Position numbers and translations under genes: made by a program
NCBI GenBank assembly: GCA_018970325.1
Contig: JAGWWP010000001.1
Coordinates: 7,889 to 71,888 of the forward strand
Reading direction: 5' to 3'
DNA length: 64,000 nucleotides
DNA from: Cyanobacteria bacterium REEB446
GTDB lineage: Bacteria > Cyanobacteriota > Vampirovibrionia > LMEP-6097
The notes under the pieces: generated by a model
The model's input: the letters and a program-made list of their open reading frames with translations, nothing else
The model's database searches: none
What the model was told of the DNA's origin: nothing
Part shown: positions 1-64,000 of the stretch, one piece after another
Layout of the letters: each line of letters begins with the position of its first letter
How positions within the stretch are numbered: the first letter of the stretch is position 1

Positions 1-54
1 CCAATTACTCCATTAAATGAAACGCAATATTTAATTGATAATTTAGGACAGTTA

Positions 55-2844
55 ATGAAACAGTTACCACGTTTTGTTATTGCTTTAGAGAACGCTTATC
101 AGGCAAGTTTTCCAGAGGAAGAGAATAATATACTTTCTTTAAGTAATATTTTAAATGTTAGAAAATGGACTACTACTGATGCAGATGGTAATCCTAGTAA
201 TAATCTTTCAGAATATTTAAAATCTTTTACAGAGAAGAGGCTAGATTCATTTAAGGCTTACCAAGCTGCTTTGAAAGAATTAATTACGGGTTATACAGAG
301 TCTTTTGGCGAGGGCGTTACGATGCATCATGATCTGGGCGAGAGTGGAGGAGTGGGAAACAGGAATTTTAATACTCTTTATGAACAGTTTGTTCAGGGAA
401 CAGGGAGAAAAGATGCTTATAGAGTTTTAATGCAGAATTTTGGATTAAACAAACATGAGCAAAAGCAGACAGAGGATTTAGAAGAAAAAAAATGTGCTAA
501 ACCACTGATGAAGATTTTAGAAGAAAATATTAGTAAGTTAAAAACAATAGGTGAAGAATTAGAGGATATTAATGTTACTGAAGAGCGGTTAAAGGCTCTA
601 AGAGATGAACTTTTAGTTCTTACAGAAAACTTCTCCATAAAAGATTTCTTAGAACCGTTACGTGCAATAGAGAAAAATAAGCGTCATTCTTTTGAGACAT
701 GTAAGGACTGTTATTATAAGGGAATTCCAGATGGATATAACACAAGAGCATTTATAAAAGCGATTAAAATTTTTGGTGATAGTTTCGGGGCTGCTGATAT
801 ACGTCAGGGAGCGGATTATGTTAGTGTCATGGCAAAAGCTCTTGAAAATCAGGGAGGACTAACTGAGTATAATTATGATGATAATAAGCTCAGGGAAAGG
901 GTTTTACAAACCAATGACTTGCTGGAATCAGTTAAATTAGGAGAGATTAGTCGTTTAATACTGAGTATGACTAAATCTTCTGAAGACTTAACTAATGCTC
1001 TTTCTGTTTCTGAGCAGAAGGGGCTTTTCAAGCCAGCAGAACTTAATAGTGGCGATAGTTCTTCTAATAAAAAATGGAAACTGCCAGAAAGCTCTCTAGA
1101 AATAGTTCCTCTTACAGAGCTAATACCAGATTTAGATAAGGCCTATAGTGAGACGACGATTAAACCCCTTACTGATCCTAAATTTAGGCAGTATTTAATC
1201 GCTAATAATGGTGTTTTAACGAAAATGTATGGTCCTTCTGATAGTGGAAAGTGGTCTGGGCCTTTCCCTTCATGGTCGGGGATGTTAAAGGCTCAGTATT
1301 TTGATTCACGGGTTATTGAGATTTTTAATGATTTTCTAAAAGAAAAATTAGATAAAGCCAAGCCTGATGGAACTGCTAATCAGGACTCTTTAACCACGAA
1401 AAGAGCAGAAGAAAAGTGGTCTAACCATATTGAAAAATTAGAGAACATGATTAGCTCTCGTGGAGCTAATCCAGAACAGGGTTTTAAAGAAATTACAGTG
1501 GTTAAAGAAGCAGTAGCAGCTTTTAAAGAGAGTTTTAAAGATATGAGTACAGAGGAGCTTGAAATCTGGAAACAGGCTCAGGAGGAGAAACCTTGTTTAG
1601 AAGAAGGAATTAAATATAAGATTATAGATGGCTTTGGTGGTCCAGTTATTAGGGGTAATGGTGCTGATGGTAGAGAGGGCGTTAGCCCTACGACTATGTC
1701 AGGATTTTTATATGAACAGACAGTACAAGGCTCTGAGGGAGATAAACTAAGGCAGCCTTCTAATGCGATAGAGTTTATTACCAAGCGTTTAAAAACAGCA
1801 ATCACAAATGCAGGAGATAAATTTAACTCCTTAAAAAACCATGCTGCTTCTGATGAAGCTCCTGTTTTGGTCGATCCTTTTTTCTTTAAATTTCTTGATG
1901 AGACTTCGGACAAACTAAGAAAGTCTTTAAGAGAGGGAATTATAGGTATAGATTATCAAGATGATGAACAGTGTGCTAATCCTGAAAAATTACGAAACTA
2001 TATTAAGATGATCGCTCTGACTACTCCAGCCTTATTTCTTGGTTTATATAATAACAGCAGTAGACCTATAACTCGCTCTGGTGAACAGATAGGCAAGCTG
2101 CTTAAAGAGCATGATAATGATGTCGTGAAGATGGTAGAAGATTTAGATGAAAAAGGTTTACTGAAAATTCTAAATGATATGCGAGCTATTCCTATAGCGG
2201 CTTTCTATAATCTTGGTGGTTCTGGTCATATTAGTATCGGCGGAGTGCGTGATTTAGACGAGAATCAGAGAAAGCAGTTTATTGATTATTATAAAAAGAC
2301 ACGTAATCCTCAGTCCTGGAGCCAAAAAATTATTTCTAATTTTATGACTGATATGGTTAATGCATGGGAAAAAGAGCTGTTTAAAACGACCCCTGATTTA
2401 ATGGAATATGCTGCTAAAACTAATTATGAAGCTTTATATGGTGAGAACTCTTCTGAAAAATATGAACCCAAAAAAGATGAGATTTTAATTAAAACTAGAG
2501 AAGACTATCAGGCATTGAAAAATTTAATAGCAGAGGCGAAAGGCTATTCTGTAAATAATTCTAAAGCGGTGAAATTAGAAGAGCTTATGCAGGATAACCC
2601 ACTTGAAAGAGAAAAGCTTTTAGCAGAGAGAAAGAATCTTGATCCTCTGAAGAAGTCTATAAGTATGGCTACTGCTGCTATTTTTCGTGCGACTCAGGGG
2701 GGAAACGCAGAAATAAAAAATGGGCAGTCCCAGTATACTAAGCGAAATCCTTTTGCCAACGAGAATATTCCAGAAAGATTAGAAACAGCTTTTAATGGTT
2801 TGGTTACAGCGGCAGCTTCTAATGATGGTTCTATAGATTATTAG
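55..2844 (+). CDS. large hypothetical protein (929 aa); no recognisable catalytic motifs, charged/helical, possibly secreted/effector-like
   Basis: Long uninterrupted ORF in six-frame track; no motif I can assign. Confidence 0.45.
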   Translation: MKQLPRFVIALENAYQASFPEEENNILSLSNILNVRKWTTTDADGNPSNNLSEYLKSFTEKRLDSFKAYQAALKELITGYTESFGEGVTMHHDLGESGGVGNRNFNTLYEQFVQGTGRKDAYRVLMQNFGLNKHEQKQTEDLEEKKCAKPLMKILEENISKLKTIGEELEDINVTEERLKALRDELLVLTENFSIKDFLEPLRAIEKNKRHSFETCKDCYYKGIPDGYNTRAFIKAIKIFGDSFGAADIRQGADYVSVMAKALENQGGLTEYNYDDNKLRERVLQTNDLLESVKLGEISRLILSMTKSSEDLTNALSVSEQKGLFKPAELNSGDSSSNKKWKLPESSLEIVPLTELIPDLDKAYSETTIKPLTDPKFRQYLIANNGVLTKMYGPSDSGKWSGPFPSWSGMLKAQYFDSRVIEIFNDFLKEKLDKAKPDGTANQDSLTTKRAEEKWSNHIEKLENMISSRGANPEQGFKEITVVKEAVAAFKESFKDMSTEELEIWKQAQEEKPCLEEGIKYKIIDGFGGPVIRGNGADGREGVSPTTMSGFLYEQTVQGSEGDKLRQPSNAIEFITKRLKTAITNAGDKFNSLKNHAASDEAPVLVDPFFFKFLDETSDKLRKSLREGIIGIDYQDDEQCANPEKLRNYIKMIALTTPALFLGLYNNSSRPITRSGEQIGKLLKEHDNDVVKMVEDLDEKGLLKILNDMRAIPIAAFYNLGGSGHISIGGVRDLDENQRKQFIDYYKKTRNPQSWSQKIISNFMTDMVNAWEKELFKTTPDLMEYAAKTNYEALYGENSSEKYEPKKDEILIKTREDYQALKNLIAEAKGYSVNNSKAVKLEELMQDNPLEREKLLAERKNLDPLKKSISMATAAIFRATQGGNAEIKNGQSQYTKRNPFANENIPERLETAFNGLVTAAASNDGSIDY

Positions 2845-3517
2845 GAGTTTTTAGCTTTTCAAGCTTATTCTCTAACTCTTCGATTCTGTCTTGCATTGCT
2901 TGCAGAGTCGCTTCTATAAAATCTGGTGGCGTATTATTATGCTCTAAATTATTTATAGCGTCTTTTAATTCACCATTCATTTTTACTATACGGCCAGGAA
3001 TCCCTACTACTGTGCTATATGCTGGTATATCTTTAACTACTACAGAGTTCGCACCGACTTGAACATAATCTCCGATACTAATGTTTCCAAGTATTTTAGC
3101 TCCAGCTCCTACTATGATATTAGAGCCTAGAGTAGGATGCCTCTTCTCTTTTTTAATGGAAACACCTCCTAGTGTGACTCCTTGATAGATAGTTACATTA
3201 TCACCGATTATAGTCGTCTCACCGATTACTACACCAGAGCCATGGTCTATAAAAAAAGCTTTTCCTATCTGCGCGGCGGGGTGTATTTCTATACCAGTAA
3301 GGATTTTAGTAATATGAGCAGAAACTCTGATAAAGAATTTTAAAGAGGGCTTAGCGAAACTTAGTAAGCCTAAATTTTTTATCCATAGTTTATGAAAAAA
3401 CCTATGAGCAGTGATGGCGTGAAAACCAGAATAACAGAAGAAGATCTCTAAGACTGAATTACAGGCAGGGTCTTTTTTATAGATATTCTCTATCTCTTCT
3501 CTTAAGGTTCCCAGCAT
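2831..3517 (-). CDS. cysE: serine O-acetyltransferase
   Basis: N-terminal SATase helical region (DPA..SVLEIFFCYSGFHAITAHRFFHKLW) followed by left-handed beta-helix hexapeptide repeats (GSNIIVGAGAKILGNISIGDYVQVGANSVV). Confidence 0.85.
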   Translation of the reverse strand: MLGTLREEIENIYKKDPACNSVLEIFFCYSGFHAITAHRFFHKLWIKNLGLLSFAKPSLKFFIRVSAHITKILTGIEIHPAAQIGKAFFIDHGSGVVIGETTIIGDNVTIYQGVTLGGVSIKKEKRHPTLGSNIIVGAGAKILGNISIGDYVQVGANSVVVKDIPAYSTVVGIPGRIVKMNGELKDAINNLEHNNTPPDFIEATLQAMQDRIEELENKLEKLKTPNNL

Positions 3518-3678
3518 AATTGCTTAGATTATAGCTAAAACTAGAAATTACTGCATTAAGCGGCAAAAAACCTGCATTTTTTACTTATAGATCTATTTAA
3601 GCTTGCTTGAAAAAGGTATATAATAACTCTTATCTAAGGCGATAATAGTTGAATAAGTAGTTTATTTGCTTATTTATT

Positions 3679-3714
3679 TAAGCGGCAAAATAAGCGGCAA
3701 AATAAGCGGCAAAA
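3679..3714. repeat. 3 perfect tandem copies of 12-bp unit taagcggcaaaa; a 4th isolated copy at 3557-3568
   Basis: Direct reading: taagcggcaaaa x3 head-to-tail immediately upstream of Fic gene start and divergent from cysE. Confidence 0.9.
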
Positions 3715-3731
3715 TAAAAAGGAAATGGGGC

Positions 3732-4934
3732 ATGATAGATAAACGGACAATTTACGCAATGGAGCCGATGCTACCTTCAAAATTAGATAAAGAACTTGAG
3801 GATTTGGCTTTTAAGCTTATTTCGAGATCTAATATACTGACAAATCAATTGCATAAAATTACGCTAGAGACTATAGGAGACCTAGTAAGGTCTATGAATT
3901 GTTATTACAGTAATTTAATAGAAGGTCATAATACTCACCCTGTTGATATAGAGCGGGCTTTAAATGGTGATTATTCGCAGAATATTGAAAAAAGAAATTT
4001 ACAGCTAGAAGCCTTTGCTCATATAGAAGTGCAGCGCTTAATCGATAATAATCTTTTAGAAGATGCTCATCTTGGCACTGTTGCCAAACCTGCAAGTATT
4101 ATATCTGCTGATTATATAAGTCTTATCCACAGACACTTTTATGAGCGATTGCCTAAAGAACTCCAGTGGGTAGAAGATCCTAAGACGAAGAAAAAGTTAA
4201 AAGTAAATCCAGGTAAATTTAGACAGCGGGATGTTCAGGTCGGTGCTCATATTGCTTGCTCGGCAGATAAACTGCCACTGTTTATCTCTAGATTTGAAGA
4301 AGCTTATGATTTAAATAAGCTGTCGAAATTACAACAATTAATCGCCGTGGGTGCTGCGCACCATAGATTATTATGGATACACCCTTTTTTAGATGGTAAT
4401 GGTAGGGTCGCAAGGCTTTTTTCTCACGCATTTTTAAGAAATTTAGGTATAGGAAATAGTTTATGGTCTGTTTCACGTGGGCTTGCTCGCAGAGCCACTG
4501 ATTATAAGCGTTTATTAATGGAAGCAGATGCGCTGCGTAAAGGTGATTTGGACGGGAGGGGAAACCTTTCAGAGAGAGCCTTAGTAGATTTCTGTAAATT
4601 TTTTCTTGAAATTAGCATAGATCAGATAGATTTTATGGCTAAGCTATTAAATTTAAACTCTTTATTAGAGAGGGTTTCTGATCATATAAATTTAGAAGTA
4701 CAGAAAGGTCACTTATCAAAAGGCTCCTACGCCTTATTAAAAGAAGCCTTAATCACTGGCTCATTTGAGCGTGGTCAGGCAGCAGAGTTAACGGGCTATA
4801 AGGAAAGGCAGGCTAGGACTGTTTTATCTACTTTATTAAGTAAGGGATTATTATATTCAGAGCATTCTCGATCTAAAGTGAAAATAGCTTTTCCAGTAAG
4901 TATTTTGGATAAATGGTTTCCGGGTTTGTATTAA
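3732..4934 (+). CDS. Fic/DOC family protein (canonical motif HPFLDGNGRVAR)
   Basis: Fic motif HPFxDGNGR at WIHPFLDGNGRVARLF. The track ORF starts at 3666 but translates the tandem repeat (SGKISGKISGKI); ATG at 3732 (MIDKRT) is more plausible. Confidence 0.8.
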   Translation: MIDKRTIYAMEPMLPSKLDKELEDLAFKLISRSNILTNQLHKITLETIGDLVRSMNCYYSNLIEGHNTHPVDIERALNGDYSQNIEKRNLQLEAFAHIEVQRLIDNNLLEDAHLGTVAKPASIISADYISLIHRHFYERLPKELQWVEDPKTKKKLKVNPGKFRQRDVQVGAHIACSADKLPLFISRFEEAYDLNKLSKLQQLIAVGAAHHRLLWIHPFLDGNGRVARLFSHAFLRNLGIGNSLWSVSRGLARRATDYKRLLMEADALRKGDLDGRGNLSERALVDFCKFFLEISIDQIDFMAKLLNLNSLLERVSDHINLEVQKGHLSKGSYALLKEALITGSFERGQAAELTGYKERQARTVLSTLLSKGLLYSEHSRSKVKIAFPVSILDKWFPGLY

Positions 4935-6232
4935 AGTTTTTTCGTGTTTTCTTTTTCTATTGTGTAAAAGTTTTCTAGTGAATTTATGAAGCTTTTTTGT
5001 GACTCAGAGAGGCTTTCTTGTGTCTCAAGTGTGCTTTGTTTTTTTAGGAGCTGCACTATATTTAAAATTTGTGAAGCGATTTTATTACGGTCTTCATTGC
5101 CGACACATCCTTCTAGGGAATAATTTTTTGTATAGCCTTCATGAACACTATTGAGCATTGTACAGAGATGTTGCGTATCTATTTTTTCTCTATTTTCAGT
5201 TTCTTTAGTGAAGAAACCTTCTATATAGTCAATATTTCTTGCGTTAATAGTCAAACCTTGATTTATATCAAGCTCAGAAACGCTGTCTTTATAACTATCT
5301 GACTTAAAATTCTTGATTGTTTTTTGAAGATCAATTAAGTTCTGCATTGCATCTTGATCCAAATTTAAAAGTTTTTGATGTTTTTTACAGTGCTGGAAAA
5401 GTTTTTCAATATTTTTAGGATTAAACTTCTCTTCTAGTTCTTTTAATAAAAACTTTTTCAACTCCCCAATTTCATATATTCCGCGTGGGTTAAGGGTTGC
5501 GGCATCGAAAGGAGGAGCATCAGTATTTATTGTATTTATTGTATGTAAAAGATTTAACGATTTAGCTGCTAAATTAAGCCATTTTAAGCTATCTTCTGCA
5601 GCCTTGCTTTCTTGATCTTTAATGTTTTGAACAGCTTGAGGGGACATTAATCTGAATGGAATAGGATATTTTTCTTGAATATTTTCTATAGGACTTGCTC
5701 CATTAATTGAGTTATGTACCAAATTGAAATTTTCGAACCAAGATGTAAAATTGTCTTTTATTTTTGGTATGACTTGATCTTGAAGACGAGAGGAGTATTT
5801 ATCTTTTGGGGTAAATTCTTTGTCTATTGAACTTATAAAATTTATATACGAAGAGCTAAGATTATCTTTAAAAATGCCGTGATTAAACTGATAGGCTTCA
5901 TCTATTGCTAGAGCAGCTTCAGAATAATATATATTGCTTCGTTTTTCATAGGATTGGGATTTCATTAAAGCCAGTTCTATTTGAGAAAGAGGATTTGGAT
6001 CAGAATTTGTTTTACCCACTATTGGTTGTGTAGCAGGGGGGCTAATTCCCAGATTCACTGGCTTGTGTAGATTTCTTAAAACATCTGATGATGGTAACTG
6101 ACTTAATTCTTTTGATAACTGTTTAGCACTGTCAATTACTGTTGGGATTACCTTCTCAAGATTTTGAATTCCAGTTTGAAATGATCCAAGATGATCAGTA
6201 AATCCATGGAGTGTTTTTATAAGACTGTCCAT
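4931..6232 (-). CDS. hypothetical protein (433 aa)
   Basis: Long ORF, convergent with Fic gene and overlapping it by 4 bp; no recognisable motif. Confidence 0.4.
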   Translation of the reverse strand: MDSLIKTLHGFTDHLGSFQTGIQNLEKVIPTVIDSAKQLSKELSQLPSSDVLRNLHKPVNLGISPPATQPIVGKTNSDPNPLSQIELALMKSQSYEKRSNIYYSEAALAIDEAYQFNHGIFKDNLSSSYINFISSIDKEFTPKDKYSSRLQDQVIPKIKDNFTSWFENFNLVHNSINGASPIENIQEKYPIPFRLMSPQAVQNIKDQESKAAEDSLKWLNLAAKSLNLLHTINTINTDAPPFDAATLNPRGIYEIGELKKFLLKELEEKFNPKNIEKLFQHCKKHQKLLNLDQDAMQNLIDLQKTIKNFKSDSYKDSVSELDINQGLTINARNIDYIEGFFTKETENREKIDTQHLCTMLNSVHEGYTKNYSLEGCVGNEDRNKIASQILNIVQLLKKQSTLETQESLSESQKSFINSLENFYTIEKENTKKL

Positions 6233-6285
6233 AGATTATATAAAGGCAGCATTGGTATTATTTTGATGTTTATAATATAAAAACG

Positions 6286-6999
6286 ATGCTTAAAACCCTA
6301 GATATAACTATCTGCACTACTAATCAAGGAAAGGTGGCTGAATTTCAAGAAATTTTTGATAATTTAATGCAGGTTAATGCTGATTTAGCTCTAGGTTTAA
6401 AAAAGTGGAATTTTAGTAGAGATAGTTTTAAAACCCTTGCATATAGAGGGATTCATGATTTCGAGGTGGATGAGACAGAAGATACTTATCTTGGAAATGC
6501 TGCTTTAAAAGCTATCGCGGGAGCTAAAGCTGTTCAGGGATTAGCTTTGGCAGATGATAGTGGCATCGAAGTTTTTGCTTTAAATAAAGCACCGGGTATA
6601 TATTCAGGTAGATATCTGCGTGATCCAAATAAAGGAATAAATGCTTTATTAAATGAGATGCAGGCTCATAATGATAGGCGTGTGCGTTATGTTTGTGCTT
6701 TGGTTTTGGCTGAACCTTCTGGGAAAATACTTTTTCAGACACAGCAGTATTGGTATGGAGAATTAGCTTATGAAAAGCATGGTGAGCAAGGCTTTGGCTT
6801 CGACCCAGTGGTTTATCCTTGTTTAGATATAGCTTTAGGAAATGATTTAGCAGACGAAAGTTTTATTACTGATTATTCGATAGATAAATCAAGAACAGTC
6901 GCAGAGCTGAGTTCTAAAGAGAAAAATTCTTATAGTCATCGATTTAAAGCAGTGCGAGAGTTTTTAAGCTTTTTAAATGATTCTTATAAAGTAATATAA
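6286..6999 (+). CDS. rdgB: non-canonical purine NTP pyrophosphatase (RdgB/Ham1 family) with C-terminal extension
   Basis: ITICTTNQGKVAEFQEIF, LADDSGIEVFAL..APGIYSGRY, GFGFDPVVY match Ham1/RdgB motifs. Confidence 0.75.
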   Translation: MLKTLDITICTTNQGKVAEFQEIFDNLMQVNADLALGLKKWNFSRDSFKTLAYRGIHDFEVDETEDTYLGNAALKAIAGAKAVQGLALADDSGIEVFALNKAPGIYSGRYLRDPNKGINALLNEMQAHNDRRVRYVCALVLAEPSGKILFQTQQYWYGELAYEKHGEQGFGFDPVVYPCLDIALGNDLADESFITDYSIDKSRTVAELSSKEKNSYSHRFKAVREFLSFLNDSYKVI

Positions 7000-7075
7000 A
7001 TTTCCATAATTTTTAAATTCTATTAAAATTTTTGCTATCCAGTAAATATTTTGCTAGGATAGCTTTCTTAATATA

Positions 7076-7780
7076 ATGTCAATACCTCCTATCGATAATA
7101 CTCAAAAATTCCCAAGCCAGCAAGCTAGCTTTTTGGAAGGAAAAACCCCTATGTTTTTCGACCCTACTCGTGCTACTGACCAGCAAAGGTCACGACAAGC
7201 AGGAGAAGAGCTAGGCAAGATAAGTGCGGATTCCTCCGCAATAAAATTTGACATTTCTCCTAGTCGAATAAATGAGAAGATTCGAGATGACTTAAAGGCC
7301 TCAACACTAGGTGATCTTTTGTATAATGCTCCAGCAACTTTATTTAATAATCTGCTGATGTTAGAGTTCGCTAATAAGCCCAACTCTAAACCAGAATCAA
7401 AGGAGGAGGCGATTGTGAGCATGTTAGCTACTTTAGTTCTTCTAAGCCTCGGTACCGAACCATCATTATTAGAGGATATTAAAGTTAAGACAACAGGTGC
7501 TGAGCAGGATACCTCATTAAAAGACTACTACACAACTTATCCTGTGAAGCAGGAAGATAACTTAATGCAAGTTTCACCCGCAACTAATAAAGCTGGAGGA
7601 AACTCAGCAGAAGCACAAGTTTTATTTACTACTGATCCTAGTGGTGCAGTAACTGAGTTGTCTGGAACTTATAAAGGTCCAAAATCACCTGTGCCAAAAA
7701 ATATACCAATAATTACTTTATCAGAGCCTATAAATCTTCAGCAAATTGGGAAAAGTATTCTTCTCAGTAGTAAAGCATAG
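7076..7780 (+). CDS. hypothetical protein (234 aa)
   Basis: ORF only. Confidence 0.3.
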   Translation: MSIPPIDNTQKFPSQQASFLEGKTPMFFDPTRATDQQRSRQAGEELGKISADSSAIKFDISPSRINEKIRDDLKASTLGDLLYNAPATLFNNLLMLEFANKPNSKPESKEEAIVSMLATLVLLSLGTEPSLLEDIKVKTTGAEQDTSLKDYYTTYPVKQEDNLMQVSPATNKAGGNSAEAQVLFTTDPSGAVTELSGTYKGPKSPVPKNIPIITLSEPINLQQIGKSILLSSKA

Positions 7781-7866
7781 TCAGGGTTTTAAAAGTCCCC
7801 CCCCTTCGTTAATTGTATTTAGAGTAAAGATTCTTTTTGGTTTAAAAATGCTAGAATCAGCTTCTT

Positions 7867-8829
7867 TTGCTATTAAAAATTATGTCTGAATTTTCTCACA
7901 CACCAGTAATGCCGAGTGAGGTGCTTGAATACCTTGATATAGATAAGGATAAAATATACTTCGACTGCACATTAGGCGCTGCTGGACACTCTAAGCTTAT
8001 TTTAGAGAAGCTTACCGGTCAAGGTCAGTTATATTCCTTCGACCAAGATATTAATGTTATAGAGAGCCACAGAGAGCTTCAGGCTTCCATTAATAGTCTT
8101 GCCTTAAAACAAGGTTTTACTAATGATAGGAATGATACTCTGATCGAAAATAAATGGAATCTAATTCATGCTAATTTCTCTCAGGTAAAGGATTTCTGTG
8201 AAGAGAATGAGATTAAGGTCACTGGGGGTATTTTAGTTGATTTAGGTATAAGCTCTATGCAGTTAGATGACCCAGAAAGGGGTTTTAGTTATTTGCATGA
8301 TACGCCACTTGATATGCGCATGGATAGAGACGTTTCACTTAGTGCTTATGATGTTATAAATACTTTTAAAGAAGCTGATATCGCAAATATATTTTATAAC
8401 TATGCAGAGGAGAGACTTTCAAGGCAAATAGCTCAGAGGATCATAGAACAGCGCCCAGTAGAAACTTCTAAGCAGCTCGCTGATTTAGTTAAAGAAGTTT
8501 ATTGGCGAAAATATCATAAACACTCTAAAGCTCACCCTGCGACTAAAGTCTTTCAGGCACTGAGAATCTCTGTTAATAAAGAATTAGAAGTTTTAGAAAC
8601 TTTATTAGAGTCTTTGCCAGAGGTGTTAGTAGAGGGAGCTACTGTGGTTATCATCACCTTTCACTCTCTAGAAGATAGAATAGTAAAGCAGTTTTTAAAG
8701 AAAGCTAATGATAAGTATAAATTTCAGCTGAGTTTTAAAAAACCCTTAGTAGCTACTGATGAGGAGCTTAAGGAAAATTCTCGTTCACGTTCAGCCAAAC
8801 TCCGTGCTGCTAGGTTTATACTAAAGTAA
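7867..8829 (+). CDS. rsmH: 16S rRNA (cytosine1402-N4)-methyltransferase RsmH/MraW
   Basis: HTPVMPSEVLEYL N-terminus, GxG SAM motif region, ITFHSLEDRIVK signature. Confidence 0.9.
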   Translation: MLLKIMSEFSHTPVMPSEVLEYLDIDKDKIYFDCTLGAAGHSKLILEKLTGQGQLYSFDQDINVIESHRELQASINSLALKQGFTNDRNDTLIENKWNLIHANFSQVKDFCEENEIKVTGGILVDLGISSMQLDDPERGFSYLHDTPLDMRMDRDVSLSAYDVINTFKEADIANIFYNYAEERLSRQIAQRIIEQRPVETSKQLADLVKEVYWRKYHKHSKAHPATKVFQALRISVNKELEVLETLLESLPEVLVEGATVVIITFHSLEDRIVKQFLKKANDKYKFQLSFKKPLVATDEELKENSRSRSAKLRAARFILK

Positions 8830-9185
8830 TGGCTCAAGTTAATTCATATCGACTTTTAGTTTTATTAGCTTTGTTATTTGGCTTATGTAGTGTTTTGCTG
8901 TTTGTAAATATTTTTTTTGAATCAGTAAATCGCTCACTAGAGCAGGAGATTAACATAGTAAGTAACGAGAAAATGAATTTAAGAATGTCTTTTTTACATC
9001 ATAGTTCGATAAATAATTTGAACAGTACAGCCTCTAAGCTTAATATGGTTCATATAGATGAAAAAAATAGTTTTCACCTTGATACTAAATCTGCTGCGAA
9101 TTTAAGAACAAATGATAAAAGCCTTTTTAAGAGCTTCACTGATAATTATTCTAATTCTAAGAAAGAATTTTTATACGGTTTTTAG
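8829..9185 (+). CDS. small membrane protein, possible FtsL-like cell division protein
   Basis: Single N-terminal TM helix followed by a coiled-coil-like segment, located immediately after rsmH as ftsL is in dcw clusters; weak. Confidence 0.3.
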   Translation: MAQVNSYRLLVLLALLFGLCSVLLFVNIFFESVNRSLEQEINIVSNEKMNLRMSFLHHSSINNLNSTASKLNMVHIDEKNSFHLDTKSAANLRTNDKSLFKSFTDNYSNSKKEFLYGF

Positions 9186-9221
9186 GTAAATGAAATAAAG
9201 AAAATAGCTCTGGACTGGCTC

Positions 9222-9641
9222 TTAGAATGGAATTTCCATATCTTCTTCACTAAGATCACTAGTTAAAGATGATGATTTAGAGCGAGATGCAGTGCTTGCG
9301 TAATCAGAATTATCAACAGCAGAAGAAGCACCAAGTAAATTAATTTTACTAACTTCTACACTGAAGACTTTCTGTGCATTGCCGTCTCTGTCGTTAAACT
9401 GATCTATTTGAGGTCTGCCGATTAACAAGACTTCTGTACCCGGGTTTAATCTTTCTAAATACTCTGCGTGAGCATCTCCCCAGAGATTAGCTTTTACGGG
9501 GTATCTTTTAACTTCTTTTGCTTTAGAATCGTATCTTTCGATTTCCATAGTGAAACTCACTACAGAAACATTATTAGCTGTGAATCTTTGTTCAGCTTTA
9601 TTCTTTAAAGTACCAGATAAAGTTATACTTGCAAAGGTCAT
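9222..9641 (-). CDS. ssb: single-stranded DNA-binding protein
   Basis: OB-fold SSB core and acidic C-terminal tail ending DMEIPF (cf. DDDIPF); follows rpsF as in the rpsF-ssb operon. Confidence 0.85.
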   Translation of the reverse strand: MTFASITLSGTLKNKAEQRFTANNVSVVSFTMEIERYDSKAKEVKRYPVKANLWGDAHAEYLERLNPGTEVLLIGRPQIDQFNDRDGNAQKVFSVEVSKINLLGASSAVDNSDYASTASRSKSSSLTSDLSEEDMEIPF

Positions 9642-9645
9642 ATTA

Positions 9646-9945
9646 TTAAGATGCTATCACTTCTGGAAGATTAAAGATTTCAAAACGTAGAAGATCCTCT
9701 ACAAGCTTCATTCTCTCTTTAATGCCAGAAATATCTTTAGGCTCAGCCGTGATTTTAGCTATTACTTGAAAAGCACTTTTTTTATCTTTAATCGAGTAAG
9801 CTAACTGCTGTTTACCTTTTAACTGAAGATCATTAATTTTTGCGTTAAATTTAACAAGAGTATTCTCTAGGTCCTTAATAAATCTAGTAGCAGAGCTATC
9901 ATCGAAAGTTCCAGGAAGAATTAGTAATAGTTCGTATGTTTTCAT
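9646..9945 (-). CDS. rpsF: 30S ribosomal protein S6
   Basis: MKTYELLLIL...GKQQLAYSIKDKKSAFQV matches S6 (cf. MRHYEIVFMV...GRRQLAYPINKLHKAHYV). Confidence 0.85.
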   Translation of the reverse strand: MKTYELLLILPGTFDDSSATRFIKDLENTLVKFNAKINDLQLKGKQQLAYSIKDKKSAFQVIAKITAEPKDISGIKERMKLVEDLLRFEIFNLPEVIAS

Positions 9946-9963
9946 AGCAGGTTGATTATTATA

Positions 9964-11448
9964 TTAGATTCCTGAGCTTTTTTCAAGAGGATACTTTAAT
10001 TCTAGGTTAAACTCTAATGTCTTGAGTGTTTGAGATGATTTGTTTCCTAGGCTTACATTAGAGTGTTTATTTAAAAATTCATTCATGAGATTTTTTTTAA
10101 TTCTTGATCTAGACTGATTTGCTTTGATGATTAAATCTTTTATATTAACTAGTTTGTGAGAATAGTCTTTTGTAACACTCTCTAGTTGAATAGTATTCTG
10201 GCCTAACTTAAAGGATTTATATAAGTCTTTTAACTCAGGAATTGCTGTTAGGGGAATTTTTATTTTAAAATCAGAGTTCTCTAGATTTCGATCTTTTGTG
10301 CTAGTGCTGATTTTTAATAAACCACCATTTTCCTGCATTAAACTATTTAGAGTCTGAAGGAAGGTTCCATTGGTCTCAGTGGGATCTTTTTTTGTTGAGG
10401 TTTTCTTACCAGTCTTTAAGTCTTTTAGAATGTTCTTTTTTGTAAATCCTATGGGATCTGCTAGGGGATTACTTAATTTAATATGAAGGTAAGGTTTTTT
10501 CTTGTTTGTATCTGTTTTTTTAACGATATTTATTTCAAGGTTTAATTGAGAATCTGTCGGACTATTGTCTATAGCATTAATAATAATGTTTCTAAGAATA
10601 GAGTTTAATAATATGGGATCAAACTTTATTGGAAAAACTTCTTCAGTAAACGTTTGATCAAAAGGATTTCTTGTTTCATCTGTCAATTGAGTAATGGCTT
10701 GATTATTTAGCGTGAGCCTTGTGGTTACAGATGGTGTTAATTGCCAACGATCTAATCCAACTTGATCGAAAAGCTTACCAAGATTTTTGAGAAAATCTTT
10801 ACGAGAGATTTCTTGACCAATCCCTATATTATTTTTGTTAATCTTTTCAACTCTCTCAAAAAAAGAAGAAATCAGTTTTTTTTGTTCTAAGAGAATTGCT
10901 TGGATGCCTTTTAACTCTGAAGTACCTTTCCAAATATTTTCACAAGCTTGGCGTTTGTTCTTAATTTTAGGGTTTACGAAGATGGTTGCAATTCTGCCAA
11001 AATTAGCAGATAAGTTTAAATCATGAGCTGTTAATCTTAATAAACCAGCAATTAAAGGGTTAGTAATTTCCTTGCTAGCATCTAGCAATTTTTCTTTAAA
11101 GAATCTTTCTAGTGGTACGGCTCCTTTGAGAAGCTCTTTAATTGATTCCGACTTTACTTTCTTCTCATTAATATAATGACTTATATTTTGAACCAATAAA
11201 TCAAGATAGTCGAAAGTAGGTTTTAATTGCTCAGCAAGCTTATCTAGAATTTCAGTGTTGGTTTTTCTATGGTTAGTAGGCTCCTGTATTGTTGTTAAGT
11301 TACTTGGGCTTGATAATGCTTTTATTTGTTTTAGTATTTCTGCACCCTTGCTAGCACTATTTTTAAGGGACTCCGTTTTTGAGGTCTCCTGATGATATTG
11401 ATTATTTTGCCGAGCAATGCAGTTTTGTAGTGTTATTGAATTATTCAA
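9964..11448 (-). CDS. hypothetical protein with C-terminal GHKL/HATPase_c-like ATPase motifs (histidine-kinase-like), no obvious HisKA domain
   Basis: N-box-like LNSILRNIIINAIDNS and G-rich downstream segment NGGLLKISTSTKD. Confidence 0.35.
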   Translation of the reverse strand: MNNSITLQNCIARQNNQYHQETSKTESLKNSASKGAEILKQIKALSSPSNLTTIQEPTNHRKTNTEILDKLAEQLKPTFDYLDLLVQNISHYINEKKVKSESIKELLKGAVPLERFFKEKLLDASKEITNPLIAGLLRLTAHDLNLSANFGRIATIFVNPKIKNKRQACENIWKGTSELKGIQAILLEQKKLISSFFERVEKINKNNIGIGQEISRKDFLKNLGKLFDQVGLDRWQLTPSVTTRLTLNNQAITQLTDETRNPFDQTFTEEVFPIKFDPILLNSILRNIIINAIDNSPTDSQLNLEINIVKKTDTNKKKPYLHIKLSNPLADPIGFTKKNILKDLKTGKKTSTKKDPTETNGTFLQTLNSLMQENGGLLKISTSTKDRNLENSDFKIKIPLTAIPELKDLYKSFKLGQNTIQLESVTKDYSHKLVNIKDLIIKANQSRSRIKKNLMNEFLNKHSNVSLGNKSSQTLKTLEFNLELKYPLEKSSGI

Positions 11449-11562
11449 GAAGCCTCTCTATTAATCAGACCATTTAAGATAATAGCCTAAATGTGTTAGC
11501 TTAATATAATTTAATTATTGAATTTTGCTAAAATTAGTATTTCGGATTTCTGAGAATTAAAT

Positions 11563-12576
11563 TTGCTTACGGTAAGTCCTAGTACTGAAAGTCTTACGAC
11601 TAATCGGGCTTTGAATTCAAAGCCTGATTCAGAGGCGTCCTTACAAAAAGAAACTTCAAGACAGGCTTTAGATAAGATGTCAAGAGAATCTTTAGAAAAT
11701 CTTCATGGGAAAGATTCTGAAAAACCAAATTTGATACACAATTTTTTAAATAATCCTGTGCTAAATATTGCTTTAGGTTTAGCTTCGGTACTGTCAGCTG
11801 GAACGGATTTCATACATATTCCTAAGCCATTGAAGCAAATTGTAGATAAGTATTCGATAGTTTCAATTAAGGGAGCGATGATCGCTAGATACCTAGAAAC
11901 CGCAGTGGAAGCATTTAATCAAAATAGAGTAGTTGAAAGTGTCGGTCGCTTAATGGGTGTAGCAGCTTTACCATTAGTAAAATTAAATGATCTTACTTTG
12001 GCTTCTGGATTAGGTGAATTTATTCCACAGCTAGATCTTGCTCTAGAAGGTAAAGTTCAGCAAAAAAAATCTTTAAGATTCCCTAATCAGGCTGAGACTA
12101 AGTTTGAAAATTTAAAAATATGGTTTTCTTCTTTAGGAGAAGCTTATAAGGAAATATTTTCTGGAGGCTTAGGTGAAAATAGAAAGCTTTTTCCTATTGA
12201 TAAAGATGAGGGGCACACTTTAGTCATGGCAGGTACTTTAACTTTTCTTGGAGCTGCACTTGGTATGCTTTTTGGAACTAAATCTAGAGATTTAGCAAAT
12301 AAAGTATTTGGTTCAATAAGAAGTCTAGGAGGCTTAGTCGCTGATTATACTTTACTCACTCATCCTGATTCTAATATGAGAAAGACTGGAGTAGTTACTA
12401 CGATAGGTAGTATGGTAGATGGTATTCAGAGATTCTTGCCAGAGAATACTTTAAACACTATTAATCATTTAAATCTTTTAAATACTATGCTGGCGAATCA
12501 GTTTTTAACAGACAGGACTCATAATAAATCTGAGAATGATATTAAAGTCTATGGCGGCGATGCGAGCCTTTGCTAA
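11563..12576 (+). CDS. hypothetical protein (337 aa), contains hydrophobic segments
   Basis: ORF only. Confidence 0.35.
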   Translation: MLTVSPSTESLTTNRALNSKPDSEASLQKETSRQALDKMSRESLENLHGKDSEKPNLIHNFLNNPVLNIALGLASVLSAGTDFIHIPKPLKQIVDKYSIVSIKGAMIARYLETAVEAFNQNRVVESVGRLMGVAALPLVKLNDLTLASGLGEFIPQLDLALEGKVQQKKSLRFPNQAETKFENLKIWFSSLGEAYKEIFSGGLGENRKLFPIDKDEGHTLVMAGTLTFLGAALGMLFGTKSRDLANKVFGSIRSLGGLVADYTLLTHPDSNMRKTGVVTTIGSMVDGIQRFLPENTLNTINHLNLLNTMLANQFLTDRTHNKSENDIKVYGGDASLC

Positions 12577-13969
12577 AAAAGCTATATATAATTCCATCTG
12601 TAATTAGATATGCAAAAAGAGAGACGAGGAAACCAGCTAACTGACAGGGAAACTGTACTTTAAATATCATAAAACCTAGCCAAATACTTAAACCAGAAAA
12701 TATGGCTACCTGAGCTGCTGTGCTATTAATTTTTTTCGCGAAAATCGCAAATAAAAAAGGTACGACTAAAGTAACAAGTGTTATGGTAGCGGCTTCAGTC
12801 GCTAAGTGATAAATATTACCGTTAATAAAAGCGACTATTAAACTGATGATAGTTATAGCGATAGCAGCTTGTTTTATAGAAATAGTTCTATCTATATCTC
12901 TGACTTTTTTTCTATGACCCATAAATATTAAAGCTGGTCTGACGAAATTTTCTGCAAAAACCGTTGCTGGAGCAAGGATACAGACACTTGCTGTACTCAT
13001 AATCGCAGAGAGTATGGCACCGAAGAATAAAAATTGAACTAAAACATTACCATTATGCATAACGATTTTAGGTAGAACCATCTGGCCATCAGTGAGTTCA
13101 GAGATAAGCTCGGGTTGGCTTACTTTTATACCAAGGATAATAAATGCTGGAATTAAGCTTATTGCGATATATAGAAAAGCACTGAAGATACCTGAATATT
13201 TAGCTACAGCTGCTGATTTACAGGCTTTCACTCTTTGGTATAAATCCTGCTGGGGTAAAGAGCCGATACCGACAGTAATTAAGGCACTAATGAATGTCGC
13301 TATAGACATAAAATCCATATCTGGCACTACATTAAAAAACTCTGGAGGGGTCTGCTGGATTATATTTCCGAGTCCACCTGCCGCAGAGATAATAGGAACA
13401 GCCACGGCTAATAATCCTACTATTATGATGATAGTTTGGCTCATGTCTAAAATAGAGATAGCGAGTAAGCCGCCCCACCAGACGTAAAGTAAAAATATAA
13501 TGGCACCAATTATCATGCCTATTTCTAAAGGTAGATTAACTAAGGTTTTAAGAATTACGGCGAAAGCTATATACTGAGCGGCTAGCCAGCCGACGTAACC
13601 CATGATTATACAGAAACTTGCGTAGAAACCGACTTTCGAGCCATATTTACTTTTAAAAAAACTAGCGAAGGAGAGATAAGGCATTTTATAAAAATGCTTA
13701 GAAAAAACCGCACCGATTAAAAATATACAGATAGATGCACCGAAGGGATCTTTAATAAGAGCCATAAAGCCCCTGTTCATAAACTCTGATGCTGAACCGA
13801 TGATCATTTCAGAGCCGAACCAAGTCGCAAAAAAAGCGAAGGATGAAATCCAGAATGGTAGTTTAGAACCTGCAAAGACGTAGTCTAAGGTGTTTTTATT
13901 TTTCTGGCTTATATAAAAACTAAAGCCGATATTAAACAATATATACAATGCGACCAGAGTGATTAACAT
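12542..13969 (-). CDS. sodium:solute symporter (SSS) family transporter
   Basis: ~13 TM helices; SSS signature-like YVWWGGLLAISILDMSQT. Confidence 0.7.
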   Translation of the reverse strand: MLITLVALYILFNIGFSFYISQKNKNTLDYVFAGSKLPFWISSFAFFATWFGSEMIIGSASEFMNRGFMALIKDPFGASICIFLIGAVFSKHFYKMPYLSFASFFKSKYGSKVGFYASFCIIMGYVGWLAAQYIAFAVILKTLVNLPLEIGMIIGAIIFLLYVWWGGLLAISILDMSQTIIIIVGLLAVAVPIISAAGGLGNIIQQTPPEFFNVVPDMDFMSIATFISALITVGIGSLPQQDLYQRVKACKSAAVAKYSGIFSAFLYIAISLIPAFIILGIKVSQPELISELTDGQMVLPKIVMHNGNVLVQFLFFGAILSAIMSTASVCILAPATVFAENFVRPALIFMGHRKKVRDIDRTISIKQAAIAITIISLIVAFINGNIYHLATEAATITLVTLVVPFLFAIFAKKINSTAAQVAIFSGLSIWLGFMIFKVQFPCQLAGFLVSLFAYLITDGIIYSFFSKGSHRRHRL

Positions 13970-14135
13970 GCTGAAATGATTATGTCATTATGCCGTCAAA
14001 AAAAAAAGTGTTTAGCCTTAGGTTATAAAACTAGAGTGTGATGAAAGATACTGAGTTAATTTTCAAGCTGTGCGTTAAGCTCAGTTTTTAAACAATTTCA
14101 CCACACTCTAAGATTTGATCGGAAAGAAAAATATT

Positions 14136-14924
14136 TTACGCTTTTATAGACCCGCAGTATTCATCTATAAACTTTCTTTCTGAAACGCTGATATCTTCTA
14201 GGCTTGCTATCCAACTTAGATATTCAAGGTGATTCTCGTTAATTTTTTTACCTTTAAATTTTCCTTGAGCGAAGCAGAAATTATCATCTTTTAGATTAAA
14301 CCATTTCCCTGGAATACCGATCTGGCCTATGGTCTGGTGTTCTAATTCTCTTAGATCACCTTCGAAGAACTGTGGAAACTGCTGTATCTGTGCTGCTAGT
14401 ATCTCTTGAAGCTTTACGGCTGAGAATTCCATATATTCATCATCTTTATAATCCTTTCCTAGAAAGAGTTTAGCGGCATTCTTTAGTGTGTAAGGAAAGG
14501 CTTTTTTAAAGATTAGGTAAGGATCTATAAATGTAAAGTTTTCTTCAAGAAGCTGATAGCCACAGGTTCTATAAAGCTCATTCTGTAATATCTGAAAAGT
14601 AAAAGAGAAATTATAGGCGACAAAAACATTATGCGCTTCTAGCTCCTTGATTACTTCCTCCGCGATATTTTCAAAAGGCATAGCATCTTTAAGATCAGAG
14701 TTTTTAATACCATGCACTCTAGTAGCGTATTCCTGTATCTCTTTATTTGGATTAATAAGAAAGCTCTTTTCCTGACCATTACTGCCAAGTAAACTGAGCT
14801 TACAGATTCTATCTTTCTGCGGCTCTATACCTGTACTAGCTAGGCTGATAAATATAGGTTTATCTTTATCGTTCCAGAGAGTTTTTTCTGTGATAGGGTT
14901 TAGTGTATTTAATTTTTTAGACAT
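14136..14924 (-). CDS. DnaQ-like DEDD 3'-5' exonuclease homolog with degenerate catalytic motifs plus C-terminal extension
   Basis: Exo I position reads ISLASTGIEPQKDRI (canonical FDTETTGL..DRI: D and E replaced). Exo II reads HNVFVAYNFSFTFQIL (canonical HNAxFDxxFL: D replaced by T). Confidence 0.55.
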   Translation of the reverse strand: MSKKLNTLNPITEKTLWNDKDKPIFISLASTGIEPQKDRICKLSLLGSNGQEKSFLINPNKEIQEYATRVHGIKNSDLKDAMPFENIAEEVIKELEAHNVFVAYNFSFTFQILQNELYRTCGYQLLEENFTFIDPYLIFKKAFPYTLKNAAKLFLGKDYKDDEYMEFSAVKLQEILAAQIQQFPQFFEGDLRELEHQTIGQIGIPGKWFNLKDDNFCFAQGKFKGKKINENHLEYLSWIASLEDISVSERKFIDEYCGSIKA

Positions 14925-15030
14925 GTGATTCTCCTTTATTAGGAAGATCTTATAAAAAAATTTTCACTTAAATTTTTAATAGAGGAGAAATACGCTAGTG
15001 TTTTTAACTCTTCATCCAGCCTAGCTGCTT

Positions 15031-15081
15031 AAGAAAAACGATCCCCTAGAACTCAGCCATTTTGAATAGGTTCTAGGGGAT
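15031..15081 (-). terminator. intrinsic terminator downstream of eno
   Basis: Perfect 10-bp inverted repeat cccctagaac (15043-15052) / gttctagggg (15070-15079); on the minus strand it is followed by a U-run (plus-strand aagaaaaacg). Confidence 0.6.
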
Positions 15082-15107
15082 AATTTTAAATATTTAAAGA
15101 GATTGGC

Positions 15108-16463
<1,356 letters not shown>

Positions 16464-16564
16464 TTATGGGTTAAGGCGGGAGTTTCTATTAATTTTTCTG
16501 AAAATTTCACCCCAATATTAAAATTTAGTACTAAATTTTTAAGTCAGGGTAAAATTTTAGTATT

Positions 16565-17683
16565 ATGAAACGCTACTTAGAGGAGCAAATTAAAAACGAC
16601 CTTAAAGAAAAGATGGTTTTACTTGCGGGTCCACGTCAATGTGGCAAGACTACGCTCGGCATGAGTATTATTAAAAAAGATAAAAAACGTTATCTAAATT
16701 GGGATATATCTGAAGATAAGGAATTGATTCTCAAAAAAGCTTTCCCTAGTGAATCTGGTTACTTAGTTTTAGATGAGATTCATAAATTTGCGCGCTGGCG
16801 TAACTTATTAAAGGGTCTCTATGATGAGAGAAAAAATGATTTAAAGATTTTAGTTACAGGTTCAGCCAAATTAGATCACTATCGTCGTGGAGGTGATTCT
16901 TTGCAAGGGCGTTATCACTTATTGAGACTGCACCCTCTGAGTATAAAAGAAATAGGTAAAAAGAAACAGGAGCTTTTAATTCAGCTTCTAGATTTAGGTC
17001 CTTTCCCTGAGCCATTTCTGTCTAATGATAAGACTTCAGCCAGGCGCTGGTCTAGAGAATATAGGACTAGGTTAATTAATGAAGAGATTACTAGTCTAGA
17101 AAAAGTCTCAGAGATATCTTTATTAGACCTTTTATCACTGCGTCTTATAGATTCAGTCGGGAGTACCCTCTCTATTAACTCTCTTAGAGAAGATTTAGAA
17201 GTTTCTCACCAGACGCTGAAACGCTGGATAGAAATATTTTCTAATCTATATCACGTCTATCGCCTCTATTCTTTTGGTTCCCCTAAAATTAAGGCTGTAA
17301 AAAAAGAATCTAAATTATATTTTTTTGACTGGAATCTCATTGAAAATCAGGCTGCTCGCTTTGAAAACCTAGTCGCTAACCACCTTTTAAAATGGTGTCA
17401 CTTTATTGAAGATACAGAAGGTTACGATATGGAGCTGAGAATGTACCGTGATTTAGAGCAGCGAGAAGTGGATTTCGTTATTTTAAAAAATCGTAAGCCG
17501 ATTGAATTTATAGAAGTGAAACTCTCCAGTCAGGGATTAGATTCTAACTTAATTTACCTTAAGAAAAAGTTTCCAGAAGTCGAGGCTACACAGATTTCAT
17601 TAGAAGAGTGTGATGACCTCACGATTGGTGAATATGGGATTCGCAGGTGTTCTGCTTTGGATTATCTGTGGGAGAAGGTTTGA
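16565..17683 (+). CDS. AAA+ superfamily ATPase, DUF4143/COG1373 type
   Basis: Walker A GPRQCGKTT, Walker B VLDEIHK, C-terminal DUF4143-like region. Confidence 0.75.
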   Translation: MKRYLEEQIKNDLKEKMVLLAGPRQCGKTTLGMSIIKKDKKRYLNWDISEDKELILKKAFPSESGYLVLDEIHKFARWRNLLKGLYDERKNDLKILVTGSAKLDHYRRGGDSLQGRYHLLRLHPLSIKEIGKKKQELLIQLLDLGPFPEPFLSNDKTSARRWSREYRTRLINEEITSLEKVSEISLLDLLSLRLIDSVGSTLSINSLREDLEVSHQTLKRWIEIFSNLYHVYRLYSFGSPKIKAVKKESKLYFFDWNLIENQAARFENLVANHLLKWCHFIEDTEGYDMELRMYRDLEQREVDFVILKNRKPIEFIEVKLSSQGLDSNLIYLKKKFPEVEATQISLEECDDLTIGEYGIRRCSALDYLWEKV

Positions 17684-18960
17684 TGAAAGAATTTAATTTG
17701 TTGCTTGGTGCAGGGTTTTCTAAAGCTTTAGCGAATATTTCGACTGGACAGGAGTTTTCAGGAGAAATTTTTAATGAATTTGATAAGTCGGATGATGAAC
17801 AAGAGAGGAGTTTAGTGAATTTTAATTATGGCTCTAATTTAATTTTAAAAAAGTCTGATGAGTTATTGCCTCCTAATGGAACCATTAGTGGGAGTTTCTT
17901 AATTAACCAAAAGTCAATTAGACCTTTTCAATATCTACCGAACAAAGATAGGATGATTTCTACTATATCTATGTTTAATATTACGGATAATGAAAAAGAA
18001 GAGCATAAAAATAAAATCCAGAATACCTTCAGAAATAATTTCAATTATGAGACGGCAGCTAAGCATTTAACTAATATTATTGAATCTGCTGAGATTTTCG
18101 GTATTAACTCTGAGAAAGTTGAAAGCCTCTCCAATATTCTAAAAAAAATAAAAGAAGAAGTTTTTAAAATAACTACTAAAGACCCTATTTCTTGGCGCTT
18201 AAAAAATGGTGAAAAACAGGCTCTAAATGATTTTACTTTCTTCCTGAATTACTTACTAGATCAGGGATATACTATAAATATTTTTGATTTAAATCATGAT
18301 CAGCTAATCAGGGAGATTATTAAACAAGGAAATCTAAGTGAGGGGTATCAGGACTTTTTTAATCGTAACGAAGTAATTGATGTTTATAAATCTGATTTAA
18401 AGGCTTACAAATTTGATAGCGGTCTTTCTAAAAGAAGAATTAATCACTATAAGCTGCACGGCGATTTTCAAATAATTAGGGATTACTATCAGGGCTGGGC
18501 TTTATTAGCAAAATTTTCAGCTACTAATAAATACACATGGTCGAGAGGAAATAATACCGATTGGTTGTCATTACTCACTGACAGCTTACTCTTTCAGGGT
18601 GAAGCAAAAGCTAATAGTATTTTTAGTAGTCTCTACCATAGTTTTGCTTTTACTGATTTCTTTAAAGCTGTTCAAAGCAATGAACCTTTGATGATAATTG
18701 GTTATGGTGGCGGAGATAGTCATATTAACTCTGTTTTAGATAATCGCTTAAAGAATCACCGTGGTTATAATTGTGTTAAACTCTCACGAAATGGAGATAA
18801 AGTATTATTCTCTTGTAATGAATTTACAGAAACTATTCTGAAACAAGTTTTTATAAATCTTCAAGGTGATTACAATCCTAATTTATTTTATTCAAGAGAA
18901 GGATTTGAACAGGGTTTTCTTCCAGTCTTTCGTACATGCCTTAAGCAATACTATGTTTAA
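17683..18960 (+). CDS. SIR2_2-like (SIR2 superfamily) domain protein
   Basis: LLLGAGFSKA (Rossmann GAGxS), DLNHDQLIRE (cf. TTNYDxLxE), HYKLHGDF (catalytic His block), IIGYGGGDSHIN (GYSxxD). Start ATG at 17683 overlaps the upstream stop (TGATG) with RBS ggagaagg. Confidence 0.6.
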   Translation: MKEFNLLLGAGFSKALANISTGQEFSGEIFNEFDKSDDEQERSLVNFNYGSNLILKKSDELLPPNGTISGSFLINQKSIRPFQYLPNKDRMISTISMFNITDNEKEEHKNKIQNTFRNNFNYETAAKHLTNIIESAEIFGINSEKVESLSNILKKIKEEVFKITTKDPISWRLKNGEKQALNDFTFFLNYLLDQGYTINIFDLNHDQLIREIIKQGNLSEGYQDFFNRNEVIDVYKSDLKAYKFDSGLSKRRINHYKLHGDFQIIRDYYQGWALLAKFSATNKYTWSRGNNTDWLSLLTDSLLFQGEAKANSIFSSLYHSFAFTDFFKAVQSNEPLMIIGYGGGDSHINSVLDNRLKNHRGYNCVKLSRNGDKVLFSCNEFTETILKQVFINLQGDYNPNLFYSREGFEQGFLPVFRTCLKQYYV

Positions 18961-19216
18961 TTTTCAAATATAGTGAATCCGCACAAAGATCAATCCCATT
19001 AAGCCATTGAAGTGAACGCTTATCAGAAGAAATTTTCACTTGTTTAAAATTTTCTATATTTTCTAAGGCTTGAAAAACACCTTTGCCAACTTTTTCAGAA
19101 AGATCTATCTCGCCAGTAACACCATCTTCAAAGCTTAATAGGAGCTTATATGCTTCAAGAGCTATGCAGGACTGGATTTTATGAAATGGTTTGCTCATAA
19201 CTAATGTATTGTACAT
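18941..19216 (-). CDS. DUF2442-family small protein
   Basis: C-terminal motif WLNGIDLCADSLY typical of DUF2442. Confidence 0.45.
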   Translation of the reverse strand: MYNTLVMSKPFHKIQSCIALEAYKLLLSFEDGVTGEIDLSEKVGKGVFQALENIENFKQVKISSDKRSLQWLNGIDLCADSLYLKIKHSIA

Positions 19217-19260
19217 AACGCTGCTTAAATTTATATTCTAATTCATATGAACCGCACTTC

Positions 19261-19320
19261 ATAAAATTTCATAAAAAATATTTTTATGAATTAGATTTCA
19301 TAGATTTTATGAAAGCCTTG
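19261..19320. promoter_or_regulatory. cluster of inverted repeats (TTCATAAAA / TTTTATGAA) upstream of DUF2442 gene
   Basis: cataaaatttcataaaaaatatttttatgaattagatttcatagattttatgaaag contains a near-perfect 23-bp palindrome plus flanking half-sites. Confidence 0.3.
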
Positions 19321-19341
19321 TAAATTAATTAGAGGGCTTAA

Positions 19342-21933
19342 TTAGTCTGGGCTGGCTTTTGGGGAAAGGTGCTGGAAGGGGAAATTAATTACGCTGTTTC
19401 CTCCAGCTGAAGTATTTTCATCTGCAAATTTGAAATATTCTTGAGTGAAATCTTCATTCTGCCAGTTTTCTATGGATTTTATGAAATTATTAAAAGCCTG
19501 GAAGTTTGTAAAAAATGGTTGTTGATAGTATGTATGTGTTAATTCATTATAAGATTCTGTTAAATAGTCTCCTATAAAAGAGTATGTTTTCCCATCATCA
19601 ATAACAATCTGATGTTCCAAAAATAATTTAAATAGATGACGACTTCTCTCAAAATTTTCTTTTAAAATCTTGAATACCTTTTCTCCAAGATAGTCACGCA
19701 CAGTGCAAACAAGAGCTTTAAAATATTCACCAGTAATAATGTCTCCTTTGTGTAAATAACTCGCAAGAAGATCCTCTATAAATGGATTTGGCAGAAACTG
19801 AGGCTTAGTAGAGTTCAGAGTAAGAAGGTTCTGTGTAACTATTCCAGTTGATTGTAAAATACTGCTAGACTCACGCATTACTCTAGCAATGAATAAATAA
19901 GGTATAAAATCTTTATTAGTAGTAATAGTCATAGTTTTAAGCTGCTCGATTAAATTACTTAAAATATCTTTCTGCTTTTCTGTTTTCATGTTCTTAAAAC
20001 TTGGGGAAGTGATTTGCCGAGATAATAATCTAGCTAAAAAACACTGCTCTAAAGCATCTCTAGAAATAGGTTCGGCTGCTACTCTCAGAAATATACTAAA
20101 AATATTTTCATAGGTTTTATCTATATTAACTATATACTCACTATTAAGTAACCTTTTTAGAGAGAGATATTTCTCGTCCGAGCAGTACTCTTTTAATTTA
20201 ATATCATCTACAGAACTAGCTTCAATAAACTCTTTAAACTCATCTGGTTTAATTTTTGAATTTTCATAATTATAACTAAGAGTAAAATAAAGCTCATAAG
20301 AATAACGGAATCTCATTGAAATAATACCGAGATGCTCTTCTGGAGAATCTGGACGATATCCATCTTGTTTTACTTTTTCACTAATCGGTTCACCAAATAA
20401 ATAACTAAGTAACTCTATAGCTGGCTTAGCTAGAGACTCTGAATCCAGTAATGATAAATAAAAACGAGGTCCTAATTCTAGTTTAATATTACTAGATTGT
20501 AGAATTAAATACTCATAACGCTTCTCCTTCAGCGTTTGGTAAACATCATGATAATTCAAATCTAAAAGCTTAAGTACCAGTAAATCATAGGGATCAACAT
20601 TATCACCTAGAAAATCATAAGCATTATTAAAGCTCTGTGAGAGCTTCTCCAAATCTCTAAAAGTTTTTATTTCTTTAGCTAAAATTTTATAAAGCTTTAC
20701 TTCTCTAGAAAGAATATCTTTGTTGTCATTTGCCTGATTAACTTTGCTAATAATTCTTTCTTTAATCTTTTCAGAAATATGAAGCCTATTCACCAGCATT
20801 GCCACTAAATGACGCTCTGGAATTAAAGGAAGATCAATCTCATTAGGGAAGATTTTATCTAAATATTTAAAATCGAGAGCTGATTTTTCTAAAACCCTGT
20901 GTAGATGCTCTTTATCATAAGCTATGATAAACTTTATTTTTTTAAAACTCGCTAGTTGTCTAACTAACTGTAAAGTTTTGATACACTCCGCTGCTTCTAG
21001 GCGATCTATATCATCAATAATAATTAGGATTTGTTGATCCTGAATGATGTCCGGTAAATGTTTATTGATTTCTTTAAATTCATGCTCACGAGAACCTTCT
21101 AGATTAAATAAAAATGTAAAAGCAGACTGGTATTGAGTATTTAAAAGATTTTTATATCTTTCTAAATTACTATCTAAAGCTAGACTGCGAAGCGGAAATT
21201 CCTTTTTTAACTTTTCCTTTAAAACAGATATAAATTCGGAAGCGATCTGGTTAGGATCTGTACAGTACCAAGGATTGAAGTCTATAAGTAAAAGTTTATC
21301 CTTGTATTTTTTTTCAGCATACTCTTTAATAAATTCTATAGTTTTGGTTTTACCACTGCCCCAAGAAGCTTGTAGACCAAAAATTTCTGCTTCATCCTTA
21401 TATTTGTCATCTGGATTAGGTTTTAGAATCATATCTAAAAATTTTTGAGCAAATTCTTTACGTCCATAATGTTCTTCTTGCTCACTGCTAGAGCTTTTTA
21501 GGCTCTGCTCCTTCTTGCACCAAGCCGTAAATGTTTCTATTACTAAAGCCGTAATCGGTACTATCACTATCACTAAAACTGAGATAGAAGGGAATTTAGA
21601 ATATATAGAATCACTGCCTCCTAAAACAGGAAAATCAAATAAAGATCTAAAAGAATCTATTTTTAAAAACCCAAGAACTGTTACTGCTAATAAAACACCT
21701 AAAGTATCTGGCTTAATGAGTTTCTTAGAACAAGTGAGAAAAATTATGTATAAAATAGATATGCTTATTAGAATCCATGAGAAAAAAATATTATCAAACA
21801 AAGCAAGTACCTGAGTTTGAGGGGATTTTAAAGATAAATTTATTAACTCAATTGATAAAGATAAAGCCAAAAAAGTTAAGGAAAAGCTTTTCAGAAATTC
21901 TACTAAATTAGCTTTGCATTTAACGATAAACAT
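19342..21933 (-). CDS. KAP-family P-loop NTPase with N-terminal transmembrane helices
   Basis: P-loop FGLQASWGSGKT; Walker B-like ILIIIDDIDRLE; ~4 predicted TM helices in first 150 aa. Confidence 0.65.
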   Translation of the reverse strand: MFIVKCKANLVEFLKSFSLTFLALSLSIELINLSLKSPQTQVLALFDNIFFSWILISISILYIIFLTCSKKLIKPDTLGVLLAVTVLGFLKIDSFRSLFDFPVLGGSDSIYSKFPSISVLVIVIVPITALVIETFTAWCKKEQSLKSSSSEQEEHYGRKEFAQKFLDMILKPNPDDKYKDEAEIFGLQASWGSGKTKTIEFIKEYAEKKYKDKLLLIDFNPWYCTDPNQIASEFISVLKEKLKKEFPLRSLALDSNLERYKNLLNTQYQSAFTFLFNLEGSREHEFKEINKHLPDIIQDQQILIIIDDIDRLEAAECIKTLQLVRQLASFKKIKFIIAYDKEHLHRVLEKSALDFKYLDKIFPNEIDLPLIPERHLVAMLVNRLHISEKIKERIISKVNQANDNKDILSREVKLYKILAKEIKTFRDLEKLSQSFNNAYDFLGDNVDPYDLLVLKLLDLNYHDVYQTLKEKRYEYLILQSSNIKLELGPRFYLSLLDSESLAKPAIELLSYLFGEPISEKVKQDGYRPDSPEEHLGIISMRFRYSYELYFTLSYNYENSKIKPDEFKEFIEASSVDDIKLKEYCSDEKYLSLKRLLNSEYIVNIDKTYENIFSIFLRVAAEPISRDALEQCFLARLLSRQITSPSFKNMKTEKQKDILSNLIEQLKTMTITTNKDFIPYLFIARVMRESSSILQSTGIVTQNLLTLNSTKPQFLPNPFIEDLLASYLHKGDIITGEYFKALVCTVRDYLGEKVFKILKENFERSRHLFKLFLEHQIVIDDGKTYSFIGDYLTESYNELTHTYYQQPFFTNFQAFNNFIKSIENWQNEDFTQEYFKFADENTSAGGNSVINFPFQHLSPKASPD

Positions 21934-22219
21934 TGTTAGTCCCAGAATGACCGCCTATATTTAAAACAAGTATATGTAAAGAACCGTTGCTAAATTCCCA
22001 AATAATTCTAATATCACCGCTAATAAAAGAGCTGTAAACTTTACCATCATACATGGCAGTATTCACACCGTGAGTATTTAAGTTAGGAGAAAAAGGATCT
22101 ACAGAGAGACTTTCTAAAGCTTTACTAATTTGCTTTTCTAAAATCTTACTTTTTTTACAAAGCTTGGCATACTTCTTTGCTGCAAATTTTGTAAATTCAA
22201 TTTTATAATTATCGCTCAT
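21920..22219 (-). CDS. type II toxin, RelE/ParE superfamily
   Basis: C-terminal DIRIIWEF..LHILVLNIGGHSG..VY resembles RelE/ParE fold signature; overlaps KAP NTPase start by 14 bp. Confidence 0.5.
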   Translation of the reverse strand: MSDNYKIEFTKFAAKKYAKLCKKSKILEKQISKALESLSVDPFSPNLNTHGVNTAMYDGKVYSSFISGDIRIIWEFSNGSLHILVLNIGGHSGTNNVYR

Positions 22220-22237
22220 GTTTTTATAAGGATCTTA

Positions 22238-22642
22238 TCAATCATCCTCTTCAGCAAAATCAATCAGAGACTTGTGAAATGAAGCACTCTTAGGATTAAA
22301 AACCTTAACTTTACCTTGCTTTTTATCTTCTAGACTTTTTAACAATTCATCTTGCTCTTCGTTAGACAAATTAATAGAAGGCATTTTACTATTCAAAGAT
22401 ATATTAATGTTTTCTTGAAGAAAATTATTAATTAAAAATCTAACAACATCAGTGACTGAATCAAAACCTGCACTTTCTGCTTTAAGTTCAAGATGCCTCT
22501 TCTTTTCAGAACTAATTGGGATCTGTATTCTAGTGTCTTTATCGTTAACCTTTTTGGTAGCAGGTCTTGCTACTTGTATAAGTGCATGCAGTGAACCCAC
22601 CTTAGTAGACTTTTTTGATATATTTCTATCATTTTTTAGCAT
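22238..22642 (-). CDS. putative antitoxin (RHH-like N-terminal region) partner of RelE/ParE toxin
   Basis: Located 18 bp upstream of toxin gene; RIQIPISSEKKRHLELKAESAGFDSVTDVVRFLINNF is RHH-like; acidic C-terminus. Confidence 0.35.
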   Translation of the reverse strand: MLKNDRNISKKSTKVGSLHALIQVARPATKKVNDKDTRIQIPISSEKKRHLELKAESAGFDSVTDVVRFLINNFLQENINISLNSKMPSINLSNEEQDELLKSLEDKKQGKVKVFNPKSASFHKSLIDFAEEDD

Positions 22643-22700
22643 CTATTATCAAATTATACCCATTTAAGTTAAAAATTAGTAAATTCATGGAAATCTGGTT

Positions 22701-25700
22701 TCACTCACCCTTCACATCCTTCCTCCCAATCCAAGCATAAAGACAAGGAATAATAAACAGAGTAAGGAAAGTAGAGAAAAGCATACCAGCGACTATAACA
22801 ACACCCAGACTCTGACGGGATTGTGAGCCTATTCCTGTAGCTAAGGCGATAGGTAATATACCTAAAACAGTCGCTAAAGCTGTCATTAATATAGGTCTTA
22901 AACGCAGTCTACAAGCCGCCTGTATCGCATCATAGACTGGCATTTTTTCACGTTGCTGATCTATAAACTCGACTAAGAGAATACCATTTTTAGAAGCTAG
23001 CCCGATTAGCATTACTATACCGATCTGGCTGTAGATGTTAATGCTGATGTTATTAAACTGTGGAATTACGAACTGTATCCAGAAAGGCGCTCCTAGAGCT
23101 ATGGCTGTTTTCGTAATCAGTGGGAAAAGCTGGAATAGAGCAAGTCCTAGAAGACCGCCAGTAATCGCTAGTGGTACTGTAAATAAAATAACGAGTGGAC
23201 TTCTAAAGCTCTCAAACTGCCCAGCGAGAAACAGATAGGCGAAAAGTAATGCTATCGCAAAGGTAATATAGAGAGCGGTATTACTTTCCTTTTCCTCTCT
23301 AGAAACGCCTTTATAATCTATCTCGAAGTCTACTGGCTTATCTGGAGATTCAGCAACGATTTTAAAAATCAGTTTTTCTAAATCTCTTAAACCTTCACTA
23401 GCTGGTACTCCGGGAACTGGTGCTGCTTGAATGCTTACGGAGCGTCTTCTGTTTAAGTGATTCCATTCTTCTACACCTACTTTAGGAGTGACTTCTATTA
23501 AGTTAGACAGAGCGATTAATTGCCCGCTTTCTGTTTTAATCGGTACTTCGCCTAGTTTACGAATTTCATCTTTTTCATATTTAGGTAGCCTCGCTATAAC
23601 CTTATAATTTTCACCTTTAAGGTTAAATTCAGTCAGATCATCGCTAGCGAAGAGTATCTGTAAACTACGCGCTATCTCACGCATATTCACGCCAAGCTTT
23701 TGAGCCTTATCCCTGTCTATGCGTACTTCTAACTCTGGTTTATTAAAACTCAAATCAGATTTACTGAATATCAGTCTAGGTAAGCTGTTCGCTTCAGCGA
23801 GTATTTTTTTACTCAGTTTAGATAGAAAATCTATATTTTGACTTTTTAAAACTATTTCTATCGGTAGTGAGCCAAAACCCGTTTCTGGTCCTGAAGATGG
23901 GAATATCGGCAAGACGAAAGCCTCTGGAATAGATCTAAACGTGTCGAATAATGGTCCAGCTATCGCAAAAACATTTTTAGAACGCTCATCCCAAGGTATT
24001 AATCTGTTAATCATAATTCCCTGATTGACTTTACCTGGTCCATCTCTACCGAAGGCAGCTACAGAGATAATAGTATCCATTTCAGGGATTTTATTTAATA
24101 TATTTTCTGCCTTGCGCATCTGTTTATCTAGATAATCTAAGTTAGTTCCAGTGCGGGTTTGGATTAATGTTAAGAAATTCCCTCTGTCTTCATTAGGTAT
24201 AAAATCTTTAGGAATATAGATGAACATTGCTGCTGAGATTAGGCTACAGCTAAGTGCACTCAGTATAACTATGGTTCTTTTATGTCTTAGACAGAATGGA
24301 ATGCTGTTTACATAAGTATTTTCGATAAAATCATAAAAAGCACCGATAGCTCCTAGTATATTACCGATAAAAGTTTTTCTTGAACTTGTACCTTTGGCAA
24401 CAGTACCATTATGTCTAAGGATTTTAGAGCAGAGCATCGGCGCTAAGGTTAAAGCGACGAAAGCAGATATGAGGGTAGCAAAACATAGTGAAAACGCAAA
24501 TTCAGAAAGTAATCTGCCCGAGAGACCTTTTAGAAAGGCTACTGGTAAGAAGATAACTATAAGTACTAGAGTCGTCGCCATTACGGCTAGAGTGATCTCC
24601 TTAGTACCTTCTTTAGCAGCTAATTTAGGGTCATAGCCTTCTTCTATCTTCCTATAGACATTCTCTAGGACTATGATCGAATCATCTACTACTATACCTA
24701 TCGCTATTACTAAGCCTAATAGTGTCATCAGATTTATAGTGAAACCTAGTACTGCAAGACCGCCCATAACCCCTATGATACTTATAGGGATAGAGATAGC
24801 TGGGATTAAAGTACTTCTTAAGTTTCTCAGGAAAAGAAAAATAATAATAATAACAAGTAAGCTAGAAAAAAGAACAGTAAAGAAAAGGTCTTCTATACTG
24901 TATTTGATAAATTTTGCAGAGTCAAAACCGACTTCCATACTTATATCTTTAGGTATTTTAGTTTTTAATTCCTTAATACGCTTGTGTACTTCATCTGAAA
25001 TTTGTATCGTATTAGCTTTAGACTGTTTTACGACCCCGAGTCCAAAACCCTTTTCACCATTAAATCTAACGAAGCTTCTATCATTTTCTGCTCCTTCTTT
25101 AATGTCTGCAACATCGCTTAAGCGTATTACGCCAGTTGGAGTCCGCTTGATGATTAAGTTAGCATAGGCTTCTACTGTTTTAAGCGTGGCATCGACTTTA
25201 ACACTAAATTCGGTATTTTTAGATTCGATTAAACCACCAGGAAGTTCTAGGTTATTATCACGCATCGCTTTTTCTAAATCAAGGACACTAAGATTATGAT
25301 AAGCCAGCTTCTGAGGGTCTAAGAGAACTTGAATAGATTTACGTTTCTCGCCACCGAATATTACTTTACTTACGCCATCTATGGTCTGGAAATAGTCTTT
25401 AATATTACTGTCTACATACTCAGAGAGTTCCAGTAAATCTCTTTCGTCAGATTTGATTAAAATCCACATTATAGGGCTCGCATCAGCTTCGGCTTTAGCG
25501 ATCTGTGGGTCATTAGCGTTATCTGGTAGCTTGGAAGCTATTCTAGATACCTTTTCCCTAACGTCTTGGGCAGCAGTATCTATATTTTTAGATAGCTCAA
25601 ACTCTACTACTACTGAGCTAACTTGATCTCTACTGTTAGAGATTAAAGACTTAATACCACTGATACTCGTAAGCTCTTCTTCGATAATGTTAGTAAGCTC

Positions 25701-25883
25701 ACTTTCTATGACTTCAGCATTAGCACCAGGGTAGACGGTAGTCACAGTGACTATCGGTGCATCTATATCTGGGTATTCCCTTATGGGCAGGCGGGTAAAA
25801 GAAATTAAACCGACCAAAACTATCAGCAGTGAAAAAACACTAGCCAAGACTGGTCTATTAACTGATAAATCACTAATCGACAC
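22701..25883 (-). CDS. RND family efflux transporter, inner-membrane pump (AcrB/HAE1-like)
   Basis: 1060 aa, 12 TM with two large periplasmic loops, characteristic N-terminal MSISDLSVNRPVLASVFSLLIVLVGLISF. Confidence 0.9.
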   Translation of the reverse strand: MSISDLSVNRPVLASVFSLLIVLVGLISFTRLPIREYPDIDAPIVTVTTVYPGANAEVIESELTNIIEEELTSISGIKSLISNSRDQVSSVVVEFELSKNIDTAAQDVREKVSRIASKLPDNANDPQIAKAEADASPIMWILIKSDERDLLELSEYVDSNIKDYFQTIDGVSKVIFGGEKRKSIQVLLDPQKLAYHNLSVLDLEKAMRDNNLELPGGLIESKNTEFSVKVDATLKTVEAYANLIIKRTPTGVIRLSDVADIKEGAENDRSFVRFNGEKGFGLGVVKQSKANTIQISDEVHKRIKELKTKIPKDISMEVGFDSAKFIKYSIEDLFFTVLFSSLLVIIIIFLFLRNLRSTLIPAISIPISIIGVMGGLAVLGFTINLMTLLGLVIAIGIVVDDSIIVLENVYRKIEEGYDPKLAAKEGTKEITLAVMATTLVLIVIFLPVAFLKGLSGRLLSEFAFSLCFATLISAFVALTLAPMLCSKILRHNGTVAKGTSSRKTFIGNILGAIGAFYDFIENTYVNSIPFCLRHKRTIVILSALSCSLISAAMFIYIPKDFIPNEDRGNFLTLIQTRTGTNLDYLDKQMRKAENILNKIPEMDTIISVAAFGRDGPGKVNQGIMINRLIPWDERSKNVFAIAGPLFDTFRSIPEAFVLPIFPSSGPETGFGSLPIEIVLKSQNIDFLSKLSKKILAEANSLPRLIFSKSDLSFNKPELEVRIDRDKAQKLGVNMREIARSLQILFASDDLTEFNLKGENYKVIARLPKYEKDEIRKLGEVPIKTESGQLIALSNLIEVTPKVGVEEWNHLNRRRSVSIQAAPVPGVPASEGLRDLEKLIFKIVAESPDKPVDFEIDYKGVSREEKESNTALYITFAIALLFAYLFLAGQFESFRSPLVILFTVPLAITGGLLGLALFQLFPLITKTAIALGAPFWIQFVIPQFNNISINIYSQIGIVMLIGLASKNGILLVEFIDQQREKMPVYDAIQAACRLRLRPILMTALATVLGILPIALATGIGSQSRQSLGVVIVAGMLFSTFLTLFIIPCLYAWIGRKDVKGE

Positions 25884-26877
25884 GGCTTAATTTAGCTCCT
25901 TCATAAATACTGTAGAGACCAGCATAGATAACTAATTCACCTTCATTAATACCCTTAGTAATTTCTACTAAGGCGTTTTTTCTCAGACCTGTTTCGACAG
26001 GCTTTTTAACAGCATTGTAGAAACCATCTTCACTAGCAGGTTCTGCAATAAAAACATATTCCTGTCCTTGATCTAGATAGATAGCTTCCTCTCTGACGGC
26101 TAGGATATTATTTTTGTCTTTTACTTTCTGCTTAATTCTAATATACTGATTAGGCTTTAGAATATTAGTGTTATTAGCTAAGCTGGCTCTGACCAGTACG
26201 GATTTAGTTTCAGAATTTACACTAGGTGAAATAAAATCGATGCGTGCTTTAGTTACCACGGTCTTATCGACGTCACTAGTAAGATCTAATTCCAGACCTA
26301 GGCTGACATAGGGTATAAGCCTCTCTGGAATAGTATAGGAAACTCTTAAAGGATGAACTTTTACTAATTCTAGAATCGGGTCACCGACTCTGACGTAGTC
26401 ACCAGGATCTACTATGATCTTTCCTATTACTCCAGAACTAATAGCCTTTATAAGTAAGTTTCCATAACTAGCTTCTACATTTCTTAAAGCAGTTTCATAT
26501 ACAAGAAACTCTGTTCTAGAAATAGCTTCCTCATCATAGAGTTTTTTAAAGATTCGATAATTTTCTTGTGCTTTAGCTAATTCAGCTTTAATATCATCAC
26601 CTTTAATTTTTACTAAAGGCTGCCCTTCGCTTACTGAGTCACCTTCCCTTACTAAAATACTATTTACTTGCCCAGCTCTTTCTGCGGCGACAGTTATTTC
26701 TCTATAAGCTTTTAGCTCAGCTACTGTTTCAAAATCTTGTTCTAGATTGGTTCTTGCAGCAGCTTCGAATTTAACAGGCAGTGGGCGTGAGGGTTTAGCT
26801 GGAGGATTTTTCTGTGAGCAAGCGAAGCTAAGAAAGCAGAAAAACATTATTGAAACTAGGGGAGCTATTTTAGACAT
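25873..26877 (-). CDS. RND efflux periplasmic adaptor (membrane fusion protein, HlyD/AcrA family)
   Basis: Lipoprotein-like signal, coiled-coil plus beta-barrel regions, directly upstream of and overlapping the RND pump. Confidence 0.8.
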   Translation of the reverse strand: MSKIAPLVSIMFFCFLSFACSQKNPPAKPSRPLPVKFEAAARTNLEQDFETVAELKAYREITVAAERAGQVNSILVREGDSVSEGQPLVKIKGDDIKAELAKAQENYRIFKKLYDEEAISRTEFLVYETALRNVEASYGNLLIKAISSGVIGKIIVDPGDYVRVGDPILELVKVHPLRVSYTIPERLIPYVSLGLELDLTSDVDKTVVTKARIDFISPSVNSETKSVLVRASLANNTNILKPNQYIRIKQKVKDKNNILAVREEAIYLDQGQEYVFIAEPASEDGFYNAVKKPVETGLRKNALVEITKGINEGELVIYAGLYSIYEGAKLSRVD

Positions 26878-26921
26878 GAATCTCAGATATAATCATAACC
26901 TAGCCCCTTAAGGAATTTAAA

Positions 26922-27710
26922 ATGTCTTTGCTGCGTGAATTTAAAAAATTTTCTGATAACTTGGCTGCTGTATTTGATTTAAGCTCGCTGCGAAATCCTT
27001 CTAATCCCACTCTTGCTTTAAATCTTTTGACTAAAAATAATGAAAAGACTATTAAAGCTGCTTTAGAATCCTGCCATGATGTAGTTGATGAGATAATCGT
27101 AGTGGATACTGGTTCTAGCGATGCGACTAAATCTATCTTAAAATCTTATCCGAAGGTGAAACTCATAGAGGAAGAGAGTTTTAAGGGTTATAGTTATCAC
27201 CGTAATCAGGCGATCAAGGCTACTAATAGTGACTGGATTTTAGTCTTTGATAGTGATGAATTTTTATCTACCTTTTTAGCAGAAAGGATTAGGCAGCTTA
27301 TTTGCTCTAAAATTTTTTCTAAATATCGTATGTATAGTCGCTGGATTAATAAAATTTACGAAGATGGCTCCGCGACCTATGTAGCTCCGAATAAAAATTT
27401 TAAAGGCAGGTATAATGCACGTACTAGGCTCTTTCGTAATCTAGAGGGGATAGAGTTTCGTGGTGAGATACATGAATCGGTTTTTGGTTTAGAGAAGATT
27501 CGTTTTAAAGATCTCCCGCATAATTATGCGGTTTATCATTTAGATGTAGCTGTAAATACTATAGAGCAGCGTTTAGAAAAAACTGTAAATCGTAATCGTT
27601 TAAAACCAGGTACTGCCTACCCAGAGGAGTATTTACCAGAGCTTTATAAGTTTAAGTATAGACTGGTAGATGGGGCTGATTTAGCTTTATTGAAATATGT
27701 AAGTCTTTAA
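26922..27710 (+). CDS. glycosyltransferase family 2
   Basis: VDEIIVVDTGSSDATKS (GT2 DxD-region signature). Confidence 0.6.
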   Translation: MSLLREFKKFSDNLAAVFDLSSLRNPSNPTLALNLLTKNNEKTIKAALESCHDVVDEIIVVDTGSSDATKSILKSYPKVKLIEEESFKGYSYHRNQAIKATNSDWILVFDSDEFLSTFLAERIRQLICSKIFSKYRMYSRWINKIYEDGSATYVAPNKNFKGRYNARTRLFRNLEGIEFRGEIHESVFGLEKIRFKDLPHNYAVYHLDVAVNTIEQRLEKTVNRNRLKPGTAYPEEYLPELYKFKYRLVDGADLALLKYVSL

Positions 27711-27807
27711 TTTGGCTTAAAAAGTAGAAAGATAGCAGGTTTAAGGCTTTTTCTTAATAGGAATTTAATTTTTGGAATATATAAGTACACTAGGGTCTTA
27801 GTAAGAC

Positions 27808-30800
27808 TTGGTTTGGCTTATGGAAATTAATAACACTAGAGCACAGACAGTTGAATATTTAAAACTTTATCAGGATTTGCTTTCTCGCTTTGCTGTAGAT
27901 GATCGCAAGATAGGATCTACTGAGCAGGCTGTAATTAGTTTTATTGATGTAAATGGTAATTCTGTTTTAGATACTACCGAACAGGCAAATCTGAATAGTT
28001 TTAATTTAAAGCTTGATCAGATTATTACTAATTCAGCGACTTACCTAGATTCTCGGGGGCAGTTTGCTAATAATATTGATTTAGATGGACTTAATGGTAT
28101 AGATTTACAGGATAAAACTATCTTTGATCGAATTATTAGTATTTCTGAAAATGTTTACGAAAAAATGGAAAAATATCTAATGGGCTCTTTACAGACAGGT
28201 AAAGTCTTTATTTTAGATACTTCTTTTAATGAGTATGACATGGCACAGCTTTTAGACGCCACGAAAAATAGTAGGGAAAATTATTTATATCCAATTGCTT
28301 GGTCCAATGATGCAAGTAGAGTAGCAAAGATGGCGGCAAGTGTACCACCGTTATCGGCAGTTGCTTTTCGGGAATTATTCAATGGTAATCAGGCATTATC
28401 GCCTCCTGTTATTGGATTATTTGATGAAGGTTTAACTTTAAGTCAAGCGGAGAAAGTTTTAAGTTTAATAGATAGCGGTATAACACAATCTGACCGTTTA
28501 CGTTTTTATGCAAAGATATTAGATAGTGGGGTACCAATATCAACTTTAACAATAAGAGCATTCAATACTTTGTGTAACAAAGCAGAGTTTGCTGGTGTAA
28601 GTGTATCTCCAACGGCTGAGATAAAGACGGCGGGCGGTGGGATAAATGTAACATCATTTACTGGAGGTTCAGGAACGTCAGGAGATACAGCTGGTGATCA
28701 TTTAAATCATTTAATGAATATATTGTTGAAGTCTGGAAATCCAGATCCTGATATAGCTTCACAGCAGTCTCGATATTTAGAAGGGAGTTTACAGGCTGGT
28801 GAGGTTTCAATTACAGAAAAACCTTTAACTTACACAAATTTAATGGAGTTGAATGATGTTGTTGGCAATACAGTTGAGTTTAATAAACTATACATTGACC
28901 CATGGATAGAGGATCGTGCTGGTAAATTTACTGTACCATCGATTACAGAAGCAGAGTTTAAAGTTTTATTTGAAGATTTATTTGATAGAAATTGGAATTT
29001 AACGCAAGCACAGAAGCTTCTGGATTTGTTTGATCAAGGTATTAAAAAGAAAGATACCCTAGAGTTTTACGCAAAGATGATAGAAGAAGATAATTCTTTA
29101 TCAGCAAGGACAATATTTTTATTAGAGGACTATCGTAATAGTTTAGGAGTTGATTTTAAGATAAAGGCTGGTGGTGAATTGATTGGGACGAAAACGGAGA
29201 CCGATCTTGGAGGGGGATTGTATAAGACAGAGTATAAATATCCAAATCCAGTATTTGAGGCAGATATTCCAGCAGGAGCCACAGCCACAGATATAGAAAA
29301 TTATAAAAAGAAGGCATTTCAATTAAATCAGCTTGGAGAAACACTATTTAAGAAGATAGCTCCCAAGGGTCTAACTGAATCATCTAAAGACTACGCTTCT
29401 AGATTGAAAGCTACAGAAGATGCTATGCAGCAGCCAAGCCATTTATTAGAGGGTATGTTATCAGATAGACAATCAAAATTAATGATCTCGGGAAAAAATT
29501 TTTCTTATGAAAATGTAATGGATTTAGTGCTTGCAGCAGGTGATTTAGGAGCAGAAAGTTTTAGTTTTAATGGAACATTACCAACAAATACAATGTCAGT
29601 GACATATTACAAGGATACTCAGGCGACAAATAAATTGTATGCGGAAGGTTGGTCGAATGATGCAAGTAGAGTAACGAAGATGGCAGCGAGTGTACCACCG
29701 TTATCCGTAGTTGCTTTTCAGGAGTTATTTAATGGCAATCGAGGATTGGGAGTAACGGGATTATTTGATGAGGGTTTAGGCTTAGATCAAGCGAATAAAG
29801 TATTAGATTTAATAGATAGCGGTATAACAGATGTAAATCGTTTAAAGTTTTATGGACGTTTATTAGATAGTGGTGTATTGATATCAACTCTAACGATAAA
29901 AGCATTTGATAATTTATGGAAGAAAGCAGAGTTTGCTGGTGTAAATGTGTCTCCATTAGGTCAAATAAAGGGACCTAGTGGAATTAACGTAACAGCATTT
30001 AGTGGCGGTTCTGGACCAGCAGGAAACACTCCAGGAGACCATTTAAATCATTTGATGAATATATTGTTAAAGGCAGGGGATCCAGATCCTAGTATAGCTT
30101 CACAGCAGTCTAGATATTTACAAGGAAGTTTGCAGGCTGGAGAGGTTGCAATTACAGGAAAACCTTTAACATACACAAATTTAATGGAAGTGAATGATGC
30201 CATATCTGACTCCGAGACATTTGATAAACTTAGAATTCAGTATTGGACTAAGGGCTTAAGTGCCCAGCAGCTAGGAAACCGTAACAGACAGGATATAAAT
30301 AGAGTTTTTAATCGTCTATATGAGCAAAGTAATTATAATACTATTCAAGAATTTCAACGTCTTCTTGATGAAACAGGTATTTACGATCCTTCAGGCTTAA
30401 ATTATTACAAAGATCTGATGGAGGCAATGGAAAGAAATAAGGCTTTTACTTTAAGTCTTGCTACTTTTGATAATGCGATAGCCTCTTCTAGAGAACTTGA
30501 TACTTATATAGATTTAAACACCGCTAATACGAGACCCACGGCAGCAAGGCAAATAGATGAAGTATGGACTCAGCCTCTTCCAACACCTCTAATTAATTCT
30601 TCACATTCTAACTATACTGCTCATAGAGGGGCTTTTATTGACTTAATTAATGCCACAGGTTCGATAGCTAAAACGCAGGCATATTTTGTTTCGGATATCT
30701 ATGGAAGCCTAACGAATAAAGATGACATCTTAACTTATAAAGATGCTTATATCACTGGAGGAGCCAGTGCTCATACTTTATCTGAGCTACAGAAATTCAG

Positions 30801-31044
30801 AATAGATGAAGGACTCACTTGGTCTCAGACACAAACTTTAATAGATTTACTTGAAGACCCTGCGGGAGCAGCTCACGCCCCTAGTGGGGTAGTAGATCCA
30901 CAGCGTGCAAGAAAGCATGAGCTTTTAAAGGAAGCATTAGCATTTGGTGAGCTTCCTAACACTGTTAGTTTAGATTATCAGCCTCTTAATTATGCTGCAC
31001 TGATGACTCTTTTAAGCTCTGTTAAAGCAGATGGTTCTATTTAA
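27808..31044 (+). CDS. large hypothetical protein (1078 aa) with internal ~200-aa duplication
   Basis: [31 protein letters not shown]... (aa ~164) and [31 protein letters not shown]... (aa ~614) are ~75% identical over ~200 aa. Confidence 0.5.
28297..28900 (+). repeat. intragenic repeat copy A (~600 nt)
   Basis: ~88% nt identity to 29647-30250, offset exactly 1350 nt (in frame). Confidence 0.7.
29647..30250 (+). repeat. intragenic repeat copy B (~600 nt)
   Basis: See copy A. Confidence 0.7.
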
Positions 31045-32290
31045 GCTTCAAAAACTCAGGTAGATCTACTGGATCACGATAAGTTTTCTCACGAGCTTTG
31101 GCTTCAGGAGTTTTAGTTATAGAGCCACTAGAAGTAATAGGAGTCTTGATAGTAGATTTGTTATTATACGCACTCTTATTATTTGAGAAGAACAGATTAT
31201 TAGGATTACCTGTTGATGCAGAATTATTAGTGCTATTACCAAAAGTACTACCGATTAGAGATGAGAAAGAAGATTTACTTTCTTTAGGATTGTGAGATGC
31301 TGCACTAGAAAAGCCTCTAGCCATCTCAGTCTCTTGTGCTGCAAAACCAGTCGCTATAACAGTGATCTGAATTTCACCCTGCATTCTTTCATCAATTACC
31401 GCACCGATAATAATATTCGCATCTTCGCTAACTTCGTCATAGATAGACTCAGCAGCTTCATTAACTTCGTGAAGTGTAAGATCAGCACCACCAGTAACAT
31501 TGAAAATGATTCCTGTAGCACCTTTAATAGTGTTTTCCAGAAGAGGTGAATTAATCGCTTGGCGAGCGGCTTGTATAGCTCTACCTTCACCAGAAGATTT
31601 ACCCATACCCATAATCGCATTACCAGCAGCTAGCATAACGCTTCTTACGTCAGCGAAATCTACGTTAATAAGACCAGGAACAGTGATGATATCACTGATA
31701 CCTTGTACACCTTGAAGTAAAACATTATCAGCTAAAGAGAAAGCAGCCGACATACTAGTCTGTCTTTCAGTGATGTCTAGAAGTTTATCGTTAGGTATAA
31801 CAATAAGAGCATCTACTTTACCTTTAAGTTCAGTAATACCTTCTTGAGCTAATCTGATTCTTTTTCTACCTTCGAAGCTAAATGGCTTAGTTACTACACC
31901 TACAGTGAGTATGCCCATTTCTTTAGCTACGTCAGCGATAACACAAGAGCTACCAGTACCAGTTCCACCGCCCATTCCAGCAGTGATGAAAATCATGTCA
32001 GCATCGGCTAAGGCATTCCTAATTTCTTCTTTACTTTCTTCAGCAGCGCCACGGCCAGTTTCAGGATTACCACCTGCACCTAAACCTCTAGTTAATTTAG
32101 AGCCTAATTGGATTTGGTTAGCTGTCTGAGAATTTTTTAGGGCCTGAGTATCAGTGTTAGCCACCCAGAACTCTACAGAATTTAAGCCAGAGCGAATCAT
32201 GCCATTGATCGCATTACAGCCCGCTCCACCAGTTCCAAAAACTTTAATTTTCGCACCAGATTGGTTATTATCAAAATCAGAAAAACTCAT
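31037..32290 (-). CDS. ftsZ: cell division GTPase FtsZ
   Basis: [13 protein letters not shown] tubulin signature, T7 loop region, disordered C-terminal tail. Confidence 0.9.
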
Positions 32291-32335
32291 ATAGTTTAGA
32301 TACTAAAGCCATATGAGAAAGCCGTCAAGAGAATT

Positions 32336-33886
32336 TCAAAAATTTTTGAATCCCTTAACCTGAGGTTTTTGCCCCTTCTTATTTATAGTCAACGTTTTCT
32401 TATGACTGTTATTAGGGCTAATTTGTTCCATAATTTTTTTCTGTTTTTTAGAAAGTCCTAAATTCTGCATTAAAGCTAGGGGATCTAAGGAAGCAGGAGC
32501 GGTTTCTGGGGATTTAAACATGGAAAGCATAGGACCCATGGTTTTAAACATCTGGCTCATTTTATTAAACTCTGAAACCATTTGATCTATATGTTTAGAA
32601 TCTAAACCAGAGCCTTTAGCTATACGCTGCTTACGCGAACGTGAAGATGCATCAGTGTAGAGTAGCTGAGGATTTAGTTTTTCCTGTTTAGTCATACTGT
32701 TTATGGCAGCTTTAAATTTAGTAATTTTTCTAGAACTTTCCTGAATAAGATTTTCTTGCTGTAAAGAAGATAAACCCATCTGCTTCATCATCGAACCCAT
32801 GCCCATCATCTTCGCGATAGAACCCATGTCGCCTAGCTTAGACATCATATTCTGAGCGCTAATAAAGGTTTCATAATTAAAGTTACCTTTCATAAGTTCA
32901 GCTTCTAATCGCTGAGACTCTTCTTCCTCGAATCGTTTATGCGCGCGCTCTACCAAAGATAAAACATCACCCATGCCTAGGATACGGCTCGCTATTCTGT
33001 GTGGGTGAAAGTTTTCTAAGTCCTCAAGCTTCTCACCTACTGAGGCTAATTTAATAGGTTTTTTAATCGCTTCAGCGATAGAAAGCGCAGAACCGCCCCT
33101 GGTATCACTATCTAACTTACTTAAAGCGACAGCAGTAACGCCTATCTGCATATCGAAGGCTTGAGCCACATTTGCAGACTCTTGACCGATTAGAGAGTCT
33201 ATTACTAAAAGCTTTTCACTGGGCTTAATTTTCTTTTCGAAGACTAATAGTTGAGCCATTAGGTCTGTGTCTATCTGCAAGCGACCAGCAGTGTCATAGA
33301 TTACTACATCGTATTTATTTTCATTAATCTGCTTTTCAGCTAGGCTAGCCACTTCCATTAAGTTCTGTGTCGCAGGTATTTCTAAAAAGTCTACCCCAGC
33401 AGATTCTGCGAGAATAGATAACTGCTTTATCGCAGCTGGTCTCTGTAAGTCACAAGGGACTAAAAGAATTTTCAAGCCCTGAGCTTTTAGATTGTAAGCC
33501 AGTTTCCCTGCTAGAGTAGTTTTACCAGAACCTTGCAGTCCGAGTAACATTATAGAATTTACAGAACCCTTTTTAATATTAAGATTTAGTTCTGTACTTA
33601 ACTCTTGCTCTTGATTAGGATCGCCGCCGAGTATCTCTATCAGTGCGTCATTGATGATTTTAACTACTTGCTCGCCTGGTTTAATTCCCCTAAGCACTTT
33701 TTCACCATAGGCTTCTTTTTCTACTCTGTCTATAAAAACTTTTACAGCATTGAGACTTACGTCAGCTGACAGTAAAGCTTTTCTGATATCCTGAATAGCA
33801 GATTCAATATTCGCTTCACTGATCTTGCTTTGACCCGTTAAAAACTGTATACTATCTTGTAATTTCTCTGTTAATTGATCGAACAT
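32336..33886 (-). CDS. ffh: signal recognition particle protein Ffh
   Basis: N domain, G domain LLGLQGSGKTTLAGKLA / DTAGR, Met-rich C-terminal M domain. Confidence 0.9.
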   Translation of the reverse strand: MFDQLTEKLQDSIQFLTGQSKISEANIESAIQDIRKALLSADVSLNAVKVFIDRVEKEAYGEKVLRGIKPGEQVVKIINDALIEILGGDPNQEQELSTELNLNIKKGSVNSIMLLGLQGSGKTTLAGKLAYNLKAQGLKILLVPCDLQRPAAIKQLSILAESAGVDFLEIPATQNLMEVASLAEKQINENKYDVVIYDTAGRLQIDTDLMAQLLVFEKKIKPSEKLLVIDSLIGQESANVAQAFDMQIGVTAVALSKLDSDTRGGSALSIAEAIKKPIKLASVGEKLEDLENFHPHRIASRILGMGDVLSLVERAHKRFEEEESQRLEAELMKGNFNYETFISAQNMMSKLGDMGSIAKMMGMGSMMKQMGLSSLQQENLIQESSRKITKFKAAINSMTKQEKLNPQLLYTDASSRSRKQRIAKGSGLDSKHIDQMVSEFNKMSQMFKTMGPMLSMFKSPETAPASLDPLALMQNLGLSKKQKKIMEQISPNNSHKKTLTINKKGQKPQVKGFKNF

Positions 33887-33906
33887 TGGATTTTAAATTT
33901 TAGCAA

Positions 33907-34161
33907 ATGCGCATCACCTTGATTTTAGTAGTCTTATTCACCTTACCCTTGGTAAATAGTTTTTTCGTGAATACGATTACACTCGTGAAAAATATTAGTG
34001 AGTATGTCTATTTAAGGCAGAAGAAGCAGGATTTAATCTGTAAAAAGCAGGATCTTTCTGAAAGGATAAAGACTTTTAATTCTAGTGCGAGTATTAAGAG
34101 GACTATTAAAGAGAGGATTAAGTTAATAGAGGCTAATGAGATTCTTTTGAAGTTGGGTTAG
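33907..34161 (+). CDS. small TM + coiled-coil protein, possibly FtsB/DivIC-like
   Basis: N-terminal TM helix then heptad-like region; weak. Confidence 0.25.
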   Translation: MRITLILVVLFTLPLVNSFFVNTITLVKNISEYVYLRQKKQDLICKKQDLSERIKTFNSSASIKRTIKERIKLIEANEILLKLG

Positions 34162-34202
34162 GAAAGTCTCCTACCAAGTAATTTCAAAGCTATACTTTAA
34201 AT

Positions 34203-35429
34203 ATGTCTGCTATCTTAAAGCGAGATTTAGAAAAAACGGTAAAAGAATTACTTCAGGATTTTCCGTGTGTAGTACTTTTAGGAGCTAGACAGGTAGGTAA
34301 ATCTACCCTCTTAAAGAAGGTATTGCCAAATGCTGAATTTGTTGATTTAGAGAGAAAAGATACCCTTGAGATGTTGAGCGCTGAGCCAGAATTGTTTTTA
34401 CGAGAAGCTTCTTTGCCTTTGATTATTGATGAAGCTCAATTCTGCCCAGAACTCTTTCCAGCTCTAAGGGTTAAGATAGATGAAGATAGAAAAAAACATG
34501 GACGTTTTTTAATTAGTGGCTCTAGTTCACCGCAGCTTCTTAAAAATATTAGCGAATCACTAGCTGGCAGGGTGGCTATTTTAGAAGTGCCAACTTTAAC
34601 TTGGTCTGAGGCTTTTGAGCTTCGCTCATCTAAATTTTATGATTACTTAGATAAACCTGAAAAATTTATAAATTTAAAAGCACTTTATAAGCTAGAAAAG
34701 CTTCAGGAGTTAGCTTTGTTTGGCCTGTATCCAGAGGCTTTTTTGAAAAGAAAAAAATTAGCATCTTACGATACTTGGGTTAGATCATATTTTGATACTT
34801 ACATAGAAAGAGATATCCGCACTTTATTTCCTAATTTAAAGTTAGACAGTTACAGAAGGTTCATTAAAATGCTGGCTTTCTCTTCTGGTGAGCTTTTAAA
34901 TGCTTCTAGCTTCGCTCGTTCTTTAGATATTTCTCAACCTTCTGTGAAAAATTATATGGAAATAGCAGAAGGGACTTTTCTTTGGCGGCGTTTAGACTGT
35001 TATCGTGAAAATGCAAAAAAACGTCTGGTGCAAATGCCTAAAGGGCATTTAAGAGATAATGTGATTTTAAATTATCTTCTGAATATCAATACTGTAGATG
35101 ATTTGAAGTCTCACCCACAGTTTGGAAGGATTTGGGAAGCTTTTATTATAGAGCAGATTATTAAAAATCTCGATCAGAGACTATATAAACATAAAGAATT
35201 TTTTTATAGAACCCATAATCAGGCTGAGATTGATTTAATAGTTCAGGGACGCTTCGGCTTAATACCTATAGAAATTAAATCTGGATTAAGCGTAAAGAGG
35301 GAGCAGTTAATAGCGATGAAGAACTTTATAGAAGAACATAACTGCCCTTATGGAATACTGATTAATAGTGCAGAAAAGGTTTTAAAGTTATCAGAAAAAA
35401 TATATCAAGTGCCAGTGAGTTTTATTTAA
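34203..35429 (+). CDS. AAA+ superfamily ATPase, DUF4143/COG1373 type
   Basis: Walker A GARQVGKSTL, Walker B IIDEAQ, paralog of 16565-17683. Confidence 0.75.
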   Translation: MSAILKRDLEKTVKELLQDFPCVVLLGARQVGKSTLLKKVLPNAEFVDLERKDTLEMLSAEPELFLREASLPLIIDEAQFCPELFPALRVKIDEDRKKHGRFLISGSSSPQLLKNISESLAGRVAILEVPTLTWSEAFELRSSKFYDYLDKPEKFINLKALYKLEKLQELALFGLYPEAFLKRKKLASYDTWVRSYFDTYIERDIRTLFPNLKLDSYRRFIKMLAFSSGELLNASSFARSLDISQPSVKNYMEIAEGTFLWRRLDCYRENAKKRLVQMPKGHLRDNVILNYLLNINTVDDLKSHPQFGRIWEAFIIEQIIKNLDQRLYKHKEFFYRTHNQAEIDLIVQGRFGLIPIEIKSGLSVKREQLIAMKNFIEEHNCPYGILINSAEKVLKLSEKIYQVPVSFI

Positions 35430-35747
35430 GGTAATGATAGAGAGCTTATTTACTTCTAGAACAAGAAACTCCCTTAGGAACATAGTTTCACCTCGCTATA
35501 TGGATCATGTATTCTCTCAGCTAAAAATTTATTATCAAGAGAAAGGCTCTCCGTTGAAGAGTTTTTTAGCGGACGATCAATAATTTTCTTGAAGTTGCTT
35601 TCCCCTTCTCCAAGGAGTATTTAAGTCTCACCCCCCAAGTCAAGCGTTTATTAAGTAGTCTAAGCAAAGAAATGACGAGAATACAGATTCAAGACGGCCT
35701 TGGATTAAAAGATAAAAAGAGTTTTGGGGGATTTATAAGATTCTTTA

Positions 35748-36826
35748 TTATTCATCTAAAGCCTCAATGCAAGAAAGCATTTGCCGAGGATTAGTGATAT
35801 AAGTATCTTGGCGTTTTTGCTCATCATTAGCAGCGTAAACTAATATCTTTCCATATTTTAAATCGGGGAAGGTTTTTTCAAAGTAATCTAAATTTTTTAA
35901 AAAATCCTTCGTAAAGGTTTCAGCAGATTTGATCTCTATAGGTAAATAACAGTTCCCGATATTATAAATGATATCAATCTCTTTCTGTGAGCCATCTCTA
36001 TAAAAACAAAGATTGTTTTTTTTGCCATTATTATAGCGGTGCTTAATCAATTCATTTATAACTAAATTTTCAAAAAGATTCCCTCTCAAAGGATGACTGT
36101 GAAGGTGTTTCTCTTTCTCTATATCTAATAAATAAGCTGCAAGGCCTGTATCGTAAAAATAGATCTTCGGTGATTTAATAAGCTGTTTTTTAATATTAGT
36201 AAAAAATGGTGGTAGCAGATAAATAATATAGCTAGCCTCTAATATACTGATCCACTCTCTAATAGTGTTGTGTGATACGCCTAGATCGTCTCCGAGGTTT
36301 TGATAGTTAAGAATCTGCCCGACTCGTCCAGCACAGAGTTTCAAAAATTTCTGGAATAAATGTAAATTTTTTAATTCGCTAATCTCTCTTACATCCCTCT
36401 CTACATAGGTTTTTATATAATCTCTCATGAAAGCCTCTACTGGAATGTCCTCCTCGTATAATTTAGGATAACTACCCTTAAAGATAAGCTCATCATAAGA
36501 AGGAGGTTCTTTATAATAACTACTAATTTCTTTTAGGCTGTATGGAAGTAAACTAATAATCGCGGTTCTGCCTGCTAAAGACTGGTTTATGGAGTCTAAA
36601 AGATTAAATTGCTGTGACCCTGTCAGGATAAACATTTCTTTGACTTTTTTTTCGTCGACTATTGCTTGAATATATGAAAGTAAAATTGGCACTCTTTGAA
36701 TTTCATCTAAGATTGCACCATCGGGGTATTGGTTTAAAAAGCTTTCTGGGTCATCCTGTGCGAAGCTTCTCGATTTAGGATGTTCTAAATTAACATAAGG
36801 CTTATTTTTAAAGATCTTTGTTAATC
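35748..36826 (-). pseudogene. N-terminally truncated DUF4143-type AAA+ ATPase (Walker A region missing)
   Basis: Open frame extends upstream of first Met to a TGA at ~36829 and encodes ...PESFLNQYPDGAILDEIQRVP... (Walker B region) but no P-loop. A short out-of-frame MLINKDL* sits at 36832. Confidence 0.45.
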
Positions 36827-36846
36827 AGCATATTTTACTTTTACCC

Positions 36847-36877
36847 AATAAATTGTAAGTAGCACTTACAATTTATT
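36847..36877. promoter_or_regulatory. perfect 14-bp-arm palindrome aataaattgtaagt-agc-acttacaatttatt
   Basis: Read directly; lies between res stop and the truncated ATPase gene. No U-run follows, so operator or non-canonical terminator. Confidence 0.35.
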
Positions 36878-36925
36878 AGATTTCTTTGTTTTATTATATA
36901 GCAGACTTTTGGAAGATTTATAAAT

Positions 36926-39418
36926 TTACCCTCCCATAATCTCCTGTAACTGACACATCTGCGAGTCTTCATGAATGATTACCCCAGTAAATCCGAAGGC
37001 TTCTATAGTCTCATCTAGAGAGGATCTCTCTTGATAGTGCTCACTTAAAAATTCTAATAATTCATGCTTATATTCAGTATCTTCATTACCTCTTAGGTGT
37101 TTACCTTTAGTTTCTATGAGGATATAGTCGAATTTATTTTTCTGCTCAAGCTGTTTTTTAATTAGAAAATCTGGATAAATACGGCGTTTCTCCCAGCCTT
37201 GTAAATAATAGTCCTGACGCTCATTTATTCTATGCCACCAAGCGGTTTTACTGAAATCATATTCGAGCTGAGTTATACAGTTTCTCTCTAATTCATTAAA
37301 CCAAATGGCGTAAAGCGGACTGAAGAGATTTTTTTTCGCGAACTTGCCATCTTTTAACGTAAATTCTTCTAATTCTTTAGGGCTGTCTAGCTCTAGCTCT
37401 CTTGGTATCTCATAATATTCTTCCTGAAGAGAGAATTCTAATTTATTTTCCTTAGACCATTTTTTGAAGAGCTTTTCAGCTTCATTGTAAATTTGTTTTT
37501 GTAAATCTAATTTAATTTCTTCTATCAAACCTAAAGCATCTCTATGTTTACTAATTAGATCTAGATGAGGTTTTAGGATATCGTAAGCTATCCATGCGTT
37601 GGGGATTAGGTCTTTAAATTTCTGTAAAATATAAATCGCCTCTAGTGGAGCCTTTTCTCTATTTAAATTTTTTTCTATCGCATCTATATCGAAAAGTTTT
37701 AAAGTCTCTGAATCACGGTCACACACTATCTTTTTAATAGTATCGAACTGATCTGAATTTTCATAAGAGCTAAGCTCTTGTCTGAGCTTGATTTTAGACC
37801 AGTCTATTTCTGGGAGTATATGTTCTATCCAGTTAAATTCAGTAGATTCACCCGATTCTAGTTTTAAAGTTATTTTTGGAAGATAAATTTTGTCTTCTTT
37901 AAAATTTTCTTTTCTTTTGATTTTTACTTTTCTCGGATTTAGATTTTTTTGGGCTTCTGGATTATTTTCATCTTGAGTTCTTAGGGAGTTTTTTATATCG
38001 CCGTAACCATGCTCTTCTAAAGACTTCTTAATTCCATCTGCAACCTTTTTAACATTACTGTTAAACATATAAACGAAGCTTTCATTTAATTCAGGATAAT
38101 CTGGAATCTGTTTAGTATAAGGCTGCCGTAGGATTCGACCTAGCATTTGAGTTAAGGCTGTTTCAGCAAGGGTAGTATCTAAATTACATAATATATAAGC
38201 GAAAGGACAGTCCCAACCTTCTGCTATGGCATATCTCGTAATAATGTATTTAATTCTACACTTATGACTACGAAGCTCTATTTTCTCCAAATCATCTTTC
38301 TCAGAGGATTTAATGGCGATTTCTTCTAAAGGTATTCCAGTCTTTAGTAAGTAGTCTTTTACATCTTCTGCATGAATGTACTTAGAGTCTCTTGTGTCTT
38401 TCCCCGTTCTTTGAACTCGAATTAGCATGATGGGGCGAATATATACATCATCTTCTGCCTGATTCATTTCTGCGAATTTATCTAACTGCCTCAGCTTTTC
38501 TAAAGATCTATCTAAGCAGGTATTCCAGTTATTTCCAGCGGTCTGGGTTACAGTTATAGGCATCTTAATCATCTGTTCTTTCCAGAGATCGAAGCCCTTA
38601 GCTTCATAGAGAATGCTAGATCTCTCTGAGGGAGTGGCACTGAGTTCTAGAATAAAAGAAGGATTAAAATTAATAATATTTTCTTTTGCTTTGTCAGTTT
38701 TCTGTCTATGAGACTCGTCTAGAATAAATAGAGGCTGTTCTATGCGTATAAGATTAGCGAGAGAGTGCTTAATAGTGGTGTTAGGGAACTGTTTATAAGT
38801 GATAACGCTTTCACTGAAGCTATCTAAGTTCGGGAAGTTTTTTTTCAGGAAAAAATTATCACCAGCTTCAGTATATTCAGGAAAATAATTCGAGTAGAGA
38901 GCTGAATCATCGTAGATCTTACGCTTATCCTTAGTCTCCTTACCGATATTAAAAGATTGTATAGTTAGAACTAAGACGCAGAGATGAGTTTCTAAGTCAT
39001 TTTTCGTAATGCGACTCTCTTTATTAAAAATCTTCAGTTTACCGAAGGCACTATTCTTAAGGCTTACATGTAAAGGATGCTGAATATCATTTAACTGCTT
39101 TAAAGTCTGTTTGTAGATAGTATCAGAAGTAGTCACCCAGATTACTAAGCCACTGTGTTTTTTATAAAAATATTCTTGGATTTTTTCTATGCAGTGTGCT
39201 GCTAGATAGGTTTTACCGCCACCTGTAGGTAATTTAAAGCAGACTTTAGGTATGGGTTTGCCGTTAATATTCCTAACATTATGATAAGGATATTTTCTTT
39301 GGACTCCTTGAAAAGAACGTTCTATATCATCATGAAATTTGTATAGATTTTCTATAAATATAGCTAAATGCTCTAAAGCTTCTCTTTGATAGGATTTTAG
39401 CTCAAAAATACTTGCCAT
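36926..39418 (-). CDS. res: Type III restriction enzyme, Res subunit (helicase-nuclease)
   Basis: Walker A LPTGGGKTYLAA, DEAH-box ILDESHRQ, C-terminal PD-ExK nuclease motif RIYPDFLIKK...YILIETKGK; immediately downstream of mod. Confidence 0.85.
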   Translation of the reverse strand: MASIFELKSYQREALEHLAIFIENLYKFHDDIERSFQGVQRKYPYHNVRNINGKPIPKVCFKLPTGGGKTYLAAHCIEKIQEYFYKKHSGLVIWVTTSDTIYKQTLKQLNDIQHPLHVSLKNSAFGKLKIFNKESRITKNDLETHLCVLVLTIQSFNIGKETKDKRKIYDDSALYSNYFPEYTEAGDNFFLKKNFPNLDSFSESVITYKQFPNTTIKHSLANLIRIEQPLFILDESHRQKTDKAKENIINFNPSFILELSATPSERSSILYEAKGFDLWKEQMIKMPITVTQTAGNNWNTCLDRSLEKLRQLDKFAEMNQAEDDVYIRPIMLIRVQRTGKDTRDSKYIHAEDVKDYLLKTGIPLEEIAIKSSEKDDLEKIELRSHKCRIKYIITRYAIAEGWDCPFAYILCNLDTTLAETALTQMLGRILRQPYTKQIPDYPELNESFVYMFNSNVKKVADGIKKSLEEHGYGDIKNSLRTQDENNPEAQKNLNPRKVKIKRKENFKEDKIYLPKITLKLESGESTEFNWIEHILPEIDWSKIKLRQELSSYENSDQFDTIKKIVCDRDSETLKLFDIDAIEKNLNREKAPLEAIYILQKFKDLIPNAWIAYDILKPHLDLISKHRDALGLIEEIKLDLQKQIYNEAEKLFKKWSKENKLEFSLQEEYYEIPRELELDSPKELEEFTLKDGKFAKKNLFSPLYAIWFNELERNCITQLEYDFSKTAWWHRINERQDYYLQGWEKRRIYPDFLIKKQLEQKNKFDYILIETKGKHLRGNEDTEYKHELLEFLSEHYQERSSLDETIEAFGFTGVIIHEDSQMCQLQEIMGG

Positions 39419-39422
39419 AAAT

Positions 39423-41195
39423 TTAATCCTCTGAATCTTCTAGGTTATTTAAGACGTTAGCGGAATTGATTTGTAAGTACTGATAAGGGATTTGGCAGAT
39501 AATAGGTTTTTTCGTATACTTCTCTTTCTCAATAAGGCTTTTAATGCTTTTATTATCCACATAAATAGTGACAGCATAAATTAGTGCCTGATAGCCATTA
39601 TCACAGTCTTTTAGAATCTGCTCTAGCTTAGAGCGGCTTAAAGCATAATCGTGGTGCTTCAGTTTCTCTTTATCAGCACTGTATATTAGATAGAGTTTAT
39701 AGTTTTCGGTTTTACCGATGTAATGTGAAGCGTTTTCTGTTACGTTACTTAAAGCTTGATTAGTAGTGTGATAAAAAAGGTAGCTAGCAAGTGCCTCATA
39801 GCTAGGTAAGTCTTTTTCTAAAAATAGAGTATTTAAATGTAAAGCTTCTCCTAACTTTACTACGGTGAAGCTGCCGCCTAGACCTTCTTTAAGCTTAGGG
39901 TCTTTAGCTGTTGCTACACCTTCTATGCAGCGACGGATTCTTGCAGTGGTGATTTCGAAAATGTTTTTGAAGCCTTGCTTGGAGGCTTCTTCTGATTCTT
40001 CAGGCTGTTGTATTAGAATAAACTTCCTGCTTCCACCATCTTCTTTATTCATTTCTAGGACAGCGTGTCCAGTGGTTCCTGAGCCTGCGAAGAAGTCTAG
40101 GATTAGAAAATCTTTATCAAAGTCAGCTAAACTATTTAACAAGTGTTTGAGTAAATAAACAGGCTTAGAATAATTAAAGACAGGCTGTTCAAATATTTCT
40201 TTTAAATTTTCAGTTGCATTCTCGTAATTAAAAGATTTTTCACTGAGTATGGATCTTATTTTTGAGATTTTATTTTCCTCAAAGTAGATTTTTTCAAATA
40301 CGTCAAATCTTTTTTCACTCTTATTCTTAACAACTCTAACAATTAATTTGTTGATTTCTTTATTTACGGTATCTTTAGACCAACGCCATCTACCATCCTC
40401 ACCGTTAGATAGTTTAGGTAATATCTCTATAGCATTATTAGATTTTCTTTCTGTTGAAATTTCTGAGTTTTGTGCATCATAAAAAATAGGGAAATATTGA
40501 TTAGGAGCGTCACTCCTCTTTGAGTCAGCTCCACGTTTTCTGAGACCCCTTTCTTCATAAGCTTTTCCTTGATTATCAGATTTGTTATAATTTTCAATAC
40601 CTTTAATAAAACCAAATGGTAAAAGATTTGTTTTTAACTTACTGAAGCAAAGAATATATTCATGCTCAGATGCCGTGTGTTTCTTGGCTTGGTTACCACG
40701 GGGATTAGATCTTACCGTGAAAGTCTCTATATAATTATCTTCATCGAAAATTTCATCAAGCATGATTTTTATATGAAAAAATTCAACATCATTAATACTA
40801 ATAAAAATGACTCCGCTTTCTGAGAGCAGTTCCCTCGCTAATACCAAGCGTGGATACATCATACAAAGCCACTTATCATGCCTTTGTAGATCTTCTTTAC
40901 CGACCACGTTTCCAAGCCAGCTCTTTATCTGAGGGCTATTTAGATTATCGTTATAAACCCAATTCTCATTTCCAGTATTATATGGCGGGTCTATATAGAT
41001 GACATCAACTTTAGAAGCGAATTTGGGGATTAGAGATTTTAAAACTTCTATATTATCACCTTCGATAATCAAATTATCATCTAGACTGGGTTCTGGACTT
41101 AAGCTATCCTGCTGATCTATCTTCAGCTCCCTAACTGCTAGTGAGTGATGATAATTTATTACAGCGTCTTTTCCTTCCCAGATTAGTTCAGGCAT
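39423..41195 (-). CDS. mod: Type III R-M DNA methyltransferase, Mod subunit (beta-class N6A/N4C MTase)
   Basis: Motif [14 protein letters not shown] precedes motif [12 protein letters not shown] (beta-class order); mod-res gene order. Confidence 0.85.
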
Positions 41196-41289
41196 GATTT
41201 TCTCCCACGAATATGTAAGAGCCTAGGATTATGTCCTAGACTATGGTTTAGTTAATGATTACTTTAGTGAAAATACTAAAGTTTAAGGA

Positions 41290-41530
41290 AAGCTATTTAA
41301 TTTTTTATATCATTAAATAGCCGGGAGTTGATAAATCGCTACAGGACGACTACTGCAATCTTTAAGCCCGAAGGCTTTGGACATGCATTACAGTCTCCCG
41401 GCTTTTTTAAAACCGAGAGATATCGTTTTGACAGTCGGATATCTCTATCGACTGCCTGTAGTGAGGCTATCAAACCCCAAGGCTCTTTCCTTAAAAAGAA
41501 CCTCGTTATGAATTATAAACTAAGTTGAGC
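41290..41530. repeat. conserved ~240-bp structured element, copy 1 (candidate ncRNA / regulatory module)
   Basis: ~90% identical to 53822-54060 in the same orientation. GC hairpin agccgggag(41329-41337)...ctcccggc(41395-41402) followed by TTTTTT. Compensatory pairs between copies: ctacagg/cctgtag vs ttacaag/cttgtaa. Confidence 0.7.
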
Positions 41531-41683
41531 TGTTAGCTAAAAAGTTTATTGAACTAGAATCAATGAACGCCTCTTATATATTCGATTTGATAGGCTATGA
41601 ATTAGTATCAGCTGATCTTGAGTAAATCTTCACAGAAAACCTGAGCCATACAAAAGCTGAAGAGCAGTATAATTACAAAAAGA

Positions 41684-44347
41684 GTGTTAAAGAATGATGA
41701 AAAGCAAATAAAAATATTTGAGACTGGCTCTAAATGGCTAAGAGCTGATTTTCATCTACATACTCGTGCAGATAAAGAATTTATTTATACTAAAAACGAG
41801 AACGATTTTATAAGTGATTATATTAAAGGACTAAAAAAAGCTGATATTCGACTCGGCGTGATTACTAATCATAATAAATTTGACTTAAGTGAGTTTAAGG
41901 CACTAAGGAAGGCTGCTCGCAGAGAAGAAATTTGCTTGCTTCCTGGAGTAGAACTCTCTGTAAATGAAGGTAGTAGCGGGGTTCATGTACTAGTAATTTT
42001 TAATCCAGATGAATGGATAAAATCTGAGAGCGATTTAATTAATCCTTTCATTAGCTCAATGTTTCCTGGAAAAACTAAAATAGAATATGAAAACGAAAAT
42101 GCTAATTCGGATAAAAATCTTATAGATACCATTGAAGAGCTTGGTAAAAGGAATCTTGATTACTTCATAATTTTTGCTCATGTAGAAAATAACAAGGGAC
42201 TATGGAAAGAAGTCAATGGTGCTAAACTCACTCAATTTTTCACAGAAGAACGTTACACCGTTCTAAAAGAAAGATGTTTAGGATTTCAAAAAGTTCGCAC
42301 CCATGATGTTGCAGAGCATCCTTGTAGGCTTAAAGTTCAAAACCGGCTTGGTAATTGGTATCCAGCAGAACTAGAAGGTAGTGATTGTAAAAAAATAGAA
42401 GACATCGGTAAAGGCAAAACAACATATCTTAAATTAGGCAGCTTTAATTTTGAAGCGATAAAACATGCTCTATTAGATTATAAAAGCCGTGTCAGAGAGA
42501 GCCTTCCAGAAATCAAACATTCATACATCCAAAAAATCAGCTTCACAGAAGGAGTAGGGAGCTTATCCTCTCAGACAATAAATTTCTCAGCAGCTTTAAA
42601 TACTCTCATCGGCATTAGAGGCAGTGGTAAATCATCTCTCATAGAAGTTTTGCGCTATGCTTTAGATCTCTCTGTAGGAGATAATGATAAAAAATATAAA
42701 AATGATTTGATTGACAAAGCATTAGGCAGCTCAGGTAAGCTAATACTAAATCTAGTAGACTGTCATAATCAGGAATATGAAATTCATAAAATAAAAGATC
42801 AAAGCTCAGACATATATTTAAATGGCAATAAAATAAGTGGAATTTCTATAAAAGATACTATAATCCGTAATCCTATTTACTTTGGGCAAAAAGATTTAAC
42901 GGGATTATCATCAGAAAACACTCTAATTGAGAAATTCCTAGAAAGAGAATTAAGGGATATTCGCCTAAAAATTAATCAAAAATCTGATGAAGTAAAAACC
43001 TATCTAGATAAGCTTTCCAAAAGATCTAAGGCTGAAGAAGCTTATAAGGAGCAGCTAGGCATTATTACGAACAACACGCATAGATTAGAAACATATAAAA
43101 AATATAATTTAGAAGAGAAACTTAATGAAAGTCTAGAACTAGAGAAAGATTTAGATTACATAGAAAAAAGTAAATCTATAACAGAAGATTTTATAAATAA
43201 ATTCAATGTGTTCCTGAATACTTATACAGATACCTTAAAGAATTTTCCAATGCGTGAATCCAAGCACAATAAGGACTTAGTTAGCGAATCTATAAACAAA
43301 AATCAAGAATTTCAACAAATACTAGAGTCCTTAAAAATCTATTTAGGAAAGGCAGAAAAAATAAAAGAAGATTTCATTAATCTCTCAAACACTCTAGGAG
43401 CAAGAAAAGAATCTGCAAAAGAATCTTTTGCTGAGCTAGAAAGGAACTTAGCTTTAGAAATAGAAAACAGTTCAATCAAAAACATTAGTATAGATGATTT
43501 CAAAAAACTCACCGATGAACTCAGGAAAGCCCAAGGGATTGCAGATGAATTACTAAAAGTAATTAATGATGAAAAAAAACTCTCAGAAGCTTTTGAAAAT
43601 TCATTAAACGAATTAGAAAACCTTTGGTTAGAGGAATATAATCTAGCTAAAACGAAATTAAAAGAACTCTGTAAAGATACTAAATCCATATCCATAGAAT
43701 GTGAATACCAAAACAACAAAGAAGCTTTCCTAAACTTTATAAAGCAAATTTTTACTGGTAGCGGTAAGCAGCCTGTTACTTACAAAAAAATCAGTGAAGA
43801 GTTTAAGAATTTTATTGAATTGTATAGAACTTTAGAGAATAACTTTGAAGATAAAAAAAGCTTCTTTGGATCAAATCCAGAAGATTTTCGCAAACTCTTT
43901 AACGAAAAAATAAAAGAATTAATTACATATCAAACACCTAATAAGTACCTTATTAATTATCATGGTAAAAACTTATTACATCACTCTCTAGGACAGCGTG
44001 CATCAGCTTTAATAATATTTATTTTAACTCGTGGTGGTCACGACCTTATCGTGATTGATCAGCCAGAAGATGATTTAGATAATCAAACTATTTATGAAGA
44101 TGTTATTAAACTAATCCGTGAAATAAAACCTCAGGTACAGTTTATACTTGCCACTCATAATCCTAATATTCCAGTGCTTGCTGATGCAGAATTAGTACAG
44201 GTCTGCTCTTTTACTAATGAAAAGATAGAAATTAGCTCTGGCAGCATTGATGAACCAAATACACAGAAACAAATTATTAATATCATGGAAGGTGGCAAAG
44301 AAGCTTTTGATCGCAGAAAGGAAATATATAAAAAATGGAATCCCTAG
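41684..44347 (+). CDS. PHP phosphoesterase domain fused to SMC/ABC-type coiled-coil ATPase (Ppl-like defence protein)
   Basis: N-terminal PHP motifs ADFHLHT, ITNHN, GVELSV, HVLVIF; Walker A GIRGSGKSS; long coiled-coil; C-terminal signature/Walker B/His-loop ...LGQRASALIIF...LIVIDQPEDDLD...ATHNP. Confidence 0.65.
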   Translation: MLKNDEKQIKIFETGSKWLRADFHLHTRADKEFIYTKNENDFISDYIKGLKKADIRLGVITNHNKFDLSEFKALRKAARREEICLLPGVELSVNEGSSGVHVLVIFNPDEWIKSESDLINPFISSMFPGKTKIEYENENANSDKNLIDTIEELGKRNLDYFIIFAHVENNKGLWKEVNGAKLTQFFTEERYTVLKERCLGFQKVRTHDVAEHPCRLKVQNRLGNWYPAELEGSDCKKIEDIGKGKTTYLKLGSFNFEAIKHALLDYKSRVRESLPEIKHSYIQKISFTEGVGSLSSQTINFSAALNTLIGIRGSGKSSLIEVLRYALDLSVGDNDKKYKNDLIDKALGSSGKLILNLVDCHNQEYEIHKIKDQSSDIYLNGNKISGISIKDTIIRNPIYFGQKDLTGLSSENTLIEKFLERELRDIRLKINQKSDEVKTYLDKLSKRSKAEEAYKEQLGIITNNTHRLETYKKYNLEEKLNESLELEKDLDYIEKSKSITEDFINKFNVFLNTYTDTLKNFPMRESKHNKDLVSESINKNQEFQQILESLKIYLGKAEKIKEDFINLSNTLGARKESAKESFAELERNLALEIENSSIKNISIDDFKKLTDELRKAQGIADELLKVINDEKKLSEAFENSLNELENLWLEEYNLAKTKLKELCKDTKSISIECEYQNNKEAFLNFIKQIFTGSGKQPVTYKKISEEFKNFIELYRTLENNFEDKKSFFGSNPEDFRKLFNEKIKELITYQTPNKYLINYHGKNLLHHSLGQRASALIIFILTRGGHDLIVIDQPEDDLDNQTIYEDVIKLIREIKPQVQFILATHNPNIPVLADAELVQVCSFTNEKIEISSGSIDEPNTQKQIINIMEGGKEAFDRRKEIYKKWNP

Positions 44348-45498
44348 ATATAATATTAGCTACAGCTCGGGGAGAGGATTCCACTCACCAATTAAAAAGT
44401 AATTATTCTAATCTAGAGCAGCTTAGTGCAGATATGGTAGCGTTCAGCAATAGCCATGGAGGTAACATTCTTATTGGTATTCAAGAATTTAAAGATGAAG
44501 CCAATACCATAATCGGTCTTAGTGATCAGGAAATTAAAAATTTGAATCAAATGATTTCCAATGCAGCAAGTCAAGGAGTAATTCCAGCTATAAATCCCAA
44601 AACTTCTATTGTCGAAGTAAATAGCAAAATGGTACTAGTAATAGAAATTCCAGAAGGAATAAATAAGCCTTACCAAGATAAAAATGGTATCTTCTGGGTT
44701 AGAAGCGGCTCTGATAAACGTAAAGCTACGGCGAGAGAAGAATTACAAAGACTATTTCAGAATGCTGGTCTAGTACACGCAGATGAAGTTCCTGTAAGTG
44801 GTTCTAATATTTCTGACTTAGATTTAGATTACTTTAGTAAATTCTATGAAAAGCGTTTTGGCAGAAGCTTAGAAAATGAATTTCTCTCGCTAGATAAAAT
44901 CTTAGAAAATATGAATCTAGCTCAGAATCAGCAATTAAATCTAGCAGCGACCTTATTATTCAGCAAAAATCCAGACTTCCGCCTACCAGCATTTATTGTA
45001 AAAGCTCGTTCTTACTTAAGTGATACTACTAATGAGAATTCATATCTAGATAGTTTAGATATAAGAGGTAGATTAGCAGATGTTTTCCACAGATCAGTAA
45101 ATTTTATTTTGATGAATATTCATCATATTCAAGCTGGACAAAATGTCAACAGTGTAGGTGAATCAGAAATTCCTCGTATAGTACTAGAAGAGCTTATCGC
45201 AAATGCCTTAATGCACAGAGACTACTTTATCTCAGCACCTATTAGAATTTTTGTTTTTCCTAGTCGTATCGAAATTATCAGTCCAGGACACCTACCTAAT
45301 AACCTAAGCATTGAGAATATTAAAGCTGGTAACTCAAATATGCGAAACCCGGTCTTAGCTTCTTTCGCTGTCAATTTATTACCATATCAAGGGATCGGAA
45401 CAGGTATCCTAAGGGCTTTGAGTAACTATCCAGATATTGACTTTGAGAATGATCGTAATAATAACCAATTCAAATGTACTATTCACAGGAGTCAGTAA
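44335..45498 (+). CDS. AlbA_2 (Schlafen-like) + HATPase_c_4 domain protein (putative nucleic-acid-binding/ATP-binding regulator)
   Basis: N-terminal AlbA_2-like region (FSNSHGGNILIGI), C-terminal divergent GHKL motif ELIANALMHRDY; overlaps upstream gene by 13 nt. Confidence 0.6.
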   Translation: MESLDIILATARGEDSTHQLKSNYSNLEQLSADMVAFSNSHGGNILIGIQEFKDEANTIIGLSDQEIKNLNQMISNAASQGVIPAINPKTSIVEVNSKMVLVIEIPEGINKPYQDKNGIFWVRSGSDKRKATAREELQRLFQNAGLVHADEVPVSGSNISDLDLDYFSKFYEKRFGRSLENEFLSLDKILENMNLAQNQQLNLAATLLFSKNPDFRLPAFIVKARSYLSDTTNENSYLDSLDIRGRLADVFHRSVNFILMNIHHIQAGQNVNSVGESEIPRIVLEELIANALMHRDYFISAPIRIFVFPSRIEIISPGHLPNNLSIENIKAGNSNMRNPVLASFAVNLLPYQGIGTGILRALSNYPDIDFENDRNNNQFKCTIHRSQ

Positions 45499-45539
45499 AA
45501 TAATTTAAGATGTCTTTAAAAAAGCTACACGCTCAGAAT

Positions 45540-48500
45540 TCATTTTAAATCTTCTATTAATTTAGCCAATGCTATTCGATCAATCCACTCAATATTATGT
45601 TCTTGACTCATGCGACTTAATTCAGCCTGGTGACAATCTTTGTAGGTGCCATTCGTGATAAACATCGCTCTATCAATATTATAATAACTACTGTAGCTCT
45701 TTAAAACTTCGGGAAAACTCATTAATTTATTACGATCTCCGTAATCTTTACCCCCGTGTACATGTTTAACCTGTGCTGCGATTTGTTTGCCATTTTCATC
45801 ATCGAAAATAAAATCAACTCCAATATCTCTAGGTTTTTTGACCACATAACCTTTCTTTTCAAAAATACGCCTAATAATTTTCTCAAACTCTAGTCCCTGT
45901 TGGCTTTTATTTTGATATTTAATAGAATCTATCTCATCTAAAGAAGGAATTTTACTATCTGTATCTGTCTTGGGGTCTAGTTCTTTACTCATTTCTTTTA
46001 AGATGTCTCCTTCTGAAATATTTTGTGTATAACTCAAATCAAAGAGATTTTTTCTAGCTGTACGCTTTATTTCTAGCCTATCGTGAAGATTTTTCTCAAA
46101 AGTATGCTCTGCTACGAAATAGTACACATAAACATTTTTCTTCTGTCCCGTTCTATAAGCTCTACATGTAGCTTGATCTTCGACTGCGGGATTCCACCAA
46201 CGAGTTAGATGCAGCACATGATTAGCTTCTTGGAGGTTTAAACCCATACCAGCACAGCGTGGTGATAGAACTAAAGCTGAAAAACCATTTTCTGCCTGAA
46301 ATTTCTTTAAATTATCTTTTTTATCTTCCTCTGAAAGTTTACTGTTAATAGGAGCTAGACTTAAATTAAAATGATCGTTAATGAAGTCCTGGACTGCTTC
46401 TTGATAATGATTATATTCACAGAAAACTAAAGCTTTTTCATTTTTTTTCTTTATGTCTTTTAGTAAGTCTTTTAATTTACCTAAACGATCATTTTCAGTA
46501 AACCATTCTTGGAAATGAGGTTTAGTATAAATCTTGCCATTAGCAAGAAACCTATGTATGGAAGATTGTTTAATTAAACCTACTTTTTTCAGAGCAGGAT
46601 ATTTGCTTTTTAAAATACTATGTATGTGTTCCTCAGATTCTTCTTCAAGTTTAAAGGAAACGTTCGTTGAAACTAGTTCAGGGAGATCTTTCTTTAATTC
46701 AGGATCTTCTTTTAGCCGACCATTGGCATAGCCTTTAGTGAAATTGCCAAATTCTAGGCTTGTAATCAGATCTTTAAAACAACGTTCTCTTTCGCTATCT
46801 GGTAAATCTTGGTTAAAAAAAGCTTGATATTTTTTCCTAAAATCTTTTAATGATCCTAAAAGACCTGCATGAGAGCTATCCATAATATTCCAAAGCTCAG
46901 ACATATCATTTTCGATAGGTGTTCCACTCATGAGAATTTTAAAAGTAACATTAGTCGCTATCGCTTTTAATACAGTAGATACCTGCGTTTTAGCTGACTT
47001 AGCTTTTTGTACTTCGTCGCAGAGTAATAATGACCATGGAATTTGAGCGAAAGAATGCTGATAATTAACCATGGTGTCATAGGTGATAATGATGCATTTA
47101 TGTTTTAAAAGTAAATTTTTATCTAATAAAGGATAGCCTAGTTTCCCTTCAGGGACAGCTTTAGCACTGCTATCTCGGAAATATTTTTTAGGAGAAATCG
47201 ATTTAGCAGCTGTTTGAGAACCATGTAAAATAGTAAAATCAAATTCTTTACTATCTATAAAAAAATTTTTAGCTTGCTCCTCGAAGTTATCTAAAAGTAT
47301 AGGTGGAACTACTATTAAAATAGGCTTAAAATCTGTTTCGGGGAAACGCTTTTGCCAAATAGATCTCATTAGTAGTTTAATGAAACACATGGTCTGAAAA
47401 GTCTTACCTAAGCCCATATCATCAGCTAGAAGCACACCTGGATACGAAGCCATAAAGCAGTTTACCAACCATTCTATACATTGTTTTTGATAAGGGAAAA
47501 TATTAATCCCATCTTTCGTATCGATTAAACTCCAGTCTAAATGGGTGTTTAACTCATCAGTACTTTGTCTTTCATCATATTCTCGAATTTCGGCATTAGT
47601 CTGAATAATCAGTGCTTTATCATTCTCTGCTTTAGGAATGTTTTCAGAGTTAGTTTCTGCTTTTAGGCTTTTTTGAAATAATTTACTACCTTTATCTAAG
47701 CAGCTATTTATATAGTGAAAAGACTCTTGGCGCGTTATATCTAGTTCGACCTCATCACCTGTTTTGCTATCTTTTAGAAGATAGCTGCGTTGTGATTCTT
47801 TCGCTGCTAATTTAAGGTCTTCTTTAGCAATATTTAAATCTTCTTGATTGAGAAAAACGCTTTTATTTTCCTCTCCTTGATTTGAGTTGCCTAGATTAAT
47901 TTTTATAAAATTATCATCCTCTAAAATGACAGCATTTTGCTTATTATCTGCTTCTATAAGCTCATCCATGCCATCGAAAATTGTTTTCTGTTGAACTTTA
48001 CCAAACTGTCCTGGGATGACTATCGGTTTACCGATTCCTATTACTCTAGGACCGTATTGGCTAACATCTAGATTAAAAATATTATAGAACTCTGGAAGCT
48101 CTTTTAGAATTGAGCTATCAGAGTGATATTTTAATTTCTCAATTATTTCATCACTCGCCTTATGGTGATAATCGGTCTTTAATTTAAGGAGAGCCTTTTT
48201 AGTAGAGGGATTTAAGCCTAAATCTATATTCTCACCATTCGCTGTCCTAATTTTTATAGTATTGGACTGGGTATCCCAGATTCTTAAGCCTCTTTGTATC
48301 GCTTCTAAAGCTTTTTCTGTGCTTTCATATTTTAAAACCTCGCCTAACTCTTCATTAAAGGGTACTAAAGATGCTAAGTCTTCACTGCTACTAACTTCTA
48401 GAGATTTAGTGGCATATAAGTCGAACTTATTATAATGAAATATTTTTATGTCACTCAGTCTTAAATCATTTAGTAAAAGTGAATTATCACTATCATGCTT

Positions 48501-49193
48501 AGTAATCCATTCATGCACTTTCTGTAAAGCACTTATGATAACTGGATTATTCGCTGACCAGAGTTCCTTTTGATTTATATAACTATCAAAGAGTTGGTAA
48601 ATCCAGTATGGTAATACTGTAAGAGACTGCTTTTTAGCCTTAAGATTTAAATCTAAAATTAAGCCATTTTCTTTAACTTTATCTGTAATATTTTGAAAGC
48701 CATTTTCAGTTTTCATTGAAAGCCATAGCTCTACTTCACTACCGCTAAATTCAGCGGTTACTTTAAATTCTTTATTAGTGTTTAAGACAGGAAAATAATC
48801 TAAGATTTTTCTATCCTCATCTAAAGCTATTTTCAAGCTTAGAGTACCTTCACCTTCGCTATCTTCCTCCTCTTCCTCAGAGCTAAAATTAATTCCTAAA
48901 GTCTCAGCAGTTTCTTTATCTAAAGAGCTTTTCTGTAAATTAATTAGAAAATTATTTTTTAAATTCTCGTAATTTATAAAATAATCGCCATTATCATCAA
49001 TGTTGAAAAAATTTTTATTGTTTAAAACATTATAGATACTCAGATCGTCATGGAATGCCTTTTCTAGACTTAATCTTAGACCATGAAACACGGGCTTTAA
49101 TCTGAAGCGAGTCTTTAAAAAGCTTTTCCCTGTAGTTTTATTAGAACTCTTTTTTTTGAATAGATCTAAAAAGGCATTTAATGAACTAGGCAT
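45540..49193 (-). CDS. zorD: ZorD-like: SNF2-family helicase with C-terminal Mrr-type restriction endonuclease domain
   Basis: SNF2_N LLADDMGLGKTFQTM, DEVQ box LLCDEVQKAK, helicase C motifs, C-terminal Mrr_cat-like GLEFEKIIRRIF...IGVDFIFDD...QVKH; last gene of zorABCD-like operon. Confidence 0.6.
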   Translation of the reverse strand: MPSSLNAFLDLFKKKSSNKTTGKSFLKTRFRLKPVFHGLRLSLEKAFHDDLSIYNVLNNKNFFNIDDNGDYFINYENLKNNFLINLQKSSLDKETAETLGINFSSEEEEEDSEGEGTLSLKIALDEDRKILDYFPVLNTNKEFKVTAEFSGSEVELWLSMKTENGFQNITDKVKENGLILDLNLKAKKQSLTVLPYWIYQLFDSYINQKELWSANNPVIISALQKVHEWITKHDSDNSLLLNDLRLSDIKIFHYNKFDLYATKSLEVSSSEDLASLVPFNEELGEVLKYESTEKALEAIQRGLRIWDTQSNTIKIRTANGENIDLGLNPSTKKALLKLKTDYHHKASDEIIEKLKYHSDSSILKELPEFYNIFNLDVSQYGPRVIGIGKPIVIPGQFGKVQQKTIFDGMDELIEADNKQNAVILEDDNFIKINLGNSNQGEENKSVFLNQEDLNIAKEDLKLAAKESQRSYLLKDSKTGDEVELDITRQESFHYINSCLDKGSKLFQKSLKAETNSENIPKAENDKALIIQTNAEIREYDERQSTDELNTHLDWSLIDTKDGINIFPYQKQCIEWLVNCFMASYPGVLLADDMGLGKTFQTMCFIKLLMRSIWQKRFPETDFKPILIVVPPILLDNFEEQAKNFFIDSKEFDFTILHGSQTAAKSISPKKYFRDSSAKAVPEGKLGYPLLDKNLLLKHKCIIITYDTMVNYQHSFAQIPWSLLLCDEVQKAKSAKTQVSTVLKAIATNVTFKILMSGTPIENDMSELWNIMDSSHAGLLGSLKDFRKKYQAFFNQDLPDSERERCFKDLITSLEFGNFTKGYANGRLKEDPELKKDLPELVSTNVSFKLEEESEEHIHSILKSKYPALKKVGLIKQSSIHRFLANGKIYTKPHFQEWFTENDRLGKLKDLLKDIKKKNEKALVFCEYNHYQEAVQDFINDHFNLSLAPINSKLSEEDKKDNLKKFQAENGFSALVLSPRCAGMGLNLQEANHVLHLTRWWNPAVEDQATCRAYRTGQKKNVYVYYFVAEHTFEKNLHDRLEIKRTARKNLFDLSYTQNISEGDILKEMSKELDPKTDTDSKIPSLDEIDSIKYQNKSQQGLEFEKIIRRIFEKKGYVVKKPRDIGVDFIFDDENGKQIAAQVKHVHGGKDYGDRNKLMSFPEVLKSYSSYYNIDRAMFITNGTYKDCHQAELSRMSQEHNIEWIDRIALAKLIEDLK

Positions 49194-50754
49194 AATTAAT
49201 TTCTTCTCCAGTCTTAGGGTTTCTAGGGGTTAGCTCATATAGCTCTTTCATCATGCACGTAACGGACTCATTCCAAAAGCGATTACTACGACTAAAACGC
49301 CAGTGAGGAGATCTCCTGAATGATGCTTGATCTTTTTTTGCATCGTAAACTATATCTGTAAAAATGAAATAATCTCTAAGGCGAATTGGTACACTGATAT
49401 TTTTACCGAAATAAGTGTCATAAAACCTTAGAAGGATCTTCTCATTCTCAGAAAGAGAAGGTTTGTTTTTTATAGAGTTAATATTATAGACATATGCAGC
49501 AGTACCAGTGTCAACTGTTTCGAAAATCAATATTTGATCTATTTTGAGAACGAAAGATGTTAAAGAAGAGTGATTTAAAATTGGCTCTATAAATAAATCA
49601 ATATCTTTTTTTTCAGTTAATTTTTTAAATTGATTTATTTTATATCGATCAGGTAAAAAAATTCTAAAATCATCAGCATAGTATAAATATCTTTGCCAGC
49701 ACTCTTTACGCCCATGTTTATCTGGAGAGTCTTTAAAGGCAAACTCAAAGAATAAATTAAAGTCTTGTTCATTAAACCAATAGCGAATTTTTTTATATAC
49801 CCCTTCGTCACTTTCCTGTAGGATCTGCCACTCAGATTTATTAATACGAGGATCACCTAGTTTATTTTTTGTAAAAGACTTTATTTCGCTCTTTTCTCGT
49901 TCATTAATATTCCACTCTATTGTTTTAAATAGCTTAATAAAGCGCTCACAGCCTTTTCTGGAACGTAGATGAGTAAAAGCATGTAAAATATTTTTAAATA
50001 GATCGAAATTAGAGCGATTAGCCAAGTATTTTTCTAAAAGATAATGGAAGTATTTAGATAGAAGATGATCTATAAAAGAATCATTAGGAAAGAATTTCAC
50101 ATAAAATTTATTAGAGGCTATTTCTAAAATGCTTTCTGATAAATTTTCATCATTAATACTCTGATTTTCTAATAAAATAAATATTTTTTCTGCCTCTGCC
50201 TGAAAGTAGACTTGTTCACTTTTTTCTTTTCTATAAGTTTCAAAATCAAGTAGCAGTGAGTGTTTTTCAAACAGATTATTAATCTGTATTTTAGAATTAC
50301 TAAGTTGGAAAAACCAATCCTCTAAAAGCTCTAACCAAAAATCATCTTTAAATTCATAGTCCTCATTTAGAATTTGAAAACGCCAAATATAGTCATTAAG
50401 CCATCTTAATAAGATACGCTGCGGTTCCTGTCTTTTAATTAAATTTCTGAATTCTAATTCATCTTCAAGACCAGACATAGAGAGACCTAGACGAACTATG
50501 GTTTTTTTAATCTTTATATCATCAGGGTTTTTAAGATATTTTCCCCATTCAGTTTTTAGATCTCCAATCTTAGTTAAGCTAATAGTGTTAAGAGACTTAG
50601 TCTTTAGTTTTCTCAAGCGAGTAATTAATGGATTGAAATGTTTAATTACGTAAGTATTATGGTGATTGAAAAATTCAGAGCTAAAGTGGGAATACTCATT
50701 TGAAGCATCTAAGAGCTTGCTTAGAGATTCTTTGATTTTTAAAACTACACTCAT
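49186..50754 (-). CDS. zorC: ZorC-like protein (unknown function)
   Basis: Size (522 aa) and position between MotB-like and SNF2 genes with overlapping start/stop codons; no motif verified. Confidence 0.4.
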   Translation of the reverse strand: MSVVLKIKESLSKLLDASNEYSHFSSEFFNHHNTYVIKHFNPLITRLRKLKTKSLNTISLTKIGDLKTEWGKYLKNPDDIKIKKTIVRLGLSMSGLEDELEFRNLIKRQEPQRILLRWLNDYIWRFQILNEDYEFKDDFWLELLEDWFFQLSNSKIQINNLFEKHSLLLDFETYRKEKSEQVYFQAEAEKIFILLENQSINDENLSESILEIASNKFYVKFFPNDSFIDHLLSKYFHYLLEKYLANRSNFDLFKNILHAFTHLRSRKGCERFIKLFKTIEWNINEREKSEIKSFTKNKLGDPRINKSEWQILQESDEGVYKKIRYWFNEQDFNLFFEFAFKDSPDKHGRKECWQRYLYYADDFRIFLPDRYKINQFKKLTEKKDIDLFIEPILNHSSLTSFVLKIDQILIFETVDTGTAAYVYNINSIKNKPSLSENEKILLRFYDTYFGKNISVPIRLRDYFIFTDIVYDAKKDQASFRRSPHWRFSRSNRFWNESVTCMMKELYELTPRNPKTGEEINYA

Positions 50755-51479
50755 TTGTTTAAATCCTTGAGATTAGACTGTAGAGCAGCACGCTGTTCAT
50801 TAGATTTTACTCTTATCGTGATTTCTACTCTGCGACTAGCATCACGATTGATATTTAAGAAATTAGGATCATTTTTTATAGAGTTAATATTTAATAACAC
50901 TGAATTCCAGTCCGCACTATTCATGAGTTTAGTACCATATTTTAAATCCTGTTCTCCACGCCCAATTAAATATAGCCACGCCAAGAGAGTTTCATATCTT
51001 GCTTGAGTGCTTGGATTTTTTTGATAATGACTTAAAATATAAGTGCCGATACTTAAAGAACGATTTTGGCTTAAATCTAAATTATTATTATCGTCTCCTA
51101 TATCATCAGTAAATCCTTCTATGTAAACACCTTGAATATAATCTCTATATTTCTCATTTCCCATCAGTATTTCAATAACACGATTAATAAAAATCTGATT
51201 TAAAAACTTTTCACAGTCTTGATTACAGGAATCGCTAGCTGTAAGAAATTTTAACTTATCTTCTTTAACTTCTATAGTACAGGCTAAAGGATCATCTTTC
51301 TTAATGACACAAGATAGATCATCGTTTTTTAGTTCTTTATTAATCTTTTTACTAATCTCTTCAATTTTCGTTATACTGCCTCTAGCGTTATTCTGAGTGA
51401 GAGCTAGCATCAGCATAATAAACACAACCGCTAAGGAGGTCATTAAATCAGTCATTGAGGATTCTAATTTAAGTGCCAT
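50751..51479 (-). CDS. zorB: ZorB-like: MotB/OmpA-family protein (N-terminal TM anchor + OmpA-like peptidoglycan-binding domain)
   Basis: TM helix LMTSLAVVFIMLMLAL; OmpA-like motif VYIEGFTDDIGDDNNNLDLSQNRSLSIGTYIL. Confidence 0.6.
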   Translation of the reverse strand: MALKLESSMTDLMTSLAVVFIMLMLALTQNNARGSITKIEEISKKINKELKNDDLSCVIKKDDPLACTIEVKEDKLKFLTASDSCNQDCEKFLNQIFINRVIEILMGNEKYRDYIQGVYIEGFTDDIGDDNNNLDLSQNRSLSIGTYILSHYQKNPSTQARYETLLAWLYLIGRGEQDLKYGTKLMNSADWNSVLLNINSIKNDPNFLNINRDASRRVEITIRVKSNEQRAALQSNLKDLNK

Positions 51480-51494
51480 AAATTAAAACTTTTA

Positions 51495-53765
51495 TTATTT
51501 GGCACTCCACTGGCTACTTGTAATAGAATCTTCAAGATTTGAAATCAAAGACTGTAAATGACTAATTGCTTCTGTGTGCTGTTTGCTAAAGTCATTGAAA
51601 TACCCTTGCCCAGCATCTTTGATTTTATTAATAGATGAGGCCATTGATTCACCAGCTTTACCAAACTCATTAGTTATATCTAGTGTTAATTTATTAATTG
51701 CTTGGTAATCCTTATGTAATTGATCACTAGTACTTTGATGAGTTTTTAATAATTCCTTCTGCTCTTGCATGGCTGTTCTTAATAGATTTAGCTGCTCTTT
51801 GAAGTCCACATCCTTTTGCTCACTAGCTATGGTGATTTTATTTTGGAGTTCTATGAGCTTATCCATGGAATTCTGGATTTTTATAGATTCCTCTCTTAGT
51901 GCACTTACTCGCTGTAAATATTCACTTAATTCGGTAAGTGAGCTTCTTTGCGTTGCTGTCAGTTCATTTTGTTTATTAATGAAATGTGAGAACTCATTAT
52001 TTAATAAATTAGTTAACTTATCGAAAGCATAGTTTAATTGAGCTTGAGCGTTATTTAACTGCTCAGGCATAGATAGTGCTTGTCTACTTAAAATATCAAT
52101 ATTATTTTTTAACTCATGTAAAACGCTCTCTAGATTATCTTTTAAGCTGCTCATGCTACTAGTGAAGCTATGCTCCAAGTTTTTAATCTGAGATTCGTGT
52201 ACACTAGTGTTCTCTTGCTGCATTCTGTTATGATCTTCCTGAAAGCTTCTTGAAGAATTTTCAAAGATATTCTTCATCTCGAATAATAATTCACTACTCA
52301 ACTTAGAATTAGCTTCGCTAAGCTCAAAAATTTTATTAGTAATAAATTGCATACCTTCAGTGTGTTTACGTTGCATTTCATCTTGTTGAGTTACCAGATT
52401 AGCTGTTAATTCCTGATTTCTCAGCATAATATTCTCTAAAAGCTGATTTAGATTAGAACCTTGCTGATTATGTATCTCTTCAAAAAGATTTTTTACTAGA
52501 TCTGACATCTCACGCTGTGAATCAGAGAGACTTAATTTCATTTCAGCTGTAGATTTAGACATATCACCCAGTAAAGATTCCATAATCTCAGGAAGCTTTT
52601 CCATAGTGGTTTTCAAAGCCTCTATATCACTATTTAAACCTTTGGTAAGACTCTCTCTAAGTTCCTGTCCTATAGTACCTAAATGCTCAGACATACCATT
52701 CAAACCTGCCGCACTAAAATCTTTCATTGAATCGGAGACTTTAAACATCTCATCTTTTATATCTGTCACTAAATTTTTAACTCCAGATGTCTCATTTTTA
52801 ATATCTGAAACTGCATTTTTTACACTTTCTTCAATTGATTTCTCTATATTCTCCAAAATACTGCCAGTACCTTTAGTTTTATGAAAATAGCTTTCTATCT
52901 GACCAGGTATTTGTTTAATATCTTTCTGCATCACTATGAGTAAATCCTGAGTGGTTAATCGCCTGAAATTTCTATTCAACTCATAGATAATGCTAGACAG
53001 AGTTTCATGCATTTCATGCTCTTTATTTTTAATAGTGATCTCTGCATTAATGGCTAAAATCAAACCTACTATACTGGTAATAAATTTTGCAGATAGTGCA
53101 TTAATAAAATCATCTAAGCCTGTTATATCCCCCCCTCCTGCTTCCTGTCTGACTACACTCAAACCAGCAGTAAGAGCGATAAAAGTAAAAAGCAGTCCAG
53201 TACTGGTAAAGAAGCTAGGATAATGCTTCAGTCTAAATACATAAGGACTTACTATAGTATTAACTTTAAAAAAATCTTCAGCTTGATAGACATTCATTAG
53301 CTGTTCTTTATACTCATGCACGCCCTCAGAAAACTCTTTCCATGCATGTTCTAGACTAATATACATAGAACTTTGAAGATTTGTCTCAGAATATGGTTCG
53401 TCAAAGTATTTATTGATTTTCGCTTTAAGTTCATAAGAACTATGCGATTCTTTTATGAGCTGATAAAAAGCTTTTAAATCCTTTATCCCAGATTCTGTTT
53501 CAGCTAAATTTGCTTGATAGGGATTACTATTTAAATTTAAAACTTTTATTTTATTTTTACATGCAAACCAGATGGAAGCCAAAAAGCCATAAATGAGTAT
53601 AAGCACTGTAATCTTAATACCAAAAATACCAGAGCTGGAATCTTGATTACCATTCCACCAATTTATAAACTGACTTGACCACGTCCGAGGATCACACAGG
53701 AACAGCGTTAAATCAAGATTTAAAATTTTAAAAATATTAAACTGTGGTAACAATGTAGAACTCAT
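51495..53765 (-). CDS. zorA: ZorA-like: MotA/ExbB-type membrane protein with ~500-aa C-terminal helical/coiled-coil tail
   Basis: TM helices (ILIYGFLASIWFAC; GLLFTFIALTAGLSVV; ITSIVGLILAINAEITI) resembling MotA/ExbB core, then long heptad-rich tail; 15 bp upstream of MotB-like gene. Confidence 0.55.
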   Translation of the reverse strand: MSSTLLPQFNIFKILNLDLTLFLCDPRTWSSQFINWWNGNQDSSSGIFGIKITVLILIYGFLASIWFACKNKIKVLNLNSNPYQANLAETESGIKDLKAFYQLIKESHSSYELKAKINKYFDEPYSETNLQSSMYISLEHAWKEFSEGVHEYKEQLMNVYQAEDFFKVNTIVSPYVFRLKHYPSFFTSTGLLFTFIALTAGLSVVRQEAGGGDITGLDDFINALSAKFITSIVGLILAINAEITIKNKEHEMHETLSSIIYELNRNFRRLTTQDLLIVMQKDIKQIPGQIESYFHKTKGTGSILENIEKSIEESVKNAVSDIKNETSGVKNLVTDIKDEMFKVSDSMKDFSAAGLNGMSEHLGTIGQELRESLTKGLNSDIEALKTTMEKLPEIMESLLGDMSKSTAEMKLSLSDSQREMSDLVKNLFEEIHNQQGSNLNQLLENIMLRNQELTANLVTQQDEMQRKHTEGMQFITNKIFELSEANSKLSSELLFEMKNIFENSSRSFQEDHNRMQQENTSVHESQIKNLEHSFTSSMSSLKDNLESVLHELKNNIDILSRQALSMPEQLNNAQAQLNYAFDKLTNLLNNEFSHFINKQNELTATQRSSLTELSEYLQRVSALREESIKIQNSMDKLIELQNKITIASEQKDVDFKEQLNLLRTAMQEQKELLKTHQSTSDQLHKDYQAINKLTLDITNEFGKAGESMASSINKIKDAGQGYFNDFSKQHTEAISHLQSLISNLEDSITSSQWSAK

Positions 53766-53777
53766 CCACTCTCTCCG

Positions 53778-53805
53778 TTATTAACTATCTAATGTTTTAG
53801 TGCAA
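53778..53805 (-). promoter_or_regulatory. putative sigma70-type promoter for zorA operon
   Basis: Minus strand reads TTGCAC-16 nt-TAATAA, then GGAGAGAG RBS before the ATG; weak. Confidence 0.2.
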
Positions 53806-53821
53806 GCACTAAGATTGAAAA

Positions 53822-54060
53822 AAAGCTATTTAGAAATTTATATATTATTAAATAGCCGGGAGTTCATAGACCGTTACAAGACGACTACTGCAATCTTTAA
53901 GCCCTAAGGCTTTGGACATGCATTACAGTCTCCCGGCTTTTTTAAAGCCAGGAGATATCGTTTTTACAGTCGGATATCTCTATCGACTGCTTGTAAAGAG
54001 GCTATGAAACCCCAAGGTTCTTTTAAGGAAAGAACCTCGTTATGAATTATAAACTAAGTG
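53822..54060. repeat. conserved ~240-bp structured element, copy 2
   Basis: See copy 1; lies between zorA start and the stop codon of the degenerate Fic gene. Confidence 0.7.
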
Positions 54061-54071
54061 AGAGATCGCTA

Positions 54072-55124
54072 TCACTGAAAATAATTTCTTACAGCAAATT
54101 CAAACTGTTCAATGAAAAGCTCTTTGAGATACAGAAGGTTATTTCTTTCATAAAAAAGTATCATCGCTTTTTTATATTCAGTCTCATCAATGCTTCTGTA
54201 GGAGAGAGGGCAGTAATTATAAGCCAGTAGTAAGGCATTGCTAGTAATGCGACTAGTTCTTTTATTACCGTCCTCAAAAGCTTGGATATAGGAAATAAGT
54301 GCAGAGCAGGTTAAAGCTTTAGTGAATGGCTCTTTAATTTTATTTACAGTCTCAGATAGGCTTTTAATCGAATCACTAATCTGGAAAACATTATCTAAAG
54401 GCTTATAATTCGTTCCTGTAATTCCGACCAAACTATTTCTGAAATTAGGATTAATGTATAAGCCCTTAGTTAGCATGCTGTGCAATTCAATAATTTTATT
54501 CGGCGTAATTTTTTTAAAGTAAGCAGGTTTTTCTAAGATGTACTCTAGAGCGTGTTTATGATTCAGTAACATTTTTGCTTCTTCTTTGCTATGACCTTTA
54601 GCTTCGATGCCGACTTTAAAAAGAGTTTCTGTGTCTAATAATGAATAAGTATTCCCCTCTATCTGTGAGGATTTCCATGAAAGATCTATAGTTAATCTTT
54701 CGAATTCTTTTCTTATAATAGTTTTACTGTGTTGTTTTAAATTACTTCTATAAGTATTATTTAATTGCTCAATGTGTTCTAACTCACTGCTAGAGAAGAT
54801 TTTCTCAGATACTTTATCTATGAGTTTGAAAATATTAAAATTAAAACTCTCTTCTATAAATCGTTTATCAGGAATAACTGAGAAGTATTGTTTGATATTG
54901 ATTGGCTGAATCAGTTTATATAGTGGTGAAAGTTTGTAAACAGTATTCTTACCTTCTCCATATCTGATTATTAAATCAAGTTTTAATAAATAGGTTAAAT
55001 CTCTGTTTAAGGTAACTCTAGATATAGATTCATTTAATAATCTCTCTATGCTTGCTATATCAAGTTCAGAATATTTTAAAAATAATTCTAAGATTGTTTC
55101 CTGCCGAGGATTTAACTTAAACAT
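54072..55124 (-). CDS. Fic-family protein with N-terminal wHTH and degenerate active-site motif
   Basis: Fic core with motif position reading YIQAFEDGNKRTSR instead of HPFx(D/E)GNGRxxR (His, Pro and second Gly replaced). Confidence 0.55.
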   Translation of the reverse strand: MFKLNPRQETILELFLKYSELDIASIERLLNESISRVTLNRDLTYLLKLDLIIRYGEGKNTVYKLSPLYKLIQPINIKQYFSVIPDKRFIEESFNFNIFKLIDKVSEKIFSSSELEHIEQLNNTYRSNLKQHSKTIIRKEFERLTIDLSWKSSQIEGNTYSLLDTETLFKVGIEAKGHSKEEAKMLLNHKHALEYILEKPAYFKKITPNKIIELHSMLTKGLYINPNFRNSLVGITGTNYKPLDNVFQISDSIKSLSETVNKIKEPFTKALTCSALISYIQAFEDGNKRTSRITSNALLLAYNYCPLSYRSIDETEYKKAMILFYERNNLLYLKELFIEQFEFAVRNYFQ

Positions 55125-55263
55125 ATAAACTTTCCTATCATTAATTTAGCTTATTCCTATCATTTATGATAGGAATCTAAGATACTTGAGGAAAATTGGA
55201 GTTCCGCAACAGTGCCTTATAGAAACTAAACTAATGTCCTGTTACAATAGGATATGACTCACT

Positions 55264-57198
55264 ATGGCTAATTTAGAAAATGCTTGGCTAATCGCACTCT
55301 ATCCTCTGATAAGTGCTCTTTTAATAATGTTTTTCACCCATAAAAGCAGACCGCTTTCTATGGGGCTTTCGGTATCAGCGGTGGCTATCGGCTTTATCCA
55401 CTCTTTAGTACTGTTCTTGAATTTTCACGATAACCATGCTCATGAAGTGAATTTTAACTGGATTAAGGCTGGTGATTTCCATTTAGAGATGGGTTATTTA
55501 GTAGATAAGCTGGCTATCGGTATGCTGCTTACTGTAACTCTAGTAAGTTTTCTGGTGCAGATTTATACGCACGCTTATATGGATGAAGATGAAGGCTATA
55601 CGAGATTTTATTCTTACCTGTCTTTATTTACCTTCTCGATGCTAGGTTTAGTTATTTCGACGAATTTATTTCAAATGTATTTCTTCTGGGAATTAGTCGG
55701 GGTTTGTAGTTTCCTTCTTATCGGTTTCTGGTGGTATAAACCTAGTGCCGCACATGCTTGTAAAAAGGCCTTCGTTACGAATAGAGTCGGTGATGCTGGT
55801 TTCCTTATAGGTTTAATGCTGCTTTATGCTTTTACTAAAGACTTCTGGGTAAATGGCATAGCGACTATGTCTTTTACTAGTTTGCAGGAAGCTATTAATT
55901 ATGCGATTCATAATAATGGGCTTGAGCTTTTAGGCTGGGTTTCGGTTACCTCTATAGGTCTTCTTATATTTATGGGAGCGATGGCTAAATCAGCTCAGTT
56001 TCCTTTACACATCTGGTTACCTGATGCGATGGAAGGACCTACACCTATATCTGCTCTAATCCACGCTGCGACTATGGTAGCGGCTGGTGTTTATTTACTT
56101 GCTAGAATTTTCCCTATATGTAGTATAGAAGGTTCTGCGGCATTACCTGTAATAGCTTGGATAGGTGGTATCACTGCTATCTTCGCTGCGACTATTGCTT
56201 TAACACAGAATGATATTAAAAAAGCTCTAGCTTATTCTACCTGCTCGCAGCTTGGTTACATGGTTTTAGCTGTAGGTTTAGGTGCGCCGATTATCGCTAT
56301 GTTCCATTTAATTACGCATGCGATGTTTAAGGCTATGCTTTTCTTAGGTTCTGGTTCTGTTATTTTAGGCTGCCATCACGAACAAGATATGCGTGAAATG
56401 GGTGGCTTACGTAAATATATGCCGATTACAGCGATTACATTTTTAATCGGAACACTGTCTATATCAGGCTTACCATTTATGAGTGGTTTCTGGTCTAAGG
56501 ATATGATTATCGCTAAAGCCTTCGAGGTATCACCAGCTCTTTTCTGGATAGCTACTTCTACGGCTCTGTTAACAGCGTTTTATATGTTTCGTATCTATTT
56601 TAAAACTTTCGAGGGAGAGTATAGAGGTCATGCTCACCCGCATGAACAGCCACTCGCTGTAACTGTGCCATTAATGGTTTTAGCAGTGCCTTCTATAATT
56701 TTAGGTCTGTGGGGTTCACCATTACTGGGTTATCCATTAATTCATTACTTTGATAGTCATTTCCACGCTCATGGTACTGGTTGGGGATTCTTTTTACATG
56801 AGTTAAGCCAGCCAATGGGCTACCTACCTTTACTATCTTTTATTATAGGTACTTCAGTCGCTTATCTAGTCTATGTTAAGAAGAAGACTATTAATGATAA
56901 ACTCGTGAATGTTTTAGCTAAAGAGCAGTTCGCTTGGCTTTATAAAGGTTCAGTAAATAAATGGTATATCGATGAAGCCTACGAGTTTGTTATAGGTTTA
57001 TTTATGAAGTTCTTTAGGGCTACTTGGAAATTCTTTGAAAGAGTAGTTATAGAGGGTATCTTCATTAATGGCTTCGCTTGGAGAGGTTCTGAGCTTGTCG
57101 GTGAGATTTTAAAACTTACTCAGAATGGCAGAGTGCAAAGTTATATAGCCATAATGTTTGTTGGGCTTTTGTTCTTTGTGGTTATGTTTTTGGTTTAG
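55264..57198 (+). CDS. nuoL: NADH-quinone oxidoreductase subunit L
   Basis: 644 aa, ~16 TM helices, conserved NuoL/ND5 motifs (e.g. WLPDAMEGPTPISALIHAATMV). Confidence 0.9.
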   Translation: MANLENAWLIALYPLISALLIMFFTHKSRPLSMGLSVSAVAIGFIHSLVLFLNFHDNHAHEVNFNWIKAGDFHLEMGYLVDKLAIGMLLTVTLVSFLVQIYTHAYMDEDEGYTRFYSYLSLFTFSMLGLVISTNLFQMYFFWELVGVCSFLLIGFWWYKPSAAHACKKAFVTNRVGDAGFLIGLMLLYAFTKDFWVNGIATMSFTSLQEAINYAIHNNGLELLGWVSVTSIGLLIFMGAMAKSAQFPLHIWLPDAMEGPTPISALIHAATMVAAGVYLLARIFPICSIEGSAALPVIAWIGGITAIFAATIALTQNDIKKALAYSTCSQLGYMVLAVGLGAPIIAMFHLITHAMFKAMLFLGSGSVILGCHHEQDMREMGGLRKYMPITAITFLIGTLSISGLPFMSGFWSKDMIIAKAFEVSPALFWIATSTALLTAFYMFRIYFKTFEGEYRGHAHPHEQPLAVTVPLMVLAVPSIILGLWGSPLLGYPLIHYFDSHFHAHGTGWGFFLHELSQPMGYLPLLSFIIGTSVAYLVYVKKKTINDKLVNVLAKEQFAWLYKGSVNKWYIDEAYEFVIGLFMKFFRATWKFFERVVIEGIFINGFAWRGSELVGEILKLTQNGRVQSYIAIMFVGLLFFVVMFLV

Positions 57199-57398
57199 TC
57201 TGAGAATCATTTAATTTTATTTGAACTTATATTAAAGAAACTTCTGCATTTTGTATGTATGAGTTGTTTATAATGGGTTTTAGTTAAGATAAGTTTTTAG
57301 AGATTTATTTATTCTCTTTGGGTTTGTTTGAGCTTGGAGACTGGTGTTGACTATGTAACTGAGGAAGCCGAATGATGGTTTTTTCTTAAGGGGAAATA

Positions 57399-59240
57399 AT
57401 GATTAATGTTAATAATAAACCTGTAACCTATGGTGTTTTAAGGCAATGGTTAGAAACACTATTAGATAAGCCAGTAGATACTCCTAGTAAGAATGGTTCA
57501 AGCACAGGGGCTTCGGAACTTAATGGCAGGGATCGCGCTGCGGAATTATTATTACCTAATTCAGAATCTCCTGCTCAAGTAGAACCAGCTTATAAACCAA
57601 ATGAAAAGCTTTTGGGGAAAGAGGTTGCTAGAGCAGTCCAGTTTTTACCAAAAGAAATTATTCAAGAATTAGAGAGAAAAGTTCGAGAGAACAATATTAA
57701 TCCACAGGCGATAGAAGAATTTCAAATTGATTTAGGCAGGCATGTTCGTGTGGATACAGGTGCATCCAGTAAGGAAGTAGCTCAAAATGGCTTAGGAATT
57801 TCTCCTTTGACTCTTTTGGGTGATCCTAATAAAGCAGGCGATAATGCACTTAAAATTACACAAGAAGACCTTAATAAAATTAAGTCGAGCATTATGTTTA
57901 ATCTTGAAAGTGGGCGTGGTGGGCTTAAAGACGTAGAGGACTTAAGTAGATTCTCTATCTCTGAGCGTAATGGCTTGCCAGTAAATATTACTATTCGTGT
58001 AGGAAAAGCCGTGGAAACGCCTCTGCCAGTGGAAATCCAGAAAATAGTATTAGATGCTGTGCAAAATAAAAAGAAAGTTTTATTCCTTGGTCAGACTGGG
58101 GTTGGTAAGACGACTTTAATACGTCAGATCTCTAAATTCCTCTCTGATAAAGGAGTTAGTCCAAGTATTTTTGATAAAAGTGAGGAAATAGCTGGTCACG
58201 GTATAACTCCACATTCTGCTCTTGGGAATCTTGCTCGTAGATTTGTTATTCAACCATTTAAGAATGTCGCACAGAGTTTAATCTCCATGATAGAGAATCA
58301 TAATCCTAAAGCTCTAATCATAGACGAATTATCAGATCGTGAGCAGTTTAGTGGTGTAAGAAGAATGGTAGATGAGAAGGGCATACCAACTGCATTTATT
58401 TTTACACATGGTACTACTTTAGGTATGGCTATGCATTCTGATAATACCAAAGAGCTTTTAGCTAAAGTCGATACTGTTATTGTTGGTGATGATACTGCTC
58501 AGAAAACTGGTAATGGAGATGTTCAGGATAAAATCCGCCATAATGTAATCGGTCATTCGATGGTGGATGTGGTGGTGGAGATGCCAGCGAGAGGCGTTTT
58601 CGTAGTTCATGAAAATGTGCTGGATTCTATGAAGAAACTGGCTGCTGGTGAAGAACCTACGCTGAAGGTTTATCCGAAAGGGACTAATCTTAGGGAGTAT
58701 AGATCGAAAGAGGCTGAACAGTTTATTGAGCCAAAGAATCAGCTTAACCCCACTGAGCGACCAGTGTTAAATCAAGCAACAAAAACAGAATATTCATTTA
58801 CGAGTCAATCTTTTGTGGCAGAACCAGAAGAAAGAGTCCATAAAAAGGTGCAGAGAGGCACAGGCACGAAGCAAAAAGCTATTCCGTCATCCTCATCCAC
58901 TAGTCAGACAAAATATCCTTTGTTAGCTAAGAATTATAAAAAGGCTGAAATAGATTCAATGCCATCTGATAAATTAACTGAATTGCAGACGCAGTTATTA
59001 GGCAAACAGAAAGGAGAAGGAAATTTACCAAGAGTACAAAAGCAGCGACTTGACTGGGTTAATGCAGCAATAGAAAAGCAAAGAGTTAGAGGGCAACAGC
59101 AGCTAGATAGACATAGTAACCGATATAACTTAGAGGGATCTCGACTTACAGCGAGTCAGCAAAGAGAAGTGAGTAGTCTTAATAGGACTTTAGATCGGTT
59201 AGAGCAAGAAAGAAAGCAGAAAGAAGAAAGAAGCAGTTAA
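57399..59240 (+). CDS. P-loop NTPase (SpoIIIAA/Ycf45-like AAA) with long N- and C-terminal extensions; C-terminus Q/K/R-rich coiled coil
   Basis: Walker A LFLGQTGVGKTTLIRQI, Walker B ALIIDELSD. Confidence 0.35.
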   Translation: MINVNNKPVTYGVLRQWLETLLDKPVDTPSKNGSSTGASELNGRDRAAELLLPNSESPAQVEPAYKPNEKLLGKEVARAVQFLPKEIIQELERKVRENNINPQAIEEFQIDLGRHVRVDTGASSKEVAQNGLGISPLTLLGDPNKAGDNALKITQEDLNKIKSSIMFNLESGRGGLKDVEDLSRFSISERNGLPVNITIRVGKAVETPLPVEIQKIVLDAVQNKKKVLFLGQTGVGKTTLIRQISKFLSDKGVSPSIFDKSEEIAGHGITPHSALGNLARRFVIQPFKNVAQSLISMIENHNPKALIIDELSDREQFSGVRRMVDEKGIPTAFIFTHGTTLGMAMHSDNTKELLAKVDTVIVGDDTAQKTGNGDVQDKIRHNVIGHSMVDVVVEMPARGVFVVHENVLDSMKKLAAGEEPTLKVYPKGTNLREYRSKEAEQFIEPKNQLNPTERPVLNQATKTEYSFTSQSFVAEPEERVHKKVQRGTGTKQKAIPSSSSTSQTKYPLLAKNYKKAEIDSMPSDKLTELQTQLLGKQKGEGNLPRVQKQRLDWVNAAIEKQRVRGQQQLDRHSNRYNLEGSRLTASQQREVSSLNRTLDRLEQERKQKEERSS

Positions 59241-59938
59241 ACCCCATACTTAATCGGCTGATTTAAACCATCTAGCGGACCCATATAATCTTTCCTCAAC
59301 GGAAAACCATCCCAATTATCTGGATTTAAAATTCTAGTTAATTTAGGGTGTCCTTCAAAGCTTATGCCTAACATATCGTAGGCTTCTCTTTCTTGCCAAT
59401 TAGCACTAGCAAAGACTTCTGTAAGAGTGGGCATTACTGGTTTATCTTTAGCTAAAGTTACTTTAAGCACCACAGCCTCATCATGTTTACTGCTTTCTAG
59501 TCTAAGTATATTCTGGTAGCCTTTTTTAAGCTCCACTGCTGTCATGTAATTTAGTAAATTAAATTTTCTCTGTGCTTTTAAATCTTTACAGACTTGAATG
59601 ATATCCTCTACAGGAACCTCATACATTAAAGCACCGCTGGAATCTTTTCCTAATTCTTCTACTTTAAAATTCGCAGCATCGAAAAACTCTTTAGCTTCTG
59701 GAGTCTTCGGTGGTTTAGGCGGTTCTTCTACTACTGGAATAGCTTCTGCGCTAGCATTCGCCACAGCTTTAACCTCAGTTTTTACTTCAGCTTTAGCCTC
59801 TTCTAGTGGCTTACCATGAAATTTAGCGTAAGCCTCTTTAGCAGCCTGCTCTGGGTCTTTACCTTCAGCGATAGCCTTTTTTTTAGCGAAGAACATCGCT
59901 AATTTATCGTCACCTGGTTTAATTGGAAGATCTGCCAT
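59237..59938 (-). CDS. nuoC: NADH-quinone oxidoreductase subunit C with ~75-aa A/K/E-rich N-terminal extension
   Basis: C-terminal ~150 aa match NuoC/30-kDa subunit (ERE.YDMLGI.F.GHP.L.RIL); directly downstream of nuoB. Confidence 0.75.
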   Translation of the reverse strand: MADLPIKPGDDKLAMFFAKKKAIAEGKDPEQAAKEAYAKFHGKPLEEAKAEVKTEVKAVANASAEAIPVVEEPPKPPKTPEAKEFFDAANFKVEELGKDSSGALMYEVPVEDIIQVCKDLKAQRKFNLLNYMTAVELKKGYQNILRLESSKHDEAVVLKVTLAKDKPVMPTLTEVFASANWQEREAYDMLGISFEGHPKLTRILNPDNWDGFPLRKDYMGPLDGLNQPIKYGV

Positions 59939-59946
59939 ATTTAACT

Positions 59947-60576
59947 CTATTTATTTTCGTCTATTAATAAGCCTGTAAGTTCATCTACTTCTCTAACATA
60001 GGAGTCGTGATACTTACTAGTATTAGCTCTTGCGATAAGTTTTTCTTTACGAATTTTTCTCTGTAAAGTGAAAAGACCGTGTAGGAGACCTTCTGGTCTA
60101 GGCGGGCAACCAGGTACATATACATCTACTGGAATAAGGCGATCTACACCCTGTACTACTGAGTAGCTATCATGAAACATGCCACCAGTGATGGTGCAAG
60201 CACCCATGGCGATTACGTATTTAGGCTCTGGGAGCTGCTGGTAAAGTCTAACTAAGGCTGGAGCCATCTTTCTAGTGATAGTACCTGCGGTAATAATAAG
60301 GTCAGCCTGTCTAGGAGTAGCTCTGAAAACTTCTGAGCCGAACCTAGATATATCGAAACGAGACATACCCACTGACATCATTTCGATAGCACAGCAGGAA
60401 GTACCATAAGTTAAAGGCCAAACACTATTAGATCTAGCCCAGTTATAGATAGTATCCACGAAACTAGCTACAGTAGTGACTATCAGATTATCCTTTAGAC
60501 CTTCTGGGATTTCTATATCTTTACGCTCGGGAAGAGGGACTTTGCTTTCTGAGTAAAGTTCTTCGATATTTTGCAT
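59947..60576 (-). CDS. nuoB: NADH-quinone oxidoreductase subunit B
   Basis: Fe-S ligands CCAIEMM ... [10 protein letters not shown] ... GCPP. Confidence 0.9.
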
Positions 60577-60663
60577 ACGGATCTTATTATACCAGTGCTT
60601 GCCTAGCTGAGTAATAAGTTAGGGTGGTGAATTTCTTAAGGAAGTTCTGATAACATAGATTCT

Positions 60664-61077
60664 ATGGTTCAACCAAAAAGTTTGCCGAGATTATATGCCT
60701 ATCTGCTTATAATGCGTTGGGTTATAGGGGTTATTTTTATCCTGAATGGTTATCCTAAATTCTCAGATCCATCTTTTGGCAGTCAGGCAGATACTTTTCT
60801 TGCAACTTTAAGAGATGACATTATTTTTAAACCTTATGAGGGTTTCTTTGAAAATATAGTTTTACCTAATGCTTTTTTGGTAGCTAAGATAGTTAAGTAC
60901 GCAGAGGTAATTTTAGGTATTTGTTTTATTATTAATTTTCCTATTAAAATAGCAGTATTCGGGGCTCTTTGCTTGCATTTAAATTATTTAGCGATAGCGA
61001 GTTTACCTACTTTTATGTTTTTAAATATTATGATGATTTCTGCGGAGTTCGCTATTTATGGGGCACGGCAGGACTAG
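60664..61077 (+). CDS. small integral membrane protein (DoxX-like?)
   Basis: 4 predicted TM helices; weak family guess. Confidence 0.3.
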   Translation: MVQPKSLPRLYAYLLIMRWVIGVIFILNGYPKFSDPSFGSQADTFLATLRDDIIFKPYEGFFENIVLPNAFLVAKIVKYAEVILGICFIINFPIKIAVFGALCLHLNYLAIASLPTFMFLNIMMISAEFAIYGARQD

Positions 61078-61083
61078 GGATTA

Positions 61084-62931
61084 ATGAAAAACCTTGTTTT
61101 TCGCCATAAATTATTGGCTTTTCAGGTGAGGAGTTTTCTGTATTTTTCTGTATACCTGAGCCTATTTTTATTAAGCTCAGCCTGTTCTAAAATCTCTTTA
61201 AGTCAGTCTTTATCAGGGACTTTTCAGAATGCTGGAGATAAGCAAAAGTCCCAGGTTAATTTTAAAGAGAAATTACGGTCCCGCTTTGGCGGCACTTTAA
61301 AGCTAACTCAGCGCGGACAGGATGCTAAAACTCTTAACCCTTGGACTTCTACTGAAGCAACTAGTGGTGAATATGGCTCACTGATGTTTCCTGGACTAGT
61401 AAAGTTTAATCCAGATACTGATAAGGCAGAGCCTTTACTTGCTGAAAGCTTTGAGATAAGTAAAGATGAAAAGACTATTACTGTAAAATTACGTGAAAAG
61501 CTTTACTGGAGTGATGGTCAGCCGATAACAGCTGATGATGTGCTTTTTACTTGGAATGAGCTTTTAATACAGGGAATAGCTTTAAGCTCAGCTCGGGATA
61601 TTATTAATATAAATGGTAAATTTCCAGAAGTCATTAAGTTAGATGATAAGACCATAGAATTCAAAACCAGTGAGGTTTTTGCACCATTTCTTAGAAGTTT
61701 AGGCATAGAAATAGCTCCGAAGCATGATGTAGAAAGATTCTTTAAAAAACATAAGGCTAAAACCTTTTCTGAAAAGCAGAAAGCTTTCGAGAAATATTTA
61801 AGTATTTTTACTAAACCTGAGGAGATAGTCAGTTCTGGACCTTTTAAATTTTCTAAAATTCAACGTGGTGAAAGAATAGAATTCATCAGAAATCCTCTTT
61901 ACTATGATGTTGATAGTGAGACGGGAAAAAGGCTTCCATATTTTAATCGTTTAATTTACTCATATATTCAGGATGATAGCGCTGATATTTTTAAGTTTCT
62001 AGCTAAAGAATCAGATGTTTTAGGTGTAAGCCCTGCTAATGCTGCACTCGCAAAGGAACTCAGTAAAAAATATAATTACACACTGTATGATCTGGGAACT
62101 AGTAATACTACGAATTTTATCTGGTTTAATCTGAGTAAAAACGTTCCAAAGCCACAGTATGACTGGTTTAATAATTTAGTTTTCAGAGAAGCCGTTTCGC
62201 TTGCGATAGATAGGAAAAGCATTATTAATAATGTTTATCAAGGCTTAGGTACACCACTTAGTTCTGCTTTAGGAGAAAATTCTTCTTTCCTCAATTTAGA
62301 TTTAAAGGTAAATAAGCGAGCTTTAGCTAAGGATGCTTTGAAACTCTTAATAGCAGATGGTTTTCGTTTCGATGCGAAAAATAAAATTCTCTACGATAAA
62401 AACTCTAATAGGGTGGAGTTCGATTTACTCTCTAATTCAGGTTCTCGGGAAAGAGAATTAATGGGAGTGATTATCAGTGATAATTTGGCTGAGATAGGCA
62501 TAAAGGTTAATTTTAAATTACTGGAGTTTAATAATTATGTCGGTAGAATTATGCAGGGTCAAAACTACTCTGCTGGCATATTAGCTCTCGGCGGTGGTTC
62601 TAATAATGAGCCTAATACTGGAGCTAATGTCTGGAAGAGTGATGGCAGGCTACATCTGTTTGATCCTAAAGGTTTTCAGAAACAGCCTTTAATTAGAGAC
62701 TGGGAAAGAGAGATAGATGAGCAGTTTATTAAAGGAGTGCAGACTTTAGATTTTAATGAGCGTAAGGCTATTTATGATGAGTTTCAGGTTACAGTTTTTA
62801 AATACAAACCACTTATATATTTAGCTAGCCCTAAAACCTTCGCTGCAATTAGGAATGATTTAAGAGGTATTCGTAAAACTAAATATGGGGGCATGATCCC
62901 AGATATCGCGAAGTGTTATAGGGGCGTGTAG
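61084..62931 (+). CDS. ABC transporter substrate-binding protein, family 5 (peptide/nickel, OppA/DppA-like)
   Basis: Signal peptide/lipobox-like N-terminus, SBP_bac_5-like length and motifs (GGTLKLTQRGQDAKTLNPW...). Confidence 0.65.
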   Translation: MKNLVFRHKLLAFQVRSFLYFSVYLSLFLLSSACSKISLSQSLSGTFQNAGDKQKSQVNFKEKLRSRFGGTLKLTQRGQDAKTLNPWTSTEATSGEYGSLMFPGLVKFNPDTDKAEPLLAESFEISKDEKTITVKLREKLYWSDGQPITADDVLFTWNELLIQGIALSSARDIININGKFPEVIKLDDKTIEFKTSEVFAPFLRSLGIEIAPKHDVERFFKKHKAKTFSEKQKAFEKYLSIFTKPEEIVSSGPFKFSKIQRGERIEFIRNPLYYDVDSETGKRLPYFNRLIYSYIQDDSADIFKFLAKESDVLGVSPANAALAKELSKKYNYTLYDLGTSNTTNFIWFNLSKNVPKPQYDWFNNLVFREAVSLAIDRKSIINNVYQGLGTPLSSALGENSSFLNLDLKVNKRALAKDALKLLIADGFRFDAKNKILYDKNSNRVEFDLLSNSGSRERELMGVIISDNLAEIGIKVNFKLLEFNNYVGRIMQGQNYSAGILALGGGSNNEPNTGANVWKSDGRLHLFDPKGFQKQPLIRDWEREIDEQFIKGVQTLDFNERKAIYDEFQVTVFKYKPLIYLASPKTFAAIRNDLRGIRKTKYGGMIPDIAKCYRGV

Positions 62932-62940
62932 CGAAATTTC

Positions 62941-62958
62941 AATTTCTGCGTTTTCGTC
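62941..62958. repeat. 18-bp inverted repeat, left arm (aatttctgcgttttcgtc)
   Basis: Perfect reverse complement of 63883-63900; the two arms bracket the 63048-63866 gene. Confidence 0.8.
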
Positions 62959-63047
62959 ATACTTGAACTAGTATATACATTTCTGTTATTATATATATTT
63001 AATGGTAAGCTTGCCCACGGTGCTGTTTTACTGTAGGAGATTAATTC

Positions 63048-63866
63048 GTGCCTTTACCCATAATAGGTACTGCTACTGAGGCTGTTAAGTCGGTCGCCAC
63101 CAATGCTTTACAGACTGCTGTGCCTACGTCTCTTGTTGCTGGAGCAGATGTTATACAAGCAAACCAAGAAAAGAAAACAGCGAAGATTAAAGAAGAAGCT
63201 CGAAATACTGAGAAGAATATTTCTCAGAGTAAGCTAGATGATGCTAGAAAAACGATTACTAGTATAGTTCAGCCTGGTATAAATATTTTTAATCCTATGA
63301 ACTTATTAAGTAATGCTTGGTATTTTTTAGTAGATTTATTACCGATTAAACACAGTTCTAATAAGATTCTCGCTGATAATTTAGAGATTTTTCGTAACCA
63401 GCATCAGACTAAAGACTTTCAGACACGTGCGATGGAAGTTTTTAGAGCCCATTTAACATTTCTGGATATAGATATGCAGCGTATGGGGTCTAAGCCGCCT
63501 ATTTTTAATATTTTTCCATTTAATCTTTTCGGAAAGCAGAACGCTGAAAGGGAAAGAACTCTAGCTGAGAAGACCAAATATCTTCCAGAACTAGTACAGA
63601 GTCTAAGTGAGCATTTAGATTTTATTAAAGAAGAGATGGTTCTGAATACGGCTCAAGGGCATACTGGTTTTACAGATAGCGAGGGCAGATATATTCCAGC
63701 ACTGACAGTGAAAGACTTTGAAGATTTAAGAAAATTCTCTGCGGAAATTTCAGATGGTGGTAAATATTCTAAACTGAAGAATTATCCACCTATGCAGCAG
63801 ATTAAAGCGAAGGTAGATGAAATGGTGCAAGAGCTAAAACCAGCTTTCGATGGGTATGCACATTAA
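63048..63866 (+). CDS. hypothetical protein (272 aa)
   Basis: ORF only; bracketed by 18-bp inverted repeats. Confidence 0.4.
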   Translation: MPLPIIGTATEAVKSVATNALQTAVPTSLVAGADVIQANQEKKTAKIKEEARNTEKNISQSKLDDARKTITSIVQPGINIFNPMNLLSNAWYFLVDLLPIKHSSNKILADNLEIFRNQHQTKDFQTRAMEVFRAHLTFLDIDMQRMGSKPPIFNIFPFNLFGKQNAERERTLAEKTKYLPELVQSLSEHLDFIKEEMVLNTAQGHTGFTDSEGRYIPALTVKDFEDLRKFSAEISDGGKYSKLKNYPPMQQIKAKVDEMVQELKPAFDGYAH

Positions 63867-63882
63867 AGAAAAGTTTCTACGA

Positions 63883-63900
63883 CGAAAACGCAGAAATTAG
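63883..63900. repeat. 18-bp inverted repeat, right arm (gacgaaaacgcagaaatt)
   Basis: See left arm. Confidence 0.8.
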
Positions 63901-64000
63901 AGGTAAGAGCACTTCCTAAAGGCACTTTCTGAGCAGCTCTTCAAGCTCAAGCTTGTACTCATTAAATGTAGACTGGCTTTTATCAGATTTAACTGAATTT

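Follow-up and report, generated by a model that had tools for sequence, protein, structure and literature searches.

Gene organisation at the ATPase–SIR2 junction

In the 64,000-nt stretch of DNA analysed here (the window), two genes on the + strand overlap by a single base. The upstream gene (16565..17683) encodes ATPase-A, a 372 amino acid long protein with an AAA_14 domain, a wHTH and a DUF4143 domain (PD-(D/E)xK), which belongs to the PDC-S01 type of PADLOC. The downstream gene (17683..18960) encodes a 425 amino acid long SIR2-like protein with a predicted SIR2-HerA-type SIR2 fold, and no HerA adjoins it. One base is common to the ATPase stop codon TGA (17681-17683) and the SIR2 start codon ATG (17683-17685), and the Shine-Dalgarno sequence GGGAGAAGG (17670-17678) sits 4 nt 5' of this ATG; the complete junction spans 17670..17685 on the + strand. 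The ORFs, the 1-nt overlap and the strong ribosome binding site listed in a preliminary description of this DNA were confirmed in the sequence. The SIR2 ORF on the + strand runs to 18960 from either GTG 17647 or ATG 17683, and homologues, even at 33-36% identity, align from ATG 17683 and not from GTG 17647. The TGATG junction is also found in the related locus L097 and is kept in all loci that contain only the SIR2 gene, while the window, L097, L017 and L018 all retain the overlap together with the Shine-Dalgarno sequence. A scan for promoters and terminators returned no more sites than are found in shuffled sequence. Within a defence island, a 1-nt stop/start overlap alone is no proof of a functional system.

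The pair is located at the head of a defence-rich variable island, and many defence systems are present in the window. Pfam searches identified DUF2442 (1.7e-9) and KAP_NTPase (8.6e-32) proteins among the neighbours, as had been proposed, whereas the match behind the proposed RelE-type toxin (RelE/YafQ-like) is weak (0.027).

ATPase-A is a PDC-S01-type ATPase-nuclease

ATPase-A matches the Pfam families AAA_14 (9.2e-26) and DUF4143 (8.9e-20), both above the cut-offs. Its Walker A motif GPRQCGKTT (aa 22-30; 16628..16654, + strand) contains G22, G27 and K28, which are invariant in 31 homologues, and the Walker B motif LVLDEIH (16763..16783, + strand) contains the invariant residues D70 and E71. 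DUF4143 has been assigned to the PD-(D/E)XK class (PMC3424549, PMC12988326), and the corresponding nuclease motif, REVDFVI (D303) followed by IEVK (E317, K319), is found at 17462..17521 on the + strand with E301, D303, E317 and K319 invariant. Seven PDC-S01 models of PADLOC match ATPase-A, the best with 4.7e-47, and PDLC04787 is aligned over aa 3-370. No Sng model matched ATPase-A in PADLOC even at E<=1, and Pfam revealed no TerB or SngC-like gene among the neighbours; with PDC-S01 matches and no Sng matches, the earlier attribution of the ATPase to Shango was wrong.

The PDC-S01 family was reported by the PADLOC authors to be enriched inside defence loci. It reportedly ranks fourth in frequency among prokaryotic defence candidates and still awaits validation; the only PDC-S01 gene for which a test is reported did not protect against T4, T5 or T7. 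ATPase-A shares the ATPase and PD-(D/E)xK architecture of this family, but PDC-S01 by definition denotes a stand-alone gene, with a candidate function, whereas in the clade studied here the gene and a SIR2 gene have one base in common. Close matches to ATPase-A are abundant (at least 8000), and the window itself contains three DUF4143 ATPase genes, the two further copies flanking a type III RM system. With three such ATPases and many defence systems in the window, adjacency by chance is easily reached.

The SIR2-like protein resembles HerA-dependent SIR2 proteins

The match of the downstream protein to SIR2_2 (PF13289; aa 200-360) is marginal, with 27.2 bits (E 4.6e-6) against a gathering cut-off of 24.5 bits, and it agrees with the precomputed Pfam annotation of 12 out of 16 homologues. 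Alignment and conservation define four motifs on the + strand: the NAD-binding Rossmann motif LLLGAGFS (aa 6-13; 17698..17721); DLNHDQL (aa 202-208; 18286..18306) with the predicted catalytic Asn204; YKLHGD (aa 256-261; 18448..18465) with the predicted catalytic His259; and IGYGGGDSHIN (aa 339-349; 18697..18729), which is common to the SIR2 protein of SIR2-HerA (GFGFGDYHIN). In 51 SIR2 relatives, N204, D206 and G260 are invariant and H259 is nearly so, and G9, G11 and S13 are likewise invariant or nearly invariant. N204 and H259 correspond to N226 and H287 of SaSir2 (PMC11514289), and YKLHGD aligns with YKLHGS of the E. coli SIR2 protein (8j4u). The SIR2_2 identity of the second protein thus holds, with a Pfam score above the cut-off, all previously cited motifs present and an intact Asn/His pair. 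It is predicted to adopt the fold of anti-phage SIR2 NADases, with HerA-dependent SIR2 proteins as the closest structures, and may be an autoinhibited NADase that would deplete NAD+ upon infection. The family is small: out of 1.8 billion, only about 10 cluster representatives reach E<1e-30.

The likeness to the SIR2 protein of SIR2-HerA (Nezha) includes a length of about 400 amino acids, an N-terminal GAGxS, a long helical insert, the motif G(Y/F)GxGDxHIN and a spacing of about 55-60 residues between the catalytic Asn and His. However, sequence similarity is only 14-18% (PDB profile E 0.022), a hypervariable recombining cassette belongs to the SIR2 family found here, and the upstream ATPase, where present, is of the AAA_14/DUF4143 and not of the FtsK/HerA type. 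The HerA gene that marks the operon of that system is absent next to SIR2. No Pfam or PADLOC match to HerA was obtained among the window neighbours of SIR2 and none is annotated in the related loci examined; in the wider window, HerA is absent from the best 25 of 97 families (32 large ORFs scanned). The SIR2 proteins of SIR2-HerA are inactive alone and need their ATPase partner (PMC11514289).

Other SIR2-containing systems are more distant. Avs5 (AVAST type 5) is a single SIR2-STAND polypeptide with a C-terminal sensor, whereas two separable genes are found here, the ATPase of which carries a nuclease, and the structural similarity is far below that to SIR2-HerA. Different from Thoeris ThsA, only SIR2_2 and no SLOG domain was detected, no ThsB/TIR adjoins the gene and PADLOC gave no ThsA/ThsB matches. 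SPARSA differs by its APAZ fusion and adjoining pAgo, both of which are absent here, and DSR1/DSR2 exceed 1000 amino acids compared to 425 in this protein.

Each gene also occurs alone in related genomes

The variable island flanked by the genes for enolase and an AcrB-type pump was compared in 12 Caenarcaniphilales (Vampirovibrionia/'Melainabacteria') lineages, in which presence or absence was scored at this locus; all compared relatives are MAG or metagenome contigs. The pair occupies this slot in four lineages (the window, L097, L017 and L098 from one MAG, and L018), the SIR2 gene alone in six (L001, L002/3, L004/5/6, L009, L095, L096) and ATPase-A alone in two (L015, L016). The two genes are therefore not gained and lost jointly, as an obligate system would require, and an obligate ATPase-SIR2 system is not supported. 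Of the new two-gene defence module proposed earlier, the SIR2_2 protein and the defence-rich island are retained, but not the obligate pairing: the pair occurs in one narrow clade and is broken in both directions in 8 out of 12 lineages.

Both kinds of loss left traces. In L015, the segment corresponding to window 17682-18957 is cleanly deleted, and in L016 TGATGAAAG was left behind. The SIR2-only loci retain an approximately 95-nt ATPase remnant, and each keeps the start codon region and the last ~40-83 nt of the gene; the 3' part, which lies 5' of SIR2 and is no longer coding, aligns with 17600..17682 (+ strand) of the window. In L002, 94 of 108 positions are identical (5933-6040 versus window 17600-17707), and 39-55 nt of the ATPase 3' end are left in L001 and L004. 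In homologues with 55-60% identity, the ATPase C-terminus is conserved through the last residue, and the remnant thus represents true ATPase coding sequence. Insertion of the ATPase into a SIR2-only ancestor was rejected on these grounds, and the pair with its identical 1-nt overlap was probably ancestral in the clade. It persists in at least three diverged lineages (ATPase nucleotide identity 89-91%).

Genes that lost their neighbour are intact, and their dN/dS regime shows no visible shift. Ten intact full-length SIR2 orthologues were found (dS 0.11-0.43), nine of which are complete while L098 ends at a contig edge, and the nine complete ones contain no stop codons or frameshifts. An apparently frameshifted ATPase in L018 was dismissed, as the reading frame is interrupted there by a scaffold gap of 10 N. 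A further DUF4143 protein, ATPase-B, adjoins SIR2 in L002, where it lies directly downstream, and in L096. It was rejected as a replacement partner, because it is only 22% identical to ATPase-A, matches another PDC-S01 model (3e-134) and is present in L016, which lacks SIR2.

The two genes evolve under different regimes

ATPase-A is under housekeeping-like purifying selection (dN/dS 0.02-0.04, compared to 0.01 for enolase), while SIR2 evolves fast (0.3-0.7). The values hardly depend on the partner: SIR2 shows 0.29-0.64 among SIR2-only loci versus 0.41-0.52 among pair loci, and ATPase-A shows 0.02 between two ATPase-only loci. Within SIR2, the first 48 amino acids show a dN/dS of 0.1-0.3 in comparison with the window, and the subsequent segment (aa 49-118; 17827..18036, + strand) forms a hypervariable cassette with at least three unalignable allele types, a recombination breakpoint and low pLDDT. 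Between allele types, dN reaches about 0.8-1.0. L097 is 99.4% identical to the window over 13399-17830, shows no match over 17830-18029 and is then 88% identical; its ATPase is 99.9% identical to that of the window and its SIR2 allele 69%, with the breakpoint inside SIR2. The widely different dN/dS values and the near-identical ATPase beside a divergent SIR2 allele in L097 reveal that ATPase-A and SIR2 do not co-evolve. The cassette may provide the SIR2 protein with specificity or regulation.

Homologues outside the clade

Among 76 loci with ATPase-A homologues from other lineages, mostly of other phyla, none contains a SIR2-like neighbour. The genes downstream of the ATPase are mostly convergent or unrelated, including an HD protein, a permease, an aminotransferase, a GNAT protein and a spermidine synthase, and some are as tightly spaced as in the window. 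These tightly spaced genes are of unrelated housekeeping types, and a variable effector as a general feature behind ATPase-A was rejected for this reason. With its abundance, its varied neighbours and its three copies in the window, the DUF4143 ATPase does not behave as a linked component of a SIR2 system. SIR2 relatives with 33-36% identity occur in other defence or mobile contexts and overlap with different partners. In wider context searches, a metagenome scan returned one locus and a viral scan none, and plasmid and phage sequences yielded no tblastn hit. In the literature covered, no pairing of DUF4143, AAA_14 or COG1373 with SIR2 was found, in line with the preliminary description, which knew of no such system.

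Two independent genes or a facultative module

The mosaic of presence and absence argues that ATPase-A and SIR2 are independent neighbours, since related genomes keep either one without the other. Probably, they are two separately functioning defence-type genes that are packed together where a variable island begins, and the treatment of the ATPase-A type as a single-gene candidate by PADLOC is in line with this. ATPase-A would be self-contained, combining a STAND/arcATPase-like P-loop ATPase and a winged helix with PD-(D/E)xK as its own putative effector. The SIR2 protein, of the SIR2-HerA structural type and with an intact Asn204/His259 dyad, would act as NADase on infection, and its insert would serve specificity or regulation. 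In the ancestor of the clade, both genes were probably co-transcribed from a promoter upstream of the ATPase gene. Deletion of the ATPase would have kept this promoter, the ~95-nt remnant and the SIR2 ribosome binding site, such that SIR2 expression could continue. Some considerations weigh against independence, among them the probable ancestry of the pair, its persistence in diverged lineages and the STAND-like ATPase core. A 425 amino acid long SIR2 protein without a recognisable sensor domain might need an ATPase partner, because the structurally closest SIR2 proteins, those of SIR2-HerA, are inactive alone, and in SIR2-only genomes a DUF4143 ATPase could be provided in trans.

One alternative is a facultative two-gene module, which we regard as rather unlikely. 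The ATPase-nuclease would sense phage nucleic acid and would then bind and de-repress the SIR2 NADase in a HerA-like manner, translational coupling would set the stoichiometry, and one-gene loci would be degraded or re-wired. The overlap and Shine-Dalgarno sequence shared by all pair lineages, the ancestry of the pair deduced from the remnants and the SIR2 fold are consistent with such a module, as are the STAND-like ATPase core, which parallels the SIR2-STAND fusion of Avs5, and the second, unrelated DUF4143 ATPase beside SIR2 in L002 and L096. It is opposed by the eight lineages in which one partner is missing while the survivor is intact at unchanged dN/dS, by the cassette swap next to a near-identical ATPase, by the lack of SIR2 in all 76 ATPase loci outside the clade, by the other neighbours of distant SIR2 relatives, by ATPase-B in the SIR2-less L016 and by the nuclease effector that ATPase-A already carries. 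A more specific version, in which a PDC-S01-type ATPase-nuclease substitutes for HerA and facultatively switches on a SIR2-HerA-type NADase while a swappable cassette separately sets target specificity, appears unlikely, but it would give a widespread unvalidated defence candidate its first mechanistic partner. An obligate system would even assign a function to PDC-S01, but the comparative evidence argues against it. It is likewise quite unlikely that SIR2 alone is a defence gene and ATPase-A a conserved, non-immune cellular ATPase-nuclease bordering the island, with the PDC-S01 label reflecting guilt by association. The low dN/dS close to that of enolase, 45-60% identity across lineages, relatives between housekeeping genes, such as ValRS and RarA in L012, a GC content (36.6%) near the window mean (34.7%; SIR2 and KAP 31%) and the negative phage test of a PDC-S01 gene would fit this; however, ATPase-A is dispensable, as it was deleted in six lineages, it is multi-copy and patchy, its family is enriched in defence loci, and the type III RM system of the window has two further copies at its flanks. 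A SIR2-like gene in decay, kept as a relic without current function, is highly improbable: the elevated dN/dS and the Pfam score barely above the cut-off would be expected, but the dN/dS is clearly below 1 and low in the N-terminal 48 amino acids, the ten orthologues are intact, and the residues for catalysis and NAD binding do not vary even in relatives with 19-36% identity.

With two separately functioning genes as the preferred reading, what is left over in non-photosynthetic cyanobacterial relatives is a family of SIR2 proteins that lack an adjoining HerA, belong structurally to the SIR2-HerA type and carry a recombining hypervariable insert. The related genomes, in which both genes or either one alone are kept, constitute a natural deletion series and show which constructs should be compared.

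The gene pair and its products

The ATPase gene (ATPase-A; 16565-17683, plus strand, 372 aa) and the SIR2 gene (17683-18960, plus strand, 425 aa counted from the ATG at 17683) have one base in common, which belongs to the TGA stop codon of the former (17681-17683) and to the ATG of the latter. The overlapping reading frames and the ribosome binding site proposed in the preliminary description are present exactly as described, with the Shine-Dalgarno sequence GGGAGAAGG of SIR2 located at 17670-17678 on the plus strand. An in-frame upstream GTG (17647) was rejected as SIR2 start: homologues with as little as 33-36% identity still begin at the ATG position. The GC content is 30.9% for SIR2, similar to the KAP NTPase gene of the same island, versus 36.6% for ATPase-A and 39.6% for enolase. 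In the MAG 'Cyanobacteria bacterium REEB446', the exact SIR2 protein carries the annotation 'SIR2 family protein', and MAGs with close relatives bear the names Melainabacteria, Vampirovibrionia and Caenarcanales.

ATPase-A matches the Pfam families AAA_14 (9.2e-26) and DUF4143 (8.9e-20), the latter confirming its initial assignment. The Walker A (K28) and Walker B (D70, E71) residues are invariant, as is a C-terminal PD-(D/E)xK motif (D303, E317, K319), and AF2 gives a confident model (pLDDT 93). PADLOC classifies the protein as the single-gene candidate PDC-S01 (4.7e-47), while none of its Shango models matched ATPase-A; the suggested kinship to Shango therefore fails. PDC-S01, described as an ATPase with a PD-(D/E)xK domain, reportedly ranks fourth in abundance among prokaryotic defence candidates, but is not validated (PMC12988326), and the one test located does not list it with those that protected E. 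coli against T4, T5 or T7 (bioRxiv 10.1101/2024.09.26.614923). ATPase-A-type proteins (L019-L094) are 45-60% identical across lineages and strikingly frequent in predatory Bdellovibrionota, Bacteriovoracaceae and Oligoflexia, as well as in Vampirovibrionia. This cross-lineage conservation is unusually strong for a supposed defence gene.

The downstream protein belongs to SIR2_2, as had been proposed (4.6e-6; 27.2 bits, cut-off 24.5), and the hallmark residues G9, G11, S13, N204, D206, H259 and G260 are kept across 51 relatives down to approximately 19% identity. In a PDB profile search, its YKLHG...GYGxGDxHIN segment aligns with E. coli SIR2. The catalytic dyad of SaSir2 consists of N226/H287, and lone SaSir2 is autoinhibited until HerA binds (PMC11514289). 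The predicted structure of the SIR2 protein is a model of moderate confidence. The family is tiny, with 17 clusters in 5.8 billion proteins and only 10 representatives at E<1e-30 among 1.84 billion searched; 430 SIR2s, about 350-420 aa in length, form a halo around these 10 and match the PADLOC models 'SIR2' and 'Aga_SIR2'. The family is a small, HerA-less branch of the SIR2-HerA-type SIR2s with a recombining cassette, found in Vampirovibrionia, which is a new but modest finding.

Conservation of the pair

In all relatives, the SIR2 gene follows enolase in divergent orientation, and the slot that contains it, a variable island shared by Caenarcaniphilales (Vampirovibrionia) lineages, ends at an AcrB-type pump and differs in content between related loci. 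The comparators are without exception contigs from MAGs or metagenomes, and presence or absence was scored at the locus: both genes with the same TGATG junction occur in the window, L097, L017 plus L098 (one MAG) and L018; SIR2 occurs in the slot without ATPase-A in L001, L002/3, L004/5/6, L009, L095 and L096; ATPase-A occurs without SIR2 in L015 and L016. An ATPase frameshift in L018 was rejected, as the break is a 10-N scaffold gap. Thus, either gene is found without the other in related loci, and the presumed pairing is for the most part not conserved.

In the SIR2-only loci, the intergenic DNA upstream and the region of the ATPase ATG persist together with a stretch of ~95 nt, whose 3' part shows homology to the 3'-terminal 40-83 nt of the ATPase gene (94/108 positions identical between L002 and window 17600-17707). 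In homologues of 55-60% identity, the ATPase C-terminus is conserved up to its very last residue. Because the 3' end of the stretch encodes this family-conserved C-terminus, a native spacer was rejected and the stretch is considered a deletion remnant. The deletion in L015 comprises exactly window 17682-18957, and L016 retains TGATGAAAG, followed by unrelated DNA. Judged from these traces, the pair is therefore probably ancestral in the clade, with each gene since lost without the other.

ATPase-A has at least 8000 homologues at E<1e-10. A SIR2-like ORF (SIR2-family HMM) is nearby in only two of 80 retrieved ATPase loci, L017 and L018, both within the clade. The set also includes the ATPase-only L015 and L016; in the remaining 76, which are 45-69% identical and mostly from Bdellovibrionota, Desulfobacterota, Gammaproteobacteria, Spirochaetota and others, the same HMM detected no SIR2-like neighbour (0/76). 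Outside the clade, the downstream gene is usually convergent or distant, and the few tightly spaced ones are unrelated (HD/dGTPase-like, ZnuB-like permease, aminotransferase, GNAT, spermidine synthase, assigned partly by reading sequences). The 91%- and 76%-identical homologues are solitary, the latter between ValRS and a RarA-type ATPase. The DUF4143 gene is thus a common gene with varied neighbours. In L013 (5001-7404), only 1 nt separates a 71%-identical homologue from the downstream gene for a 427-aa HD/HD_assoc_2 (dGTPase-like) protein, and a further DUF4143 ATPase lies 0.8 kb beyond.

Distant SIR2 relatives have other neighbours. The 36%-identical relatives in L007/8 lie on a mobile element that includes a SMODS gene; in L007 (6001-8268), a 6-nt gap separates the SIR2-like gene from that of a 337-aa protein, for which neither Pfam nor PADLOC gave a match. 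The L007 element also carries a serine recombinase and an AAA_15/21 ATPase. In L010 (5253-10443), a 33%-identical relative beside a type III RM system overlaps two genes, a Cas4-like PD-(D/E)xK one on its upstream side and a DUF4238 one on its downstream side, with a second SIR2-like paralogue (8243-9322, minus strand) and an opposite 374-aa gene nearby; this set may represent a different multi-gene SIR2 arrangement. ATPase-B, the DUF4143 ATPase beside SIR2 in L002 and L096, shares only 22% identity with ATPase-A and is also present in L016, which lacks SIR2.

Selection and recombination

Nei-Gojobori dN/dS values, which are pairwise approximations affected by recombination, are 0.02-0.04 for ATPase-A, about 0.01 for enolase and 0.3-0.7 for SIR2. 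For SIR2, they are 0.41-0.52 when both loci compared carry the ATPase and 0.29-0.64 when neither does; the complete orthologues are intact in 9/9 examined (dS 0.11-0.43). The ATPase-only loci L015 and L016 differ by dN 0.003 and dS 0.17. Partner loss brings no visible change in the surviving gene.

The SIR2 cassette (aa 49-118, window 17827-18036) is hypervariable and saturated, and its alleles fall into three or more types. Over window 13399-17830, L097 matches at 99.4% identity (ATPase 99.9%); a recombination breakpoint then lies inside the SIR2 gene at 17830, beyond which the cassette has no match (L097 region 4432-4613) and the following sequence is 88% identical. Thus, an almost identical ATPase is coupled to a SIR2 allele that is only 69% identical. 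ATPase-A and SIR2 differ in selection, allele shuffling and base composition, and do not behave as a unit.

Functional interpretation

The most likely reading, favoured with some reserve, is that ATPase-A and SIR2 are two autonomous genes. ATPase-A would be a self-contained NTPase-nuclease, and SIR2 a putative NADase under autoinhibition, structurally of the SIR2-HerA type and with a presumed role in defence, in which the hypervariable insert likely serves as a regulatory or specificity element. Where the pair is present, transcription of both genes probably starts from a promoter upstream of the ATPase; as deletion alleles preserve this putative promoter region and the SIR2 Shine-Dalgarno sequence, SIR2 expression would persist. 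Scanning for promoters and terminators gave no excess of sites over shuffled sequence.

The main rival is a facultative module in which ATPase-A activates SIR2, as HerA does. The ancestral coupling, the HerA dependence of the closest SIR2s and the STAND-like nature of ATPase-A, comparable to the SIR2-STAND fusion Avs5, are consistent with this, but losses in both directions, no co-evolution of the two proteins and the absence of the pairing elsewhere render it rather unlikely. In SIR2-HerA, the catalytic Sir2 needs HerA, whereas the SIR2 described here appears to be of the same structural type and HerA-less; in contrast to Avs5, SIR2 and ATPase-A are two genes. As the preliminary description had supposed, no DUF4143/COG1373-SIR2 system was found in the literature consulted, and the present evidence does not establish the pair as a defence system. 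The occasional operonic coupling of SIR2 to a PDC-S01 gene is new, if modest.

Neighbouring genes

The rest of the island (18941-22642, minus strand) contains the proposed DUF2442 and KAP NTPase genes, while the supposed RelE toxin-antitoxin locus amounts to a weak RelE/YafQ-like and ParG-like pair. The DUF2442 gene (minus strand), with a weak DhiA-antitoxin-like match (6.4e-7), converges on SIR2 and shares 20 nt with its 3' end, and the KAP NTPase has a strong PifA-like match (9.2e-33). A DUF4160-DUF2442 pair is frequent in relatives; the window has DUF2442 only.

Two further DUF4143/AAA_14 ATPases are encoded at 34203-35429 (plus strand) and 35751-36824 (minus strand); the latter lacks the first ~30 AAA_14 positions and may be a pseudogene. 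Both adjoin a type III RM system (Res 36929-39418, Mod 39426-41195), and this block (34203-41195) lies between ffh/ftsZ and a gene for a Ppl-like 887-aa protein (2.7e-39). The latter overlaps the gene of a 387-aa protein (together 41684-45495, plus strand) that matches PADLOC models for pAgo and for Argonaute-associated PNTD (1.7e-15). Next, on the minus strand (45543-53765), comes a Zorya-like operon of type I, with ZorA (51498-53765, 1e-17), ZorB (50754-51479, 1e-27), a 522-aa ORF without PADLOC match in the ZorC position (49189-50754) and ZorD (45543-49193, 3.8e-124). With two more DUF4143 ATPases, Zorya and others in the window, chance adjacency of a DUF4143 ATPase to another defence gene is therefore easy. 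In L002 (9204-11907) and L003, the hotspot holds an HNH protein, an MC6 protein and a DUF2326 ABC ATPase, which matches PADLOC PDC-M68B (1.6e-194) and, weakly, LmuB.

Follow-up and report, generated by a model that had tools for sequence, protein, structure and literature searches.

The interval between orf84 and nuoL is, as judged by comparison of related sequences, a strain-variable chromosomal defense hotspot of a Caenarcaniphilales (Vampirovibrionia, "Melainabacteria") lineage. It spans ~21 kb (34203-55124) within the 64,000-nucleotide stretch of DNA analyzed here (the window), the source of which is close to a Vampirovibrionia metagenome-assembled genome (MAG; Ffh 99%). The interval lies between two housekeeping genes, with ftsZ, ffh, and orf84 on the left and nuoL on the right (Table 1). 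The explanation that quite probably holds as a whole has three parts: i) the interval is a defense hotspot; ii) its content turns over by homologous recombination; and iii) the two repeats within it are a cis-acting RNA leader.

Table 1. Features of the orf84-nuoL interval and its borders (window positions)
Feature	Position	Strand	Description
orf84	33907..34161	+	Small conserved gene; N-terminal hydrophobic segment and charged coiled-coil-like tail; left core border
DUF4143a	34203..35429	+	Intact AAA_14 + DUF4143 ATPase; PADLOC candidate PDC-S01 (1e-97); Walker A GARQVGKS
Remnant of second AlbA_2/HATPase_c_4-type gene	35434..35725	+	Decayed; homologous to intact L060 gene and L011 fragments
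DUF4143b	35748..36692	-	N-terminally truncated, without Walker A; matches AAA_14 profile positions 77-128 only
res, Type III restriction subunit	36926..39418	-	PADLOC Type III (3e-150); GGGKT, DESH, C-terminal PD...ExK
mod, Type III methyltransferase	39423..41195	-	PADLOC Type III (4e-111); DPPY at 69, FAGSG at 369
Structured RNA copy 1 ("type 1")	41263..41525	-	Core 41323-41505; model score 204.9 bits
"Ppl-like" TrlF-family gene	41684..44347	+	PHP-like (HLH) and ABC/SMC-type ATPase
AlbA_2 (Schlafen-like) + HATPase_c_4 gene	44335..45498	+	Domain profile matches
Type I Zorya operon	45540..53765	-	Transcribed zorA 51495-53765, zorB 50751-51479, zorC 49186-50754, zorD 45540-49193
Structured RNA copy 2 ("type 2")	53796..54059	-	Core 53858-54039; model score 220.1 bits
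Fic-like gene	54072..55124	-	Fic fold; degenerate active-site motif QAFEDGNKRTSR; variable cargo
nuoL	55264..57198	+	NADH-quinone oxidoreductase subunit L; right core border

Domain and PADLOC profile matches reproduce the gene content and order given by the initial annotation, and every ORF of at least 45 aa in the interval was assigned. Where that annotation counted three systems, the matches indicate more than three candidates: PDC-S01, Type III restriction-modification, a TrlF/Ppl-like gene with its AlbA_2 partner, type I Zorya, and a Fic-like gene. The last has QAFEDGNKRTSR where HxFxDGNGRxxR is expected and lacks the catalytic His. The truncated DUF4143b had been described as a paralog of DUF4143a; the two are only ~28% identical and are therefore family members rather than recent paralogs. 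Intact DUF4143b alleles (392 aa) occur in the related contigs L008 and L011 and mere scraps in L013 and L060, while DUF4143a is 98-99.8% conserved in L011, L013, and L060. L060 also carries an intact AlbA2-like gene (454 aa, at 10298-11662) in place of the remnant that follows DUF4143a.

The "Ppl-like" protein scores 524.8 bits against the NCBIfam TrlF model (cut-off 350) versus 157.7 bits against the Ppl model (cut-off 1000), and it aligns over its full length to the PADLOC Ppl profile (2.7e-39). By curated cut-off it is a member of the TrlF family, and a relative of the anti-phage protein Ppl. An N-terminal HxH (PHP-like) motif and ABC/SMC-type Walker A/B motifs are shared with Ppl/TrlF ATPases; it differs from Ppl in its family and in its translational coupling to an AlbA_2/HATPase_c_4 gene. 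The two genes overlap by 13 nt and are therefore probably co-transcribed. The Zorya operon has the four genes of type I in the order zorA-zorB-zorC-zorD: ZorA is MotA-like, ZorB resembles MotB/OmpA and has an Asp ahead of its TM helix, ZorC has an EH signature, and ZorD combines SNF2 with an Mrr-type nuclease. This set agrees with the type I components as given in the available part of the published descriptions (10.1101/2023.12.18.572097, PMC11890865). Unlike known Zorya, the sequences are very divergent (NCBIfam ZorA and ZorC scores fall far below the cut-offs), the operon is preceded by a structured RNA, and its alleles are mosaic within one population.

The same site was compared in Vampirovibrionia/Caenarcaniphilales MAG or metagenome contigs (L numbers), many of which are short and break off at the repeat. 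The comparison of the ffh-nuoL interval that the initial annotation had proposed revealed a variable interval, with an empty site in some relatives and differing cargo in close strains, in agreement with its view of a defense hotspot between housekeeping genes. The empty sites are known from fairly distant relatives (Ffh 55-72%). nuoL adjoins orf84-ffh-ftsZ across a 517-bp gap in L014 (Ffh 72%), and 89 bp separate nuoL from orf84 in L017; homology between L014 and the window stops at 55242 on the nuoL side. The arrangement taken as ancestral is nuoL-orf84-ffh-ftsZ. Relatives whose Ffh identity ranges over 55-99% keep orf84 beside ffh or nuoL. The conserved borders are orf84 and nuoL, not the DUF4143 and Fic genes that had been taken as delimiters; these are both variable cargo. 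L054 has the Fic gene, whereas L059 and L071 lack it or carry a replacement.

In L015, 3.4 kb of other cargo, including a split DUF4143 gene, occupies the site. In L013 (Ffh 98%), a 3.4-kb insert of an AriA/PtuA-like ATPase, DUF4435, and an AbiD fragment lies exactly within the 41-bp orf84-DUF4143a spacer, parting the two genes; homology breaks in this spacer after the orf84 stop codon, and res and DUF4143b are present as fragments only. L060 differs from the window by an 8.6-kb indel (~36912-45546) and is without res, mod, RNA copy 1, and the Ppl-like and AlbA2 genes. Other genes lie between the RNA and nuoL in L054, L059, and L071, with a further DUF4143 gene at the nuoL end. Cargo observed in sister strains comprises the AriA/PtuA-like ATPase with DUF4435, the AbiD fragment, NTase/BrnA toxin-antitoxin genes, and a third DUF4143 gene.

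It is highly improbable that there is no island and that the defense genes merely happen to lie in a core-genome region passed on stably by vertical descent. The GC3 and codon-position composition of the interval are indistinguishable from those of the rest of the window, and its left part recurs in roughly ten metagenomes sampled from the same population, but the site is empty or differently filled in relatives and whole systems are present or absent among strains whose flanks are 93-99% identical. The compositional difference from the flanks that had been suggested as a check was found in total GC, lower in the island (0.328 vs 0.356) and the sole such difference, and not in GC3 (0.268 vs 0.277 in the rest of the window, p = 0.88). 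The island is not marked as foreign by composition; its matching GC3 points to exchange among relatives.

Domain profile searches of the interval found no integrase or transposase, as the initial annotation had stated, and there is no tRNA or tmRNA at the site. Comparable cases are the core defense hotspots cDHS1 and cDHS2 of Pseudomonas aeruginosa, of which 29% and 47% of sites, respectively, are without a detectable mobile gene (PMC10250203), and the defense-island hotspots of the E. coli pan-genome, as described in the available part of PMC10121019. These likewise hold several systems between fixed core genes, with strain-variable size and content. The present hotspot differs in its host, an uncultured Vampirovibrionia, in its flanks (orf84/ffh and nuoL), and in that two operons share a conserved structured RNA leader.

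Turnover of the content may proceed by homologous recombination with DNA from related strains, without an island-encoded recombinase. The core flanks, the shared island genes, and the repeated RNA module would serve as anchors. Among strains, Ppl-AlbA2-zorD is 99.9% identical, yet zorC is 73% and zorBA 88-90% identical. The Zorya operon and mod both contain breakpoints, and the target-recognition segment in the middle of mod (40107-40728) has been exchanged in L001 and L003. RNA identity is 97-100% beside zorA 5' regions of 50-80% identity; in L065, the available 3' part of the RNA is type-2 sequence, though ZorA is only 55% identical. L057 and L058 carry a chimeric RNA that is type 1 in the half next to Ppl and type 2 in the half next to zorA, a composition that disrupts exactly those pairs that covary between types 1 and 2. 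The initial annotation regarded the paired repeats as the only candidate recombination substrates; core flanks and shared island genes appear to serve as well, and the L060 indel is not bounded by repeats. Such turnover would explain why mobility genes are missing, why GC3 is host-like, and why the island contains pseudogene remains and abrupt changes in identity.

The paired direct repeats themselves are real, with a length of ~263 nt each, not ~240. Their alignment, of 267 columns, gives 87.6% identity, and their spacing is 12,533 nt. A 25-mer taken from the repeats has exactly two occurrences in the window, where 0 are expected. Their minus strand folds with z = -8.0 and -6.5 into an RNA whose 182-nt core has eight helices. 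In the window, the RNA model (R1) detects two copies and no more; it also detects a divergent copy in L066 (135.9 bits, E 6.5e-32). Across the aligned copies 97.6% of paired cells are maintained as pairs, and compensatory changes on both sides, drawn from three lineages only (type 1, type 2, and L066), affect 16 of the 68 base pairs, a number reached by 0 of 500 shuffles (slid controls, 3 or fewer). G-U cells number 25 vs 3 A-C cells, which fixes the strand of the RNA. No Rfam family matches it, and no description of such a shared RNA leader was found in literature naming both Zorya and riboswitch. Thus, by fold and covariation, the ~260-nt element is a previously undescribed structured RNA.

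The position of the RNA suggests its role. In order, the element has a conserved TATAAT box and the core; one or more hairpins, accompanied by a terminator or U-rich tract, then lead to the ribosome-binding site and start codon of mod or zorA. In copy 1, the TATAAT box lies at the 5' edge, and hairpins separate the core from the GGGAG ribosome-binding site and start codon of mod; copy 2 ends 31 nt (its core 93 nt) upstream of the zorA start codon. The orientation is always that of the downstream gene: mod, zorA (L054, L055, L059, L060, L065, and L071), or, in L066, a TM2/zinc-ribbon gene; across contexts, the start codon follows the core at a distance of 81-128 nt. In L066, which is from another organism, a 12-bp terminator with a U-tract stands between the core and the ribosome-binding site; in the window copies, the terminator-like hairpin is AT-rich and was missed by the terminator scan. 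Two copies of CUCCCGG are alternative pairing partners for CCGGGAG, and there is complementarity between the 3' CUCCC and the GGGAG ribosome-binding site. Structure, covariation, position, and orientation together suggest a cis-regulatory leader common to the mod and zorA operons. It shares with riboswitch and attenuator leaders a conserved multi-helix domain directly upstream on the same strand, mutually exclusive pairings, and a terminator (L066) or a U-rich hairpin with ribosome-binding site after the domain; it differs in that the downstream genes are defense or membrane genes, not metabolic ones, and that its regulatory role is predicted.

The repeats might instead be two copies of an independent gene for a trans-acting small RNA, for instance a noncoding RNA of an antitoxin-like or defense-associated kind, or what a decayed mobile element has left of its guide-type RNA. 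The conserved TATAAT box of its own, the terminal hairpin and U-rich tract, a separate promoter-like site between copy 1 and mod, and conservation well above that of the neighboring genes fit this alternative. It is nevertheless unlikely: in at least seven contexts, involving three unrelated downstream genes, the RNA keeps its orientation and its distance to the start codon; it has no transposase, TnpB/IscB-like, or toxin gene as a neighbor; and the 3' end of the core, complementary to the ribosome-binding site, competes with an internal copy for its partner, as is typical of a leader.

More doubtful still is an integrated mobile cassette, RNA1-Ppl-AlbA2-zorDCBA-RNA2, with the repeats as attL/attR and with circular excision and Campbell-style integration through homologous recombination at the repeat or through site-specific recombination by an enzyme whose gene lies elsewhere. 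Direct repeats do flank exactly this 12.5-kb segment, as in Campbell-type elements. L057 and L058, which are independent assemblies, contain the junction expected of a circular or tandem form: the type 2/type 1 chimera joins zorA to the Ppl-like gene. A sister strain, L071, 97% identical in the zorA region, has the ordinary zorA-RNA-...-nuoL arrangement. However, these junction contigs may be products of misassembly across the invariant core and not true recombinants. Unlike attL/attR, the repeats (263 nt, 88% identity) encode an RNA of eight helices that shows covariation and G-U pairs specific to one strand; a single copy stands upstream of zorA in L059, L060, and L071, all without the Ppl module, and another upstream of an unrelated gene in L066. 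The island has no recombinase, and the window-L060 indel has no repeat borders.

The repeats, described in the initial annotation as candidate recombination substrates, are chiefly copies of a functional structured RNA that precedes mod and zorA, rather than scars or att sites. As a leader, the RNA would gate transcription or translation of the downstream defense operon through alternative pairings. Since the same leader precedes two operons of this island, its copies are also recombinable direct repeats, and the RNA may double as a patch of homology for recombination.

Gene assignments in the interval between orf84 and nuoL, made from the ORF listing together with Pfam, PADLOC and NCBIfam scans, agree with the gene order of the initial annotation. 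PADLOC matches to Type III restriction-modification (R-M), Zorya I, PDC-S01 and Ppl-like components show that at least two recognised defence systems are clustered here: i) a Type III R-M system, in which a beta-class Mod (DPPY before FxGxG) is followed on the same strand, after 4 nt, by a Res with SF2 helicase and PD-ExK domains; ii) a type I Zorya system, with zorA, zorB, zorC (EH signature) and zorD (SNF2 plus nuclease) in one operon; and iii) PDC-S01, represented by DUF4143a, which has a full-length AAA_14 domain with Walker A joined to DUF4143. The second family member, DUF4143b, does not qualify, having lost the N-terminal 76 profile positions and Walker A. The Zorya proteins matched PADLOC models at 1e-17 (ZorA), 1e-27 (ZorB), 9e-8 (ZorC) and 4e-124 (ZorD) and contain OmpA, EH_Signature and SNF2-rel_dom + Helicase_C + Mrr_cat domains. 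ZorA (58.7 bits vs 190) and ZorC (24 bits vs 490) fall short of the curated NCBIfam cut-offs; judged from their sequences they are divergent members of type I Zorya, and protection against phage is a prediction. The Ppl-like ATPase belongs to the TrlF family (524.8 bits, above the NCBIfam cut-off of 350) and scores below the Ppl equivalog cut-off (157.7 bits vs 1000).

Positions of the genes and other features in the window
Feature	Position	Strand	Remarks
Second Fic gene	3666-4934		
Second defence-like cluster	16565-21933		between enolase and AcrB/HlyD efflux pair
DUF4143 ATPase	16565-17683		second cluster
SIR2_2-domain gene	17647-18960		second cluster; overlaps the DUF4143 ATPase gene
KAP-family NTPase	19342-21933	-	second cluster; only partly present in relative L024
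1078-aa protein	27808-31044		adjoins ftsZ; without Pfam match
ftsZ	31037-32290	-	profile match
ffh	32336-33886	-	profile match
orf84	33907-34161	+	conserved in relatives
DUF4143a	34203-35429	+	intact AAA_14 + DUF4143; PDC-S01 1e-97
AlbA_2-type gene, decayed pieces	35434-35725		intact in relative L060
DUF4143b	35748-36692	-	without first ~76 AAA_14 profile positions and Walker A
res	36926-39418	-	Type III 3e-150; GGGKT, DESH
mod	39423-41195	-	Type III 4e-111; DPPY, FAGSG
Direct repeat, copy 1 (type 1)	41263-41525		
8-codon ORF, copy 1	41378-41404	-	MHVQSLRA-stop
PHP-like + ABC-type ATPase (Ppl-like)	41684-44347	+	TrlF family by NCBIfam
AlbA_2/HATPase_c_4 gene	44335-45498	+	overlaps the ATPase gene
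zorD, zorC, zorB, zorA	45540-53765	-	Pfam, PADLOC
Direct repeat, copy 2 (type 2)	53796-54059		
8-codon ORF, copy 2	53912-53938	-	MHVQSLRA-stop
Fic-fold gene	54072-55124	-	active-site motif QAFEDGNKRTSR
nuoL	55264-57198	+	672 bits vs cut-off 556
P-loop NTPase, 613 aa	57399-59240		between nuoL and nuoC; Walker A GQTGVGKT; weak nSTAND3/AAA_22 matches

The Fic-fold gene lacks the AMPylase motif HxFx(D/E)GNGRxxR found in SoFic; the second Fic gene of the window has a canonical HPFLDGNGR, as against the degenerate QAFEDGNKR of the island copy. Exact-protein look-ups gave no recorded match for the Fic or the nuoL product. The odd GC3 of orf84 raised the suspicion of an antisense gene, which was rejected as the antisense frames are stop-rich and relatives conserve the sense protein. 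Every island ORF of at least 45 aa is accounted for.

In an Ffh scan with one genome per species, identity was 98-99% to three metagenome-assembled genomes (MAGs), one of them a 'Vampirovibrionia bacterium' (99%), 71-72% to 'Candidatus Caenarcanales' and 'Melainabacteria' MAGs, and 55-57% to further Melainabacteria; by exact-protein look-up, the same population turned up in about ten sequencing runs. When the window proteins were mapped onto the loci of relatives, the site proved empty in L014 (Ffh 72%), where nuoL is followed after 517 bp by orf84-ffh-ftsZ, and in L017 (Ffh 55%), with a nuoL-orf84 gap of 89 bp. A single MNT-type nucleotidyltransferase separates the two genes in L023. Other relatives have the site differently filled. 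L015 (Ffh 71%) carries 3.4 kb with a split DUF4143 gene and two unknown ORFs, and L013 (Ffh 98%) a 3.4-kb insert, placed precisely in the 41 bp that separate orf84 from DUF4143a, encoding an AriA/PtuA-like ATPase, a DUF4435 protein and an AbiD fragment; DUF4143b and res are present there as fragments only. L060, the start of a 212-kb scaffold, has DUF4143a (99.3% nucleotide identity), an intact 454-aa AlbA_2-type gene and DUF4143b scraps leading directly into zorDCBA, and lacks window ~36912-45546 (res, mod, repeat copy 1, Ppl-like and AlbA_2 genes). At the nuoL end, the repeat is followed by a third-type DUF4143 gene and nuoL in L059, by Fic, DUF4143 and nuoL in L054, and by an NTase fragment, BrnA, DUF4143 and nuoL in L071. 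Such conserved flanks around variable content make it very probable that the interval is a variable defence hotspot, as had been proposed. Because the content varies between relatives, the conserved borders are orf84 and nuoL, and the DUF4143 and Fic genes, originally taken as the delimiters, are cargo.

No island ORF, all of them assigned, encodes a recombinase, integrase or transposase domain, which confirms the initial annotation and leaves the island without the gene expected of an integrative mobile element (ICE, prophage, satellite or integron). The island as a whole has no terminal repeats that could represent att sites, its internal repeats being RNA genes, and a tRNA/tmRNA scan of the window found none. 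Reading the repeat as an att site or an integron attC was rejected on the grounds of its size, multi-branch fold and G-U bias and the absence of an integrase. Base composition, offered earlier as a check, does not set the island apart from the rest of the window: GC3 is 0.268 vs 0.277 outside (p = 0.88), and composition was rejected as evidence of foreign origin; an atypical composition is a common, though not obligatory, mark of defence islands. Total GC is lower in the island (0.328 vs 0.356), owing to codon positions 1 and 2. Proteobacteria are already known to have defence hotspots that lie between core genes and carry no mobility genes. The orf84-nuoL interval shows the same pattern as the core-gene-flanked hotspots of P. 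aeruginosa, where 29-47% of sites have no detectable mobile gene (PMC10250203). It is a genuine hotspot of this ordinary kind in an uncultured Vampirovibrionia lineage, and its presence in a non-photosynthetic cyanobacterial relative extends the pattern without changing it.

Three other loci in the window deserve mention. The second defence-like cluster is the lowest-GC part of the window (0.30-0.31). The P-loop NTPase beside nuoL is 72.7% identical to its counterpart in L059, as against 98.6% for nuoL and 96% for nuoC, and is absent beside nuoL in more distant relatives; it may be another fast-evolving or defence-type gene. The 1078-aa protein gives several overlapping internal matches in relatives, indicating a repetitive architecture, and is conserved at only 28-89% vs 80-98% for the neighbouring ftsZ.

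The two direct repeats align over 267 columns at 87.6% identity, and a 25-mer taken from them is present twice in the window vs zero expected. Folding z-scores for the two copies are -8.0 and -6.5 on the minus strand and -4.2 and -6.0 on the plus strand; on the minus strand, copy 1 lies 68 nt from the start codon of mod and copy 2 lies 31 nt from that of zorA. A 20-mer search of JGI metagenomes yielded five real loci with the element, and further loci were found via ZorA homologues and their contigs. A covariance model of the 182-nt, eight-helix core recovers exactly two copies in the window (220 and 205 bits; nothing else >20 bits) and copies upstream of zorA in L054, L055, L059, L060-62 and L071. 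It also finds the 3' half of a copy at the end of contig L065, upstream of a zorA only 55% identical, and a divergent full-length copy in L066 (135.9 bits, E 6.5e-32); no others turned up when the entire window was scanned with filters off, or in any of the relatives' loci. In the alignment of distinct copies 97.6% of cells are paired, and 16 of the 68 pairs have changes on both sides, a number reached in none of 500 column shuffles; sliding the 3' partners by 1-3 columns left at most three such pairs. A conserved structure supported by covariation is one feature expected of a leader RNA of the riboswitch or attenuator type, and since G-U cells outnumber A-C cells by 25 to 3, the minus strand is the folded strand. 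There is thus little doubt that the repeat, read on the minus strand, is a structured RNA.

The RNA is new as a family, its structure well supported. Rfam 15, at gathering and at E-value thresholds, has no family in the whole window or in copy 1 and nothing relevant in L066; the best sub-threshold match, sRNA-Xcc1 to copy 1 (26.8 bits vs 53), was taken as chance. Three exact or degenerate patterns of the RNA had no match in IMG/VR viral contigs, nor did distant-mode blastn in plasmid and phage collections. Coding on the plus strand was rejected, the ORFs there being 41 and 29 aa, unequal between copies. An invariant TTAGTTTATAATTCATAAC, with a TATAAT box in it, opens all window-lineage copies. 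The helix 1 loop (41483-41488 vs 54019-54023) is inverted between the two types, UUAAGG vs CCUUA, with the stem kept. An 8-codon ORF follows GGGAG inside the core of both window copies and is kept in the same register in L066 (~1572-1598) as (GUG)SVQSFRA-stop; it could encode a leader peptide or be a mere by-product of conserved helices.

The RNA precedes mod, zorA (at six loci) and a TM2/zinc-ribbon gene, with 81-128 nt from core to start codon, and such constancy of position and orientation is likewise expected of a leader. In L066 it is not upstream of zorA and precedes the TM2/zinc-ribbon gene, 1 kb off and on the other strand; 3' of it come a hairpin, a canonical 12-bp terminator with U-tract, AAGGGAG and ATG, in that order. 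The window copies show no more than an AT-rich hairpin plus U-rich tract. As read from the sequences, CCGGGAG, the 3' strand of helix 6, can pair with a neighbouring CUCCCGG and would have an alternative partner in a second CUCCCGG, 3'-terminal in the core. The alternative pairing covaries in L066 (ACCGGGAG / CUCCCGGU), and the ribosome-binding site that follows, GGGAG, is the complement of the 3' CUCCC. The minus-strand structure, the placement and the alternative pairings therefore lead us to read the element as a switching leader RNA, which would change between structures and in doing so regulate termination and/or translation for the downstream operon. From the observed structure and placement we infer a regulatory role; the chances that the RNA is a cis-acting regulator are about even, and that it responds to a signal is a more tentative proposal. 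It is not a general feature of Zorya, as the more distant zorA operons of L068, L069 and L070 have no such RNA upstream. Logan contigs of five different Zorya operons (L063, L065, L067, L069, L070) start 88-220 nt upstream of zorA. Two of them, L063 and L065, are broken within the RNA, a sign that the element may be multi-copy in those genomes too.

Several allelic replacements are visible among close relatives. The central ~600 nt of mod (window 40107-40728) are replaced in L001 and L003 (674-1223 there), of the same population, giving a Mod of 566 vs 590 aa with flanks 96-99% identical; the sequence suggests that the target-recognition domain has been swapped. From the Ppl-like gene up to and including zorD, L047 and L048 match the window at 99.9% identity, which then falls to 73% in zorC and 88-90% in zorB/zorA; the L060 proteins are 97% (ZorD), 57% (ZorC), 76% (ZorB) and 91% (ZorA) identical. 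Zorya alleles are thus mosaic in one population (window 49186-53765), zorD ranging over 97-99.9%, zorC down to 57% in amino acids (73% in nucleotides) and zorB/zorA over 76-91%. Binned by 100 nt, the stretch before zorA keeps 97-100% identity among strains in which zorA itself falls to 50-80% within its first few hundred bases. Such breakpoints would need no dedicated recombinase and would fit homologous exchange between related genomes, and homologous recombination is the probable route of island turnover. In the closest MAG, L011, a ~450-bp piece of an AlbA_2-type pseudogene is duplicated (1846-2264 and 3808-4303) and flanks an intact DUF4143b gene on both sides, which gives the appearance that an insertion of this gene produced a long duplication.

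The repeats had been singled out as the candidate recombination substrates of the island. They are present as described; they are not general cassette borders, because the 8.6-kb indel between the window and L060 ignores them. Three compensatory pairs in the long-range helices distinguish type 1 from type 2. In L057/L058 (two assemblies) a chimeric RNA, type 1 in its Ppl-proximal half and type 2 in its zorA-proximal half, joins zorA directly to the Ppl-like gene and breaks exactly these three pairs. The junction is the one expected from recombination of copy 2 with copy 1, as an excised circle or a tandem duplication; it could still have arisen as a mis-join across the invariant core. The sister strain L071, with a zorA region 97% identical, has the ordinary zorA-RNA-...-nuoL order.

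One RNA precedes two mechanistically unrelated defence operons in a single island, as well as Zorya operons whose proteins are only 55% identical, and its conservation far exceeds that of the defence genes behind it. It is conceivable, if somewhat doubtful, that it represents a new leader class, riboswitch-like or protein/RNA-binding, that gates unrelated anti-phage operons and doubles as an adaptor for cassette exchange. The operons gated would be Zorya, Type III R-M and the TM2/zinc-ribbon membrane protein, and the leader would in effect give a defence island one common 'on switch' at the RNA level; given its far greater conservation, it would also be portable as a 5' adaptor. The restraint of costly or toxic defence systems is still poorly understood, and we know of no description of Zorya or Type III R-M being controlled at the RNA level. 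Should the RNA prove to be a regulator, it would provide a concrete experimental handle on defence control, and it suggests recombinase-free cassette swapping in which a conserved regulatory module serves as the homology arm.

Follow-up and report, generated by a model that had tools for sequence, protein, structure and literature searches.

Two copies of a ~240-bp element in the window (the whole 64-kb stretch of DNA analysed, from an uncultured Vampirovibrionia bacterium) are each the 5′ leader of a minus-strand operon of their own, the first preceding the mod-res genes of a Type III R-M system and the second the zorABCD genes of a Type I Zorya system. The leader is a previously undescribed, highly structured RNA, and is probably an RNA switch governing transcription of these anti-phage genes. 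Taken as a whole, we consider it likely, though well short of certain, that each copy comprises a promoter and a structured ~270–310-nt 5′ leader of the downstream operon, constituting a new RNA family with conditional termination. The mod-res operon (4.3 kb, 36926–41195, minus strand; mod 39423–41195, res 36926–39418) starts with the mod ATG at 41195, and zorA-B-C-D (8.2 kb, 45540–53765, minus strand) with the zorA ATG at 53765; the start-codon distances on the minus strand in the first-pass annotation were right.

By blastn, the copies align as direct repeats (41290–41528 and 53822–54062) with 89.6% identity over 241 nt (E 2e-88), bearing out the earlier description of two same-orientation copies of ~240 bp and ~90% identity. 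A repeat search of the window returned an ungapped match of 91% (41299–41488 / 53834–54023), and in the pairwise alignment similarity has sharp edges (~41290/53822 to 41528/54062), with a weaker resemblance extending out to ~41264/53797, the position of hairpin P10. No third copy was detected within the 64-kb window by blastn, nhmmer or the covariance model, in agreement with a count of only these two. Copy 1 (minus strand) forms the bulk of the mod-res leader and is 95–99% identical to the mod-adjoining copies of loci L001, L006, L011 and L012 (‘mod-type’), while copy 2 (minus strand) forms the bulk of the zorABCD leader and is 89–100% identical to the zorA-adjoining copies of L014, L016–L020, L024 and L025 (‘zorA-type’).

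The linkage to the downstream gene is constant. Vampirovibrionia/Caenarcaniphilales MAGs and metagenomes supplied ~20 related loci, and in every one the element sits immediately 5′ of an operon and in the same orientation, the operon being headed by zorA, a Type III mod or another defence-island gene. The first gene is zorA in L013, L014, L016–L020, L022 and L024–L027, mod in L001, L006, L011 and L012, a 234-aa ORF in L023, the first of a TM2/Zn-ribbon gene pair in L028 and, in L015, an unidentified ORF running off the locus. Across these five gene sets neither the orientation nor the spacing to the downstream ATG changes, and the leader sub-type follows the identity of the downstream operon. 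The opposite flank is variable (Fic, Ppl, MNT/HEPN, bSEFIR, SNase, SNF2), and identity profiles leap from 35–55% to 99–100% exactly at the 5′ edge of the leader. Such fixed placement speaks against a MITE or dispersed intergenic repeat with an outward promoter. This reading, raised in the first-pass annotation as a MITE-like cassette, might have explained a compact, highly structured, sharp-edged element with a −10 box at one end; however, the species-representative genome scan found at most two copies per MAG (two in the window), the alignments contain neither terminal inverted repeats nor target-site duplications, no copy was seen anywhere other than at the head of a co-oriented operon, and plasmid, phage and viral collections yielded no matches. 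We regard it as extremely improbable.

The two copies do bracket a 12.3-kb block with the content described earlier: Ppl, AlbA_2/HATPase_c_4 and ZorD-C-B-A. The Ppl-like ATPase and AlbA_2/HATPase_c_4 genes (41684–45498, plus strand) have no leader copy and are variable cargo between the two operons, missing from L011 and L025. The direct-repeat geometry is real but a by-product: it follows from the presence, in one defence island, of two co-oriented operons that each have their own homologous leader. The same geometry could indicate DNA-level borders, att-like sites or homology arms, for excision, duplication or exchange of the block, and other observations fit this proposal. Cargo between and beside the copies varies among strains, every comparison places a junction at the same point, the 5′ edge of the leader, and a hybrid copy in L021/L022 (mod-type 5′ half and zorA-type 3′ half), located between zorA and Ppl, is the expected junction of an excised circle or a tandem duplication. 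However, none of the six block genes encodes a recombinase or integrase, the repeats share 90% identity along 240 bp and are not short exact duplications, strains with only one of the two operons have a single copy (L025), and a DNA site would leave the RNA-level selection described below (G·U asymmetry, covariation) unexplained. Moreover, the hybrid could be an artefact of assembly, chimeric across the 62 identical nt at its centre. A role as recombination substrate is thus decidedly unlikely. Homologous recombination between the copies may occur, as the hybrid suggests, and is best seen as incidental to the presence of two homologous leaders in one island.

The comparative data support a minus-strand RNA with a multi-branch fold. 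Folding energies lie far below those of shuffled controls (z = −6.6/−6.8 on the minus strand, −3.4/−5.5 on the plus strand), separate RNAalifold runs gave −78.0 kcal/mol with 82 pairs for the minus strand versus −47.1 kcal/mol with 62 pairs for the plus strand, and the covariance model, with an effective sequence number of 0.74, scored ~189 bits sense and ~21 bits antisense. Pairing is kept in 97.9% of cells, and the predicted pairs include 114 G·U cells versus 6 A·C cells, an asymmetry that excludes a DNA cruciform. Both sides have changed in 17 of the 82 predicted pairs, compared with 5.2 ± 1.5 in shuffles (0/500 reach 17) and no more than 5 when registers were slid, among ~7 independent lineages, many copies being 99–100% identical through recent recombination. 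The compensatory change singled out in the first-pass annotation (ctacagg/cctgtag versus ttacaag/cttgtaa) belongs to helix P2, whose CUACAGG arm exists in five compensated versions across the loci (CUACAGG, UUACAAG, CUAAAAG, CUAAUAG and CUAUAG). When L028 is included, both partners have changed in 13 of 58 core pairs, some of which occur as three pair types. Between sub-families the core retains 72–78% identity and 29 of its 45 unpaired columns do not vary, whereas the platform could not be aligned. Three lines of evidence, namely strand asymmetry, covariation and the constant operon linkage, support the earlier suggestion of a shared minus-strand cis-regulatory leader before mod-res and zorABCD.

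Reading the minus strand 5′ to 3′, the layout is a TATAAT box, P1, a core of ~160 nt and an expression platform. In the mod leader the −10 box (TATAAT, 41512–41517) lies at the 5′ edge of conservation, and the TSS is predicted at ~41505. The promoter scan found no −35 match for this promoter, the −35 region being poor or absent, and it returned a second promoter-like site at 41255–41228, between the element and the mod ATG, which counts against a leader that controls the operon. P1 (41478–41505, four covarying pairs) is followed by the multi-branch conserved core P2–P7 (41323–41477, CM R1 188.8 bits), which includes the switching segments X1 (41409–41419), X2 (41395–41405) and X3 (41319–41327), then by the AT-rich hairpin P8 (GGCUAUUUAA...UUAAAUAGCU) with a U-rich tract, a putative weak terminator (41286–41322, −10.2 kcal/mol), and, 3′ of P8, hairpin P10 (CUUUAGU...ACUAAAG, 41264–41279). 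The remaining 5′ UTR (41196–41263) holds a mod-type-specific hairpin (CUAGGA..UCCUAG, 41223–41239) and the RBS GGGAG (41202–41206). The zorA leader, also on the minus strand, has the same order: a TATAAT −10 box (54046–54051) preceded, 18 nt away, by GTGATA, which overlaps the stop codon of Fic (promoter match 10/12); P1 (54013–54039); the core P2–P7 (53858–54012, CM R1 189.6 bits), including X1 (53944–53954), X2 (53930–53940) and X3 (53854–53862); P8 with a U7 tract (53819–53857, −8.5 kcal/mol); P10 (CUUAGUG...CACUAAG, 53797–53812); and the remaining 5′ UTR (53766–53796) with the RBS GGAGAGAG at 53769–53776. Both inner hairpins reported previously are present, aagccCGAAggctt being P7 and ggctcttt...aaagaacc being P1. 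The GC hairpin agccgggag...ctcccggc likewise exists (41320–41328/41395–41402), but reading it with TTTTTT as a plus-strand terminator picked the strand opposite to that of the RNA, in which the T-run corresponds to the A-rich loop and 3′ arm of P5 and GCCGGGAG/CTCCCGGC is an alternative pairing, X2:X3.

The helices X1:X2, X2:X3 and X3:P8 are mutually exclusive, which suggests conditional termination. The core is closed by the 19-bp long-range helix P2 and contains P3, P4, P5 (X1:X2) and P6/P7. In the OFF state of the proposed model, the default and most stable fold, invariant X2 (AAAGCCGGGAG) would pair with X1, and X3 would close the core and feed P8 or the terminator, so that transcription stops. 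In the ON state X2 would pair with X3 instead; in the divergent sub-family the terminator's 5′ arm may serve as its partner. Either pairing would undermine the terminator and let transcription go on. An interleaved conserved helix, GAGAUAUC:GAUAUCUC, is pseudoknot-compatible with P3, overlaps X1 and P4, and is the likely entry point of a putative input (small molecule, protein or RNA) that shifts the balance; the downstream genes are non-metabolic and thus give no hint of a ligand. X2 and X3 are invariant, X1 varies by wobble, and in the divergent sub-family the X1 sequence equals that of X3. The alternative helices 96–103:119–126 and 142–150:219–227 keep their pairing in all 16 sequences, with one compensatory pair each, in both cases a single event among related sequences. 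In L015, columns 131, 143, 226 and 259 change together. Forcing X2:X3 to form costs the main sub-family 12–16 kcal/mol relative to the MFE.

The platform 3′ of the conserved core differs between sub-families. In the main one it consists of AT-rich P8 and a U-tract, then P10; as a terminator P8 is weak (AT-rich, loop of 10–16 nt, −8.5 to −10.2 kcal/mol), and the consensus terminator scan did not call it in the mod or zorA leader. L015, L023 and L028, the divergent homologues, combine P8 with a canonical GC-rich terminator that has a U-run and stands directly before the RBS, ~12–35 nt upstream of the RBS and ATG. This proximity leaves no space for a promoter, and the gene would therefore depend on read-through. 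This bears on the possibility that the element is an independent sRNA gene of ~215–225 nt (P1 to P8 plus U-tract), acting in trans or as a decoy/antitoxin and merely located beside defence operons. Its own −10 box, the hairpin and U-tract closing the conserved block and the canonical terminator of the divergent sub-family would all suit such a gene. However, the read-through needed in L015, L023 and L028 argues against it, as does P10, which lies past the U-tract and yet covaries, so that transcripts must run on past P8; invariant orientation and ATG distance over five gene sets would also be needless for a free-standing sRNA. We find this reading quite unlikely. Terminated riboswitch leaders can act in trans too, and an sRNA activity would be compatible with the leader switch.

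No sequence or structure match reached the cut-off for any of the 4227 Rfam families, confirming that the element matches no known family, and a literature search found nothing relevant on it. The best match, on the same strand, was sRNA-Xcc1 (RF02221; 26.8–29 bits versus a gathering score of 53), which the Rfam scan did not detect in L015, L023 or L028. With our element this RNA has in common a GCCGGG...CCCGGC stem that encloses two inner hairpins and corresponds to the X2:X3 alternative fold. It is reported to be trans-acting and found upstream of toxin genes, a point for the sRNA gene, and like our element it precedes toxin/accessory genes on mobile elements, having been reported upstream of symE in integron cassettes and of an ORF6N gene in APSE phage. 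However, the match spans only 93 of ~270 nt, the second inner hairpin is not kept in the element, and sRNA-Xcc1 occurs in Proteobacteria rather than Vampirovibrionia.

HK022 put and Bacillus EAR, known in mosaic, horizontally exchanged operons, are structured RNAs located where long operons begin, with terminators after them, and they act in cis on the transcribing polymerase. A put/EAR-like leader would modify the elongating RNAP, ligand-free, such that terminators and Rho are ignored throughout these long AT-rich operons. The element's location at the very start of long operons, its strong and conserved fold containing pseudoknot-compatible helices, the terminators immediately downstream in L015, L023 and L028 and the mosaic, horizontally exchanged operons all fit processive antitermination. 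We nevertheless judge it unlikely: the element is larger and without Rfam similarity to put or EAR, it also precedes short units (e.g. the 234-aa ORF of L023), and a constitutive antiterminator just before a strong terminator would render the latter pointless. The conserved exclusive pairings X1:X2, X2:X3 and X3:P8 would be superfluous, and suggest a switch rather than a static RNAP-binding fold.

The switch reading aligns the element with terminator/antiterminator riboswitches and attenuators (T-box, purine and c-di-GMP leaders). Like these, it is a 5′ UTR co-oriented with its operon, with a conserved covarying multi-helix core and invariant junction nucleotides, a platform that varies by sub-family and includes a canonical intrinsic terminator before the RBS, and a chain of mutually exclusive pairings (1:2, 2:3, 3:4). 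Unlike them, it precedes Zorya, Type III R-M and unknown island genes rather than metabolic or transport genes, its main sub-family has merely a weak AT-rich hairpin as terminator, and it has no Rfam match. As a common regulatory module before different defence systems, exchanged with them, it also resembles the WYL-domain repressors BrxR/CapW. However, BrxR/CapW are DNA-binding proteins encoded beside the system, whereas here the module is a cis-encoded RNA with no associated regulator gene.

The window contains two copies of an element of about 240 bp, both on the minus strand: a mod-type copy (copy 1, 41290–41528) and a zorA-type copy (copy 2, 53822–54062). A repeat search of the window recovered them as ungapped direct repeats (41299–41488 and 53834–54023, 91%), blastn aligned them at 89.6% identity over 241 nt (E = 2e-88), and pairwise alignment placed sharp borders at ~41290/53822 and ~41528/54062. 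The direct repeats of ~90% identity claimed in the first-pass annotation are thus real, and the hairpins that it listed are all present in both copies. No third copy was detected in the 64-kb window by blastn, nhmmer or the covariance model R1, which describes the core only (161 positions, 58 pairs). The neighbouring genes are also as first listed: Type III res (36926–39418) and mod (39423–41195) on the minus strand, a Ppl-like ATPase (41684–44347) and an AlbA_2/HATPase_c_4 protein (44335–45498) on the plus strand, the Type I Zorya genes zorD-C-B-A (45540–53765) on the minus strand and, beyond copy 2, a Fic gene (54072–55124, minus strand).

An exact-protein look-up of a flanking AAA_14 gene showed that several environmental metagenome assemblies contain this island; those for Fic and NuoL found no record. 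A 22-nt invariant stretch of the element retrieved 8 contigs of species-representative MAGs, an independent degenerate 24-mer retrieved 6 metagenome contigs, and more loci were obtained via ZorA homologues; the loci compared are designated L001–L030. The 8 MAG contigs are labelled Vampirovibrionia, Caenarcaniphilales/Caenarcanales, ‘Proteobacteria’ and ‘Gammaproteobacteria’, the last two probably being loose binning labels. Both nhmmer and R1 recovered every known copy, with R1 scoring ~189 bits in the sense orientation versus ~21 in antisense, and a covariance-model search across all loci compared yielded no further, more divergent copies. The suggestion that the element is a MITE or other dispersed repeat is excluded by its numbers (never more than two copies per MAG in the species-representative scan, and two in the window), by the lack of TIR or TSD at the aligned edges and by its fixed context. 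A plasmid, phage or viral origin was likewise rejected, as collections of such sequences gave no matches.

We aligned 16 distinct copies in the minus orientation (alignment A3), for which RNAalifold predicted 82 pairs in ten helices, in agreement with single-sequence MFE folds. Paired cells amounted to 97.9%, versus 35–46% with slid partners. Both sides had changed in 17 of the 82 pairs, compared with 5.2 ± 1.5 in column shuffles (0 of 500 reached 17) and at most 5 in slid registers; in the core alignment including the divergent locus L028, double changes occurred in 13 of 58 pairs, with three pair types in two of them. The element thus contains a structured domain supported by covariation. 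The compensatory helix spotted earlier proved to be part of P2, a 19-bp long-range helix whose arm exists in five versions that compensate each other (CUACAGG/CCUGUAG, UUACAAG/CUUGUAA, CUAAAAG/CUUUUAG, CUAAUAG/CUAUUAG and CUAUAG/CUAUAG).

Relative to dinucleotide shuffles, the minus strands of the two copies fold with z = −6.6 and −6.8, and the plus strands with z = −3.4 and −5.5. In separate folds of the two strands, the minus strand reached −78.0 kcal/mol with 82 pairs and the plus strand −47.1 kcal/mol with 62 pairs, and the predicted pairs contain 114 G·U cells versus 6 A·C cells. This asymmetry and the better minus-strand fold exclude both the DNA cruciform that had been proposed and a plus-strand reading, and from them we judge the element to be an RNA read from the minus strand. 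A plus-strand sRNA ending at GCCGGGAG..CTCCCGGC followed by T6, read as a terminator, was rejected: the plus strand folds far worse comparatively and the pairs would be A·C mismatches. On the RNA strand the TTTTTT corresponds to an A-rich loop and the 3′ arm of helix P5.

Read in the minus direction, the mod leader carries a TATAAT box at 41517–41512, 9 nt inside the 5′ edge of conservation and with no −35 match by promoter scan; the box of the zorA leader (54051–54046) has GTGATA at 18-nt spacing (10/12 in the scan). Hairpin P1 follows (41505–41478 in mod, 54039–54013 in zorA), and then the core (41477–41323 and 54012–53858), in which P2 closes a junction with P3, P4, P5 and P6/P7. Next come the AT-rich hairpin P8 (41322–41291 and 53857–53824; −10.2 and −8.5 kcal/mol), a U-rich tract, the covarying hairpin P10 (41279–41264 and 53812–53797), of which L027 has a further version (CUCGGUG/UACUGGG), and the RBS with the ATG at 41195 (mod) or 53765 (zorA). 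The 5′ UTRs would accordingly be ~310 nt for mod and ~274 nt for zorA. Among the unpaired core columns, 29 of 45 are invariant even when the divergent sub-family (L015, L023 and L028) is included. In these three loci the platform, the part 3′ of the conserved core, consists of P8 and then a canonical terminator (8–12 bp, containing GC, with a U-run), after which the RBS and ATG come within ~12–35 nt. This leaves no room for a promoter between terminator and RBS, so the genes there would be expressed only by read-through from the leader. A free-standing sRNA gene is contradicted by this order of terminator and RBS, by the covariation of P10, which lies past the U-tract, and by the unvarying placement of the element relative to five different downstream gene sets, although the leader, once terminated, could also work in trans.

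Across the loci, tblastn mapping placed the element, in its window minus-strand sense, always directly 5′ of the gene that opens an operon and in the same orientation as that gene (~20 instances), while its opposite flank varies. The downstream gene is zorA in L013, L014, L016–L020, L022 and L024–L027, where ZorA is only 55–91% identical to that of the window, and Type III mod in L001, L006, L011 and L012. The divergent homologues, with cores 72–78% identical, precede other genes. The L023 leader is followed by a 234-aa ORF (1970–2674, minus strand) with no Pfam or PADLOC match, its divergent neighbour being a confident bSEFIR protein (E = 3e-109). That of L028 precedes genes for a TM2/zinc-ribbon protein and a 245-aa protein (72–1455, minus strand), a pair that adjoins a Zorya operon and is oriented away from it. 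That of L015 precedes an ORF from ~1600 that is cut by the locus end, and has an SNF2-like helicase as divergent neighbour. Zorya, OLD-like, bSEFIR or SNF2 genes are found near the divergent leaders, and no homology was found among the genes downstream of them.

The upstream flank is Fic in the window, L016 and L019, Ppl in the window, L001, L012 and L022, and in 10 loci a small nucleotidyltransferase, which may be accompanied by HEPN; elsewhere it is SNase, bSEFIR or SNF2. Copy 2 begins 10 nt past the Fic stop codon, and we considered a 3′ UTR of the upstream gene; this was rejected because the upstream gene differs or lies on the other strand in most loci. On the strand of the genes, the predicted position of the element is a 5′ UTR across homologues. 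The option of a minus-strand leader, one of several raised at first, has therefore turned out to be the right one given the strand asymmetry, the covariation and the constant downstream operon, and we consider it quite likely that the element acts in cis as a leader. It is not common to all Zorya operons: none precedes the distant zorA of L030 (ZorA 37% identical), and none was found within the 168 nt available upstream of zorA in L029 (ZorA 42%).

A 110-aa nucleotidyltransferase (NTP_transf_2/MNT) recurs as the divergent neighbour immediately upstream of both mod-type and zorA-type leaders (L006:8279–8952, L011, L014, L017–L020, L024 and L025:1176–1508), with HEPN added in L006 and L018. It is absent from the window, where Ppl or Fic takes its place.

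Copies adjacent to mod are 95–99% identical to copy 1 of the window and ~86% to copy 2, and for zorA-adjacent copies this is reversed. Sliding identity between the window and L014, L020, L024 and L025 rises from 35–55% to 99–100% exactly at the 5′ edge of the element; within the Zorya operon it falls to 50–80% at ~53000 (L014, L020), ~53700 (L024) or ~52300 (L025), and in L025 it is back at ~99% across zorD. The jump at the edge and the strain-specific decay inside the operon indicate a single module, made up of promoter, leader and operon, whose upstream junction is fixed; by these identity profiles we read the bodies of the Zorya operons as recombination mosaics.

The first-pass annotation had also entertained att-like repeats bordering an excisable cassette. 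An att site or integron attC-type border is not supported: the six genes between the copies encode Ppl, AlbA_2 and ZorD/C/B/A, none of them a recombinase; the copies differ at ~10% of positions over 240 bp; and single-copy loci exist. L025 has Zorya and its leader without mod-res, Ppl or AlbA_2, and in L011 mod and the leader are followed by zorD, with no Ppl/AlbA_2. A tRNA or tmRNA as integration target was also considered, and the window contains none. DNA-level recombination between leaders, as a side effect, is kept alive by one observation, a hybrid leader (L021:611–876 and L022:4177–4442, on metagenome contigs OGWG01007939 and OGWJ01000720) that joins a mod-type 5′ half to a zorA-type 3′ half between zorA and Ppl, which is the junction expected of a circle or tandem duplication produced by leader-by-leader recombination. 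P2 has two mismatches in this hybrid. However, it could equally be an assembly chimera over the 62-nt identical centre. Logan contigs do break inside the element: independent assemblies (L004, L005, L008, L009 and L027) end at the same point, ~41400 in window coordinates. This shared end lies in a long stretch identical between the copies and is thus the assembly signature of a repeat. Read as leaders, the two copies explain the repeat architecture of the island without a mobile cassette.

Three segments of the leader can pair alternatively. X2 (AAAGCCGGGAG) is invariant and pairs in the MFE fold with X1 (CUCYYGGYUUU) to form P5, but it is equally complementary to X3 (CUCCCGGCU), a pairing that corresponds to the ‘GC hairpin’ of the first-pass annotation. 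X3 also pairs with the 5′ GGGG, which closes the core, and its GGCU forms part of P8. The second alternative helix, GAGAUAUC:GAUAUCUC, interleaves with P3 in the order of an H-type pseudoknot; it shares bases with P4, as well as the first three of X1. The two alternative helices are both paired in 16/16 sequences, and each shows one compensatory pair. X1 accepts wobble changes while X2 and X3 are invariant, as predicted by dual pairing constraints. In the divergent sub-family X1 equals X3 in sequence, and in L015 columns 131, 143, 226 and 259 change together, keeping X1:X2, X2:X3 and X3:P8 intact.

This chain follows the 1:2 / 2:3 / 3:4 logic of an attenuator, and we therefore propose an OFF/ON switch. 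By default (OFF), X1:X2 and the terminator would be formed; in the ON state, an input would free X2 for pairing with X3, probably through stabilising the pseudoknot of P3 and the second alternative helix. For the divergent sub-family there is another option, pairing of X2 with the 5′ arm of the terminator, to which it is complementary. The genes around the leader suggest no candidate ligand. Counting against the switch, the forced X2:X3 fold is 12–16 kcal/mol less stable, P8 of the main sub-family makes a weak terminator, not called by the consensus scan, and the compensatory support for the alternative helices comes from few lineages. This specific termination switch, derived from pairing potential, is accordingly put forward tentatively. 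On balance we favour, with some reserve, the broader reading that the element is a structured 5′ leader RNA controlling defence operons, most likely by conditional termination. A put- or EAR-like processive antitermination RNA would also fit the position before long mosaic operons, but that mechanism does not need alternative pairings and finds no support in Rfam.

Every main-family copy has an open 23-codon ORF (MSKAFGLKDCSSRPVAIYQLPAI; 41385–41314 and 53920–53849, minus strand), for which X2 (GGGAG) might serve as Shine-Dalgarno sequence and whose stop codon falls within the 5′ arm of P8. Indels break it in L015 and in L023, and an AUG is lacking at this position in L028; the ORF is thus probably fortuitous. 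Leader-peptide attenuation through it was rejected because it is open only in the main sub-family.

That the element resembles no recognised RNA family holds for the 64-kb window, where Rfam 15 (riboswitches, T-box, ribozymes, put/EAR, sRNAs) gave 0 matches at gathering thresholds. The sole lead was sRNA-Xcc1 (RF02221), at 26.8 bits for the window and 29.0 bits for L021 versus a gathering score of 53; other families gave sub-threshold, chance-level matches only in sensitive mode. The sRNA-Xcc1 match is restricted to the main sub-family and to the portion closed by X2:X3, with none in L015, L023 or L028 at E ≤ 5. We conclude that the element is not a member: the match is partial, falls below the gathering score and is not shared by the divergent homologues. 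In integron cassettes, sRNA-Xcc1 is reported to precede symE toxin genes, and in APSE phages an ORF6N gene; these contexts resemble that of our element by analogy and are not evidence of homology. In kind, the element would be a terminator-type cis-regulatory leader, and its family is new.

How Zorya-type defence is switched on is little understood. To our knowledge, the known regulators of defence systems are proteins. Full-text literature searches found no paper in which a riboswitch or structured leader was tied to Zorya or to another defence system. The setting, in which anti-phage systems unrelated to each other share an RNA leader, appears to be undescribed, and a conserved, covarying leader common to Zorya, Type III R-M and other island genes would give such systems a first example of control by a cis-RNA module. 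It makes testable which signal licenses costly immunity genes, and offers a new orphan RNA family for ligand hunting and a positional marker for finding new defence genes. By position, the uncharacterised genes after the L015, L023 and L028 leaders are candidates for such genes. More speculatively, and with considerable doubt on our part, the element might be a new riboswitch-like class of sensor that places unrelated anti-phage systems under one RNA-sensed signal; equally doubtful is its suggested reach over Zorya, Type III R-M and the uncharacterised TM2/zinc-ribbon and membrane-protein genes beside bSEFIR/OLD-like genes. Such a signal might be an alarm molecule derived from nucleotides, for instance, or a cue given by infection or stress. 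If true, this would amount to an RNA-based regulon for bacterial immunity, and the genes behind the divergent leaders would be candidate new defence genes on that account too.

The island lies between ffh/ftsZ (31037–33886) and a NuoL-like gene (55264), and its left side (34203–36692) is variable too (window, L001, L006–L009): AAA_14/DUF4143 paralogues are present, truncated or replaced by strain, and Abi_2, AAA_15 and a 454-aa gene occur in some strains only. This region looks like a defence hotspot. The Type III mod of the window (39423–41195) aligns with that of L001 only at residues 1–186 (77%) and 341–590 (89%), and the mod of L012 is 64% identical to it overall, while res is 91–94% identical; mod alleles differ mostly in the middle, consistent with a swap of the target-recognition domain. 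Finally, a 1078-aa ORF (27808–31044) contains internal direct repeats at 28278–30199 with a period of ~1344 nt (three families, 78–84% identity), and the gene at its position in L001–L003 encodes 876 aa, which suggests copy number variation of a repeated domain of ~448 aa.

Follow-up and report, generated by a model that had tools for sequence, protein, structure and literature searches.

The trlF-trlG operon in a bacterial defence island: a conserved, translationally coupled gene pair related to Ppl and to Schlafen-GHKL proteins

In the 64-kb stretch of DNA that we analysed (the window), a trlF-trlG pair is flanked by Type III R-M and Zorya I systems, within a defence island that lies between ffh/ftsZ and nuo/mrp-type genes. 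Judged by its sequence, the pair is a copy of the published trlF-trlG operon and not a new arrangement, and trlF and trlG form a two-gene unit whose translational coupling is conserved. On balance, we lean towards trlFG being a Ppl-related, second-line defence module of the abortive type, in which TrlF would serve as sensor or gatekeeper and co-effector and TrlG as executor. A preliminary description of the locus had reported an 887-aa protein with PHP and SMC-like ATPase parts that overlaps an AlbA_2 plus GHKL protein by 13 nt, in a defence-island setting between the Type III R-M and Zorya systems. The sequence bears out this layout and location, and the protein architectures are borne out by NCBIfam, AlphaFold2 (AF2) and Foldseek for TrlF and by Pfam for TrlG. 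The locus comprises the following features:

41196-41683, + strand: leader and divergent promoter region, 488 nt, in the mod-trlF interval
41684-44347, + strand: trlF, 887-aa PHP phosphoesterase plus SMC/Rad50-like ABC ATPase, TrlF family
41726-42508, + strand: PHP (polymerase/histidinol phosphatase) nuclease domain, trlF aa ~15-275
42611-42637, + strand: Walker A/P-loop GIRGSGKSS, trlF aa 310-318
42911-43669, + strand: antiparallel coiled-coil insertion, trlF aa ~410-662
43979-44173, + strand: ABC signature SLGQRAS, Walker B IDQPEDDLD and H-loop ATHNP, trlF aa ~766-830
44335-44347, + strand: trlF/trlG overlap of 13 nt, translational coupling
44335-45498, + strand: trlG, 387-aa Schlafen/AlbA_2 plus GHKL protein of 'Schlatpase' architecture
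44374-44727, + strand: AlbA_2/Schlafen domain, trlG aa 14-131, with E14-x4-Q19-x-K21 and Schlafen box VAFSN
45163-45432, + strand: GHKL/Bergerat ATP-binding domain, trlG aa ~277-366, with N-box, SPGHLP and G-x-G-x-G

The family identity of the first protein is clear. With NF045780, the NCBIfam TrlF family profile (curated cutoff 350 bits), TrlF scored 524.8 bits at E 7e-157, its residues 15-883 covering positions 2-944 of the 944 in the profile. It also aligned end to end with TrlF of Photorhabdus caribbeanensis (L063:5986-8613; 884 columns, 42% of them identical, E=0); plasmid homologues carry the PGAP label 'TrlF family AAA-like ATPase'. Its PHP domain was modelled by AF2 with a pLDDT of about 90 and matched RNase AM (7ug9), 3o0f and the PHP domain of Pol III alpha in Foldseek. 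Across an alignment of 24 sequences, the PHP residues D22, H26, D30, H63, E90, H101 and H166 were invariant, with H24 and D234 conserved at ≥90%. The same alignment showed invariant Walker A residues (G310, R312, G313, S314, G315, K316, S317 and S318) as well as an invariant ABC signature, Walker B and H-loop, and the P-loop could be aligned with those of Rad50 and Ppl. In the AF2 model the coiled coil is made of long helices (410-473, 477-519, 530-592 and 603-662), for which Foldseek returned matches of the SMC, MukB, JetC and Rad50 type; the C-terminal ATPase lobe had low pLDDT. TrlF is thus predicted to be a coiled-coil ABC/SMC-like ATPase with an N-terminal PHP metal-dependent nuclease.

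As the ATPase head is structurally similar to Rad50, SMC and RecF in Foldseek and has weak sequence matches to Rad50 (E 0.0046 for PDB Rad50), TrlF might in truth be a housekeeping DNA-repair ATPase (SbcC/Rad50, RecN or RecF type) that is mistaken for a defence protein. This is extremely improbable: Rad50 models matched only about 80-90 aa (E 6e-5 to 1e-4), far under their cutoffs of 700-1000 bits, whereas TrlF carries an N-terminal PHP domain, matches its own family over the full length and has a patchy, mobile distribution. No full-length match to housekeeping SbcC/Rad50, RecN or RecF was found, and the profile search, Foldseek and the end-to-end match with Photorhabdus TrlF together refute the repair reading. 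The preliminary description had set its own proposal against such a full-length housekeeping match lacking a PHP domain, or against a lack of conserved linkage; we found the PHP domain present and the linkage conserved.

The same description had likened the protein to Ppl, which acts against phages as a single gene (Gao et al. 2020; NCBIfam NF042955; PADLOC PDLC02208; for example WP_015059139.1) and is reported to be an ssDNA exonuclease of 3'-5' polarity, inhibited by NTPs and able to sense 3'-OH ends (review PMC12904381). The homology stood, as TrlF and Ppl share the N-terminal PHP domain, Walker A, a coiled coil, the ABC signature, Walker B and H-loop and a MEGG..AF C-terminal tail. The PADLOC Ppl profile matched TrlF with E 2.7e-39, and BLASTP against WP_015059139.1 aligned the two ends only, with 29% identity in aa 14-327 and 30% in aa 719-880. 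An identification as Ppl itself did not stand: TrlF reached 157.7 bits with the NF042955 equivalog profile, against a cutoff of 1000, and was rejected as a true Ppl. Its coiled coil could not be aligned with that of Ppl, its last PHP motif reads GSDCK instead of GSDAH, and plasmid Ppl genes matched TrlF over aa 14-327 only. Moreover, TrlF has a coupled, conserved partner, whereas the one genuine Ppl locus in our comparison (L169) stands alone, with no AlbA_2 neighbour. By these comparisons, the TrlF family is a sister family to Ppl, and by homology with Ppl, TrlF would be expected to work at nucleic-acid ends, with nucleotides controlling it.

The partner, TrlG, is 53% identical over its whole length to TrlG of P. 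caribbeanensis (L063) and consists of an AlbA_2 domain (Pfam PF04326, aa 14-131, E 4.9e-22) and a HATPase_c_4 domain (PF13749, aa 301-366, E 6.4e-12). According to PMC13056530 and bioRxiv 10.64898/2026.05.29.728809, the Schlafen catalytic motif is E-x4-(D/E)-x-K. Equivalent substitutions of the catalytic acid inactivate Cash and RzAgo. The window TrlG reads E14-DSTH-Q19-L-K21 and departs from this motif. Glutamine at +5 was found in all 167 parsed TrlG sequences, in 74/77 metagenome TrlG loci and in 82 of the 98 parsed 50%-cluster representatives. As this glutamine occupies the position of the essential second acid, TrlG may not be a nuclease, and its invariance points in that direction. The GHKL half retains the Mg-ATP residues (N-box Glu and Asn) and the glycine-rich lid: E286, N290, S316, P317, G318, G353, G355 and G357 were invariant, and the N-box E286...N290 (EELIANALMHRDY) has the spacing of RzAgo E314/N318, which coordinate Mg-ATP according to the preprint 10.64898/2026.05.29.728809. 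The G1-box has Ser in place of Asp (SPGHLP).

With its AlbA_2/SLFN and PF13749 GHKL domains, VAFSN box and retained GHKL E...N, TrlG resembles the 'Schlatpase' or Schlafen-HisKinase proteins, as described by Taboada et al. (PMC13056530), in the SLFN-pAgo preprint (10.64898/2026.05.29.728809) and in a BREX survey (PMC12839542), and it shares with them an association with R-M and BREX loci. TrlG differs from Schlatpase proteins in having E-x4-Q-x-K for the catalytic E-x4-(D/E)-x-K and, relative to the forms described there, in having no pAgo, NACHT or wHTH extension. It is also coupled to an upstream PHP-ATPase, and the searched passages of the Schlatpase papers mention no such coupling. The preprint 10.64898/2026.05.29.728809 presents the SLFN+GHKL supradomain of SLFN-pAgo as an ATP-oligomerised abortive effector. 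By analogy, the GHKL domain of TrlG, with its ATP-binding and hydrolysis residues kept, probably drives ATP-dependent oligomerisation, next to a predicted Schlafen-type nucleic-acid-binding domain that has lost one canonical catalytic carboxylate.

The two genes form a unit well beyond the window. TrlG lies directly downstream of TrlF in 68/79 informative TrlF loci from many phyla, a conserved AlbA_2/HATPase_c_4 neighbour of the kind that the preliminary description had proposed to look for; reciprocally, TrlF is upstream in 64/77 metagenome TrlG loci. In all 68 TrlG-bearing genome loci the trlG ATG precedes the trlF stop by 10-28 nt, with an SD-like GGAG/AGAGG ahead of it inside conserved K-E-I/V-Y codons, and the same overlapping junction recurs in the 64 metagenome loci. 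From this conserved overlap, we infer that TrlG would be made in a fixed ratio to TrlF. Gene order and orientation are constant across loci, and the pairwise divergences of TrlF and TrlG are correlated (r=0.89; permutation maximum 0.13). Nonetheless, TrlF was found without TrlG in 9/79 TrlF loci and also on E. coli IncF plasmids, and TrlG without TrlF in 13/77 TrlG loci, with solo TrlG genes of the same Gln motif among them; the partnership is therefore not obligate. These solo genes, the single-gene function of Ppl and the widespread stand-alone Schlafen-HisKinase genes would suit two independent single-gene defence proteins, one Ppl-like nuclease and one Schlafen-GHKL protein, that co-travel in defence islands. 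We consider this unlikely in view of a linkage of 83-86% whichever gene is taken as the starting point, a start/stop overlap and embedded SD that do not vary across phyla, and the co-divergence in fixed order and orientation.

The pair as such is already known. The TRL operon ('temperature restriction locus') of Photorhabdus laumondii consists of trlR-trlF-trlG (Hapeshi et al. 2020; bioRxiv 10.1101/2020.06.02.129163 = PMC7554251), and the window shares with it both proteins, the gene order and the overlapping junction; the TrlG domains agree closely (AlbA_2 14-131 versus 14-128 and HATPase_c_4 301-366 versus 298-365 in Photorhabdus). Of the preliminary proposal of a two-gene variant, the conserved coupled unit thus survives, but its novelty does not. 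The two loci differ in setting, as the Photorhabdus site is described as polA-dsbA, and in trlR (79 aa), which lies upstream of trlF in Photorhabdus. No TrlR-like ORF was found in the trlF leader or in the rest of the window, where the best tblastn match had E 0.66 and lay outside the leader, and among 80 species-level loci a trlR homologue was absent from 79, with Photorhabdus alone having one. As trlR is missing from the window and from these loci, it is not core to the family. Within the leader of the window trlF lie the left member of a 227-nt repeat (41299-41525) and a hairpin, whose fold has z -2.6 when computed as RNA and z -4.9 as DNA; the leader is ~98% identical to L001. The host lineage is uncultured, and L001 and L083 are MAG or metagenome contigs.

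Transcription of the TRL operon rises after a temperature upshift, deletion gives back growth at 36 C, and arrested Photorhabdus cells remain viable (PMC7554251). All 22 stable heat-tolerant mutants reported in the same study were in trlG and none in trlF, although trlF is 2.3-fold larger (2.6 kb versus 1.16 kb). TrlG is therefore required for growth arrest, and because of this genetics we favour the model in which TrlF would be sensor or gatekeeper and co-effector and TrlG would execute or license arrest. The converse, that TrlF is the nuclease effector, a partner-requiring Ppl, and TrlG a non-catalytic nucleic-acid/ATP sensor or regulator that licenses it, is a doubtful but serious possibility. 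It accords with the preliminary view of the AlbA_2 protein as sensor or regulator, with Gln replacing the essential Schlafen acid throughout the TrlG clade, with the retention of all PHP and ABC catalytic residues in TrlF and with the autonomous exonuclease activity of Ppl. Were TrlF the sole effector, however, trlF should have yielded at least as many rescue mutants at 36 C as the shorter trlG, and the solo TrlG genes also speak against it. The invariant glutamine thus favours part of the preliminary view, and the distribution of loss-of-arrest mutations disfavours the rest.

In the literature searched, no paper treats trlFG as a defence system, and temperature restriction is the sole phenotype on record. 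This phenotype, with its transcriptional response and the effect of deletion, is what a physiological growth or stress regulator would show, one that stops replication in the heat or guards against IS activity, as originally proposed. Such a role appears very unlikely given that trlR is confined to Photorhabdus among the 80 loci, that trlFG occurs patchily across phyla and on plasmids, and that it recurs within R-M and BREX operons, with the window copy in a defence island. We found trlFG within Type I R-M operons (19/80 loci), one example being hsdR-trlF-trlG-hsdS-prrC-hsdM on an E. coli IncC plasmid, in a BREX setting (PglX-TrlF-TrlG-BrxHI), immediately behind Type III Mod, and beside Hma and Type IIG genes; R-M families were the commonest immediate neighbours. 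In some genomes the pair sits amid housekeeping genes, as in L084-L087, where it is inserted alone. Thousands of genomes from many phyla carry the cassette, and IncC and IncF plasmids of Enterobacteriaceae are among its carriers; of the 904 plasmid records, 654 are conjugative. Overall, trlF-trlG is a self-contained, horizontally mobile two-gene cassette.

In combining a coiled-coil ABC ATPase with a second protein, trlFG is similar to PARIS AriA/AriB, Lamassu LmuB/LmuA and Septu PtuA/PtuB; TrlF gave weak PADLOC matches to AriA, PtuA and LmuB and a structural match to LmuB in Foldseek. Like prrC, trlFG is embedded in R-M operons, and the IncC plasmid operon has both. Unlike the PARIS, Lamassu and Septu ATPases, TrlF itself bears a PHP nuclease, and its partner is a Schlafen-GHKL protein instead of a Toprim, Cap4 or HNH effector.

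We infer an anti-phage role for trlFG from its kinship with Ppl and its genomic company, and likewise the trigger and the division of labour; in the favoured model, heat stress in Photorhabdus would set off the module spuriously, as autoimmunity. A broader proposal, which we put forward tentatively, is that trlFG may be a widespread unrecognised immune system: TrlF, as a Ppl-like, nucleotide-gated DNA-end sensor and nuclease, would control a Gln-variant TrlG, arrest would come about other than by classical Schlafen tRNA cleavage, the module would form a backup layer in R-M, BREX and Zorya loci, and temperature restriction in Photorhabdus would be heat-triggered autoimmunity. The only published trlFG phenotype came without a mechanism; because trlFG is akin to Ppl and to Schlafen-GHKL proteins and lies repeatedly in R-M and BREX operons, once with prrC, temperature restriction becomes a testable immune hypothesis. 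A large Schlafen clade, assumed in the current literature to consist of RNases, also emerges from our analysis as lacking one catalytic carboxylate. If the proposal is true, the single-gene Ppl system would gain a two-gene relative, and this could account for a result that otherwise counts against a defence role, namely that two HisKinase-type Schlafens gave no phage protection when tested alone (PMC13056530).

ORF calling bore out two same-strand ORFs with a 13-nt overlap, whose translations contain all motifs quoted in the preliminary description, and PADLOC placed them, as claimed there, between Type III restriction-modification (R-M) and Zorya genes:

36926-41195, minus strand, Type III Res and Mod (PADLOC)
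41684-44347, plus strand, trlF, ORF of 887 aa with a GTG start
44335-45498, plus strand, trlG, ORF of 387 aa with an ATG start
45540-53765, minus strand, ZorD, ZorC, ZorB and ZorA (PADLOC)

The GTG of trlF is the sole in-frame start upstream of the family-invariant residues. ZorC (49186-50754, minus strand) is strongly divergent (best PADLOC E 8.6e-08); ZorA, ZorB and ZorD are clear. The wider island (~34.2-55.1 kb), bordered by ftsZ/ffh on one side and a nuo/mrp-type gene on the other, additionally holds two DUF4143/AAA_14 genes and one Fic gene. The DUF4143/AAA_14 ATPase genes (34203-35429, plus strand; 35748-36692, minus strand) lie at its left edge and match the PADLOC candidate PDC-S01; most of the AAA_14 N-terminal part is missing from the second, and a related gene is found near trlFG in three comparison loci (L084-L086). 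The Fic-domain protein (54072-55124, minus strand) gave weak SoFic and PDC-S04 matches, and to its right lies a gene for a P-loop NTPase, weakly STAND-like (57399-59240, plus strand). Adjoining ftsZ, a 1078-aa ORF (27808-31044, plus strand) encodes a repeat-domain protein without a Pfam match; it carries a ~1.34 kb internal duplication made up of three repeat segments, 78-84% identical (repeats 28278-28858 and 29628-30199).

The larger protein had been taken for Ppl, a single-gene anti-phage system of like architecture. This identity did not hold: the protein scored 157.7 against a cutoff of 1000 with the NCBIfam Ppl equivalog and 175.5 against 475 with the Spaf_1101 model, and it is instead matched along its whole length by the NCBIfam model "TrlF family AAA-like ATPase", at 524.8 bits where 350 are required. 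The PADLOC Ppl model matches it at 2.7e-39. BLASTP against the PGAP-named Ppl WP_015059139.1 aligned only the ends (29% identity over aa 14-327, 30% over aa 719-880), and the last PHP motif is GSDAHH in that Ppl but GSDCKK in TrlF. Because of these family scores and the ends-only alignment, TrlF is, as judged from sequence, a sister of Ppl that has its architecture in common and not Ppl itself. Pfam recognized only the ATPase parts (AAA_21 and AAA_23, with SMC_N under its cutoff). In the AF2 model the PHP barrel is predicted with confidence (aa ~17-270), a long coiled coil spans aa 410-662, and the C-terminal ATPase lobe is badly modelled. Foldseek matched the PHP part to RNase AM, BAD_1165 and the PHP domains of Pol III alpha and PolC, and the head to SMC, MukB, JetC, Rad50, RecF and LmuB; no Ppl structure was among its top 50 matches, and sequence searches found no close solved structure. 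In a 24-sequence alignment, the PHP ligands (D22, H24, H26, D30, H63, E90, H101, H166 and D234) and the Walker A, Q-loop, signature (SLGQRAS), Walker B (IDQPEDD) and H-loop (ATHNP) motifs are invariant or nearly so.

To assess linkage, we surveyed TrlF relatives with one genome per species, keeping the best 80 of at least 585. TrlG directly follows TrlF in 68 of the 79 informative loci among these 80, and in 68/68 linked loci its ATG lies 10-28 nt inside the trlF 3' end, preceded by a Shine-Dalgarno-like GGAG or AGAGG within conserved K-E-I/V-Y codons of trlF. A reciprocal search from TrlG relatives in metagenomes found TrlF directly upstream, with the same junction, in 64 of 77 informative loci. 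Each gene is also found without the other (TrlF in 9/79 loci, TrlG in 13/77), and E. coli IncF plasmids carry solo TrlF as well; no AlbA_2 gene neighbours the single genuine Ppl locus inspected. The preliminary description was thus right about a conserved, translationally coupled pair with an AlbA_2 partner, but wrong about a new two-gene variant of Ppl: these genes form trlFG, an operon already on record. It was described in Photorhabdus laumondii by Hapeshi et al. (bioRxiv 10.1101/2020.06.02.129163 = PMC7554251) as part of a three-gene "temperature restriction locus" that halts growth at 36 °C, comprising trlR (a 79-aa regulator), trlF (a "histidinol phosphatase") and trlG (mis-annotated as recG). 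Photorhabdus TrlG has AlbA_2 at 14-128 and HATPase_c_4 at 298-365 (PMC7554251); Pfam places these domains at aa 14-131 and 301-366 in the window protein. End-to-end alignment with Photorhabdus caribbeanensis gave 42% identity for TrlF and 53% for TrlG. Unlike the Photorhabdus operon, the window has no trlR equivalent, either in the 488-nt leader or elsewhere, and among the 80 loci TrlR was found only at the Photorhabdus locus.

The two genes also travel together. Over 109 loci, pairwise identities of TrlF and TrlG are correlated (r=0.89; maximum of 999 permutations, 0.13), which demonstrates co-inheritance but not physical contact, since such co-divergence is expected for any two genes transferred together. 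In L084-L087 the insertion consists of trlFG alone, with a 2-oxoacid oxidoreductase gene on one side and tatA on the other, so that the pair acts like a cassette complete in itself. Plasmids carry TrlF homologues too, in 904 records, of which 654 are conjugative; phage carriage was rejected, as an IMG/VR search gave only two weak matches, a near-absence from viral contigs. Identity to L001, the nearest relative of the window locus, is mosaic: trlFG and its leader (41391-45540) are 86-99% identical and the adjacent zorD (45540-48980) 50-78%, reflecting either recent cassette exchange or fast zorD divergence. The leader is not more conserved than the genes (98% to L001, against 93-99% for trlG).

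A 227-nt direct repeat (41299-41525 and 53834-54059; ~91-100% identical, spacing 12,535 bp) encloses exactly the trlFG and zorABCD block, its right copy lying 13 nt from the end of the Fic gene. In both copies a plus-strand T-run comes after a strong hairpin (GCCGGGAG...CTCCCGGC), for which the DNA fold z is -4.9 and -4.2, and differences between the copies fall mostly in loops. Elsewhere the repeat was found only in the near-identical L083; the L001 contig ends inside it. An Rfam gathering scan of the window gave no match, and we rejected an sRNA-Xcc1 identity, which a permissive scan returned below threshold for both copies (27-28 bits, gathering score 53). An integron attC site was likewise rejected: by eye there are no canonical GTTRRRY or RYYYAAC cores, the window holds neither an integrase nor a tRNA, and there are two copies only. 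A 66-aa leader ORF inside the repeat (41328-41528) is not coding, because the second copy lacks its start codon and has an added stop. The repeat could be a recombination scar, a cassette boundary, a small RNA or a terminator.

The cassette is embedded in other defence operons, its immediate neighbours being mostly modification-based defence genes. Type I HsdR or HsdS flanks it in 19/80 genome loci, Type III Mod lies directly upstream in L040, L052 and L061, and HmaA (L075) or a Type IIG enzyme (L054) is adjacent. One locus reads PglX-TrlF-TrlG-BrxHI (L005, 3096-12851), with PglX also in L003 and L076, and the window layout of Res-Mod, TrlFG and ZorD is repeated in L001 and L083. On the E. coli IncC plasmid pMyNCGM603 (L171; LC744502.1, 144604-155374), hsdR-trlF-trlG-hsdS-prrC-hsdM forms one operon, in which prrC encodes an anticodon nuclease, so that a conjugative plasmid of the resistance type carries two putative backup modules within a single R-M operon. 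The combination of trlFG and PrrC inside one Type I R-M operon is also listed for L024-L026. Overall, trlFG appears to be a passenger that recurs in modification-based defence operons. Passages of PMC13462974 and PMC12839542 report BREX and R-M loci that contain Schlafen-ATPase or HisKinase genes, whose products are presumed to serve as backup RNases; these passages mention no PHP-ATPase partner.

The domain pair of TrlG is the "Schlatpase" supradomain (SLFN plus PF13749 GHKL), which in SLFN-pAgo is an ATP-oligomerised tRNase effector, with GHKL driving ATP-dependent oligomerisation (bioRxiv 10.64898/2026.05.29.728809). Active Schlafens carry E-x4-(D/E)-x-K (PMC13056530; bioRxiv 10.64898/2026.05.29.728809), and Cash E17Q/D22N and RzAgo D32A are inactive mutants. 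The window TrlG reads E14-x4-Q19-x-K21, and Gln occupies position 19 in 167/167 and 74/77 TrlG sequences; the Schlafen box VAFSN, E286 and N290 (RzAgo E314/N318) and the Gly-rich lid are invariant. As the GHKL residues are kept and the catalytic motif carries Gln19, TrlG probably binds and hydrolyses ATP, but canonical Schlafen RNase activity is unlikely. Gln19 is not confined to TrlF-linked proteins, occurring also in solo TrlG genes and in longer forms; in the surrounding clade, 82 of the 98 representatives that could be parsed have it, canonical Glu being found chiefly in the most distant ones. Representatives P0241-P0390 outline a large Schlafen-GHKL clade with E-x4-Q-F-K in place of the catalytic motif, including the ~480-530 aa forms. 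Recent literature presents Schlafen-HisKinase proteins as RNase effectors. Two HisKinase-type Schlafens assayed alone gave no phage protection (PMC13056530), which is compatible with a partner requirement but no proof of one.

Context and homology strongly suggest a defence role for trlFG, which neither PMC7554251 nor later papers in the literature searched proposed. We infer a second-line abortive-type module, in which TrlF would sense nucleic-acid ends under nucleotide control, and probably attack them too, and TrlG would impose or license growth arrest; Ppl is reviewed as an NTP-inhibited ssDNA 3'-5' exonuclease requiring 3'-OH ends (PMC12904381). In Photorhabdus, operon deletion or trlG point mutations restored growth at 36 °C, and arrested cells kept viability (PMC7554251). 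Stable tolerant mutants, obtained in two laboratories from several lineages, numbered 22, and every one mapped to trlG (20 SNPs and 2 IS insertions) and none to trlF, which is 2.3 times larger (PMC7554251). This spectrum is at odds with the opposite assignment of the preliminary description, TrlG as sensor and TrlF as effector, which agrees with the Gln substitution in TrlG and which we rank second. A classical toxin-antitoxin pair with TrlG as antitoxin is ruled out, because loss of trlG function leaves cells viable and abolishes the arrest. In PMC7554251 it was argued that losing trlF does no harm, as the whole operon can be deleted; this argument fails because the deletion takes out trlG as well, and TrlF may possibly restrain TrlG. 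Heat would be a spurious trigger of trlFG in Photorhabdus, a useful reinterpretation of the published phenotype, and the operon is a good candidate for experiment.
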